NCBI RefSeq assembly: GCF_000143415.4
Contig: NW_003314276.1
Location: forward strand, 1,650,696-1,714,695
DNA: 64,000 nucleotides
Direction: 5' to 3'
Origin: Selaginella moellendorffii
Lineage: Eukaryota; Plantae; Lycopodiophyta
The position numbers were made by a program, and so were the translations under genes. This document shows positions 1 to 64,000 of the stretch, piece by piece. Every line of letters starts with the position of its first letter. Position 1 is the stretch's first letter. The notes under the pieces are model-generated. The model made no database searches. It saw only the letters and a program-made list of their open reading frames with translations, and had not been told where the DNA came from.

Positions 1-2250
1 TATGTTTGAAGGTGTGAGTGTGATTCGAGGGATGAAAACTCATGTACCTTTGAATTGGCCTAATACAATTTCACAGTCTAGAATTGTTGGTAAGGCACGT
101 TTAAGTATGAGTTGTGTACCATTACATAGTTCAGTCGATGGACTATATTCCTTAATAGAATAAGGATGATACTTTTTTTAAGCAAGAGTTTATATGGTGG
201 AAGACCAGAAGAAGTAATGGAATTTAAGAATTCAATTAAAAAATCTTCTGGGTGTTAAGTATCAAAAAAGTCAACACTTTTATAAATATGTATATCACTA
301 GGTAAGGATAATATATTGTTGAGTTGTTGAATGGATTTTAATAGTGGCATAATCATAACCTTTATAAACATATTAAAATAGATATTTAATACTTTTATAG
401 TTGCACATATTTCAATATTTATATGAGCTTTATATTTCTTACAGAGGTACTTGTTATAAGGTACAACCCAATGGTGTTCTATATGATAACCATTTTTAAA
501 AACTGTACATCTATTATCTGGTCTATAATAATCTGGATATCCATTAACTGAAAATGTTGTTTTATAATTAAATTTTTTTGGAAAACCTTTCAAGCAAGAA
601 CAATTTTCCATGTAAGGACTATTAGGATAAAAAAAAGTCCATATAGTCCATGCATCATATGCGATATAACTATCTTTTTATAGTGTCTTTCAAAAATTCT
701 TTAAGTTTTATATAGAAAACTATAGAGACCAAATCAAGACGATCTTCAGAACTTTCATTTGGATGTAAGTTTTCTATAATTTCTAACCATTTAAGGTTGC
801 AAGTGAAAGTAATGAAAATATTTAATTTTGAGTAATGGGCAACAATTGCCATTACATCTTGATAATTTTGTTGCATTGCTCTAGATCCACCATCAAATGT
901 TGAAGGTAGTATAACAATTTTACAAGGGTTCATATTTTCATTTGAAGCACAATTCGCAACATAATCCATAAGACTAGTATACATTTCTACTCATAATTGT
1001 TTTTGGTGGGTATGATAGTAATATAGGTTATTACTCTCAACTTTGACATATGCATCAACAATGTATTGTTGAGTAAGCTTGCCAACATGTAAGATTTAGT
1101 TGAAACCTAATTGTAGTGTGTCTCTTTTAGATAAGCAATATCTATAATATAGAAGTAATGTAGTTTGAAGTTGTCACATATTCAAAATATTTGCATACCA
1201 TCCTTTATCACCAAAAGGAAATATCAAAAGATAAACCATTGAATCATAATTAACATTAAATCTTTCTAAAATGATTTGCCATAGGATATATACAAATTTC
1301 ACGTCCACGTGGGAGCTCACAAACAAAAACAACAGCAACATCATTTGTTTGTGGTATATTATAATGTTGATTATCTATTCCTTCATTCCTTAGTAACATA
1401 TAAACACCATGTAAAGGACAGCCTATAATTGCTACTTCATGAAGTTCTTTTTATTCCATTTCATGAGATTATCAATCTCAAGGATGATACCACCAGTAAT
1501 ATTAATCAGATAAAAAAGTGCAAAGACTTTTCCCAAGATTACTTTAGTACATCTTTCTGTAAGTCTGTGCGTATGAATTAATATGACAGAGTGTATCAAG
1601 ATGTAATAGGAAATCTTGCTCACAACTTTTATTAAATGGGTTTTAATGCCTTATATCTATGGCTTATTGTGTATCTAGCATATAAAATTGCTTGTAAGAT
1701 AGACTTTGATCACCAGAAAAATGTGATGACATGACACTATGGTAAATCAGCCCATGAATTCTAAAGCAATAAGGACCATTACCTCTTAAAGTGCCAATGT
1801 TAGCACCCATTGATGCAAATGCAAGGGCACTATTATAGTGTTTAATATTACTTCTGAAATTAGAGCTTTTGTAAAGCGTAAGTAAAGTATTTGGCAAAGA
1901 TAATATAGGTGGCAATATCACTTGACCATGTTGACAACACATAGCAATATTCTCATCTTTAAAATGTGATGCATTACAAAAAACACAAATAGCTGATAAA
2001 AAACCAATTTCAAAAGTTGAAATTTGTGAATCTTTGTAAATAGTGTGACTTGCTAGTGTGGTTTGTGAAAGTGGAGATGGTGTCATGATGTGTATATATT
2101 TCATTTTGATTTGAAGTAATTTGAAGTGGCTCAAAGTGTTTATCAGAATTGTTAGTATCAAAATTCTTATCTAAATTATTGGTATTTCTTATAGTTCTAA
2201 GAAGATGACGAAGGTGAGGCATAATTTAAATTTTTCAAGTACAAAGCTAG
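1..2250 (-). pseudogene. Helitron Rep/PIF1-helicase (RepHel) remnant, copy 1; internally deleted and running off the window
   Basis: ORF fragments CVFCNASHF..CCQHG, YNSALAFASMGA, GPYCFRIHG, ILPSTFDGGSRAMQQNYQD, FITFTCN, WVVPYN, HINIEIC, plus helicase pieces near 1-300. Many stops and frameshifts. Relative to copy 2 it lacks the HUH block and about 1.8 kb between Rep and helicase. Confidence 0.92.
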
Positions 2251-2613
2251 AAAACTATAGCTTATGTAGGTTCATGTTTGTAAAAAAACTCAAATTTGCA
2301 AGAGAAATACGAAACAATATTTAATATGTGGTGGAGGCTAAGGATATAAACAAATATGAACCTACTGTGTGCTTGGTTCTGTGTGCCTATCTAGAGTTTT
2401 CCAATTATTTGCCAGAAAAAAGTGTGCCAAAGAAAGACTAACCTTTTGCTACAAATTGTTGTGATTCTTGGCGGTGGTCTTAAGCCCAAAACCTAATTGT
2501 GAGATTTAGGGTTATGTGAAGCAAGAGTCTGCCAAATACAAATTACCCAAAGAGAAAAATAAAAGTAATAGACAAGACTAAATAATTCATATTATAAAAA
2601 AACACAACACAAG

Positions 2614-3740
2614 TTATGGTAATAAAAGCGAACATGTAAATTTTACGAAATTTGGTAGATCAGAATTTATCTGAAATGGGAAAACAACTGCTTTCCCTGT
2701 AGTAGATAAATTCAAAATGGTTGTAGATAAAGACTTCTCCTCCACAAATAAAACAGCTCCATTCAAACAAATAGCATTGCATTCTTTACCAACACCTTTA
2801 GCCAGATTTTCACCTCCAACATCACCACCTGTTTCTCCTTGCATATACCATAGCTGCATGCTATTTTTGAATTGAGTGCAGCACAACACACCTGTCCGAC
2901 CATGGCAGGAAACAAATAAACCATGATTCCTGTGTAGCCGCTCATCCCATGGCCAAGTCTGCTTTAATTCAAACCTCAACCCTTCCAAATCCAAAGTGAA
3001 CAGACCAACATACTCTGGATCATTCAAATCCTTGTAGTGACCACAAAGCAAATACAAAGTAGCGCTGCCCACCATTTCCCCCGTATTCTCCAACTGACAC
3101 CATCCCAATGGTGTGCTAGCAGCCCTCCAGCATCCCAGTCTCGAGTTGTATACATGAGCTGTTAACATTGTGTAGACACTTCTCACCTTACGTCTGATCT
3201 CAACTTTTTCTTCTTCACAAGAACGACTTTTTACAAAGCAGACTGTGTATTCCTTGAAGTCTTGACTGATGCCCATGTAAGAGGATGAAATCAGCCCTTT
3301 AGCCCTGAGATCTGGCAACGCTCTAAAGCATCCAGTGACTGGATTGGCTACTAGGACCTGGTTCCCTTTTAAAAAGCAGAGCAATCCACCAGCACTTCCT
3401 ATAAGAAGGAAGTCCCCTGTGGGCACACTTCCATCTCTATCCAGTTGAAGGCGTTGCTGTTGTTAAATGGGTTGCCCCTGAAAATCCTTCCGCACAACGT
3501 GCCTGCAAGAATATAAGGAACAGCTGCTGGAATGCTTGCCTGTGCGTGCCGCACGCCAAACCCTGGGCAGTCGATCAATTCCCGCCACCGTTTGCACACT
3601 GCTCTCATCCGCCAGACATCGCGCAGCGGCAGCTGCTGCAACACCTCTTCCTCAATCTCTTGGTTCATTTGCAACCCTAGTGATCTTAACCTATTCTTAA
3701 AAGGTAACCATAAGGAGTGAGTAATGAACTCGTCCTGCAT
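2614..3740 (-). pseudogene. F-box protein with C-terminal interaction domain, copy 1; single frameshift near 3415
   Basis: F-box motif EEVLQQLPLRDVWRMRAVCKRWRELI (ORF 3399-3740) continues in another frame as GSAGGLLCF..VANPVTG..LP (ORF 2614-3426). Confidence 0.85.
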
Positions 3741-3945
3741 TGAATTCTGGAGCTTCTCCAGTGTGAGCGAGTAGATCGATCTCTGGCAGCAAACGCCTTC
3801 ATTTAAATAGGATGGAGCATCGCCTTGGAGAAGCCATGTCTTCTTCTTCTTCCTCTTTCTTCTTGATGTGATGCTACTAAGAAAGATTGGATCTTGTCTA
3901 GCTCTCTCACCCTGATTGGCACCGAGGAAAGAAAAAACGATGAAG
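3724..3945 (-). repeat. Duplicated fragment of the ABI5/ABF 5'UTR and N-terminus (inverted copy of ~30300-30597)
   Basis: The reverse complement reads ...GAAGAAGAAGACATGGCTTCTCCAAGG...ATCTACTCGCTCACACTGGAGAAGCTCCAGAATTCAATG, matching the bZIP start region (SIYSLTLEELQNSM). Confidence 0.9.
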
Positions 3946-3949
3946 AATT

Positions 3950-4850
3950 CTCAATACATTTAGAATATGCCTGAATATTCTAGCATATTACAGTTGATAC
4001 TTTTTAAAACACTTCTAGGTATATTCTAGCATATTTTATGATCTCGGTTAGAATGTACTTAGATTAGGTTATAATGTAAAAGAATACATTAAAAAGAATT
4101 TATTTTTTTGGATAAGTAGGCCTATTGGCCATAACCTCATAAGTTACATATGAATGCAACAAAAAGATATAATGCTTGATTCTTGGACTTTTATTACACT
4201 TATGTTTAAACTTTTGGCTCAATACTTCGATGCAGACATAGCAATGATATTATATTTGGTTTGTATGAACTGTTTCCACACATAAAAGTTAGCTTGATTG
4301 ATTTCGAGCAAAGATTTATTTATCTATATATTCAAGTACTATGGTGGATATGGTTGCAAAGACTTCCTTACATAGAAAAAGGTCAAGATTTACACTTTCA
4401 GGTTGCAATATTATAAACATCTTTACTTTTGACATAATTGATTTTGTATGTTGTATAACTACATTTACAGTGTTGGGAAACTTTAAATAAACTTATCCAA
4501 AATGTTGAAGTGATTTAATTACTAAGTGACCTACAGATAAAATATTTAATTATATTTAACATTAGTTATCTTTTATATTAATTCAACATTGCATTATTAT
4601 ATTTAATCTTTATGTGTAAAATAATTAATTAATAATTTAGAAAATAAATAACTCTTTGCATATGGTACTTTGTTTTTAATATTAAATTATTTTATATTCC
4701 ATTAAACTCAATTAAAAAGATATATATTATAGTGGATGTTGATGGTGTGGTTGTGGCTAATGCTAATATCCTTCACTAAGTACAAAATGTTATAATTGAT
4801 ATATTAGAGCAAATATATAATGCATATCACAACGTCCAAAACATGATGAT
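3950..4850 (+). repeat. AT-rich ~0.9 kb direct repeat, copy 1 (copy 2 at ~26622-27460)
   Basis: Colinear similarity from CAATACATTTAGAATAT..AGATTAGGTTATAATGTAA to ..AATGTTATAATTGAT..AATGCATAT. Confidence 0.85.
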
Positions 4851-5529
4851 CCCATCACACTTTCAACCCTGTTGCAATGCTCCACCACGTTGTTGAGGCC
4901 CAGCGTGTAACTCCACCCCAACGATCCCTGCCATCTGAGCGACACCCCATGGGTGAGAGAAGTCCTTTCAATTCAGAGTGGATCACTGATTTTGTAGGGG
5001 TAGTTTCTATTGTGCAGTGGCTGGTGAAGCAATGCAAGCCCAAATTAGAATGTGATCCACTATGGCAGTCCTGTATATTCCATAATGCCGATTGATGGCT
5101 ATATTCTAAACTATGCTGTTTCAATCCAATGGCTCGAAAAATATATGTATCCATATCAAAACAGTATTATAAACAGTTTAAACTCTAGTTTGAATTTGAT
5201 AAGCATGGCATTTTGGACGAGATTCTCGCTGCTCGAGGCGGATTTAGGAGTTAGGAGGACGGGTTCTAGATGGGTTGATCTCGCGCTTGATCGTCTCGCC
5301 CTTGACACCAAACCGCATCTCGCTCTGGATCGTTCAAGAAGCCTGCGAGTTCACTCGGTGGTGGATGAAAAGATGCAGATCTCTTGGAACCTCGGCCTCC
5401 ATCGCGATGGTTCTAAGCGTTTCTGAGGTACTATGAAAGAGCAGATGATTTATCAACCAGTTTGGTTCAAGAACTCGGAGAAGTTTAACAAACATAACTT
5501 TTATAAACTTCTAATGCCACGAACATGCA

Positions 5530-7267
5530 TCACATTTTACTGAGTACAAGCGGCACTCCATGGATAGGCTTCAAGCCAAACTTCATCGCAGGATTATGGC
5601 AGTAGTTCGGTGAAAGCCGGAACAAGAATCGCTGTAGTATCATAGCCAGAATGACTTTGGCTTCGATCATCGCAAACGACTGGCCCACGCACACCCGCGG
5701 CCCAAACGAAAACGGCATGAAAGCATTTGGATGCTTGCACGCGCTTGAGATCCCATCTTTGAAGCGATCCGGATTGAATTGGCCTGCATCTTCTCCCCAG
5801 AGCTCCTTATCCTGATGCAATCCAACGATTGGAAACGACACAGATACTCCTTTTGGAACGTGTAAATCTTGCAGCCAAGACTCCTCCACACACTCCCTGG
5901 TCATCTCGACTACTGGTGGATACAACCGCAGAGTTTCGTAAAGGATCATTCCCACCTGTTCAAGAATCAAGAAGTTAAGTTTTGGAATTAGGAGATATTG
6001 ATCGACTTACGAGCTTGAGCCTGCTGACACTCTCGCCATCAGGAATCTCATTGCCACATACTTCGTGTACCTCAGCACGGGCGCGTTCTTGCCATTCAGG
6101 ATAGCCTCCCAGTAGCATCAAAGTCCAGGTTAGTAGGGCGGCTGTGGTCTCATGGCCCGCAATGTAGAACGTCTTGCATTCCTCTATCAGATCACTGCTT
6201 GTGAAATTACTGCTGCTGTCACACTCCTTTAGCATCAGTCCGAGTAAGTCATTCCCGTATGTATTGCTCCCCCCTGACTTCACTGAGTTCCGACGCTCGT
6301 CTATGATCCCAGTGATCAGAGAATCCAACTCCTGATGAAGCTTCCACAGTTGGAGGTTGATTGGAAGTGGGAGAAACCTGTAGCAAGTGATTATGGTTCA
6401 GTTCAATAGATGATCGAGCATACCTGAAGCCTGGAATCCAGGAAAAGCTGATGAGTTTGGGGACTAGCTCTGGGATTTTCTTAGACAATATCTCGAAAAC
6501 CCTCTGCCCTTCGAGATAGCTAGTTCCAAATGCTGTATGGGAGATAACGTCTCCTGTGAGCTTGCGCACCTCTCCAGAGATTTCAATCTCGGGATTCTGC
6601 TGCCTCGTAGCTTCCCATTGATCAAGCATGCGAAACGTGCACCGTGCGATTGTACCGGTCATTTGCTGTGTCCAGGAGAATCAGAAACAGAAGATAATAG
6701 TATGAATACCCACTTTAATACGTTCATGAAAGAATGCCGGTGCTACGAGTCGGCGGTGATGACCCCATTCCTCTCCAGTAACACAAACCAATCCACGACC
6801 AAGGAACAAGTTCGCAACCCGCAGCCCGCCCACCGATTTATCAAACTGAGAAAACTTCTTAGACAAAACCTCCCTTACGATCTCAGGCTCCGAGACCAAT
6901 ATCCTTGGCTCAGTTCCCCACCAGAACACAAATCTCTTTCCTGGACCATGATCATCAGAAACGAAGCTTTGAGATTCATCAGGGACAATAACATACCATA
7001 TTGCTTCTGCCATTTGAGCAACGCAGGATGTACCCGATGGAAAATGTCGTGGCTGAAACTTTCCATGTTGTGATCCTTGATGGCGCGCCTCATGTTCTGG
7101 ATTTCAGCTATTTGGCCTACCATGAACCGGGGTGGAAGCCCCTGAATGCCCTCCTTCTTCAGCTGCGCCGCGATCGCCCTGGGGCGCCACCAGTAGACCG
7201 TCAGGAATCGCCATAGCGCTGCAGTGAAGAGGACGATGCAAGTGCTCAAGATCCATCTCCCTTCCAT
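5530..7267 (-). CDS. Cytochrome P450, CYP72 clan; 5 exons (7267-6997, 6940-6714, 6665-6424, 6377-6011, 5955-5530), ~510 aa, intact
   Basis: N-terminal membrane anchor, WWRP, I-helix AGHETT, ETLR, PDRF and heme motif FSFGPRVCVG. GT-AG introns of 56, 48, 46 and 55 bp join into one open frame of 1533 nt. Confidence 0.93.
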
Positions 7268-7759
7268 TTGCTGGATTAAGGGTAAAATGTGTGGGAGATG
7301 TGGGCGAGTGCATTTAAGCCAAGCAGATGGAGTGGATCTATCCCTAAGAAACTACAGGAACTTGTAGCGTTACACTGTTACTCATTGGTTAGTGGTGGTT
7401 TGTGTGTGGTTGCTCACTCTTCAATGATATTGGACGACATCGCAAGGCAGATTGGCTATTGTAAAAGTAAACCCGCAAAGATTTTGTTTAACATATGCCA
7501 ATAAAAACAATAACATCAATGGAGTGAGGTCGTGAAGGATATGGTTTGGAGAGGGCTTCCACAGTGGATAGAGGGCCAACATGGAATGCAGGCTCTTGGC
7601 ATCGGCTAGCACATGGTACTTTCTCAGCGAGAAGAAGGATGTTCTCCCTCAGCTTCTGGAGCCCAATCGAGCTGGAAGGTATGGCATTCATATTTCTTCC
7701 ATTGTTTTTTAGTTCTAGGCTTTCGTCCAGGGAGGAAGGCATCCTATTTCATGGGGAGA

Positions 7760-7870
7760 TGGAGCTGGATGGGGGCGGTGAGGAAAGATTTTTGCACCAT
7801 TTGCAAGAGTGGTGGCAAAGTTTTCTGCTGCGATGCTTGTATCACCTCCAGTGCTTGGATCCGCCAATGA
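7760..7870 (+). pseudogene. PHD-finger gene fragment (chromatin-reader-like)
   Basis: DFCTICKSGGKVFCCDAC matches the first half of a C4HC3 PHD finger; no intact continuation. Confidence 0.55.
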
Positions 7871-9989
7871 AGTCTGTTCTATGGAGGAGCTCGAGATGCC
7901 TCTCATACTGGCATTATGTATTTATTTTTGTTTCAGGAGGAGCCTCTACGTAGATTCTCAAATGGCATGGCAAAGGTTATCTCATTGCAAGAGGGAAGCA
8001 CTAACAGGAGTTTCATGCACTCTCACGGAGAAGGAAGACGGAGGAAGGCAAGAAGGCAGAAGAAGAGCTGATGAAGCATTTCCTTGTCAGGTGGAAGTCG
8101 AGGTCTTACCCTTCATTGCTCTTGGTAAGTCTTTTCTTGCTTATAGACACTAGTCATTCGTACGAAGCATCACAGGATCCGCTGAATGAAATGGAGAGCT
8201 TCAAGGCTGTATCATGGCTTGCGAATGAAGATGAACCAATTCCATAAAACGTGTGAGGCCATGAAACAATGTCCAACACTGTATGAGAATATGTCAAGCA
8301 TATTCTATTATTTAGTGTATTCTAGGCTCTCCTTCACATTTTTGGTACACCAGACAAGGTAGAGTGACTTCTTGGTTTGTTCACCCTTTGAATCTGCAAA
8401 AGGATTGAAGTGAAAAGTTGAGGTTTTGGGTCATGGAATCTGGAACAAGAATTCTTGCAGGATATAAAGTGGATTGAGCTGATTCTTGTAGCAGAGGAAG
8501 CACCACATTATGATCTATCCAATGAATCCAAAATGGCTAGGTTTATGTAGGAATTTGAGGATTTTGATATCATGTTCTTTCTTGGATTTGTGTTGGATTT
8601 GTAAATGGGGTATATGGGTGGAAGCACTTGATCTTGAAGTGTCTATAAAGTGTTTTTCTTGATTCATTTCGTGATGGAATGAGCTGCATGCAAGTGATTT
8701 TTTGGTCATCAAGATATCTTGAAATGATTTGAGATTTCTAGTGTTTGGTAGATTTGAGTTAATTCACACACTTGATTTCATCATGGCTAAGTTCAATGTG
8801 TATAAGATGCTATTGCAAGAGTCCATCTATGAGTATTATAGTTACTTCAAACAATATATTCATAAGTGTGAGAGCGTGAACATATAGTGTAATGGAGTTC
8901 AGGTGGTAAAGGCATATGTGAATTGTATGCATCTATTTTGGCACAAAGTTTGTGGGAAGTGCCTGAAGAAGCTGGACAAAGTTATACAATATGCTATCAC
9001 TCAAGAACACAAGAGGTTGTTTTAGCAAAGAAAAACGGTGTACAAGGAGGGCTATCACACAGTGCATTGGCAGAGATCTACTCCTTCCTCTACTTACTCT
9101 ACTTAGATGCTCTCTAATGGCACTTTCAAGGAAAGTCAGCAGCAGATGACCAAGAGGTTGAATCGGATAGAAATAGAGACAAATTCATTGAGGCAACAAT
9201 AGGCTGGGCATGGCCAAGGCCAAGGATACTCTAGCCGGGGGCGAAGAGTAGTTGATGCAGGAGTAGTATCAGTTTATGAGTTTTGTCAGCTTTATAGCCA
9301 TGATAAGGAATGTTAGAGAGCAAAGCAAGAATATATGACATGGGGAAACCATGCTATTGTTTCCACACCTACTCCTTGGCCTCCACAACAACAAGGTTTT
9401 CAGCACAAGCCTCTGCAGGAGAATGTACAGTTGGTCCAAAACCAAGCCAGATCAAAAAGGAAAAGCTCGGACAGATTTAGTGAATCTCGTTCACTTCTCA
9501 AGACCACATGACTTCATTGATGATCATATTGGTGTCAATGAGAATGAGGAGTGGATTGCTGGCTCACATCCGTGGATAGGACAGTTCAAAAGTGATAATA
9601 TTGGTTATGCAGCAACATGGTTGGCAAGGAGGCATGGGCCTTGGATCTTCTGGATAGGGGTGCTTATATCCGATTGAGCCAGTCACCATAGTGAATAGAC
9701 AGGGTGTGGGAATAGAGATCATCTTAGGTGTCCTTGACTCACAGGTGCAATATGTTGAAATGTAAACAAAGTCTCCAGACACACCAGATTCCCCCTACAA
9801 CTTGGAAACATTTGCTATCACCACGCAAAGGTAGGAGGCATACTATCCATTGGTGCCACTTTTAGTAGACGATGCTTTGCCTTCATGTCAATCGTTCTCA
9901 ATGAAGAAGGTTGTTTTACAAATTGTAACTCAAGCTCAGTGTTGAGTTGGAAGCTGAAAAGCTAGTAGTCACCCAAGTTGACAAGTTGA

Positions 9990-10640
9990 TGATTTTGCCA
10001 TCCTTTAGATCTCACCACAACTCCCACTTTCTATATATCCTCTAAGTTAAAAGGATGTCTGTAACATGTAAACCTAAAAGCTAAGTTATTAAACTTCTGA
10101 AAATAATATATTGAGCTTTCCACACTCAAGGGCATAAAGAGTTCTAGCTATTTAAAAACTGGAGACTTCATAGGAATTTCATTAGAACAATCTCAATGGA
10201 ATAAAGAGTAGAGGGTAAGATATAGTGGCAACACCATTACCCATCATTTATCATAATGTGCAATGGCTAAGATATTAACATTAATATTCAATGCTATGCA
10301 ATCTAAACAAGCACTTAACCTTATTAGGTGCTACGCTTAGCATTCATAGAATTAAAGACAAACCAGTCATAAAAAGGAAATTGCATAAAAACTATAAAAA
10401 ATAAAGGAAACCTGGTATAGCAAATTCTTCAGTAATATAGTTGTCTTCTATGGTTAATTCTCTTAGAATGCATCATTTTTATTGACTCTTTGCTCTTGAA
10501 AAACTTAATATTCCCAAGTTTCTCTTCAGAATAAAGCATTCAAACATTCTTAAGCAAGTAATTATCATTAGAAAACACAAACTCGAAAATATAATCATGC
10601 ACTTTCCAACATATTCAAAATAAACAATGTATTTATACCA
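9990..10640 (-). repeat. Inverted duplicate of ~28190-28850
   Basis: The reverse complement of ATCCTTTAGATCTCAC...AAGTTTCTCTTCAGAATAAAGCATTCAAACATTCTTAAGCAAGTAATTATC matches 28190-28850. Confidence 0.88.
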
Positions 10641-10894
10641 TGATTTTAATTATAATATTGATTGGTTGTGAAACTTTACGACATTTCTTTGAAAACTAAA
10701 AAGGTTGACTAAGAGTTATATTTTATTTCCTTTTAAAGTGAAACTATATATATATTTGGAAGAAAAAACAACAGCACAATTAAAAGAAACAACATTTTCT
10801 AAGTATTCTATATTATTGACATGATTATATTCCTCCATTTTTTAATATTTTGTATAGTGATATAACCATTTGCTTCTCTCTTGATCAAGTCTCC

Positions 10895-11125
10895 AACTTT
10901 TGCAGAAAAAAAGGGGAAGAAAGAGAAGAAAGGAGGAGGATAAACAGATCACACGAGATTAGCTATAGATCACAAGCAGAATGGAGCTCCAGAGCATGCA
11001 TCAGGAGCACTAGGGAGGAAACCCTGGAAGGAGCGAGAGAAACAAAGAGATGCGCATATCTCACACATTCGTATCGGGCGCTTGGCCCAGCGCTGTCGTG
11101 AAATTGCCCGAGGAAAATAAAAGTA
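10895..11125 (-). repeat. Inverted duplicate of the ABI5/ABF upstream/5'UTR-intron region (~29965-30265)
   Basis: The reverse complement contains CCAGCGCTGGG..TAGGGTTTCCTCCC..CTCCTGATGCATGCTC..CTCGTGTGATCTG-like blocks found at 30020-30260. Confidence 0.85.
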
Positions 11126-11149
11126 ATAGACGAGACTAAGTAATTCATA

Positions 11150-12194
11150 TTATAAAAAGAAACACAATATAAAAGCAAAGGTGTAAATTCTACGAAATTT
11201 GCTAGAGTGGAATTTTTCTGAAATGGGAAAGCAACTGCATCTGTAGTAGATAAATTCAAAATGGTTGTAGATAAAGACTTCTTCTCCACAAATAAAACAG
11301 CTCCATTCAAACATATAGCATTGGATACTTTACCAACACCTTTAGCCAGATTTTCACCTCCAACATCACCACCTGTTTCTCCTTGCATATACCATAGATG
11401 CATGCTGTTTTTGAATTGAGTGCAGCACAACACACCTGTCCGACCATGGCAGGAAACAAATAAACCATTGTTCCTGTGTAGCCGCTCATCCCATGGCCAA
11501 GTCTGCTTTAATTCAAACCTCAACCCTTCCAAATCCAAAGTGAACAGACCGACATACTCTGGATCATTCAAATTCTTGTAGTGACCACAAAGCAAATACA
11601 AAGTAGTGTTGCCCACCATTTCCCCATATTCTGCAACTGACACCATCCCAATGCTGTGCTAGCAGCCCTCCAGAATCCCAGTCTCGAGTTGTATACATGA
11701 GCTGTTGTAAACATTGTGTAGACACTTCTCACCTTACCTCTGATCTCAACTTTTTTTTCTTCACAAGAACGACTTTTTACAAAGCAGACTGTGTATTCCT
11801 TGAAGTCTTGACTGATGCCCATGTAAGAGGATGAAATCAGCCCTTTAGCCCTGAGATCTGGGAACGCTCTAAAGCATCCAGTGACTGGATTGCCTACTAG
11901 GACCTGGTTCCATTTCAAAAAGCAGAGCTATAAGAAACCCCACTGTGGGCACACTTCCATCTCTATCCAGTTGAAGGCGTTGCTGTTGTTAAATGGGTTG
12001 CCCCTGAACATGCACAACGTGCCTGCAAGAACATAAGGAATAGCTGCTGGAATGTTTGCCTGTGCATGCCGCACGCCAAAGCCTGGGGAGTCGATCAATT
12101 CCCGCCACCGTTTGCACACTGCTCTCATCTGCCAGACATCGCGCAGCGGCAGCTGCTGCAACACCTCCTCCTCAAGTTCTTGATTCATTTGCAA
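11150..12194 (-). pseudogene. F-box protein, copy 2 (paralog of 2614-3740); stop and frameshift
   Basis: Three ORF pieces (11928-12194, 11568-11918, 10963-11646) are near-identical in protein sequence to copy 1. Confidence 0.88.
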
Positions 12195-14055
12195 CCCTAA
12201 TGATCTTAACCTATTTTTAAAAGGTAATCATAAGGATCGTGAACTCATCCCTCCATGAGAGCCAACTTCTCCCGTGTTAAAACCCAGCACAAAACCTGAA
12301 AATAGAATTTCCTCTGAAAGAACGAAAAGATCTTACCTATTCTTAGCTAGGGCATCCTACAAAGATGAGTGGAAAATTCTTGTGCAGCATATGAGAGATC
12401 CAAGCAGGCTCTCCAATTCTAGCCATAGCAGTCCATTGCTAATCCAGCCCTAAAGAAAATTAGGATGGATAAGACCCTACACACATGTATATCCAACACT
12501 ACAAAGGACGATCACTTGACATACCCATCCATAAACCTTTATACTTGACCAACACAAGCTCTTGGGCCTCCATTTCTACCACTTGGCACTGCTTCTTCTT
12601 TTGCAAACTTTGAGGCTAAAGAGTTGCAGTAAAGAAGAGAAATCTGGAGCAAGTGAAACTTTGGTGTCAAGGAGGAGTTGTGATAAAGAAAATTTCTTTG
12701 GCTGCAAGGGTAGAGTAGGAGGGGCTGTGGTAAAAGGAGAGTTTTTCCCTCTTTGGCTACAACTTCCTAGTATTGCCCAGCAAATGCTGGATGAGTACAA
12801 AAATTAGTAATTTTATACAATTTTTTTCTTTTGATATTTTTATATGTATATATATATACACACACAATAGCATAGACTATATATTTAGAACACTGGTATA
12901 TTCCTAAAAGTGTTAAAGAAGAATTACTAAGTAAATATTATTGGTTAAGATAATATATGCAGTATTACTTAGGAATATGGGTATATTTAGAATATTAAGA
13001 TTTTAATAAATTTAATACTCAACCTAGAACAAATTAAAACAAATTTTTTTAGGAATGAGTTTTTTTATAGTTATAAGAATAAATATATTTAGTACAGAGA
13101 AAAACAATAAAATAAGAATTACAAAAAATAATTTTATTAATTAGATGTTACATGTAAAATATGTTTTTATTTGGGATATAAACAAATTTAGAATCGTAAA
13201 ATGTTAAGAAAACAAATATATTACTACCCAGACTCATAGAAATATAAAGAAGAACTACTAAGATTAATTATCATTAATTTAGGTAAGCATCATTTAAATA
13301 TTATGTGTTTACTTGGAATATGAATAAATATACAACTAAGATTTAAAGAGTTACTTTGCCATGTGTGTTTCTTAGAATATAGAACAATAAAACTTTAAGA
13401 ACACTAATCTACTACCCAGACCAAGTAAAACTAAGAAAAGAAATACAAAAAAGATTTTTTATTAATATATAAACTATAAATTTAAAACCTTGTTTATATT
13501 AAGACTATGAGAACCTATGCATATTTTTCCCACATCTCAACTCTTCCCTAACTTCTGAGCATATTGTAATTGCCCAATCAATACATCAGTACAGCTTCTC
13601 TATTTATCAACTAAACATATACATAAAGAAGAAATTTGTAAGACAGGGTAAGTGCCATCTTAATTATACTAACTGATTGAGGCAAGTTTAAATCAATATG
13701 AATTTTAATCATAGTATCCAAGCTAGGAAACAATATTCTTGGCCCAATAGTTTTGCCACCTAAGCAACATCTCCTGTACAATCACCTCAGCAGCCATGCC
13801 CTATGGGAACCCCAAATGCTGTTGTTCTTGTGCCCACACAATCCTTTGCAAGAGTTTTCTAAGAGCCAAAAAAAAATTGATAAGCAATGTAGGAGGGCCA
13901 CAGAACCACAGTAGGCAACATTTTTTGTCACTTACTGTCCATGGCTTATGCCCCAACAATTCTTTATCCCAGCACCCAGCCTTCGTCCACAAACAGAGGA
14001 AGGTGGAATAGCAAAAGAGTTTGTGCTTACCCCGACTTTGATCAACCACAGTGGA

Positions 14056-14155
14056 NNNNNNNNNNNNNNNNNNNNNNNNNNNNNNNNNNNNNNNNNNNNN
14101 NNNNNNNNNNNNNNNNNNNNNNNNNNNNNNNNNNNNNNNNNNNNNNNNNNNNNNN
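14056..14155. other. Assembly gap (100 N)
   Basis: Run of N. Confidence 1.
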
Positions 14156-14929
14156 GTGGACTTGACACTCTCAGCCTTCTGCTACTAGAACTCTTGCATG
14201 AGTGAGCAGAAGCAATGGGAGATAAAATCCTAGCTCTGCGATCCAGGCAGCCCTAGAGCTTGGTTCTGTAGTGTGCAGAGAGGTAGCAACACAGCCCAGA
14301 AGTGTAGAGCAAGCAATACAAGAGCCCGTAAAATAGGCATGCTGAGAAAATGAAACTCACATAAGAAAGCAAGAAGCAAGATCTTGACACAAACAGTACC
14401 AGGACATGGCTCATTCTAGTGGCGTTGACATAGTGCCTCAGATTTAGATTGCAAATCGGCAACAATGGCAAGGGCTGTCTCACCATTTCATAAATCCTAG
14501 ATAAACAAAAACCAATTCACTCGACAGGTGACAGGCGCAGTCACAGTCAACACATTTGCATATGCCACATGTTGCAGTGCCTTCTTCTTTTGCCAGCTTG
14601 GCCACCTCCTATTGGCCGAGAGCAAACATCAGCATAAGATGTGGTTAAAGAAATATTATTGATTATTCAATAAGATGTGGTTAAAGAAATAATCACTTTA
14701 CAATTACCCCCCATCGGACGGCTGCGATTGGCTGGATCTGGTGGCCTAGAAAGTTTGGCACTCCCTCCTTATTATAATAGACTAGCACTTGCTTAACATA
14801 TACTGTGCTGTTAACAAATACTGTTTTGAATGTTAAGTCTAATGAACAAATAAAACAGCTTGCTAATAGGACAACATTCTTGATCAAGAATTTGCTTTAG
14901 TGCTACAAACAATGTATGGAAGATTTAAT

Positions 14930-17900
14930 ATAAGCCTCCTTATATACTATGTTGATAGTGAAAGTAGGACTCAAAGGGAATAACTATCCTTGGAGTGATG
15001 TGTTTTGTACTTTAATGCCTAATACTGCTAGTGATGTGCATCTTGATAAAGCCATATAAAATTGACCATGGGTGAAAACTGGATATGGCAAGTGTATTCC
15101 GACTCAGTCAAATGTTTGGCCTTGACATTTAGAGATTGTAAGGCAATACCCTAGATGCACTAGAAATTGTCTTCTGGACATTTTAAATGGAATTTTTGTG
15201 AATGAAGGTGTGAGTGTGATTTGAGGGATGAAAGCTCGTGTACCTTTGAATTGGCCTAATACAATTTCATAGTCTAGAACTGTTAGTAAGGCATGTTAAG
15301 TATGAGGCGTGCACCATTACATAGTCCAATCAAGACATATATTCCTTAATAGAATAAAGATAATACCTTATTTAAGCAAGAGTTTATGTGGTGGAAGACC
15401 AGAAGGAGTAATGGAATTTAAGAATTCAACTCAAAAATCTTCTAGGTGTTCAGTATCAAATCAACACTTTTATAAATATGTATATCATCAAGTAAGGAAG
15501 AGACTATAGCATTATTAATAGGAAAAGTATCATCATTAAGTGGGGTAAGTATGACTCTATTAGATGCAACGTAGGGGTCTGAAATATTCTGTAGAGATGG
15601 GAAAATATAATCAACAATAGAGGATATTATTACCATATGTAAGGTAATACAATAGATTCTGAAGGCAAATTGGGTAAATTCATATAATTATTACCATTTC
15701 CAATTTGAAGAAGTCAATCAGCTTATAAAGAGTTGTTTTCAATTAGTCTCATATTCCTTTTTAATGGAAGTGTTCTAAAAAATTTTCATAACCTATTTAT
15801 TTTTACTAAATTTGAAACAATTTGTGCTCAACGACCATATGGAATAACTGGTAGTGTTTGTCTAAGTCACCACTTCCAATAATAAAAATTCCTCCAAAAG
15901 GTAATTCATTTATTTTTATATCTTGTAATGCTAAATTAATGGTAGAAAATGTATGTGTATTGTAGCGCATGTGATCATAGGATAAGATTTGGATATACTG
16001 TCATCGTGGATCCTTAAAACCTTGGGGGATAAATGGGGATAAAATAGCCACTAAAGGTTCTCTCATCAAGCAATTGCCCTTTTCCCAGTTGGTTTAAGAG
16101 GAGAAAGATAGGATGCGCTACATGTATGAACCATACTAATTTCATCCTATATGAACGCATTTTTATTTTTTCTGGCTTGCTTTACTATTAGCTGTAATAG
16201 TAGAAGTAGAAATTTCATTTATTGGAACAGGAAGTTTAAAAGTTATATATAATATTTGACCATTATGCAATAAAGTGCTTACAATACCTGTCCAAGCCAT
16301 ACTAATTACATTTTTGTTTAGAAGTTGAAATATATGTATAAGAGTGTTAAGTAGAAAATTTTTACCAATACTACCAGGACCATCAATGAAAATATATCAA
16401 TTTTTCTCGGTTAATCGTGCTGAGGATATCATTATATATAATCTATTGCTCATCATTAAACTGAAGTAAATTTTGTTCTACAAAATAAATGAATTGTGTC
16501 AAATTAATATGATTATTTGCATCAAAGTTTGTATAAAATAAAAGTAATTCATAATCTTGATTGGATTTTCCATATAGATTGAATTTCCTATTTATATCAT
16601 GTAAAGCACACTCATAACAAAGTAATGGATCTATTAGTATAAAATATTTAGAAAAAGAGTTTTTGCATTTTTCCCACAAGGAATAAAGATTTTTTGGACT
16701 ATAAAAGACACATAAAAAAAAATATTTGTCTTAATTGTGGTGGCATTTTGAAAGAGCAAGCATCTTCTAAACATTTTTCCCATTCTGTATTATTTGCTAG
16801 AAGTCCCATAGCAGATGCAGTAAGTTGAAATATTTCAAAATAAATATTATGAACTATTTTTAGATTGTTAAAAGAAGTAGCCCCTCTTTTGTAAAGTAAT
16901 ATAAAATATAAATGATAAAGTTTAGTATTAGATAAGGAAAAAAAATACATTTGTGAGATAATATTTTATTGATATCTAATGGTGAGTGCATTTATTATAT
17001 GTATAATGTAGAGGAATTTTAGGATACCTATACTGCCTTGCATTTGGATCATGTCTATTTAATTCAAACCATTTTGTTAACATAGTACCATTTTGAGTAG
17101 CTCTTTGAAGTTTAATTTGCTTATTACCTTCGATGAAATAAATATTTTCAAAATTTTCTAGATGAAGAAGAAGATGAATTATAAATGTTGAATAGCCATG
17201 AATTTTAAATTGGAAAAGTTTCTATATAGTTTCTGGAGCAGAAACATAATAGGTATTTAAAAAACTTGAAATTTCATTCTAGTTTAAGCTATTATCATGT
17301 TGTTGAGTTGTTGAAAGGATTTTAATAGTGACATAATCATAACCTTTATAAAAATATTAAAATAGATATTTAATACTTTTTATAGTTGCATATATTTTAA
17401 TATTTATATGAGCTTTCTATTTTTTACAGAGGTACTTGTTATAAGGTACAACCCAATGGTTATCCATATAATAACCATATTTAAAAATTGTATGTCCATT
17501 GTCTTGTCCATAATAATCTGGATATCCATTAACTGAAAATGTTGTTTCATAATTAAATTTTTTGGAAAACCTTTCGAGCAAGAACTATTTTCCATGCAAG
17601 AACTATTAGGATAAAAAAAGTCCACATGGTCCATGCATATAACTATTTCAAAAATTTCAGGCTCGTCATGAGGATTTAGTAATCCAACCATGATATATTG
17701 ATTAATTGCATCACGGTCTTTAATTTTATTTTCATGGGCTAGAATTCCTAGAAAATGACAATGTGGGAGACCTCTTTTTTGGAACTCAATTGCATATATA
17801 TATGCTATATATTTTCCAAATACATATCTTTTTATTGTGTCTTTCAAAAATTCTTTAAGGTTAATATGGAAAACTCTAGAGACCAAATTAGGACAGTCTT

Positions 17901-19340
17901 TAGGACTTTCATTTGGATGTAAGTGTTTTATAATTTCTATTCATTTAGGTTTGCAAGTGAAAGTAAAGAAAATATCTAGTTTTGAATAATGAGTAACAAT
18001 TGCCATTGCATCTTGATAATTTAGTTGCATTGCTCTAGGTTGAAGGTAGTATAACAATTTTACTGGGGTTTATATTTTCATTTAAAACATGATTTGCAAC
18101 ATAATCCATAAGACTAATATACATTTCTACTCATATTTTTTTTTGGTGGGTACGATAGTAATATTGATAATATTATAATATATAGATTATGTTGCAAATC
18201 ATGTTTTAAACTGAAAATATGCATCAATAATTATGCATTGACAATATATTGTTGAGTAAGCTTGCTAGCATGTAAGATTTGGTCAAAACCTAATTGTAGT
18301 GTGTCTCTTTTAGATAAGCGATATGCCTAATATAAAAGTAATGTAGTTTGACATTGTCACATGTTCACAATATTTGTATGCCATCCTTTATCACCAAAAG
18401 AAAATATCCAAAGATAAACCATAGGATCACCATTAACACCAAGTGGTTAAATCTTTCTAGAATGATTTACCCTGGAATATATATCAATTTCCCCATCCAC
18501 ATGGGGGTTCTTCATTCTCATTAACAAAAAAAATAGCAACATCATTTGTTTGTGGTATATTATAATGTCAATTATCTGTTCCTTCATTTCTTAGTAACAT
18601 ATAAACACCATGTAAAGGATGGCCTGTAACTACTACTTCATGAAGTTTTTTTTATTCCATTTCATACATCATTCTGTAAGCATGTGCATATGAATTAATA
18701 TGACAAAGGAGTGTATCAAGATATAATAGTAAATCTTACTCACAACTTGTATTAAATGGGTTTTGATGCCTTATATATGTGGCTTCTTGTGTATCTAGCA
18801 TATAAAGTTGCCCGTAAGATGGACTTTGATCACCAGAAGAATGTGATGACATGACACTATGGTAAATCGACCTATGAATTCTAAATTAATAAAGACTATT
18901 ACCCCTTAAAGTGTCAATGTTAGCACCCATTGATGCAAATGCAAAGGCACTATTATAGTGTTTAATATTAGTTCTGAAATTAGAGTTTTTGTTTTGCTTG
19001 TAAAGTGTAAGTAAAGTATTTGGCAAAGGTAATACAGTTGGCAATATCACTTGACTATGTTGACAACACATAGTAATGTTCTCATTTTTAAAATGTGATA
19101 CATTACAAATAACACAAATAGATGATAAAAAACCATGAAATTTGTGAATCTTTATAAATAGTGTGACTTGCTAGTGTGGTTTGTGAAGGTGGAGATGGTG
19201 TAGTGGATATTGCTTGATATGTATATATTTCATTTTAATTTGAAGCGGCTCAGGTGTTTATCAAAATTGTTAGTATCGAAATTCTTATCTAAATGATTGG
19301 TATTTTTTATAGTTCTAAGAAGATGACGAAGGTGAGGCAT
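14930..19340 (-). pseudogene. Helitron RepHel remnant, copy 2 (near full length)
   Basis: HUH motif EFQKRGLPHCH (ORF 17404-17886), YFYKGYD, Walker A FIDGPGSIGKNF (~16355-16395), and PIF1 C-terminal motifs TISKCQGQT and FTHGQFYMALSR (~15040-15145). Many stops. Confidence 0.93.
15961..16122 (+). mobile_element. Solo LTR of the TRIM family (162 bp), TSD TGTAT
   Basis: TGTAGCGCA...TGCGCTACA; reverse-complement match to the LTRs at 58960-59121; TGTAT on both flanks. Confidence 0.92.
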
Positions 19341-19499
19341 AATTTAAAATTTTCAAGTACAAAGCTAGAAAACTATAGCTTATGCAGGTTCATGTTTGTA
19401 AACAAACTTGAATTTACAAGAGAAATATGAAATAGTGTTTGGAGGTTAAGGATATAAACAAACATGAATGCTGTATGGTTAGAAGAAAGATTGACTTTT

Positions 19500-19661
19500 T
19501 GTAGCACACCTTATGTCTCTCCCCTTAAGCTAACTGGAAAAGGGGCAATTGCTTGATGAGAGAGCCTTTAATAGCTATTTTATCTCCATTTATCCCTCAA
19601 AGTTCCAAAGATCCATGGTAACAATATATCTAAATCTCATCCCATAATCACATGCGCTACA
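19500..19661 (-). mobile_element. Solo LTR of the TRIM family, TSD CTTTT/CCTTT
   Basis: Direct match to 58960-59121. The empty site is seen in the paralogous Helitron sequence at ~2431-2450. Confidence 0.9.
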
Positions 19662-21980
19662 CCTTTTGTTGCAAGCTATTGTGATTTTTGGTGGTGCCTT
19701 TAAGCCCAAAACCTAATTGTGAGATTTAGGGTTATATAAAGCAAGAGCTAAAAAATTATGTCATGCCGAATACAGATTGGATCTAGCCCATTTGGGCAAT
19801 TGGGATTTCCATAGCATCACAAGGCATCGAGGTTTATGGCTGCCTTAGCTACAGCGGTAGTGGTGTCAGATCGGTCATCGCCATAGCTCGAGAATCTCCA
19901 GTGCCACCACAGAGCAACAGTCACAGTGGAGCTGATCCAAGGCATTGAAATCGTGATCGGCAGCGATGGATCGACCACAAGAGTGCCATAGATTTCAATC
20001 CCTCTCTAGTCACCAAGAGATCTCTGGTGACAAAGGTTTTCTTGTAGTCTGATCTAGATTTTCAAGAGGATCAAGTGCTCCAGCATCACCAGCAGCAGTA
20101 CAAGATCGAGTCAGGCACACAGGTGAAGGGAAAAATTGAGTTTGTAGTTGTACACCAAGTACCTCTTCTCTAGCTTCCTTATGCTTTAGTTTGATGACAT
20201 CAAGTGTAGGAATGCATTTCAGCTACATTTGGGAATGATGTTTCATCTGCATGTGTAGTTTAAATGGGGGCTTAGGTCACTTCTATAATTTGCATTGAGG
20301 CAAGGCTGTGTAAAATTTTTGTCGCTGTTTTAACTACAATTGTTTTCTACTATTAGGATAGAGTGCTATATTAGTCTGTCAAAAAATTCTTGCATATGGT
20401 GGAGAGGTACATCATGTGAGTTCACGTGCTTTTCTAACTTCACGTGAACTATAGGACATATCAAGATGTCTTTTATGGGTCCAACAACGGCACGGGAACT
20501 GGCCCCTCGTGAAAACTGTCAGAATACAAGAGGAGTTTATAACGCTTTTGAGTTTCTATAAAATGTGAGAGTTTCCTGGGATTTCCAGTATGATGAGACT
20601 TCTTTGCGTTGTAGGTTTTGGACTCTTATTCCGAAGATTCTGAAGAAAACTATACCAAGGCCAGTTCCCTTTGCTAAAGGATTTGTTAAATCACTCAAGT
20701 AAGGTTTTCTTTGTTGCTGTCAATTTGAACTCCAATGCTAATGCTTGCAAAATTCATAGGACTAATGCTATGGAGTTTTTTTCCAAATTGAAGAATGGTG
20801 ATGATTATAGAAAGGAAGCATTTAGAAGCAGCTAGTTTGTATACAGGCTTTTATTTGAAGTATATCCATGCCTCCTCATGAATGGTCTAATTTATAGAGA
20901 AAGTCAAGTATACTGTCATTTATTAAATCTTAGGGACATTCTTAATGTGTCACTTGAACTTAGCCACAATTTTCAGTGATGGTGGCCCTTGAGCTTTACA
21001 AATAACTTGTGTTGCATGCAAATAGCTGGTATTGGGAAAGATTTGAAGTATGTGTCAGTTGCATTGGTGGTTATTGAAAGCCATCCAGTTGTATGTAGTA
21101 CTTAAAGATGAAGTTTTTGTCATATATCCTCCTGGTAATCCTTTCTTTTTTTTTTTTAATTGAGCATGACTCAATTGCCTTATAGGTTGGAGGAGTAGCC
21201 TCTACACCTAGCATTGCCAAATTTATTGAAGATAAGTGTGTATTTTGATTCATTTTATCAATCCCTTATGTTTGTACCATGCAAAATTGTCTACTTAATT
21301 CAAGTGACAAAGAAATGAGCGACAAAGCTCCCAAGCTTGAGGTCAGCAGCATGTAGGCAAGATAGATATTTGTTTTTTGGCCAGGTAAGCAAAGGCATAG
21401 GTACCATTAGAAATGGTGTAGCCACCAAGTTAAATTGTGTATCACATAATTTCGAATTTAAAGCTGTAGTGTCTATAGTTCAAAATTATCATCTATGATA
21501 CACCAAGTCATAATGTTCCTACATTTTAAAGAAGTCACAAAGATGATTAGGATGCCTGCTTTGGTGGAGAGTTTTGCAAGAGATTTGAGGTTGTAATAAT
21601 ACAATGGATCTCATATACAACTATGCAGCAAGTTTATAGACAATATATTGTACAAACAGAAAATGGAAGCACACTAAAACAGGAAATGAAAGTGAATAGT
21701 ACTTTAATCAACCTTGAACACAATCACTTTTGGCGAGCTTTGATCAGCACTAGTCAAGAATCAGAAGTGGTCTATTGATGGCTTATTTGTCTCCAAAAGT
21801 TTGATTGCCCCAGGCATTCGAGTAGAAGTGAACATTTTTAGAAACTGGCTAGGAGTGACACCATATCCTTGGTGTATATAAGTGTCCTTCATGTAAATGT
21901 CTTAGGGGTGGCCAGTATCTGGATAGAATTTGTCATGAACTTGCAAAGTTTGAAAAAATGTTCATTTGTTCTTGCAATGA

Positions 21981-23107
21981 TGTAGTGCATGTGGTTTTGA
22001 CCCTTTATCTTATGGTGATTTACCATAGGATAACACCACGAAGTGGAACCTAAACCCTTTTTATGCCATGTGACACATGCCACATGTCCAAAGGACAATG
22101 GTGTAGAACCCGAGGTTCAGGGCCTTGAGCCACTGAACGAAGGAACAGTGCCAAGCTCCCAAACATGGAGTCAAGGAGCATTAGCATTAGAGCATGGAAT
22201 GACTCCCTAGCATATAGCCCAAGGAGCAAAAGAACAGGAGCCTAGAGCAACTTGGAACAATCCTAGAGTAACCAGCATTCGAATGCCAGAACTAACACGC
22301 AAAACAAAGCCAAACGGAGTCTAGCGCTATTTCAGCATACTGGTGGCTTAATGCGAGGACATGGGTACTCCACCAGCTAGCATGGTGTGGAACTTGGGCT
22401 TAAACCCAAGCCGGACGCAAAATAAGGACATGCATGCAAATAGGAGTTAGACTATGCCTTAGGTTGGTCGACCATGCCTGACCTACCCACTATCCCTACT
22501 ATATATTTGGAACCCCCTATAGCCCCCCGCCCCCCTTTTTGAGGAACACATGCTTTGAACTTTCACCCCAAGCCCCCCTTAGTATCAGGAGTTAGTCTCT
22601 AGGACAAGCTCAAAACTTACTAAATATGGAATGTCCCTAAATTGTGAATTTGGACACGGAACGAACACCATTGTGTTCAAGCTAATCTCTACATTCCGTA
22701 AATATGCCAAATGAGCAAATCTAGACACTTTCCATAAATAGTATTTAAAACTGAAATGAGACTAACACAAAGGGCATGATAGTGAGGGTGTTTGGCAGAA
22801 TTTAGGGAATATTGAGGGACCAAGCTCAATATCATGGGGGTTCCCAACACTAGCAAGTGCAAGTCAACATCATGAGTTTCTCGTTATCGTGCCAAGTATG
22901 CTTGACTAAATGACAACGTAAGATTTCCTTCCTTAGTGCCCTTCCAGTCTAAGTGCACATGTGATGACCAGTTTCTCAACTAGTTTAGGAGGAGACTAAT
23001 AAAGGGTCTAGCAATACCAACCTCCTACCGTCATGGCAGTATAAAAAGAATATCCAAAAGGACTAGCTCATAGGTAACTTTCGATACCTGAAATCACATT
23101 CACGACA
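21981..23107 (-). mobile_element. Solo LTR (chromovirus-related family, long variant), TSD AATGA/AATGG
   Basis: TGTAG...CACGACA; colinear with 48301-49443. Confidence 0.88.
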
Positions 23108-24749
23108 AATGGTGTCACCAACCAATATCTCGTGTTTGTTTCTCGACCCTAAACTTTTTGCAAACATGGCAGCCGCAACAAACAGAAATTGCTCGAGGGT
23201 TTTCAGGGATGAAATGGTCATGCACCTATTGACAAAACATGCATTCTGAACTGCTAGTATACATCAAGAAAGATATACCCCAAAGAAGTTCTTTCTGTAT
23301 ATGAATAAGACAAAGTGCAATTGCTTTTGTATGTGGTCCTAAGGCATATTATCAGGAATTTTCAAGACAATAGTTGAGGGTGCAATCCTAAACACATTTT
23401 TATCTTTAGTTCCTTGGAGATTGTAGAAACTATGACTTGGCATGTCCCTAGAAAACCATGATGATTTGAGCTCATGATAAATATGGTCTATATCACCTAG
23501 CACATGCACCTACTTTTGAAGTTCATCCAAAAATTCTAGTCATAATATTACAAATACTTTATAGATGTTTTTAACTTCAAGATCATCAGCAATGAATATG
23601 ATGTTTGTAGTGCTAGGCATTTGATCTACACTAGTGATTGCCATAGCAATTGTTATAGAAGTATAAGCAAAAGCATCCTCTACAAACTAACTTAGTAGAA
23701 CAATGTCTGATGGTTTGACAAAATCAAGCATTGGAGGAGCCTTCTTTGGCCATGCTCGAACATGTGCGGCTATAGAAATATCTACTGAGAGACAATGGAG
23801 CCCCAAATGATATTTTGGGATTATTAACTCTAACCTTGTAGTGTTGAATACATAGCTAGTTAGATGGCTTGAAAAGGTGGCTGTATTTATCAGTATTGAA
23901 GCTATTGCAAGGTGCATGTCGTAGTTGTCAATGAAATCAATATTAAGGAACCTTGATGTTGATGCCATACTTGTTGAGTGGACCTTATATTGAAATCATA
24001 ACTGCTGTACCGAGATAATACATATATAAAAAGTAGCTCACCACCTGAATGAAATTGTAGATCCATAATATGAACATATGTATATTATGTTTCCTAAAAG
24101 GAAGCAATCAGATTCCATATGCCAAGGTCTAGAATGCTATATAATTTACGCTTAGCTAAAAAATCCCGTTACAAACCCATAACTAAAAAAAAAATCTAAA
24201 ATTGAGCAATACCTGGCACTTGGCTGGAAGTATGTGTCTAAAAACCTAGATCTAGCTATAGAGAAGGTTTAAGAAGCAAAAAAGCCAAGTGCCAATACCA
24301 CTAAAATAGTAAAGGGACTTTGAAAATGTAATGGTTGTTTGAAGTCTTCTTGTACACTATTCCTCAATCTGTAAACACTATATTATAATAGACTAAGTAG
24401 CTGAAGCACTAAGGTGCTTAGATTCTGGAAAGAAAAGTGATTAAATTCTGCTTTATCAAGATAAACACAAACTTGGTTCACTGCTCTCTCCACCCATCTC
24501 TACATCATCTAGAATTTGTTGTTGCTGCAAAGAAACATCATCTAGTAATGACTGGTAATTGCAATCTACATGGTCTTGAGACCCCACATTAGAATCACTA
24601 GCGACCACTGCTATCGGAGAGAAAGATCCTGAATGAAGCAATTGACTAACTTTGGGTTAATCACAATTGTTGGCCCAAAGGCCTACTTAAGTTTTGCCAT
24701 GTCATTAGGCAAATGCAAAACTCGCAATAGCTTTATCACTTGACAAGAC

Positions 24750-24865
24750 AAGCAACAGGTGCAGTCACAGTCAACACATTTGCATGTGACATGTGTCACA
24801 GCGCCTTCTTCTCCCACCCCACGCGGTTTGGCTGCCTCCCATTGGCCAGGAGCAAACATCAACAC
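24750..24865 (-). repeat. Internal copy of the Helitron 5'-subterminal segment (also at ~26358-26467 and ~14530-14630)
   Basis: GCAGTCACAGTCAACACATTTGCAT...CCTCCCATTGGCC.GAGCAAACATCA-like block occurs three times. Confidence 0.85.
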
Positions 24866-24869
24866 TTTC

Positions 24870-25990
24870 TCCTCATTATTGGAGGACTTCTTGAAGAGTG
24901 TGTTCTTGAGAGCTTGAGTAGTCAAGGGGCGATTTTTTGCTGCTGGATCCATTAGAGACTTGATCAAGCTCTGGAACGCAAGAGAGAATCTAGGAAGAAG
25001 AGCGAGCTTTCCCTGGTGGATGGCTTGATACCAGACGCCAGTGGTGGTGAGTATCTCGCGAGCTTGTAGAATGTTGCCCCTAGGGAAAACATGTTAGCTT
25101 TGTCAAGGTGGCTGTGATCATTGTTGATGAGCTCCATCGGGAGATATCTCAAGTTGCCATCCTCGTTGGAAATGGTTCCATAAATTTGACTAGTGAGGCC
25201 TAAGTTGCCAATCTTTTAGACACTATTGTGGATGTAGATCTTGTCGGGCTTCACATCCAGATGAGTGAGGCCATGTAAGTGTAAGTGCTTCAAAGTGTTT
25301 AAGAGCTGTCATGCATAACAAAATAAGAAAAGAACACAATTGAGCTGCTTACTTGAAACATCGCCTCGGTCAGCTTGTTCTTTGTGAATGTCCATCTCAT
25401 CTTGTAGATTCATCTCGCATAGCTCCATTTGGATATATAAAAAGTCATTCTCAAACCATAAAGAGAAGTAGTGCACTACATTTTCATGGTAACCTGGAAG
25501 CTGGATAAGTTTTGAGGAAGCCAGTGGTAATACTGAAAGAAAAAAGCCAACTCAAGACAGAAAAGTGCCTGAACTTCTCTTAGTGCTTTCCTCTTGCAAA
25601 GAGAAAAATTTGCCAAAACAATACCATAGTCTCTTGAATATAGTGATGAACCGATCACTCAGGAAGAGCTTCCCGATGAACCGATCACTCGATGAGAGAA
25701 CTGATCACTCAGTAAGTGCTCTCTCGGGAAACACATTAGTGTTAAAAAAAGAGTTCCGGAAGCATGGGGGGACATGATGTGCTGTCGCAGAGACAATGTC
25801 TTTGCATTCTCTGCTTCTTGGTTCAAATATTCATCTAAGAAAAGAAGAACAAAACGAAAAAAGCTTGAGTGAGTGTTTAAGATTGTCAAAGCAAAGCTAG
25901 ACATATCACTTCTTGGTCTTTTGCTCCATAGAGGCATCAGACCCACAAGGAATAGCTTTGAGATTTGAGCATCATGGTCTCATTGCCAGT
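24870..25990 (-). pseudogene. WEE1: WEE1-like protein kinase fragment, intron-containing and disrupted
   Basis: ALREVQAL, WFENDFLYIQMELCE, HLDVKPDKIYI, KIGNLGL, RYLPMELINNDHSHLDKANMFSLGAT, GKLALLP..LIKSLMDP. Contains stops and lost catalytic residues. Confidence 0.82.
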
Positions 25991-26621
25991 ATTTCTCCTG
26001 CAGAAAGAAAAACCAGAAAAGAAAAGAAAACTGTTAAGTTGAGAGCATAAGAAAGTGAAAACTTGTGATGGGGTTCTCGGGAAAAAAAACAGCACACAGT
26101 ATTGCAAAAACAAAATCAGGAAAAGAACGAAAACAGCAAGAAAAGATACCAAGAGTTGTGCTCGAGAAGAAGAAAAGAAAGTAAAATGGACACATTAGAA
26201 AGCGCGGACACAGACAGTACCAAGACACGGTTCATTCCAGTGGTATTGAAACAGTGCCTCAGATTTGGATTGTGAATCGGCAGCAGTAGCAGGGGCTGTC
26301 TCACCATTTCATAAACCCTAAAAAAACATTACAAAATAAAAATAATTCACTCCACATGCAACAGGTGCAGTCATGGCCAACACTTTGCATGTGCCACATG
26401 TTGTAGCACCTTCTTCTCACACCCCACCCAATTTGGCCACCTCCCATTGGCCGAGAGCAAACATCAGCATGATTATTCGCTAACATGGTTAAAAAAATAA
26501 CCCCTTTACAGTTACACCCCCATCAAGCGGCTGTGATTGGCTGGATCTGGTGGCCCAGAAAGTTCGGCAACTCCTCCTTATTATGATAGATGATCAATGA
26601 ACTTTCGGGTTCTACAAAATT

Positions 26622-27460
26622 TCCAATACATTTAGAATATACTTGGATATTCTAGCATATTATCTAATGATTAAAATGTACTTAGATTAGGTTATAATGT
26701 AACAGATTACATTAAAAAGAAATAAATATATTTAAAAATCAAGCCAAGTAGGCCTATCATAACCTCACACATTACATACAAATGCAACAAAAAGATATAA
26801 TGCTTGATTTTTGGACTTTTATTACATTTATGCAATACTTTGGTGCAGATATAGTAATGATGTCATACTTGGTTTATATGAGCTGCTTCCACACAAAAGT
26901 TATCTTGATTAATTTTGAGCTAAGATTTATTCATAATATATATATATATTCAAGTACTATGGTTGCAAAAACTTCTCTACATAGAAAAATGTCAAGATTT
27001 ACACTTTCAGGTTGCAATATTATAAACATCTTTACTTTTGCATAATTAACTTTGTATGTGTAACTACATTTACAATATTGAAAAACTTAAAATGAACTTA
27101 TCCAAAATGTTGAAGTAATTATTTTTTACTGATTACTCTATCCCTGATCTACAGATAGAATATCTAATTATATTTAACTTTAGTTATCTTTTATATTAAG
27201 AAAAGCATTGCAATATTATATTTAATCATTATGTGCAAAATAATTAATTAAATGTTTTTTAAAAAACTCTTTACATATGATATGGTACTTTATTTTTAAT
27301 ATTATTTTGTGTTCCATTAAACTCGATTAAAATGATATATATTGTAGTGGATGTTAATGGTGTGATTGTAGCTAATGATAATATCTTTCACAAAGGACAA
27401 AATGTTATAATTGATGTATTAAAGCAAATATGTAATGCATATTAGAACTTCCAAAAAATG
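26622..27460 (+). repeat. AT-rich direct repeat, copy 2 (see 3950-4850)
   Basis: Colinear match to 3950-4850. Confidence 0.85.
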
Positions 27461-29064
27461 ACAAACATTTTACATTTATTCAAATTATAAAGAATAAATT
27501 TAGCATGGCGTGTTTTGAGTTTTGATGAAGAAGCTACATTGACTTTTCTTGATAATGTAAAAATGTATATATTCCAATGCTAGATTAGATTTAGTATCAT
27601 CTCAAAATCAAAATGTTAACACAAATGAATTTTCACACTTGTCACAATAGGTTAACAGTTTACCAAAGTCTGAATGACAACTTGGTATTATCAATTAAGT
27701 TTGATTATTTTGTGAAAATAGAACAATTTATTAAAAATACAACATCCAATCTATTTTCATTCTTAAAATACTTTTCTTTTTTATATAAAAGTTTTGAATT
27801 AAATTTTAGGTTTTAAAAAATTTACAACACTTAAAATCATTGTGCTGTGTTTTTGAACACTAAGGGTTTTTGTGCTGGAAACTGAATTGTTGGGCTTGCA
27901 AAATAATTCTACTAGATTGCTCACATCTACAGCTTGTTATGAAGTTTTCATTCCTCAAGAATGATAGTGCTTAGGTGGTGCTTTAGAAAACACTCATTGA
28001 CTATATGCAATGAAACTTGACCAGACTGGATGGTTCTAGTTTTCCAAGGACCTGTCTAGAGAGTATAACACCAAGCTCAACCTGTGTTGTGGACATCTCC
28101 TAGAAGTACTTGCAGTTTACATGAAAAACTACTTTGTTGTTCAATGGCAAGAAATGTCTTGAAGTTCACAACCATGGTAAAAATACATTGTTTATTTTTA
28201 TTATGTTGAAAAGTGCATGATTATATTTTAGAGTTTGTGCTTGCTAATGATAATTACTTGCTTAAGAATGTTTGAATGCTTTATTCTGAAGAGAAACTTG
28301 GGAATATTAAGTTTTTCAAGAGCAAAGAGTCAATAAAAATGATGCATTCTAAGAGAATTAACCATAGAAGGCAACTATATTACTGAAGAATTTGTTATAC
28401 CAGGTTTCCTTTATTTTTTATAGTTTTTATGCAATTTCATTTTTATGACTGGTTTGTCTTTAGTTCTATGAATGCTAAGTGTTAAATATTAATGTTAATA
28501 TCTTAGCCATTGCACATCATGATAAATGGTGGGTAATGGTGTTGCCACTATGGCCTCTTACCCTCTTCAGGTAAGAACTCCTTACTCCATTGAGACTGTT
28601 CTAATGAAATTTTTATGAAGTCTTTAGTGTTCAAAAAGCTAGAACAATTTTTATGCCCTCTAGACTGAGAAAGAAACCATGAGTGTGGAGAGCTCAATAA
28701 TATTATTTTCAGAAGTTTAATGACTTAGCTTTTAGGTTTACATAGCTCAGACATATTTTTAACTTAGAGGATAATATATAATTATATATATAGAAAGTGG
28801 GAGTTGTAATTCTTCCTAGTGAGATCTAAAGGATGGCAAAATTCCTATTAGAAATATATATAGTTTGATAAATTTTTTACTTGTTACTCTTGAAGTTCTA
28901 GTCATGAGATAAAATAAAGAACTTCATACCTTTTTGGCCATAGAAATAGTGATAAGGAAGGAAAATTAATTAAACACTGATTACAAAATAATTAAACAAA
29001 GTTTAATCATAGCCATTAGATTAAAGAATATCCAATATACTTGAACATTCTAAGTATATTCCTT

Positions 29065-29760
29065 ACACATGAATTAAGTGCCACTGCAGCTGTGTGTGTG
29101 TGGGATGAGAGCAGTGTGCAAACAGTGATGGGAATTGATCAATTCCCTAGGATTTGCCGTCCAGCAGGCTCAGGCAAGCATCCCGGCGTGAATGGGCACT
29201 TTCAATTGGATAGAGATGAAAGTGTGCCCACAATGGAGGTTGCAAGATTTCCAGGGCTGGTTACATCTCTTGCATGGGCATTTCAAGGAATACAGTCTGG
29301 TTCTTGTGAAGAAAAAAAAATTGAGGTGAGAAGTGTGTACACATGGTTCACAACAAGTACACGTATACACTCCAGATACCACTTTGCATTTGCTTTACTC
29401 ACATCACTACATCACTTGAATGATCCAGGTCTGATCACTTTGGATTTGAAAGGGTTAAGGTTTGGATTGAAGCAGACTTGGCCATGGGATAAGCAGCTAG
29501 GAATCATGGTGTATCTGTTGCCTCCGATGGTCAGACAGGTGTGTTGTTCTGCACTCTATTCAAAAGGTGTTGGTGGAGTTTGCAATGCAATTTGTTTGAA
29601 TGGAGCTGTTTTCTTTGTGGAGGAGAAGTCTTTCTTTATCTATAACTCATTTGAATTTAGCTAGTTACTTTCCTATTTCAGAAAGAATCCAAGCTAGAAA
29701 AACTGGTAAAATTTACACGTTCACTATTATTACCATAACTTCTATTTGTGTGCAAATTCT
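29065..29760 (+). pseudogene. F-box remnant, copy 3 (deleted and frameshifted)
   Basis: SCEEKKIEVRSVYT, LDLKGLRFGLKQTWPWD and CNAICLNGAVFFVEEKS match copies 1 and 2 on the opposite strand. Confidence 0.85.
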
Positions 29761-30428
29761 ATTGTTGTACTTAACAGTATTGATAAGATTCACATAGACT
29801 TTGTAAACACGAATGAATGAATGTTCTGTGTTTTTTTTGTTTTTTTTAAATTTGCTATTAGCAAATTATTCAGTTTAATGACGTTACCTTTTAGCAGTTT
29901 GGCTAAGCCACGAGAACGCTTACACTTTTTTTCCTTTTAAGCTAGATTTACTTGTTTTCCTTTGAAGTACTCTTCTTCTTCCTCGGTAACCCTAATTTCG
30001 CGAGCGAGGCAGGGCAGGAGCTCCAGCGCTGGGCGGTGCGCCCGATGCCGATGCCGCTCACCGATCCCGTCCGGAATGCGTGAGGTATGCGCGTGTCTTG
30101 TCTCTCTTGTTTCTCTCGCCTTCTAGGGTTTCCTCCCGGCTCTTGTGCGCTCCTGATGCATGCTCCGGAGCTCTGCGCTGCCTGTGATCGATGCCCCGGA
30201 GCTCATCTCGTGTGATCTGAGATCCTCCCTCCTTTCTTCTCTTTCTTCCCCTTTTTTTCTTCTCGTCCCTGGTCTTCTTCCCAGTTTAAAAAAATCATGC
30301 AGCGTTTTTTTTCTTTCTTCAGTGCCGATCAAGGCAGTCTCATCGGTGAGTGAGTGAGAGAGCTAGACAGAACTCAGGAGCTCCAATCTTTCTCAGTAGC
30401 AAAGAAGAAAGAGGAGGAAGAAGAAGAC

Positions 30429-31628
30429 ATGGCTTCTTCCAAGACGATGCTCCATCCTCCTCCAAATGGAGGCGTCGGCCCGCAGCGCTCCGGCCTGGGC
30501 CGCCAGGGATCAATTTACTCGCTCACACTGGAGGAGCTCCAAAATTCAATGCTGGACCAGGGAAAAATCGGCAGCATGAACATGGACGAGTTCATGAAGA
30601 ACGTATGGACGGCCGAGGAGAACCAGGGCGGCGCCGCCAACACCAACACCAGCACCGCCACCTCCACCGCCACCGACAACCCGCCCGCTCCCTCCTCTCT
30701 CCAGCGGCAATCCAGCGTAAGTATCCCTCGAACTCTCAGCCAGAAAACAGTGGACGAGGTGTGGAAGGAGATCCAGGTCCAGAAGCAGCAGCAGCAGCAG
30801 CAAGATCTCTCTTATGGAGAGATGACTTTGGAGGACTTTCTCATCCGGGCCGGGGTGGTGAAGGAGGACACGGATGCTACTTCCGGGGGTGTCGTCCAGG
30901 CAATCGGCCCCCAAGGAACCATACCCAACAGCATCGATTCCATGGCTCAAAATCCAGATTGGTACAACTATCAGGTGAAGCAGCAGCAGCTCATGCACCA
31001 AGCTGCCGATCTCTCGAAAAGGCCGAACTTGATCGTCCCTGCGGGGCATCCCGGCGCGTTTTTCGATGCTCCATACGATGCCGTGCCTAGCAGCCTGGCT
31101 CTCTCCCCCGGGATGGCGACTCCGGAGGCTCCCGGCAAGAAGAGGAGCTTGGATCTCGTCGTGGAGAAGACTGTGGAGAGGCGGCAGAGGAGGATGATCA
31201 AGAACAGGGAGTCGGCGGCGCGGTCACGAGCGAGGAAGCAAGTAAGTCGCACTTTTGACCAAGGAGGCTTTTTTCCTACCCTTTTTTCTTTGTTTTACTT
31301 GCAGGCTTACACAGTGGAGCTAGAAGCCGAGCTTACGCAGCTCAAGGAAGAAAATACCAGATTGAAGAGATGGCAGGTAAGATTGGATCACTCGTGATCG
31401 ATCCAGACACTAAAGACGATGATGCTTTTCTTTTGATTTTTTAGGCCGAGGAAGCAGAGAGGAGAAGAAAACAGGTAACTTGCATTGCTGGAGAGAGTTT
31501 TACAGCTTTGTTACACCGTGTTTCTGACGCAGATAACCGAGGTTTTCCTGCCAGTAACGCAACAAGATCAGCAGCAGCACGCAAACGCGAGCTCACAAAA
31601 GCTTCAGAGGTGCCGGAGCTTTCCCTGA
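30429..31628 (+). CDS. Group A bZIP transcription factor, ABI5/ABF/AREB-like; exons 30429-31241, 31305-31376, 31445-31474, 31533-31628 (~336 aa)
   Basis: C1 RQGSIYSLTLEELQ..GSMNMDEF, C2 LQRQSS..LSQKTVDEVW, C3 GEMTLEDFL, basic region ERRQRRMIKNRESAARSRARKQ and leucine zipper. Canonical GT-AG introns at the conserved positions. Confidence 0.93.
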
Positions 31629-32199
31629 CTTCCATTTAACTCCACAGGAATCGGGTTGTAAAGTGGGGGTCTCGCTCGCTCCTCAAGCCATCGCAAAGAT
31701 CTTCCCTTGATCTTCCGGGCCTGAGGAAGGAGAGCGAGATCGATCACCACTAAAAACACAGGAAAACGAATAAGGTAAGCAGCAGATCATCCAGCAGCAG
31801 CAGCAGTAGCAGCTCTCATGTACCTCATCAGACGCGGCGGCCATGTACATTCGAGTTGGAAATGCGTGTATCTAAAACAGGAGCAAGGCAAAAGCAGCGG
31901 TTTTCCTTTAGGTGGTTTGTTCGTTCCGAGAGGTTAGTGACGAAGCTGGTTCTTCTAGCATTTGTGAGGATCTGTAGTTTAAAGGAAGCAAGCATTTGTG
32001 AAATCAGACGGAAAAAAAACAAGTGAAATTCTTTTCCAGCTTATCTCTCGATCGATCGCGAAGCGTTTTGTTTCACGTGAAGAAGGAGGAAGTGGTCCAG
32101 CCCAGTCCAGTCCGGCTCTCAATTAAAAGAGAGCTGTGCTTTTGTCTCGCGCGCTCGCAGCAACGCCGTCGTTGGCCATTTCCACAGGCCAATCATCAG

Positions 32200-34410
32200 G
32201 CGCTGCAAAATGGTGCCAGCTGAATCCATCGAGCTTTCCGTTGCGAGTTTGTTGTTTTGGTTCCATGTCGACTCAGGGGCTCCATGTGTCCCGCCTCAGA
32301 CGGGCCGGATTATCTGAGCTCTCCGGACGCAAGCGGCTTTTAGCGTGTCTGGATTGGATAAGTTTCTCGAGCAAAGCCATCGTAAAATTTACCTGGAGCT
32401 TTCCTCCCACCGCATAGGCACTCGGGGACTTCGCTCTCGCCGGGCAGCTGCAAAAGTGAGAGAGTTTAGTAGCTTGGCTTTTGTTTACCTTGTCCAATAT
32501 TTCTGCCACCATGTTTTGCATGACAGTCAAGGTTCTTCTCATGCCGTGAGCCGACTTCAGAGAAGCCCTCCTCTTCAAACAGCTGCCTGACGATCTCCAC
32601 TACGTCGTCCAGATCTTGGAGAGAGCACCTTCAGCTTACAATGAATAAACGATTACCGGTGACAGTGAGTAAAACAAGAAAAGAAGCATGCCACTCTTCT
32701 CGCCCAACCGCGAGTTTGGCTGCTGGATTGTCTGCGTCTAGATGATCGTTAAGCGCGTAGATTTTTCAATCTAACAAGTGAATTCGAGCGTTGAGCAGAC
32801 TTGAGAATGCAAACGTTCGCATTCTCCCTCCGCTTTGAGCAGTGACTGCTCTGGATCATATCTTGATCTCTCAGTGTTGACCCTGGGTTTGTTTTTTATT
32901 TCCTTGGCCCTGTCTTCGCATTCATAAAGGGAAAGTTTTCTACCGACTAAATCTACTTCTCGAGATGTAAAGCCATGGGAAAAGGTTTGTGTCCAAAGCG
33001 TAGCGTAGAGAGCGTTCCGGCTGCATTGTATGAGCCCGAAGAGCAGCAATAAAGCAGATTTTGTCCTTGAGTTTCCACCCTGTGCGGCATAAGATCAAAA
33101 GGACATGAAATTACTGTTAACGCTCGAGAGTTACCAAGGACTCTTGCAAAATCCTCGTCAGCTTTGAGTCAGGGGGTTGCAAAAAGGGAGCCAAGTCAAC
33201 GAGTCAAGACAGTTGACTAAAGAATATGCTGTTATAATATGCATTACCGCTTAAAACAGAAAACGATTGCAGCTCACAGGTAAGCATTTATCACATTTCC
33301 AAGAGCTGAAAGCGTCTTAGCCTCTGTTAGGAGCTTTCCTTTCCTTTGGCACATGTTTTCTCCACTTTCTCGGATCCAGCAAGGTCTACCAGGAACAGCT
33401 TTCCGGTTTTCACGCTGCAAGAGACGATGATAAATAAGAGACGTAAAGAAGGGAACGTTCCTTTTACCTCCTGTCCTTGGAGTTCGTTTGCTGAATGGTT
33501 ATCAAGAGCACACAGTGGCTTCTGCTGCTATTGGCGTTCATATCTGAAATGTTAGGAGACACACGCAGCAAGTCTTGTTAAGCCTCGCTCCCACAGTTCT
33601 ATTCAAGATTCCTGCCTATGTATAAGCTTTAAGTTAGAATGGCCAAAGCAGCAATCAATCAATTGATGTCACTAAGCCATCAGCCCTCGAGTTAATCTAA
33701 GACGGGGGCTCTCGTCACCTCTGAAGCACCAGCGACAAATATTCCGCGTGTTTTATCTTCCTTTACTTGAAGATTGTCCTTGGTCGAGAGAGACTGCTGA
33801 CCCGGTGTACGAGTTTGTCATCAAGCTGTCCAGGGTAAGGTTTTAATATTTATTATATCGCTTGTGAATAGGTGGAGAGAATAGAAGTTGCTCGAGACCT
33901 TAATACATTTTGGAATGTACTGGAAAATCCATCGTGCCACCCTCAGTAGAATTCCCTCTTGGCCAGGGTCATCAGTTCTCTCCACGAAATGACCCATAAG
34001 AACAAAGGCGAAAACCCTACCTCCATACTGAAAGTCATTGCAGCACCAGTCTAAAAAAGAAAACAAAGCATTGTGATACATGGATAGCTCTCATCGCATG
34101 AATGATTCGTGAGAGGACCTGTCCATACGCAAGAACCGTACCGTTGATGGCATTCATAGCATCTGTGTTTACAATTCCATGAGTAAATCTCAGACATCGA
34201 TCAAAACTTACCCTGCACAATAGGAAGCGCGACGAAGTCGAAAACATCCGCTTGAGATCTGTCTAAAGAAAACCCGATCTCTCCTGAGTGAAAGCGCGAT
34301 TGTAAATCGTCCAATGCAGCTGGCGCTTACCTTGAAATCGAAGGATCGATCGTCCGGGATGCGAATGCGGTTGGATTTCGCTCCAGCGCTCGCGATCTCT
34401 CAGACATTGC
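32200..34410 (-). pseudogene. Degenerate tandem duplicate of the kinesin gene
   Basis: Colinear with 36590-39095 ([36 protein letters not shown]) but with multiple deletions and a lost start. Confidence 0.88.
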
Positions 34411-34626
34411 ACGAATAAACGAAACGAAGCAAAGAACCATTAGAACAAGATCCCGCCCAACCACGGAAGTGAAGACGCCATTGGAGGCGATGGAAGATGA
34501 CAGCGGCGTAAAAAATGCGTCTCATGCTTCAGGATGGGCACTCAAAATAGCATATAGATAGATAGATCATTTTTGCTAGCAGTCAGACTTGTATTCTCTG
34601 GAGCCCTGCGAGCTGCTCAGATAATA

Positions 34627-34720
34627 CATAGTTTGTATAGCACCAAAATCTTTATTACATAGTTTAGCATAGCACCAAATCCGTATTACATAGTTTGGCA
34701 TAGCACCATAGTTTGGCAAC
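34627..34720. repeat. ~30-bp tandem repeat, about 3 copies, just downstream of the lectin stop codon
   Basis: TACATAGTTT(GT/AGC/GGC)ATAGCACCA repeated. Confidence 0.8.
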
Positions 34721-34723
34721 TCC

Positions 34724-35509
34724 TTAAATGATGCTAAACGCCCCCATGGGGGTGGTTTGAACAGAACTGGATGGGCACGTCGAATAGATAACACCGATGC
34801 CTTTCATATATGAGCTGGGGCTTGCATATCCAAAGAACGAGACTACGTTGCCTGGTGCTGTTTCGAAGAAAGTGCCACTCTTCGAATTACCAAATGGACC
34901 ATATGGTTTGGTTGCACTGGTTCTCGTGTTCTTGACATGCACAGTCAGCGAGAGAACACCTTCTCCCGCCCAACCAGTACCGCATGTTCTGTCTGTTCCA
35001 GTTGTACCCGATACCTTGTAAATGTACTCATCCGAGCTCAAAGAGATCTGCAGAAAGAAATTGATAAAGTAAGAAAAACGTTAACTTTAAAAGACCTCGT
35101 AGAGTGTGCCTCTCAGACCAGCTTGCGGAGGCGGGCTTGGTAAACATCCTGAACAGGAGTTAGTTCCATACATTTGAGTCCAGGAAGAGCCTGAAGACTT
35201 CCACTGAATGGCATCAACCACACAACCGCTGATTATGCGTAGCCCCTCCAGTGGCATACTCGTAAGACTTCCACTGAAGGGAGTACCACCACTAGTAGTA
35301 CCATATAAAGGAGACTTGCAAGGTGGAGGCGGTGGAGGCGGCGATGAACACCATGGGGCTTCGTTGCCACAGTTTCCCCATGGACTACAGCAGGGGTATG
35401 CCTCCGGGCAGTCAGCGTCAGATGAACATGAACCAGGAGGAGGGGGTGATGATGGTGTTGCCGATACCAGCAAACACAATGCAAAGAGCGCTAGAGCACG
35501 AAGAAGCAT
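34724..35509 (-). CDS. Secreted chimeric lectin: signal peptide + hevein/CBM18-like domain + Pro linkers + jacalin-like domain; 2 exons (35509-35096, 35047-34724), ~245 aa
   Basis: Signal peptide MLLRALALFALCLLVSA; CSSDADCPEAYPCCSPWGNCGNEAPWC; jacalin motifs SGCVVDAIQ, ISLSSDEYIYKVSG, YGPFG, VVSFFGYAS..GIGV. A 48-bp GT-AG intron joins the exons in frame. Confidence 0.85.
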
Positions 35510-36619
35510 GGTTCTAATGACTTATGCAAGTCACAGCAATGCTAGCACACATTTATAGGACTGTAAAGCATGAATATCAAGGGCGACTGATTGTTTTCAG
35601 CAGGCACTGCTGCGTGTTTTCAGACCTGTGGTCCGCCCATGTGATCTCGGCTGCCTCAGTTGGCCTCGTCAGAGATACTTGTCACCATTTTAGATGGACC
35701 ACAGAGGCAAAGCATAATTTACAAGGTGAACACCACCACCAGGAACACTATTCCTTCACATGCATGGCTCTGGTCCAAGATTTCGAATCTGTACGTAATA
35801 AGCTGTCCAAAGTAAATGAATAAGTTAAGGTAAGCTGTAGCAGCCCACGTTTTATTCGGACCACAACAATGACATCTCTTAGACATAGCAGCCATGTACA
35901 TTTGAGTTGGAAGTGCATGCATCTAAAATAGGGTTCTGTTCAGACTTGCTATGCTCATCCTCACTCTATAATCCATGTTGTTCATCCTCACTTCATTACT
36001 ATATGCCTTATCCTTACTCCATTGTCAAGGCCGGACTCTTGTTTGTCCTCTTTACCCCCTCCTCCAAAAAAAAAAAAGTTTGAAGTGTTGGGACAAAAAG
36101 GAGAAAATGAGAAAAATTGAGGAAAAACAATTGTGAAAAAAGAAAAAATAGATAAAGAAGCATTAAAAAAGAAATTTATAACAATTAACAATACAAAAAT
36201 AGGGAAGTTAGAAGAATATATGCTTAAAGCTTGGAAAATAAAAGATTTCCTATCATAAAATACTTCAACCACCACAATATAAACAAAAAATTCATACCAT
36301 TTCAACACACAATTCAATAACAACATCCATTTGGCCCCGACATAATAAAGCTAAACAAATGCAATACTGAAGTGAGGCCAGACATAAATGGCAGAGTGCA
36401 GAGCAAAATTGCAATTTTCCTTTAGGTGGCTAGCATTTGTGAGGATCTCTAAACAGAAGAAAAGTGAAATCATTTTCCAACTTATCCTCTCGATCAATCA
36501 CGAGCTCTTAATCAAAACAGTGTGGTGCTTTTGTCTCGCGCTCGCAGCAATGGCATCGTTGGCCATTTCCACCAGCCAATCATCAGGCGCTGCAAAACGT
36601 TGCCAGCTGAATCCATCAA

Positions 36620-39133
36620 GCTTTCCGTTGCGAGTTTGTTGTTTTGGTTCCATGTCGACTCACGGGCTCCATGTGTCCCGCCTCGGACAGGCCGGATGAT
36701 CTGAGCTCTCCGGACGCAAGCGGCTTTTAGCGTGTCTGGATTGGATTGGAAACAAACTTAAGTTTCTCGAGCAAAGCCATCGCAAAACTCTACCTGGAGC
36801 TTTCCTCCCACCGCATCGGCACTCGGGGACTTCGCTCTTGCCGGGCAGCTGCAAAAGCAAGGCCAGGAAAGACATAAAGAAGAGTATCGTAGCTTGGCTT
36901 TTCTTTACCTTCTCCAATATTTCTGCGATCTCGTCCACCGTGTTTTGCATAACAGTCAAGGTTCTTCTCATCTCCTCGTTTAAAACGGCCGTGAGATCGG
37001 CGTCCGGCACTTCAGAGAAGTCGCCAAGAAGGCCCTCCTCTTCAAACAGCTGCCTGACGATCTCCACTACGTCGTCCAGATTTGGGGTCTTCTTGGAGAG
37101 AGCCACCTTCAGCTACGATGGAAAAACACGATTATCGCTGACAGTGAGTAAAAACAACACAAGAAAGAAAGAGTACCTTTTCAAGCATGCCACTGTTGGC
37201 TTCTCGCCCAACCGCGAGTTTGGCTGCTGGATTGTCTGCAAAAAAAGCCGTCTAAATGATCGTTAAGCACGTAGATTGCTCTATACCTTCTCCAGTTAAC
37301 GAGTGAATTCGAGCGTTGAGCATTATCACTTGAGACCTCAAGCGTTCGCATTCTCCCTCCGCTTTGAGGAGTGCCTGCTCTAGATCATGTCTTGATCTCT
37401 CAGTGTTGACCCTGGGCTTGTTTTTTATTTCCTTGGCCCTGTCTTCGCATTCATAAAGGCCGGCCACTTGCTTAAAAATTGGAAAGCTTTTACCTTAGTC
37501 CAAAGCGTAGCGTAGAGAGCGTTTCGGCTGCATTATATGAGCCCGAAGAGCAGCAACAAAGCAGAGTCGTCCGTGAGTTTCCACCCTGCGCAGCATAAGA
37601 TCAAAAGAACATATGAATTTACTGTTAACGCTCGAGAGTTACCAAGGACTCTTGCAAAATCCTCGTCAGCTTTGAGTCACGGTAAGGTACATGGCACGCT
37701 TTCTCTGCGAAAAACGATTGCATTCTTTTGCCAGCCACGAAGATTACTTACCACAGGTCAAAGCATTTATCACATTTCCAAGAGCTGACAACGATTTGTT
37801 GATTGTCTTAGCCTCCGTTAGGAGCTTTCCTTCGGTGCATGTTTTCTCCACTTTCTCAGATCCAGCAAGGTCTACCAGGAACAGCTTTCCGGTTTTCACG
37901 CTGCAAAGAGACGATGATAAATAAGATCTTATCCCTCACGAAAAGAAGGGAGCGTTTCTTCGACCTCCTGTCCTCCGAGTTCGTTTGCTGAATGGTTATC
38001 AAGAACACACAGTGGCTTCTGCTGCTATTGGCGTTCATATCTGAAATGTTAGGAGACACACGCGGCAAGTCTTGATAAGCCTCAGGATACTCGTCGCTCC
38101 CACAGCTCTGTTCAAGATTCCTGCCTGTGCATAAGCTTAAGTTAGCATGGCCAAAGCAGCAATCAATCAATTGTAGATACCTTCACAGTCTTGAGCATCT
38201 CTTCCTCCGACTGAAGATAAACCTGTCACTAAGCAATCAGCACTCGAGTTAATCTAAGACGGGCGATTTCCTCACCTCTGAAGCACCAGCGACAAATATT
38301 CCGCGTGTTTTATCTTCCTTTACTTGAAGGTTGTCCTTGGTCGAGTCCAAAAGATCTCTGCATGACAATGACGAAGTATTAAAGTCTCGAGCAACTTCAA
38401 AACCATCGCAGCCTCGACCTTATTCTCTCCAGGTAGATCTCCACCTATTCACAAGCGAATATAAGAAATACAAAACGATATACGAACACCTTACCATGGA
38501 CAGCTTGATGATAAACTCGTACACCGGGTCAGCAGTCTCAATGTACTGGAAAATCCATCGTGCCACCCTCGGTAGAATTCCCTCTTGGCCAGGATCATCA
38601 GTGCCCTGCGACATCTCTCCACGAAATGACCCGCAAGAACAGCCGAAATGTTACCTCCATACTGAAAGTCTTTCCAGCACCAGTCTAGAAACGAAAAACG
38701 AGAGAAGAAAACAGTGACATGGGTACCTCTCATCGTATGAATGATTCGTGAGAGTACCTGTCCATACGCAAGAACCGTCCCGTTGATGGCATTCATAGCA
38801 TCTGCGTTTAAAAATCCAATTAGCAACGAATTAAATCTCACAAAGCGAAGGCAATCGATCAAACCTTACCCTGCACAATTGGAAGCGCGACGAAGTCAAA
38901 GACATCGCCTTGAGGCGATCCCTCGTTGAAGACCCTGTCGAAAGAAAACCCGATCGCTCCCTCTTTGTCGTCCTGAATGAAATCGCGATTGTAAATCGTC
39001 CAATGCAGCTGGCGCTCACCTTGAAATCGAAGGATCGATCGTCCAGGATGTGAATGCTGGATTTCGCTCCAGTGCTCGCGATCTCCCGGGAATTGCACGG
39101 CCGGAAGCGAACGCAAACGGAAACACTTGACAT
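36620..39133 (-). CDS. Kinesin-1 family motor (PSS1/KIN1-like), multi-exon; 3' end approximate
   Basis: [75 protein letters not shown] and TLSTLRFG, followed by a coiled-coil. Many short introns; not every splice site was verified. Confidence 0.88.
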
Positions 39134-40199
39134 TGAGACAAAACCCTATTTCTACTGAAGTACAATTAATTTAAAGTATTGCCCTAAAATCTATAACTCT
39201 TTTTGTTTGGCTTTCAAGTTCAGTTCATAGACTTCTTGTGTTGGTGGTGCAGCTGGATAATGTCTATCACAGAAGTGGAAGGAACTTATCGATCATGCAA
39301 AACAACTCTAGCCCAGTTTAGCTCTGAATTCTTTTCTAATATTTTCTTAATGGGCTGTTTGATCCAGCTGTTGGCAGCAGTCGGCAGGTGTCAAATCAAG
39401 TTAGGTTCTCTGCAAGAACGTGGCTGACAACTGCCAGGTTCTCCAAAACCTGGTTGCCAGCTGCCAGGTTCTAGAGAACCCTGTCATCCTCGAATAATGT
39501 TATCCCATGTGTTTGTTAATGGTCTCACCACAGCTTGTTAATTGGGCATGGGCTCGCTCATTCCCTCCCAAATGCACTCGCCAGGCTAATGCCTGGCTTG
39601 CCCAGGAATGTGCTTGCCCTACCTCCTTCTTCCAGATGAGTATCATGCAAGAACTACCATCCTAAATCTTGGCTGTCCATTGGACTATCATTTCTGTACA
39701 ATTTAGACCATGAAGTTTAGTTATATGGTTTTGATGCTGTATAGTGGGATTTTGATAATTTTCAAATTGGTTTAAATTCAAACCACTTTCTTATATTAGG
39801 GTTTTTTGTTTTTCCTTTTCTCTTTGTTCAATTTTCATCCTCTTTAAACTTTGAACTAGTAATTGTAGTTGTTTGATGTTACACAATAATAACACCAATC
39901 AGACTTAGTTAATGGTGGGGTTCACAATACATGGTGTAATTTTTTTTCTTTGGCTTGTCTGGCCAAATTTCTTTAATGGGAATTTTAGAGATGATATGTA
40001 TTATTGATTCGATCACTTTATAATGAGCAACCAACCTCATATCATCCCCTCCTTTTAGAAGGGTAAAAGGTAATTAGAATTATTTAGTAGGTTAAAATCT
40101 AAAGAAACATTAGGAGGAGGCATTGGTGGATCTATAGACAATGTAATTTTTTAAAAATCCTTTTGTATAAAGCATTTTAATTGCTATATATACACAATT

Positions 40200-41140
40200 T
40201 TTTAAGGATTGGTTTATTAATGTTGTAGTGAATCTCATAATTTGCAATCCAACTTACCACAATATTTGATATGGTCCTTTTTACTGAGAAAGAAGCCCGT
40301 TAGACAAACCACATACTATAACATTGAGAAAATGAATCAACACTAAATCATCTATTTTATACTTTATAGGTGGACAATGATAAAAATTGTAGCCCTATTG
40401 TTATCCCATTTATACATGGCCCAAGTGTTCAACAAACTTTATTTAAATAAGTGGGCAAATGCTCATCAAATATTGATCCTAAGACCTAACATTAGTATCT
40501 CATAGCAATCCCAGAGGTAAATTAAACTCTATTTTGGCAATATCAAATCATAATTATATAAGAGTTTATATTGTGAAATATCAATGGAACTTTATACCCT
40601 TATGATATATATATACACAAGAAATGACAAATAACCATCTTAATTCGAATGCTACAAGTTTGAGATTAGTCAAATGCCTTATTGACTGGTTGGGACTTTG
40701 AGGTTATTAGTTGGTTCATATATTTTACAATTATCTTTTTTAAGGTTTGAACAAACCATTCCACCAAATTATCTATTTATGGATGATAAACACTTATGAA
40801 AATGTGATGTATCCCCAATTAAGACATCAAGATGTGAAATATCCCAGACATAAATGCAAGACCATTATCTAAAAGAATCCATTATAGACAAGAATGTTGA
40901 AACACCACTCAATTGAAGAGGAAATACTTAATAATTATTATACATGCATTAGTAAGAGCATGAAATTCAACCTAATATATCAAATAGTCAGAAGGAATAA
41001 TGATGTAGTCATTGCCAGTTGACTATGATAATGATCCCATTAGATCAAATGCCACCAACTCAAATAGATAGGAAACTGTAATTGACTCTAATTATCATTT
41101 TGTAATATGAGAGGAGTATTATAAGTTTTGCACCAAATGC

Positions 41141-41192
<52 letters not shown>

Positions 41193-43800
41193 TAGATAAT
41201 ATTATATTATATATTTGGCTAATAAAAATACTTGTGTAGCTTCTTAGTCATACAATGATATTCCATATGCCCACTATGTAAAAGTTATAATAAGCATGGA
41301 GAATATGTGGAATAAAAATCAAAAGCGCTACTAACCACAAATGGTCATTAAGATTTAGTCCTCACAAAGTTATAAATGTTATCACAAAATAATGAGAATA
41401 TAAATTCTCAAATGATAAGTCATTAGCAAATGATGTAGAATTCTCAAATCCAGCACAAAGTCTTTGAATCTATGACTTAACCTTTTAAGCTTCATAAACC
41501 TCATTAAAAGAAAGTAATTCTAGTTTCACACCTTATGAAACACTAAACATTAAATACAGTAATTGTTGATGGTGATGAGGGAGGAAAAAGAGTTTTAGAT
41601 TTTATTTCTCCAATATAAGCCTTCAAATGATCTCTTTTATAATTCATATTTGGTACTCCTTTAGGTGTTCTCTAGAAACTATTGGTGCTTGTTGCACGAT
41701 TATCGGGTATTATTTATATGTGGAAATCCTTGTCATGTTCTTCTTTAGAGGGATTTTATGAAGTGGTGACATAATCGAAAGTGATCTTTTGGTGAAGGGG
41801 GTTGACAAAAATCCCATTGTTTTTTCAGCTTTTGTTTATGCTGTTATAAAGTTGTTGTATCCAAAGTTGGTGGTTAGTAATGCACCATTTCTATATGCTT
41901 TGTGCCTTAAGAGAAAGAGAGAGGAGAGGGATTTCCACTAACTCCTAGTTTTATATTTTTCAAAGAAGACTCAAAGAAAGAATATTACAAAACTAAAAGA
42001 GAAAACTTAAATGAAAATCACTCTATACTTTATGCTTTAATGCTTTATGTCATGAAGGGCTCCTCCTTATATAGTCTTTAAAACATATTTTATATTTTGT
42101 TATTGATATCATAAAATATTGATGTAAGAAAGGTTAGATTTAGATGACTAGGATATATTACATAAGAAAATAGTTTTAAATGGAGGCAAAAATCTTTGCA
42201 AGGTTGGAGGGTATGCTTAAATATAAGAGTTATATAAGAAATCATTTTATAAAGATGGTGGAAGATAAGAATAAGTAAAGTGGAAAGATATAGAAAGAAA
42301 AAAGTGTTTTTGGGGTTATAAAAAAAAGATGGTGGTAGAATAGTAAAGTGATTGGTAGAAGTATAGGGGGGATAATTTTATCTATATATACCTTGTACAT
42401 ATATATGTCTTGACTTTGAATATGGCATTTTTGGCTGAAGATTGCCATCACAATAGTACAAAATTCTCATTTAGCAAATACATTAATCATGGAATAATAG
42501 ACTTATCAAGAATATAAGAAGAGAGCAAAGAAGGGAAAGAAGCTTAAGAAAGGGTGTTAGCATCAATTGTAGAACTCTTGTAGTAATAAATAACATCGAA
42601 GTTATATATACTATAAGTTTCAAAATTCATCAAGTAGCATAATCAATCAAGTTTTTTTGCTTTAATAATGAAGTGATTGTAATAATAACATCCAAGAAAT
42701 ATGCAAGTATACATAAAGCTTTTTGAAACCCCAAATAGTTATTAGACACTCCTTCTCTATTGTGAAGTAGTTTACTTATGTTGGTTGCAACATATGGTTG
42801 ATATATAAGATGAGATGATGCTGACTTCACACACTCATGCTCTCTTGCATCAACATACTTTTGAAATTAATATTAAAAGTATTCATACATAAAATGAAAG
42901 GTCAAGTGTAGTAAAACTAGAGTACCCATCAACACCTCTTTAAGATTCACAAATACTCACCCACAAACTTTGGACAAGGTAAAAGATAATATTAATAACT
43001 TCAACAATGCTCGCAATAGTGAAATGCTATTAGAAATATAATCAATAAAATGACTAAGATATTACACTTTGCTAAGGAAGCATTATACATTGGTCACACA
43101 CTTTAAAGTAAAAAAATTCATAATAGCCACAAGAATTTGCAAACTTTGGTAAAAAAATGTGGTATCCAAGATAAGTTATATCCTTGGACCTAATATACAC
43201 TTTAATTACTTTAACTTCAAGCCAAATGTTTACAACTAATTCAATACTTTACAAATATCACAAATGTGCTCCTCCCATGTCCCTTTTAAATGGATCAAGA
43301 CATCATTGATAAAGTTAGTAGTCACTTTTAGCATATTACAAAGAACCTCATCTATCATCTACTAGAAAGTCATAAGAACTTTGTTTAAATTAAACAACAT
43401 TACTAATAAAAACTAAATGGGGTATAGAAAGTTTTTGAAACATTTTCCTTAGCCATTGGCAGTTGCCAATACTTAAAAACAAAATTCAATTTAGTGAACT
43501 AACAATTTCTCCCAAATGATCTAGAAGATCAATAATGTAAAGAAAAGAGTACATATCTGGGATCATCACATTATTTAATAAAAATTAAATATTCTCATCA
43601 AAATTTCTCATAATATAAAGTTTATATACCCAAAGATTCCAAAACTTTCAGATAACATCTTTCTCAAACATTTACTTGTAAGATCTTAATCTCTTTTAAT
43701 GACCAATGCTGGAAAAGAACCTTGATCAGACTAGCATCCCTAGTTAGAATAAGATGACATATTGCAATCTTAGCCCCAGAAAATCAAAGAGATCAACATA
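40200..43800 (-). mobile_element. Highly decayed, probably Ty3/gypsy pol-derived sequence
   Basis: Only short degenerate motifs on the minus strand (KYWQLPM ~43450-43480, LVFISNVV ~43395-43418, GPYQI ~40262-40277) in very AT-rich DNA. Confidence 0.35.
41145..41192. repeat. (TA)n microsatellite
   Basis: About 24 TA units. Confidence 0.97.
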
Positions 43801-44037
43801 CTTTTACTTAAATTAGTCATGCCACAACATAAAGACTGTTTGAGAGGGAGAATAAGAAGGAAACAGGGTAAGAAATAATCAAGAGATTAAAGTAATAGAA
43901 GTAGAAATAGAAGCTAAAAGATAATATGGAATAAAAATGAGAGGAATAAAAGAAATATAAGGGACTACAAGGCAAGAGAGAGAAACCTCAAAATCACATT
44001 TGGCATTATTCTGTTGCAATTAATTCATACTAAGGAN

Positions 44038-44137
44038 NNNNNNNNNNNNNNNNNNNNNNNNNNNNNNNNNNNNNNNNNNNNNNNNNNNNNNNNNNNNNNN
44101 NNNNNNNNNNNNNNNNNNNNNNNNNNNNNNNNNNNNA
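44038..44137. other. Assembly gap (100 N)
   Basis: Run of N. Confidence 1.
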
Positions 44138-44949
44138 TGAAGATTAACTTCGCTACACAACATAAATGTAGATAGTAACATATAGCAACAAATTGAGTAA
44201 TAGAAGATAAATATAAATATATAAATATATATATATATATATATAAGCTAATACAAAGAGGATTTTAAAGGATCTCTTGTTATAAACTTGAGCTTGGAAA
44301 GTGAATATTGGATGAATTGGTGCCAAATGAACCCCTTGATAATATTCCCAAAAAAAAGATAGAGGGGTCATTGACTTATTTACATAAAGTTTTTTATTAT
44401 TTATATAATTCTTTGTTTCTTTTAAGAATTTCAATATCAAGACCTTCCACCATAGTAGTATTAATAAAACATTGTTGACACCAAGGCCTCCACCCAAGAA
44501 ATTAAGGACACTAATCTAGGATCTACTGATAATGCCAATATGTATAGCTAACCTTATCACATGCCTAACAATGAACATACGACTATAACTATATCCTCAT
44601 CTATAAGCAACAATATTATCAACCTCCATTAGAATATAATCACCTCCCACAAGAGGAGTTGATGCATATTCAACTACAAGTGGGAGATGACATTATGTTA
44701 ATTGAAGAGTATTGTCAAAGGTGGTTGGGGCAAGTGTATGCATAAGTCCCATAAAATTTTGACAAAGTGTTAGCTACAATATACATAATTTGATCAGCCC
44801 TAACATATTTAGCTCTACATGAAACAATAGACTTTAAAACATATTCAGCTCCATATGAAACAATAGACTCCGAAATAACTATGTGCTTGGCTTAGATGGC
44901 CCTTGATAACGCAATTGCTAGAAAGAATCATAATAGTTATTAGTATGCC

Positions 44950-45288
44950 CAAATATGCTCTTAAAGATGTATGGGAGCCTATATAGCAACATATATTATC
45001 ATTTTGGAGTTCCTTAGTAATTCTCATCAGATCATGGCTCTCATTTCATGGGAAGTCGTGAATGAACTCTTCAAGAGCTTGAAGGTTCACCATATTTACT
45101 CTAATATTCATTATCCATAGAGAAATGACTAAGTTAAGTTTGCAAGTCAAATTCTTAAGAATATCATTTGTAAGATGGTTGACTCTTATCCACACCTAGC
45201 TATAACACTTTCCTAGCACTTTATAGTCTTTCTAGACCTCATTTAAAATGGTTATTGGAGCCATGCCATTTAAACTTCTCTATGGTGT
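44950..45288 (+). mobile_element. Ty3/gypsy integrase remnant (oldest layer), left part; continues at 63723
   Basis: HYP*RND*VKF..ILKNII..TSFKMVIGAMPFKLLYG|V resumes after the insertion as VETVLLI*LELP. Confidence 0.7.
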
Positions 45289-48200
45289 TGAATAAGGCTT
45301 TTTTTGCCTGCCTCTACCTACAAAATAATGACAAACAAACAGAGGCAAGAATGTAGAGAAGAGTAGAAGAGATGAAGAAAATAAAAAGAGAATAGTATAG
45401 AATTTAGCCTCAAACCCTAAATACGTAAGTAAAAATAAACATATATCACTCTCTCAACTCTACTTTGCATTATGGGTGAGAGAAAATGTAAATGCATACA
45501 ACACTGAGTGGAGGTTGTTTTTTAGCACGTCTAAATGTTATTTATATATTATATGATTTTATAATAGTTCCTAACTGCTTTTCGTTTGTTTATAACAAGT
45601 GTTGCCTAAGTCGGGTCTTCTTTTTTCAGATGCTTAAATTTAAGCGTAATTCCATTTTGCCTAAACTTCCTTCTTTTGCTCTACTTGAGAAGATATACAA
45701 GATAAAACATTTACCTCTTCATCACTCCCCCACAATAAAGCTATTGCCTGTCCTCAGACAGTCAGATTCTCCAAATCTTGCTCCAAGTTGCTGAGCTTGG
45801 TTTTCATAGTGACATGCTTAATGCTTTGGTGTAAATCATTGAGTTCCTAACACATGATCTGATTTTTCTAGTTGAGAAGTGTGATGCACTAGCCTAGCAA
45901 TTGATGTGCTTTACATCAGTGGATGTGAAAGTTGAGATTGCGCTTTTGAGTTCTTGAACTATGTAGCATTGATGATTCTGCTCACCCATGACTTTATCCA
46001 CTTTCTTAGTGATTGTCTTGAGGTAGCTCAAAATCTATGCGTGGTATTTTGTTGTTTCTTTGTCTTCCATCAGTTGGATTGGCTCGTTGACTGGCTGCTT
46101 GTTTACTCTCTTGATGTGTTGAGCAAACTCCTCTATAAAGCTTCGAACTACTAGCTTGATAGGCTAACTTGCAGACTTGTGCGCAAAGGCATAGCTAGCC
46201 TTGACCTTGTAGTGCTGTTGCAATGTCTGCTGCTGCTGTGGCTGCCTCGTCTCGCTAGACTGGTCGGCCGAAGATGTATCACCATTAAAGGTGGACTGGA
46301 GAAAATTAGCCTATACTCCTCTAATTCACCTAGACCCTCTTTTGTAACCTCGTCCTATTTATCCTCCGTGATCTTCTTAGCCTAAACTCACCTTATTGGC
46401 TGTATATACAACTAATGGTTTTACAACATTTGTAGGCATATCGTGTATTGGACTTTATGGCCTAAGTTTTAGAATTTCTTCCACAACTTTGGCATCTATC
46501 ATTTGCCTAGTGTTGTTCGTTTGTGTACTCATCACTTCCCCGATGCTCGGAGAGATTTATAACGGCATTAGAGTTGTCTTTGTAGATGTAGATGAGTCAT
46601 GACTCTGTTCCTAATCTAGGCATGGTTTTTTATCACCATACTTGCTGCATCCAGTTTTTCCACAGCATACTCAGCCACTAGATTTCTGTGAAACAAACCC
46701 TAGAGGTCTTGCAGTTTGGATTTTCAGATTTAGACGGAGTTTCTTTTTGAGAGGAGAATTCTCCTCACTTGAATTTATATTGTTAGGATTCTCTTTTACA
46801 TCCACATCTCTCACTATGTCCCTTGAAGGAGATACTAGAGGTAGTGGCTCAATGGCAAGGTGAGGCACAGAATTCTCTTGAGTAGTGTAATGCTCATAAA
46901 TGCGTTGTAAAAAGATGAAGACTCTTGTCTTCACTTACCTTCCCTTGCTTAGTTGTAAAGTAACATTCTTTATTTCAGCCACAAATCCATTGTAGGCAAA
47001 ATGAGCTATGTTTTTTTGCTATCTAACCTCGATAGTTTCCAACAAGTAAACCTAGCATGATAGTTAGACTTCAAGTAGGTGAAGTTGCTTCATCCAAATA
47101 TGTAGTTTGGAAGGATATATTGATCGAGCATGTGATCTTTTTTGCTCATCATGATTATTTTGCCCTCGTTATTTAGGCAAAAAATCTAAGCAAACTGGGT
47201 GAGTCCAAAGGGATGGACTTGTTGCTTTGGGTATTACTTCTACATAAATTGGATCCCTTGCTCGATTGATATTTCTTCTTTGAGTAGCTCCACATAGGCA
47301 AGTAACCCAAAAGCATTAAGCCAAAACTTGTCATAGGGAAAAAGCACAAGCTTTCTAAATAGCTTTACTTGACTATAATTTAGCTCCTTGTCACCAAATA
47401 AGATTTCTTTCATATGCTTGTCTTGCCTAGGCATTTTTGCTATCTATGGAGATTTGTAGGCAAAACACTTGGCATTAGGTGACCGGGAGACAGTGCCAAC
47501 AGAGGTTCCCAAAAGAAATCTTGTGTTGATGGTGCTTCAAGAGTGGAGTCGACAGCTTGTGGCAGTGGTATAAGGACAAAATCACTCTACCCAATCTAGA
47601 GTGCGCTCAGGCGGTAACGATGGCGTTTGCTCTTACGTGGCCCTAGGTAGAGTTTTAGCTATCGTACATTGCTTTAGAGCTAAGTCTGGAGTGTTGGCAC
47701 ATTTGGCGAAGGCATAAGAGTAGAGTGAGTGAGAAGGAAAGAGCAAGAAAGAAAAAGAAGCTCCCTAGCCATCTTTAAATTACCTAAATCACCCTGCTTT
47801 ACTGTATTTGCCCTAAGTTTCGTCCTCTTTACTTTTGTGTGCAAATGTATTATAAATTTTTTTTTTCCTTGTTGGCCTAGTAATCTCTATTCATTAATCC
47901 TTATGGTTTGTTGGTAGAGTTTATAGAATGGGGCAAGAAAAATGTAGATGTTACTCTTAGAGTATATGCCCGGTATTGTCTAGAGAAAATTTCTATAGGC
48001 TATACTAATAAGATTTTGAGGGAAGGCCTGCTCGAAAGAAAGAAATATCTGTTTAATGTATCCCTTGATTGCTTTCCTTGTAACTTCCCCATCAAAGAAA
48101 GCACTCAAATATATAAAAGTTTCTTTACCATAAAGATAAATCTTTCCTAAATGATATGTATTTTCCCTCTCTTTTAAATGAATAAATCCTTGTCTAAACT

Positions 48201-48300
48201 TATCGAAAAGACTACTCCTTCTATCCAATTCCACTAATCTAGCTCTATAAAGATATAGAAAAGCTTGGAAATAAAATTTTGAATGATCTTAATATCCCCT

Positions 48301-49443
48301 TGTAGCGTACGTGGTTTTGACCCTTTATCCTATAGTGATTTACCATAGGATAACACCACGAAGCGGACCCTAAACCCTCTTTGTGCCACGTGACAGATGC
48401 CACGTGTCACATACCACGTGTCCATGCCACGTGTCCATAGGAACCCGAGGTTCAGGGCCTTGGGCCACTGAATGAAGGAACGGTGCCAAACTCCCAAGCG
48501 TGACGCCAAGGAGTGATGGAACCGGACCACGGAGCAACTCCCAAGCATATAGCCCAAGGAGCGAAGGGACAGGAGCCCGGAGCGACTTGGAACAGTCCTG
48601 GAGCAACCAGCATCCCAATGCCAGGACCAGTATGCAAAACGGAGCCAAACAGAGTCTAGCGCTATTTCGGCATACCGGTGGCCTAACATGAGGATATGGG
48701 TACTCCACCAGCTAGCATGGAATGGAACTTGGGCTTAGACCCAAGCCGGACGCAGAACAAGGACAGGCACGCAAGCGGGAGCTAGACTATGCCTCAGGTT
48801 GGTTGGCCATGCCCGACCTACCCCCTATCCCTACTATACATTTGGAACCCCCCATAGCCCCCCCCCCCTGAGGACACACGCTTTGGGCTTTCACCCCAAG
48901 CCTCCCTTAGTATCAGGAGTTAGTCTCTGGGACAAACTCGAAACTTACTAAATATGGAATGTCCTTAGATTGTGAATTTGGACACGGGACGAACACCATT
49001 GTGTTCAGGCCGATCTCTACATTCCGTAGATATGCCAAATGAGCAAATCTGGACACTTTCTATAAATAGCATTTGGGACCGAAATGAGACTAACACAAAG
49101 GGCATGATAGCGAGGGTGTTTGGCAGACACGGTAAGCTATCATCCAGCGATATTGAGGGACCAATCTCAATACGCGAGGGTTCTTGTCAAGCCAGTGCAA
49201 GATAGAGCAAAAGAGAACTAAAAGCCAGGCCGAGTATGCTCAGCTAGAAACACATAGGAGTTCCTACCTTATGTCCATCTGGCTAAGTACAGATGCTAAG
49301 CCCAGTAAACTAACACTTGAACAAGAGGGGCTAATAAAGGGAACCAGCAATACCGACCTCCTGCCATCGTGGCAGTAAGGTAAGAGTGTCCGTAAGGACT
49401 AGCCGATAGGTAACTTTCGATACCCGAAGTCACATTTGCGACA
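48301..49443 (-). mobile_element. Solo LTR (chromovirus-related, long variant), TSD CCCCT
   Basis: TGTAGCG...TTGCGACA with CCCCT on both flanks; the right ~800 bp match the 56060-56977 LTR. Confidence 0.92.
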
Positions 49444-51924
49444 CCCCTTCATCCAATTTTTCTAGACACTTATCCTTCATCCAATTTGCCACTCTATTTG
49501 TGCACTTAGGTAGTTCATCACAATGAATCCCTACGAGGGCTTCATCCATGAGCTTATCCATAGTTTTGTACTCTAAGATATAGACAATATTTATGTTTAT
49601 ATCTTCATAATACTTCCTTAAATGGTTTAATTTATTATTGCAGTATTATCCTTATTTAAGGTGTGCACTTCAACTATTCTTGGAGTTAATATCTTAGACA
49701 AAATAAATGAACCATTCTATTTTCTTTCGAATTTATTTTTAAGAGCATCTACTTTGCCTTGATACCAAAGGACTTTATCTCTTGGCTTAAGATTGTAAAA
49801 GATTTTCAATTATCTATTATGCCTAGCCTTTTTAGCTTTTTGAATTGCATGTAGGGTCTAGATTACTTTAAATTTAAACTCGTCTAAGTTTTCTATTTAA
49901 GCAAGTCTTTGCTTAAGAGCTTTTTTTCATCTAAGCCATTTTTAATTGTAATATGCAAAGAGAGAATTATAAATTCTATAAGCGTTAAAGCTTCTTAGCC
50001 ATAGGTAAGACAAAATGGTGTCATGCCTATGAATACTTTATATACAATCCTATAAGCTTATAAAGTATCTAGGATTTTCTTATCTCAGTTTTTTTTATTG
50101 TCCTTTACAATCTTTTTCAAGAGATTTTTAAGGTACTTTATTAGTAGATTCAACTTGATCATTCCCTTGTGGGTAATATGGCATGGATTTTTTGTGCTTA
50201 AAGATGACTTTTTGTATAAGAATTTCTATTGTTTCATTGATGAAGTGGGTGTTTTTATCTATAATGATCTCTTTAAACAAACCAAATTTTACAATAATGT
50301 TTTCATAGAGAATTTGGCAGTGTTAGTAGTTGAGGTCTATTTCATAAGTATAGCTTCTGCCCATTTAGTCAAATAATCAATGGCGACTAAAATATATTTA
50401 TTCCTCTTACTGCTTATCATTATAGATTATGAAATGTTTCATATGGATAGGTAGGATTTAGTTTATGAATTTACTTTTTAGATGGTAGTTTGCAAAACTT
50501 TTTTTGACTTTGTCTAATTTTGGATAGACAAACTTCTTCCATCTTTAGCTTTTTACAATTTGGGACATTGGATAGCATTTTTTATCCATTATTCTTTAGT
50601 GACTTAGTCCTTGAGGCCTTATCTAATGCCTTCATGATATTAAATACCATTTCTTGGGTGTTTAAGAGTGCTTAAGTGTCCTAATGATCGGCTTTTTTGG
50701 CAATGAACATTTCTTTCTATAACATTGATTCATTATATTGCAATATAAGCAATTTATCCCTTATAGGATATATCTATCTTCCTTTTTATCCCAATAAAAA
50801 GTCTTGGGAAGTTGACTTTCACCAATTCAATCAATTATGCCATACATTTTGCTTAATTGCCTCATAGTTGTCAAGTTTTACAATTTATAGTGTTTCCAAA
50901 CCTCTAACATTATTTGGGTCCACACACTCAAATCCTATACCTTCAAGCTTAGGCTATGCGAATTCTATTTCCATTGGGATTTATTTGGCAAAAAGTTCTT
51001 ATAAACTAACCAACTTGACTTTAAGGCCTCATCACTTGAGACACTTGGGGTCTTTGCCCTATCAACTCCACAAACCTACTTTCACGACACTTTCCACTTA
51101 TGTTTACATCTTTACCAAGACCAAAGTAGTCATTTCTTATGCCAACTATCAGTTACCACTACACTATAGTATTCACATATAACTTTGTGCCAAAGTTGCT
51201 TTCTTCCAAAAACATCTTTCTCACAACTTTAGTATAGCATATTCTGCCATCAATGAGACACTCACTATTCTCATACTTGGATTTTATGATCCTCTTTGTC
51301 CTTTGTAAAATATAACACATCTCAATTCAAATGCTTCCATTAATCTCTTAGGACTATTTCTTGACTCTACTTAAGTTATCTAGCTTTTGGACTTTGCTAA
51401 TTTGACAACCCGTAAGGTCCTACTTTTAAGGTGTTAGCTCGTTGAAATATAACTTTTTGTATTCATGTCCTACTCACAATGATCATATTTACAAGTGTTA
51501 CTTCAATATTTAATTATTCTTTGTTCTATATGGGTTACATTTACCTTTTAAAATTATCTGTCCATATGATGAGAATACTAACTCATCCTCTAAGTACCCC
51601 AACTACTTGGGTTCTTCCAGCATTTATTAAAGGTAGCTCCGATTACCATTTCAAGGACCTATGTCCTCATTCATATTTAACCTCCTATAATCATTAACTT
51701 CAGTCTTAAGTTGCTATCAATTATATGAGGATAATCTTATGACTTATTTATCATCCAGGAGTTTCCATCATTTTTGTGAACCCAACTGTAGTTATTTACC
51801 ACAACCACATTATTTAGTTTGCTAAGTTAAATGCTTTTATAGATTACATCCTCAACTCTCTAAGGAAACCTTATATTATTCCCAAGATCCCAAAGTCATT
51901 CCCTTATTGGCCCTTTTCACCCTC

Positions 51925-52250
51925 GGACTTAAATTTGGAGTCGGATTTGGACTCGGATTTAGACTCGATCTTGGTCTCGGACTCAGTCTCGGTCTCGGTC
52001 TCAGTCTCAGTCTTGGTGTCAATCTCAGACTCGACCTTGGATTTGGTCTTGATTTCCATCTCGAACTTGACCTTGGACTCCATCTCAGACTCCATTTCGG
52101 GTCCATCTTAGGTCCATATCAAACTCTATCTCAGACTCCATCTTAGGCCCATCTCAAATCCATATCAAACTCCATCTCAGACTTTATCTTGGGTCCATAT
52201 CAGACTCTTTCTCAGACTCTATCTCAGACTCTTTGTCGGGTCCCATCTTG
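51925..52250. repeat. Degenerate 6/12-bp tandem repeat inside the old gypsy pol region
   Basis: Units such as CTCAGACTCCAT, CTCGGT and CTTGGA; translates on the minus strand as ESEMESK..ETETETE..SKSESK. Confidence 0.88.
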
Positions 52251-55200
52251 AAATTTAAAGTTAAGTGTCATTGGGTTTGAATAGTACTGGGTTGAGTAAA
52301 CTCCCAGAAAGTCAAAATTCAAGAGCTTATAATGTCTTTAAAGCAAACAATTTCTTTTTCTTTAGCGAATTATAATGGGGTGGAATGGTGCCTATAGAGA
52401 GATACATTTGTATATCTTCCAACCAAGTGGTACATTTAGAAATTGCAAATAAATGAGCATCTAGGAGTTTTTTACTTTAGTATTAGGTGACTCTCTTGTT
52501 GTGATAAGGCTTGGTAATTGGTTTATTTATGGAATTTTCCAGGTTTATGTACTATTTCAAGATTATATTCTTGTAATAATAAAAACCATATAGTTAGTCG
52601 AACAAATATACATGGCTTGTTAATGAGATATAAAAGAGCTTTATGGTTAGCAAAGATAATTGTTTTTGTTGCTAAAAGATAATGCCTAAATTTTTGTAAA
52701 GTGTAAACTACACTTAAGGCTTCTTTTTTAGTCATTATGTAATTATGCTCAGCAGGATTTAAATATATGCTGGCATAGTAAATAGGATGATCTTTTTGAT
52801 CACCTTGTGTCTGGGATAATATTACATCTATGGCAATATTAAAAGTATCCATTTGTAGGTGAAACTTTTTGGTCCAATTAGGCTTAACAAATATATATGC
52901 CTCTTTAAGGCATTATTTAAGTTTTAAAATTCTTCTTGATAATTTTTGTTCCCTATAATGGAGTATCTTTCTTTAAAAGATCAATAAGTGGCTTGATAAT
53001 CTTTGCATAAGCTTTTATAAATCATTTATAATAGCCAACTTTGCTTAGAAAGTAATAAATAGTTTTTAAATTGTGTAGTGGAGATATTGTTTTCATCACT
53101 TGAGTTTTATTTTTGTTTACAAAGATGCCTTACTTACATACAATATGACTTAGAAGTATGCCCAAATTTACAAGAAAGTACATTTCTCTGGATTAAGAAA
53201 AATGCTATATTATTTGTATTTTTGGAAACATTTTTGCAAGAAAATTAAATGTTCCTTTTTGAAGCTGAAGACACTAAAATCATTCATGAAAACTCTCATA
53301 AAATAAAAGAAATATTTTTTGAAAGTGTTCGTAATAACTTTTTGAAATGTAAAAGGAGCATTATATAGGCCAAAAGGTATTTTGCAATAAGTATAAGTTC
53401 TACATTGGCTTATAAAAGTTGTTTTGTATTGATATTTAGGTGATACTTCCACTTGGTTATAACCAAAGAATCCATCTAAAAATGAATACATCTCATGACT
53501 TGCTATTGAATCCAAAATTTCATTTGTAAAAGAAATAGGGAATATATCCTATTTTGTTGCATTATTTAGCTTTTTGCAATTCACACAAACTTGTAATTTG
53601 CCATTTTTCTTAAGCACAATTACAAGTGATGAAATCTATTGAGCATTCTGAATTGGATAGATAAATCCTATCTAGAAAAGTTTATTGATTTCCTCCTTGA
53701 TTTTACCTTGGTTATTAAGATTCATTCTATAGGGCATTTAGCTTTTAGGCATATTTTCTGAGAGTATCTCAATATGATGTATATAGAGCTCTAGCATAAT
53801 GTTTTTTAAATCTATGTAAGACCAGGCAAAAATATCTTTATAGTATTTTAGTAGATTTATGGCTTGATTGTGAAATTCACTTTGCAATCCTTAAGCAATT
53901 GTGACAATATGAGGATTATTCTTATCTGCTAAATTGATTCGCTTAAGTGGTTGATCACAAGAAATATGTAAAATATAATTTCTTTGTTAATCAATTTTAT
54001 AAGCAGAATCCTCCTTTAGGGAAAAATCTCTTATACTTAAACTAATATCTAGTCTAAGTATTTCTTTGAGTATTGAATAGAGATTAACTTTTGAAATTAG
54101 CTTAATTTCAATAAAAGCTTTTAAGATTTGTTATATTTTGAAATCGTCTAAGCCTTTCTCCTAATAAGATTGAGTTTTGAAGGGTCAATTTTTCCTTTTC
54201 AACTATATAGTGAAAGTAATGGGCACAATTTTTTTTTTGTTACACAAGAAACCATTTTTCCAATCTTGGTTTATGCAAGTAATTTTTAACTAAGGTTTAT
54301 TTGTTTATTTGGGGCTGGTTGAATTGGACCTAAGCCTAATTCTTTGCAAATACTCTCTTCTAGAATATTTACAATTGAGCCATTATTGATGAGAGTTCTA
54401 AATAATAGATTCTTACCAATCTTTATATTAATTATAGAAACTTCATCATTACAATCCCTTGGCTCCATTACAATGGCTATAAATAGGATTAAAGTTTTTT
54501 CCTTTTTAGGCGAGAGCTTTCTAAACAATACAGCTCTAAAATAAAGTGTTATAGTGAGAAGTTGGCTTAAAATGAATGTAATTTTGACATTTAAAATGCT
54601 TTTCACTACCTTTTTCTCATCCTTACCATCTAGCTTTAGTATAGGATTTTCTTTTTGCGCTAGTGTTAAATTCATATTAGCTTGTAAAGGCATGAGACTT
54701 TTTGTGTCAGAATCAAGTGGGAATTTTCTCTCTCCTATGAGGAAGTATGTACACCTATAGCACATCTTGCAAAAAGTGTTTCATGCTTAAAGTGGTGAAT
54801 ATTTCTCCTAGTAATTAAACATCACTTAACTAGTCTGAAAAATAAATTTTCATGCCTATTCACTTGTATATTTGTTCTTTGTCTATGCCTCACTTCAAAG
54901 GATATGGGGCATGCTTCACATGATTGCCTTTGATTCCTCTTTATAAGAAGATGTGATGTGAGTGCTTTCAAAATTTATAGAAGAGTGACATCTTTCATAT
55001 TGAGCAATGTTTGTAAGCTCTTTATGTATAAAAGATAAGCCTTGATTAATTCACCTAGGTGTATTAGATATAGAGTGGTTTGAATGGTTAAAGTGGTTCG
55101 TGATAACTGCTTCTAAATTTTCAATTTATGAGTTTTGTTCAAGTCTCAAATGCTCTTGCAATATACGCAGGAGACTTAAACTCAGGACAAGTCTACTTTC

Positions 55201-57583
55201 AAACCATGTCTGAGTAGTTGTCTAACATAAAGGACCTTGAATCAAAGCCTTAAGACAACACAATGTTGTAATTGTGACTCTACCTTTGTTAAAGCCTCAT
55301 AATATTTAGATGAATAATTTCCCAATTTATTTTTCACTAAAGCTGACTTTAATTCTCTTTAAGCTAGAGTTGAAGACAAGAGTTACCAATGCCTAATTTT
55401 CTTGCTTGTGTATGCCTAGAAAAATTGTGACACATTGTTGAAAAATGTGTTCTTTAAAAACCCAAATGAGAACTTAATTAAAAGGAAAGAATTCTAGAGT
55501 AGTTAATTATGTTTTCCACATCAAACAAAATCCATTCCTTCTTCTTTAGAAATTTTCTCAAGAAATTGTTAGTGAAACAATTTGAACTTGAGTTTCTTGG
55601 CAATCTATGTCGAACTTCAATTTCAAACTTGTCTTATGCTTTGTGGCTTATATGACGGTTGAAGAACTATCTTTCTTGCATTGTTTAGGCACTAAACCAC
55701 TACAATTGCAAAAAGAGCTCATTCGTTCAACATTGTTTAGGCTAAAGCATTTGCAATCATTGAAGAGATTTACTTGTGATTCTTAATGCTGGGCATGTTT
55801 GGAATTCACAAGCCATTTTCCCAGCTATTTTTCAAACTAAAGAGTGATGGCTTATCCCACCATAGTCACTAAAAGTGAGTAAGGCTTTTTTTGCCTATAC
55901 TCATGTTCTTGCCCTTACCTACAAAATAGTGATAAATAAATAGATATGAGAATATAAAGAAGAAGAATGAAAAGAGAATAAAATCGAACTCAGCCTCAAA
56001 CCCCAAAAGTGTAAATAAGGATAAGCATATGTCACTCTACTTTGCACAAACAGTCATAATGTAGCGCACCTGAATTTGGAGCCAAACTCCAAGCCCGTTG
56101 CACTACGAAACGAGGGTCCAGTACGATCCCATGAGCACCAGCTCCCCGTATCCAGCACCTGCACACAAAATGGTGTCAGACGGAATCTAGCACAATTTTG
56201 GCATACCGGTGGCCTAACGTGAGGACAAAAGTACTCCACCGACTAAAACAATGTGGAGCTTGGGCTTAGACCCAAGCCGGACACAGAACAAGGAGTGACA
56301 CAGCCCAGTGGGAGCCAAACTAATGTCTCAGGTGGTCGGACATGCATTCCAACCACTATCCCTACTATACATTTGGAACCCCCTACAGCCCCCCCCCCCC
56401 TTGAGGGACACACGCTTTGGGCTTTCACCCCAAGCCACCCTTAGTACCAGGAGTTAGTCTCTGGGACAAGTCCGAAACTTACTAAATATGGAATGGTTTT
56501 AGATTGCGAATTTGGACACGGGACGAACACCATTATGTTTAGGCCGATCTCTACATTCCGTAGATGTGCCAAATGAGCTAATCCAGATATTTTCCATAAA
56601 TAGCACTTGGGACCAAAATGAGACTAACACAAAGGGTGTGATAGCGAGGGTGTTTGGCAGACACAGTAAGCTATCATCCAGCGATATTGAGGGACTAGTC
56701 TCAATACGCAAGGGTTCTTGCCAAGCCAGTGCAAGACAGAGCAAAAGAGAACTAAGAGCCAGGCCGAGAATGCTCATCTAGAAACACATAGGAGTTCCTA
56801 CCTTATGTTCATCTGGCTAAGTACAGATGCTAAGCCCAGTAAACTAACACTTGGACAAGAGGGGCTATTGAAGGAAACCAGCAGTACTGACCTCCTATCG
56901 TCATGGCAGTAAGAAAAGAGTGCCCGTAAGGACTAGCCGACAAGTATCTTTGGATACCCAAAGTCACATTCGTGACACTCTCCCCCCCTTGGGGAAGATT
57001 GACGTCCTCGTCGATGCATACCCGAGTCTAGCGAACCGTCAAGGAAACAACTCCGAAAGTTACGGAAAGCACACTATGTGGGAAATACACCGACTTAAAT
57101 GAGTTATGGAACGACCTCTCCTCTACGTCCAAAGATGTTACGACTCAGACACCCTCCGGCCGTCACCGACAAGGAAATGACTAACAGAGTTAGCCCCCCT
57201 TGCTACTCCGAGTACCACTCGGCTTACAAAGGAATGATACATCCCTGCCTGCAGGGACATAGGGAGAAGGCAAGAGGCCCACTTCCCCTGAGCAAGAAAT
57301 CAACCCCGTCGGGAAGATTTAGACAACTATTATAAACTGGCAGATTAAGTTGTTTACACGACCACGCCCCTTTTTGAAAATAAGCCATCAAGAGAGAGGC
57401 GGGGACTTGTGATCAGTCTATAATAGTTATCCCCATGGTTTTGGATTGGACCGAAGCACTGAAGTGCCAAAGTCAACCTACCAAAACTGACCCAAGTACT
57501 AACGAACGAGAAAAACAACACTTTGATTTATAGAAATATATTACTTTATTAATTTGCAAGATTGATTACAATATTTACAAAAG

Positions 57584-58200
57584 CTAATCTTTATTACGAT
57601 TCTCATACTCCGTGACAAGCTCACGAGCATGGGTAAGATTTCTAAGAGGTTCCCAAGTTGATTCACAAGTCGGGTAACCCTTCCACTTAACTAAATATTC
57701 CTTCGCGTGAGCCCGTCGCCGAAACCAAGAATCCAAGATAGATTCAGCTTCATACTCGGGTTCACCATCCACGATTACTGGCGGAGGACGCATATCCGTA
57801 GAGCGTTCCAAAGCAGCATGATATGGTGTTAGTAAACTGACATGAAACACATCATGTAGCTGAGAGAACTCATCCGGAAGATCCAACTTATAGGATACAT
57901 CACCAACGCGTTTTAACACCCGATAGGGTCCAATATATCTCGGCAAGAGCTTCCGAGACAAAGAACCCTTAATGTTCAAGTATCAGGAAGAGAGCCACAC
58001 CTGATCTCCCACTTGATAGGATACATCCCGATAATGCTGATCCTTATCATGTCGATACCTATCTTGAGCTTTGCCCATCGCCTCAGTAGCCCTAGACCAA
58101 CCTTGGCGTAGCTGCTCCGCATAAGTCTCAACAGCCGGGACCAACATTGCAGACATAGGTTTCGGTACAACAATCTGGTGAGGAACCCATAATCTGCTAC
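57584..58200 (-). pseudogene. Integrase C-terminus (GPY/F module) plus chromodomain
   Basis: KLLPRYIGPY, HDVFHVSLL, YEAESILD..YLVKWKGY..STWEP. Confidence 0.92.
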
Positions 58201-60620
58201 ATCACCTTCCATACCAGACCAGAAAAATCCCTTTTTCAATGAAGCCAGAGTCTTTTGCTGTCCACCATGTCCTGCTGCTGGAACATCATGATGTTCCCGC
58301 AGAAATAACTGCTGCAGAGCCTTATCAGGAAGATACAATCTTTCTTGCTTATAGAATATAAACCCATCCCAAACTGAGAAGTGAAGCTTTGCATTAGTGC
58401 GACTAGCAACCTTCGCTACTTCGCTACCAGGGCTCTGCTTCGACAACTCTGCACGGCGTAAGATTGTCTTCACCAATGGATCACTTCCATACGAAGCCCG
58501 GATGTCTTCCAACCAGTCCGAACTGATTGCCGATATTGCCCGGAATTGAGCTTGACAACTCAACGCATCCGGAACAATATTGTCTTTACCAGGTTTATAT
58601 ATGATTTCAATATCATATCTAGCAAGCTTCTCTTGCCAACGAGCCTGCTTCGGCGTAAGCTTAGGCTGCGTAGCAAAGTAGCTTAGTGTGTTACTATCCG
58701 TATAAACCTTGGTATGTCCACCCAAGTAGTGTCTCCAGTGTTCCAGGGCCGACACTATAGCAAACATCTCTTTCTCATGCATTGGCCATCTTCATTGGGT
58801 CTCATCCAATTTCTTGGAATATAACACAACGGGACAACCATGTCACTTTAGCGTAACACTAACCGCTTTGTCACAATCTTGCTATAACACGGCACCAATA
58901 GTATAACCAGATGCATCACAATGCACTTCGAAGGGTTTATCAAGATCTGGGATCCTGAGTGTAGCGCACCTTATCTCTCTCCCCTTAAGCTAACTGGAAA
59001 AGGGGCAATTGCTTGATGAGAGAGCCTTTAGTGGCTATTTTATCCCCATTTATCCCCCAAGGTTCCAAGGATCCACGGTGACAGTATATCCAAATCTCAT
59101 CCCATGATCACATGCGCTACACTCACCCCCCCTTCAGAGATGTCAATGTCCTCATTGACTATTGATTAACAACCCCTACTGAGCCAAGGGGAACCAGCAC
59201 CTCCATTTCCGCACTCAATCTACCAATCCTTCCATTGTGTAGATTAGCTATTCCATGTGAGGCAACTAGTCATCCACCCGTACCGCAGTCCCACGGTGGA
59301 TACCTTCATCCGTGGATACTCCACACAAGAAGAAGGACGTACGCATGGATGCCCAATACGTACGATTTCAAATTTACGGGTAGGAATATACCTTGCTCAA
59401 GGGTATATTATACTTTTAAGTAGCCACTAATCAATGGGAATCGAACCCGTGCCATTTGCTCCGATACCAACTGTAGCGCACCTTATCTCTCTCCCCTTAA
59501 GCCAACTGGAAAAGGGGCAATTTCTTGATGAGAGAGCCCTTAGTGGCTATTTTATCCCCATTTATCCCCCAAGGTTCCAAGGATCCATGGTGACAGTATA
59601 TCCAAATCTCATCCCATGATCACATGCGCTACACTGAGAACAGGAACCGTTGTCAAGATCTCCTTCAACCGTACAAAAGCACACTGACAAGCTGGTGTCC
59701 AATGAAACAGAATACTACTCTTCGTCAACTCAGTCAACGGAAGAGCAATCCTTGCAAAATTGCGGACAAACTTGCGATAGTATCCCGCCAAACTGAGAAA
59801 GGATTGAACATCTGATACAGTGGTCGGAACTTCCTAGGACTTCACTGCTTCCACCTTCTTTGGATCGACCTCAATCACACCACCACCAACTATATGTCCA
59901 AGAAAGTTTATGCGCAATTGTCCAAAAGCGAATTTACTTTCCGTAGCATACAGTTTGTGTTTGTGCAACTTCTGAAACACCAGCTCCAAGTGTTTCAAAT
60001 GATCCTCCAACGTTTCGCTAAAGACTAAAACATCGTCGATATATAGGACAACAAATGCATCCAAATAATCTCCGAATATTCTATCCATCATAGTGCTAAA
60101 CGTTGCTGGAGCATTGCATAACCCGAACGGCATGACAAGGAACTCATAAGATCCATACCGAGTCTTAAAGGCTGTCTTCTCCACATCCTAATCCGCCACC
60201 CGTATCTGATGATACCCAGACCGCAAATCAAGTCATGTAAAATACTTAGCCTTTAAGAGTTTGTCAAACAAGTCATCAATGCAAAGCAAAGGATAACTGT
60301 TTTTAACCGTGATCTTATCGAGTGCCCGATAGTCAATACACATCCTCATAGTTTTGTCCTTTTTCATAATGAAGAGGACCGACGCTCCATAAGGTGACTT
60401 TCTTGGTCGGATATGACCTTTATCAAGAAGCTCCATGAGTTGCTTCTTGAGTTCAACCATCTCTTTGATGTTCAACCAATATAGAGCTTTCGTAAGTGGT
60501 TTAGAACCCGGAATAACCTCAATCCGATGATCAACCTCACGGCTAGGAGGTAGCCCTAGCGGCAAATCCTTCGGAAAGATATTCTGATTCCTCGCCAACA
60601 ACTCCAATATCCTCTTTGGT
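58200..60620 (-). pseudogene. Reverse transcriptase / RNase H / integrase N-terminus, interrupted by the TRIM
   Basis: [58 protein letters not shown]; stops present. Confidence 0.93.
58960..59633 (-). mobile_element. TRIM (terminal-repeat retrotransposon in miniature), 674 bp; LTRs 58960-59121 and 59472-59633, TSD CTGAG
   Basis: 162-bp LTRs with about 4 differences and 9-bp terminal inverted repeats TGTAGCGCA/TGCGCTACA; PBS TGGTATCGGAGC; PPT at ~59122-59135; non-coding 350-bp interior. Removing it restores VPVLRIPDLDKPF. Confidence 0.95.
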
Positions 60621-60643
60621 ACAGGATCAACCCCGTCACTAAT

Positions 60644-61096
60644 TCAAACTGAGTCACCAACACCCTCAGCTTCCATCACTTGAACCCAAAAGGTCTGACA
60701 TCCCCTCTTAGTTGCTTTTTGAGCAGCCCTCTCAGTCAGGAACTTTGCATCCCAATCCTTTGAGGAACACTTTTGCAACTGAAAGGATACATCAAGACGT
60801 CTTTTTGATTTCAACGTGATACGACTTTGTCCAGCACCATAAATCCCTTTTATATACTTGTTGAAGAAATCCATACCAAACACCATCTGAAAATTTGGTA
60901 TCTTCAACACTACGAAGTCCACTCTTTCTTTCCACTTGGATATCTTTATTGGAACATCACTCACAAACTTTTTGGCTACTTGCCCACCTTCCGCAAACCA
61001 GAAGTGCATAAGTGACATTTGCTCAGCATTCAATCCTAACAACTTAACTAAGTCTTTGGATATCATGTTGTGCGTAGCTCCCGTGTCAATCATCAC
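60644..61096 (-). pseudogene. Retrotransposon aspartic protease
   Basis: MIDTGATHN and VFGMDF motifs. Confidence 0.9.
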
Positions 61097-61102
61097 TCGG
61101 AT

Positions 61103-62410
61103 TCAGTGTCCACGGACAAAGCCTACCAGATACATCAACGGATCAGTGTTTGCATTGACTGCAAGAAAAGCTTGAGGAAAGCAACGAAAGTTACTCACCT
61201 CTTCTTCCTCATAGTCTGCATTGACCAACTCATCAACTCCTTCAGCTTCACCACCACCGTCTTCCCTCATGACATTAACGCGAGACCTTGTCTTATGCTT
61301 GTTGGGACATTCCGAGGACTTATGTCCCGACTCTCCACAATGGAAGCAATGACCCACACTACCTGTTCCGCTAGGAGCAGGTTTTGCAAGTTGCTGCTGC
61401 TTGTACCCACCAGGAGGAGGAACAAAGGGCCTAGGACTAGAAGAAGCTGCTGGTGGTCTCCAACCACCACCACCTTTGTTAACCATTGCTTGTGAGCCTC
61501 CAGGGCGGTACCTACTTTCCACCCTTTGTTTCCGATCATTCCCAGAATTTCTATTCTTATCCGAGTTACCAGCTTGCGGTTGCTGATATTGTTCCATGAG
61601 CAAGTGACTGAAGGCAACTTGCTGTGCTGTCTCCTTGCACTCCAGGTACATCTTTGTCTTAAACTTCAAAATCTCATTGCGAGAAAATGAAGTTAAACCC
61701 TCCAGAAAATAACTCCGAGCATCTTCGTCACTCATATTTGCAATCATAATGCGCTTCTGAGCAAACGCATTAACGTAATGCATAAGATCCCCTCGCTGCT
61801 TTAACTATCGCAGTTCCACGCGAAGTCTTAGACCAAGATCATCCAGCAAGTATTCCTTACGGATACGAGACCGCATCTTGGTCCAACTTCTAGTCTGCCC
61901 TTTTTCAGCACACACCTGGCGCCACCAAGTTTTGGCATGATCGGTGAGAAAGGATTGCGCACATGTAACTTTCGTACGATCATCTACGACTGCTGCTATG
62001 AAGTAGTTCTCCATATCGTAGACCCAGTCTTCCAAAACCTGATAGTCCCGCATGCCTCTAAAATTGGGTGGTTTCGAAGGTTTGAACTTTGAAACTCGTG
62101 CAACCGGGGGTGGCTGCAGAACTTCATCATCCTCAGAACTTGAGGAGGAGTCTGGTTGCTTAGGCTTAGCTGGTTTAGCTGCCTCAGCTTCTTTCTTCCT
62201 CTTCTTGTTCTCCTTCTTCAATATGCGAATCTCCCTTCGCAAATTCTCGATCTCGACTTCCTAAGCCGTATGCTGCAGCGCCGCAGCGTCTAGCTCTTCC
62301 TCTTTTGACTCAACCTTTGCCTCTTCCGCAGCATCTCTAGCAGGAGTTTCCTCCTCTCGATTCGCCCGTCTAGAGGTTTCAGCGTCATCAGCACGGTTCC
62401 TCTTCACCAT
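61103..62410 (-). pseudogene. Gag with CCHC zinc knuckle (in-frame stops)
   Basis: PPNFRG..LEDWVYDMENYF, AKTWW, CFHCGESGHKSSECP. Confidence 0.9.
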
Positions 62411-63722
62411 CTTGCTAGTCGCATGCATGCCTCTATCAATAACTGAACATGCATACAACGTTCTTACCGAATGGTGCAATCCAACTAATCCTACACAGGT
62501 CGCTTTAGATCCACTAGAAAGGTCTCTGCATATGCAACTTGAGTCAAAAAATCCGACAAAAGTTGGATAGAAATCGCTGAGACAATTCCTCTGATACCAA
62601 ATGTAGCACACCTGAATTTGGACCCGAACTCCAAGCCTGTTGCGCTACGAAACGAGGGTCCGGTACGATCCCATGAGCACTAGCTCCCCGTATCCAGCAC
62701 CTGCACACAAAATGGTGTCAGACAGAGTCTGGCACAATTTTGGCATACCGGTGGCCTAACGTTAGGAGGAGGGTACTCCACCGACTAGAGCAGCGTGGTG
62801 CTTGGGCTTAGACCCAAGCTGGACGCAGAACAAGGAGCGACACAGCCCAGTGGGAGCCAAACTAATGTCTCAGGTGGTTGGACATGCATTCCAACCACAG
62901 CCCCCCCCCCCCTCTTGAGTTTTGGGCTTTCACCCCAAGCCACCCTTAGTACCAGGAGTTAGTCTCTGGGACAATTCCAAAACTTACTAAATATGGAATG
63001 GCTTTATATTGCGAATTTGGACACGGGAAAAACACCATTGTGTTCAGGCCGATCTCTACATTCCGTAGATATGCCAAATGAGCTAATCCAGACATTTTCC
63101 ATAAATAGCACTTGGGACCAAAATGAGACTAACACAAAGGGCGTGATAGCGAGGGTATTTGGCAGACACGGTAGGGACTAGTCTCAATACGCGAGGGTTC
63201 TTGCCAAGCCAGTGCAAGACAGAGCGAAAGAGAACTAAGAGTCAGGCCGAGAATGCTCAGCTAGAAACACATAGGAGTTCCTACCTTATGTTCATCTGGC
63301 TAAGTACAGATGCTAAGCCTAGTAAATTAACACTTGGACAAGAGGGGCTATTGATGGAAACTAGCAGTACCGACCTCCTGCCGTCATGGCAGTAAGGAAA
63401 GAGTGCCCGTAAGGACTAGCCGACAAGTATCTTTCAATACCTGAAGTCACATTTGCGACAATAAGCTAGATAAAAAATGGTTAATTCAATGTAAATGCAT
63501 ACAATAGTGAGTGGTGGTTATTTTCCAGCACATCTAAATGCTACTTATATATTATATGATTTTATAACTATTCCTAACTACTTCTCGCTTGTCTATGACA
63601 AACATTACCTAAATTGGGTCTTTTTTCTTTTCTAAACTTAAGTGTAACTCTATTTTGCTTAAGCTTCCTTATTTTTCTTTGCTTGGGAAGATATACAAAA
63701 TAAAATAGTTACTTCTTCATCA

Positions 63723-64000
63723 TGTGTGGAAACAGTTCTTCTAATTTAGCTAGAATTGCCAACCTTTACAACATCCACTATGGCTTTTACTATAAGCACT
63801 ATGGACCAACTTGAACATCAACATAATCAGCTTTTAGCTTTAAATGTGTTTTGACCTGTTACAACTCTAGTGTAGCAACAGCAACATACTTTACAACAAG
63901 CATATATGTGTGGTGAGTGCTTCTAAGAGGGTGACTTAGTGAAGATCTTTGACTCTAAGACTTTACATCATCCCAAACTTGCTACTCCATAACTGGGACT
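63723..64000 (+). mobile_element. Ty3/gypsy integrase remnant (oldest layer), right part
   Basis: Resumes the YG-VETVL-LELP frame broken at 45288. Confidence 0.65.

Follow-up and report, generated by a model that had tools for sequence, protein, structure and literature searches.

Helitrons of the plant Helitron1 type encode a Rep-helicase (RepHel), start with 5' TC, end with a 3' hairpin lying about 10-15 nt before CTRR, and insert between A and T with no target duplication. Precise head-to-tail pairs of Helitrons have been taken to support rolling-circle transposition, and also insertion targeted to the ends of resident Helitrons. A precise head-to-tail pair has been described in maize (2008, PMC2267711), and perfect head-to-tail junctions have been reported in the bat Myotis (Pritham and Feschotte 2007, as cited in PMC2267711). 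A sequence-only reading of a locus in the spikemoss Selaginella moellendorffii proposed such a tandem, namely two sibling RepHel-bearing Helitrons with a variable cargo bay filled by different host genes. The question is whether this locus is a stack of gene-carrying Helitrons. Our analysis indicates that the end-to-end junction is real, and that the second "cargo-laden" unit most likely represents host DNA of the ordinary kind, namely an F-box/P450 array lying between two copies of the junction.

Sequences and definitions

The window is the whole stretch of 64,000 nucleotides that was analysed, S. moellendorffii scaffold GL377580.1:1650696-1714695; GL377577.1 is the other-haplotype counterpart scaffold. 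J1 is the junction in the window, J2 lies 15.2 kb leftward and off the window, and J3 is on GL377577.1. Unit A spans 26590-14782 on the minus strand (11.8 kb, including 1.45 kb of nested LTRs), and unit B is the interval between the two junction copies J1 and J2. Leader a starts at 26590 and leader b at 14781, while RepHel E and leader e belong to GL377577.1. In each junction block a RepHel is paired with its downstream leader (A with b, B with c, E with e). RepHel genes were mapped by tblastn with the reference P0004 (1385 aa; domains Helitron_like_N, PIF1 and Pif1_2B). The features are collected in Table 1.

Table 1 Features of the locus, in minus-strand order (window coordinates)
Feature	Position	Strand	Remarks
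Leader a, Helitron 5' end (TCTATCATAATAAGG...), probable	26207..26590	-	host A at 26591; sharp homology start vs 14781
Kinase gene fragment, WEE1-like, exon and intron remains	24870..25700	-	ORFs 25309-25476, 24964-25152, 24683-24967
Detached 117-bp copy of leader positions ~120-240	24747..24864	-	in frame behind kinase fragment
Solo LTR (TGTAG...CGACA) nested in unit A	21981..23107	+	TG..CA ends conserved
TRIM-type solo LTR upstream of RepHel A	19500..19662	+	92% identity to 58960-59122
RepHel A, full-length dead Rep-helicase gene	14918..19134	-	tblastn, P0004 residues 9-1377 at 19134-14918
Unit A 3' tail ending CTAG (14785-14782)	14782..14917	-	weak AT-rich hairpin 14793-14814
Leader b, second 5' end, touching CTAG without spacer (J1)	14386..14781	-	
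Assembly gap, effectively zero length	14056..14155		626 bp from J1
S1, non-coding, after leader in all four copies (b, c, e, f)	12256..14385	-	
F-box gene copy 2, annotated SELMODRAFT_411567	11101..12236	-	
PHD-like segment, annotated 151-aa gene	7448..8277	+	no Pfam match
Cytochrome P450 gene, complete, annotated 510 aa	5530..7267	-	gene call L003 15307-17044 = window 7267-5530
T segment of host array	3999..5199	-	paralogous to 26647-28148, unit A flank
~200-bp copy of start of neighbouring ABI5-like bZIP gene (30354-30560)	3729..3910	-	73% identity
F-box gene copy 1, frameshifted, severed in 3' flank	2540..3740	-	F-box Pfam E 2e-8; 91% identity to copy 2
Breakpoint, F-box 3' flank to Helitron interior	2527..2540	-	equivalent of 19747 in A
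RepHel B, without PIF1 core, extends past window edge	1..2527	-	J2 at L001 6858-6862

Results

The minus strand reads ...TTGTTAACAGCACAGTATATGTTAAGCAAGTGCTAG followed directly by TCTATTATAATAAGGAGG..., with CTAG at 14785-14782 and TC at 14781-14780. The decayed, full-length RepHel unit A thus closes with CTAG at 14782 and TCTATTATAATAAGG begins at the very next base, so that the proposed abutment of a 3' end and a second 5' end with zero spacer is confirmed as a real Helitron-type end-to-end junction. An identical 16-mer, GCAAGTGCTAGTCTAT, lies at J1, J2 (L001 6851-6866) and J3 (L004 7741-7756), and in A, B and E alike the tail behind RepHel terminates with CTAG. The recurrence of the 14781 leader at 26590 after an A also held, over ~390 bp and with a sharp start: the context there is ...TTGATCA immediately before TCTATCATAATAAGGAGG, and the homology of leaders a and b begins exactly at TC, their upstream flanks being unrelated. 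The 18-nt terminus pattern has 2 matches in the window against 0.16 expected, and no additional terminus was found within the window when up to 3 mismatches were allowed. Ends of the Helitron1 type, 5' TC and 3' CTRR, therefore coincide with homology boundaries, and the leader is probably the Helitron 5' terminus, as judged from the one host-flanked copy at 26590. The host flank of that copy (26597-26680) is paralogous to L002 10984-11072 in block D, up to 6 nt from the leader a terminus. Block D yields no clean empty site, because the match ends 6 nt short and the last 6 nt of the flank diverge. An empty site was not found on the other haplotype either, the arrangement of GL377577.1 being different leftward of the position that corresponds to window 28168.

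The 3' hairpin fared less well than the termini. The TTAACA/TGTTAA pair at 14793-14814 is present as described, but it is AT-rich, and its fold is not more stable than that of shuffled sequence (z -1.6). Its stem of 6-9 bp is disrupted in the paralogous 3' ends, which read TGTTGG in B and TGCTAG in E. Likewise, the hairpin-CTAG expected left of position 1 was recovered in part, as the CTAG-TC of J2 lies 407-408 bases before position 1 and the stem is broken (TGTTGG).

RepHel remains lie on both sides of J1 according to tblastn, as had been proposed. Helitron_like_N was found on ORFs of both units (E 1.5e-15 in RepHel A), and the decayed copies match the Rep (HUH) endonuclease and PIF1-type helicase coding of the Helitron1 type. 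RepHel A has at least 30 stops and ~9 frame changes, and its PIF1 part is interrupted by a second TRIM LTR (15961-16122). RepHel B, at 2008-4, retains P0004 residues 8-624 and about 1152-1283. A full-library protein search for close RepHel relatives gave a best match of only 47% identity, and a word search gave two short metagenomic matches. All RepHel copies at the locus are dead, and thus nothing at the locus is now mobile.

The short distance between the assembly gap and J1, together with an assembly that contains two haplotypes and a region rich in repeats, could suggest that a misjoin at the gap, or haplotypes placed in tandem, mimics a repeat. This seems very improbable, since J1 lies within a gap-free contig, J2 and J3 are in gap-free loci, and block C is collinear across the gap: paralog C (L001 7380-7590) aligns straight through 14056-14155, and TCCAC is present at both contig ends, so that the loss relative to C is about 0 bases. 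The gap is thus apparently harmless, and the misjoin that the sequence-only reading had itself named as a danger is improbable. Allelic copies are also disfavoured by divergence. B and C differ by K ~0.1, whereas the ABI5 region is collinear between the two scaffolds at K 0.018-0.021, which indicates that the blocks are older paralogs and not alleles.

Unit A is plausibly a single dead Helitron of 11.8 kb that carries a kinase fragment. The fragment had been called WEE1; a kinase fragment is indeed present, but its WEE1 identity is weak (Pkinase E 0.017; top PDB match Wee1-like kinase 2, E 0.13). The leader sub-segment ~120-240, detached behind this fragment, also occurs alone at L002 10240-10340. 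The nested solo LTR is flanked by target duplications AATGA/AATGG, those of its copy at 48301-49443 being CCCCT/CCCCT, and further copies lie at 56133-56978 and 62694-63460. Past the TRIM LTR the A-B homology restarts, 19661-19747 matching 2441-2527. A candidate third junction inside unit A, where the A-E homology begins as AAAA followed by TCTAGAT (20058-20062), is doubtful, as no CTRR precedes it.

Unit B has a different character. Its F-box, P450, PHD-like and ABI5-like segments are all present, but the P450 is an intact 510-aa gene and no piece: its exons, searched singly, match p450 in Pfam with E 1.8e-37 and 1.7e-15, and the P450s of blocks C and D share 96-98% identity with it. Differences between the P450 copies fall evenly on the three codon positions (20/12/20, 17/13/22, 7/13/6), a pattern that is uninformative on purifying selection. 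The neighbouring ABI5-like gene has a bZIP_1 match on ORF 30354-31397. The cargo of the 12-kb interior is one period (8.5 kb) of a local host array in the order F-box, S2, PHD-like, P450 and T, and the same array recurs outside Helitron ends: blocks C and D each contain it, and so does the region right of unit A. Block C consists of leader, S1 and host block with no RepHel within 14.3 kb, and block D is a host block without RepHel in which the leader is reduced to a ~100-bp piece. The possibility that another 3' end closes the unit before the F-box/P450 region, raised in the sequence-only reading, found no support: no CTRR end was found to close leaders b or c ahead of the F-box at the S1 boundary, where B has lost 615 bp that C retains, and the c, e and f copies run collinear into the pre-F-box region with merely a small conserved GCCAGC/GCTGG stem and no CTRR boundary. 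The breakpoint at 2527-2540 is unique to B, as the five other F-box copies run on into S2.

These features bear on the reading that A, B and C are sibling Helitrons which landed successively on the predecessor's 5' end, each with different captured host DNA. It accounts for the exact CTAG-TC at every junction and for a unit B that opens with a complete leader and closes with RepHel and CTAG, and for the maize pair the preferred model is consecutive insertion beside an already resident Helitron (PMC2267711). Under this reading ~12 kb of the adjacent F-box/P450 array would have been captured by B. However, the cargo is continuous with the host array, contains an intact gene and adjoins Helitron-free array copies, the join of F-box flank and RepHel is found in B alone, block C shows no RepHel or 3' end, and dispersed copies of the cargo genes were not found among annotated proteins. 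Equal divergence values would also be expected, yet leaders a and b (0.19) are further apart than RepHels A and B (0.13). We consider successive sibling insertion possible but doubtful. Among annotated proteins, F-box relatives were confined to this locus and the matching one on the other haplotype, which leaves the cargo with no sign of past movement, and a mobile chimera away from the parent locus, as expected of a gene-capturing Helitron, was not found for unit B. Hence the view of the family as a gene-shuffling vehicle finds no support in unit B, the cargo of which more likely was never captured.

The divergences point in the same direction. The three blocks of RepHel, CTAG-TC leader, S1 and F-box have near-equal divergence (K2P 0.09-0.13). 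For RepHel plus 3' tail the K2P is 0.130 for A-B, 0.110 for A-E and 0.106 for B-E, and for leader plus S1 it is 0.096 for b-c, 0.093 for b-e and 0.089 for c-e; the rank order is identical for the RepHels and their downstream leaders, with the differences among A, B and E within error. Leader a stands twice as far from b, c and e (0.19-0.22). A single block duplication is suggested by these three values together, 0.13 for RepHels A-B, 0.096 for leader plus S1 b-c and 0.19-0.22 for leader a against b, c and e. The left breakpoints are unlike, that of B being at the equivalent of 19747 in A, fused to the F-box 3' flank, and that of E at the equivalent of 20062.

A rolling-circle concatemer, in which termination failed, a multimer integrated, and the units later diverged by deletion, insertion and interior replacement, is unlikely in our view. 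Precise junctions without a host A are the argument of Pritham and Feschotte for the bat elements, as cited in PMC2267711, the same joint occurs in Helraiser circles (PMC5876387), and the order of leader, S1 and host block is common to B and C. A tandem multimer would nevertheless show the same part order and equal divergence, which is not what was found (leaders a-b K 0.19 against RepHel 0.13): from leader to RepHel the interior of A bears no relation to that of B, the divergence of leader a is double that of the others, C has no RepHel, and block D indicates that complete Helitron ends are not needed for duplication of the array.

Discussion

We give about an even chance to the explanation that one old, genuine head-to-tail junction was later multiplied by segmental duplication, with unit B as trapped host DNA, a reading drawn from sequence comparison. 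The junction would have arisen inside a locally duplicated array of F-box, PHD-like and P450 genes beside the ABI5-like gene, where the CTAG end of an autonomous-type RepHel Helitron would directly meet the TC start of a more distant family member's leader. The stretch from RepHel through the junction, leader, S1 and F-box onward would then have been block-copied with end points differing each time, which would yield J2, 15.2 kb to the left, and J3 on GL377577.1. Unit B would accordingly comprise leader, S1, one array period with the intact P450, a breakpoint left by duplication and a truncated copy of RepHel. Segmental duplication is seen here as a pattern, and its mechanism we infer. The proposed pair of siblings with a variable cargo bay is not upheld for unit B in view of the array period, the unique breakpoint and the K2P pattern: its interior is a host-array period also present outside Helitron ends, the P450 is a whole gene, and the join of F-box flank and RepHel is unique.

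Some observations count against block duplication. A sibling stack also predicts homology on both sides of every junction, and collinearity through the junction alone is therefore non-discriminating. In addition, the F-box and P450 similarities break the predicted pairing, as the F-box of C is 93% identical to copy 1 and 88% to copy 2 and the closest P450 pair is that of C and D (97.9%), so that gene conversion must be invoked. The failure to find a clean empty site, the within-error spread of the A, B and E distances and the single host-flanked leader copy also weigh on this side.

In comparison with the maize and Myotis junctions, as far as these are presented in PMC2267711, the locus is alike in that a CTAG 3' end is followed directly by TC with a G/T junction and no host A, and in that the neighbours differ in sequence and gene fragments. 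It is unlike them in that the upstream partner has a dead RepHel, the junction is in three diverged, apparently block-duplicated copies, and no 3' end can be recognised in the downstream element. Autonomous plant Helitron1 elements share the RepHel (Helitron_like_N and PIF1) near the 3' end, the TC start, the CTAG end and the A before the 5' end, whereas the subterminal hairpin here is weak and lacks conservation, and all copies are dead. Unit A resembles the gene-fragment-carrying maize Helitrons in its exon/intron kinase fragment between leader and RepHel, while the cargo of unit B, in contrast to theirs, is a contiguous 12-kb local array with a whole gene.

It is rather unlikely that the junction block itself was the driver, with rolling-circle read-through from the leader repeatedly copying the adjacent F-box/P450 block in place; if this were true, Helitron activity would have built a tandem array including whole intact P450 genes. 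Under the preferred block duplication, the significance of the locus is a caution for annotation and no new mechanism. A repeated CTAG-TC junction need not imply repeated insertion or a concatemer, as ordinary segmental duplication suffices, and host genes trapped between junction copies mimic cargo. Tallies of stacked or gene-carrying Helitrons in S. moellendorffii should therefore check for block duplication.

Junction copies

On the minus strand at 14782/14781 (J1), unit A ends in GCAAGTGCTAG and is followed directly by TCTATTATAATAAGGAGG, the beginning of unit B, and at 26591/26590 the flank TTGATCA is followed by TCTATCATAATAAGGAGG, the beginning of unit A. The alignment of the leaders of the two units (about 390 bp; leader a in unit A, leader b in unit B) starts exactly at TC, the flanks upstream being unrelated, and two matches to the terminus pattern were counted, with 0.16 expected by chance. 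The junction is present in three copies. Locus L001, which runs in the Helitron sense direction, equals window 6454-1 at 100% identity over its positions 1-6454 and extends 14.7 kb left of window position 1. It carries the second copy (J2) at 6861/6862, 407-408 bases before the window, which puts the length of unit B at 15.2 kb. Downstream of J2 stand a paralogous leader (c), and then the segment S1 and host genes as in unit B. The third copy (J3) lies at 7751/7752 of locus L004 on scaffold GL377577.1, which has a collinear ABI5-like, kinesin and jacalin neighbourhood with a K2P of 0.018-0.021 from the window scaffold and very probably represents the other haplotype in this Selaginella moellendorffii assembly, which contains two. 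The haplotype scaffolds are collinear to the right of window 28150-28170 (L005 ~11296; K ~0.02) and completely different to the left, where segment T and unit A of this haplotype are replaced in the other by a leader-S1-F-box-S2 block that points towards the ABI5-like gene. Left of the paralogous block C are a germin/cupin-like fragment (L001 17450-17849) and a gypsy-type retrotransposon (L001 18400-21148) with an internal inverted duplication (18875-19365).

The assembly gap at 14056-14155 had been considered a possible misjoin. Against this, block C (L001 7380-7590) aligns straight through with no bases missing, and TCCAC stands on both contig ends. Judged indirectly, by alignment rather than by a read across, the gap appears to be effectively empty and the join collinear with the paralog. 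A second gap of 100 N (44037-44136) is outside the Helitron finding.

Both leaders (14386-14500 and 26207-26320) have CCAAT-like boxes and, downstream of them, retain ATGAAATGGTGAGAC, in which an ATG is followed after four bases by GT, resembling a splice donor; a promoter with a tiny first exon may lie here. A leader sub-segment of 100-117 bp (positions ~120-240, with a CCAAT-like box) is also found detached, at 24747-24864 in frame after the kinase fragment, and alone at L002 10240-10340 in block D, where the T segment begins ~440 bp further downstream.

RepHel copies and unit A

The Rep ORF returned many Helitron proteins in a full-library search, among them the reference protein P0004 (1385 aa), which has the domains Helitron_like_N, PIF1 and Pif1_2B. 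Using tblastn, P0004 residues 9-1377 were mapped in unit A and residues 8-624 and about 1152-1283 in unit B, which upholds the sequence-only reading that each unit runs from leader through several kb to RepHel. The copy in unit A is interrupted by 30 or more stops and about nine frame changes, and that in unit B is without the PIF1 core. The TTAACA/TGTTAA stem of the proposed 3' hairpin is present in unit A, but it is rich in A and T, and its fold is not more stable than that of shuffled sequence (z -1.6). Its right arm is TGTTGG in unit B and TGCTAG in block E, and the 3'-end fold of unit B gave a z of -0.06. Another, longer-range stem, 38 nt upstream of the 3' end (window 14820-14860, L001 6783-6823), stays paired in both A and B, since CTGTTTT/AAAACAG has changed on both arms to CTATTTT/AAAATAG (G-C to A-T), and conservation does not extend to the hairpin closer to the end; this apparently compensatory change occurred only once and is no proof.

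Features of units A and B in sense order (minus strand)
Unit	Order	Feature	Window position
A		Whole unit (11,809 bp)	26590-14782
A	1	Leader a	from 26590
A	2	Kinase fragment (remnants of exons and introns)	
A	3	Detached 117-bp leader piece	24747-24864
A		Solo LTR of 1.13 kb, flanked by a target duplication	21981-23107
A		Two TRIM-type solo LTRs	
A		RepHel	19134-14918
A		CTAG tail	
B	1	Leader b	14781-14386
B	2	S1	ends 12256
B	3	F-box copy 2, then S2	
B	4	PHD-like segment	
B	5	P450 gene	7267-5530
B	6	Segment T	
B	7	~200-bp copy of ABI5-like gene start	
B	8	F-box copy 1	
B	last	RepHel	2008-4

The 5' flank of unit A is a host T segment; its paralog in block D remains similar up to 6 nt from the terminus and then diverges. 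The WEE1 gene reported in one unit would correspond to the kinase fragment with its exon and intron remnants, for which WEE1 is the best match, though a weak one. Unit A is plausibly a single dead Helitron, and its RepHel part, from about 20058 (AAAA/TCTAGAT), may be a separate element. A ~1.13-kb repeat with TGTAG...CGACA ends, one copy of which is nested in unit A, also occurs at 48301-49443, 56133-56978, 62694-63460, L004 15553-16695 and L005 5007-6139, with 5-bp target duplications (CCCCT at 48301/49443); a single retrotransposon family seems to have left them as solo LTRs.

Host array in unit B

The cargo of unit B had been read as captured gene pieces. Its interior is instead a period of the local host array, 8.5 kb from F-box copy 2 to F-box copy 1, which recurs in blocks C (L001) and D (L002), the latter without RepHel and with only a ~100-bp leader piece, and partly at 26647-30560, on the right-hand side of unit A and beyond any Helitron ends. 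The F-box ORF (2614-3426) matches Selaginella moellendorffii proteins, and the locus of the best match, L001, places the window at GL377580.1:1650696-1714695. Nor is the P450 a piece: blocks B, C and D each have it as an annotated, intact gene of 510 aa, and its exons, searched singly, gave strong p450 matches. The three copies are 96-98% identical, their flanks being about 90% alike (5284-7402 against L001 14031-16197 and L002 16852-19104), and their differences are even across codon positions, with no excess of third-position changes; gene conversion among the copies would be the likeliest reason. The P450 segment of B is inverted relative to C and D.

Origin of the repeated junction

Upstream of RepHel, the A-B homology picks up past a TRIM-type solo LTR and stops at 19747 (A) and 2527 (B), where B switches, over about 12 bp, to the sequence flanking F-box copy 1 on its 3' side; the corresponding flank runs into S2 in each of five further copies of the F-box gene (copy 2, C, D, e and f). 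The homology of block E with A reaches 20062 and then differs, and copy f (L005), a fourth leader-S1-F-box, begins at leader position ~105, immediately after a solo LTR. Helitron transposition starts from a fixed 5' end, whereas these left ends differ, which would fit segmental duplication.

The K2P distances for RepHel and the 3' tail were 0.130 (A-B), 0.110 (A-E) and 0.106 (B-E), those for leader and S1 were 0.096 (b-c), 0.093 (b-e) and 0.089 (c-e), and leader a was 0.19-0.22 from b, c and e over the leader only. If A and B were sibling elements, the leaders a-b and RepHel A-B should be equally diverged, but the discrepancy amounts to about three standard errors when the pairs are compared and to about two in the all-copy alignment. 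If blocks were copied in a single round, at a K of about 0.1, this would explain these values, with leader a having split off earlier from the b/c/e lineage, and the later junction copies would have arisen by segmental duplication. Against the pairing that block copying predicts, the F-box and P450 similarities stray from the expected pairs. The haplotype split is only about one-fifth as old as the block copies, so no copy is allelic to another.

Precise head-to-tail Helitrons are published for maize (PMC2267711) and for bats, and two models are under discussion for those of maize (PMC2267711). The present case adds that the junction probably recurs as part of a block copied as a whole, and that the DNA read as a large "cargo" belongs to the host array.
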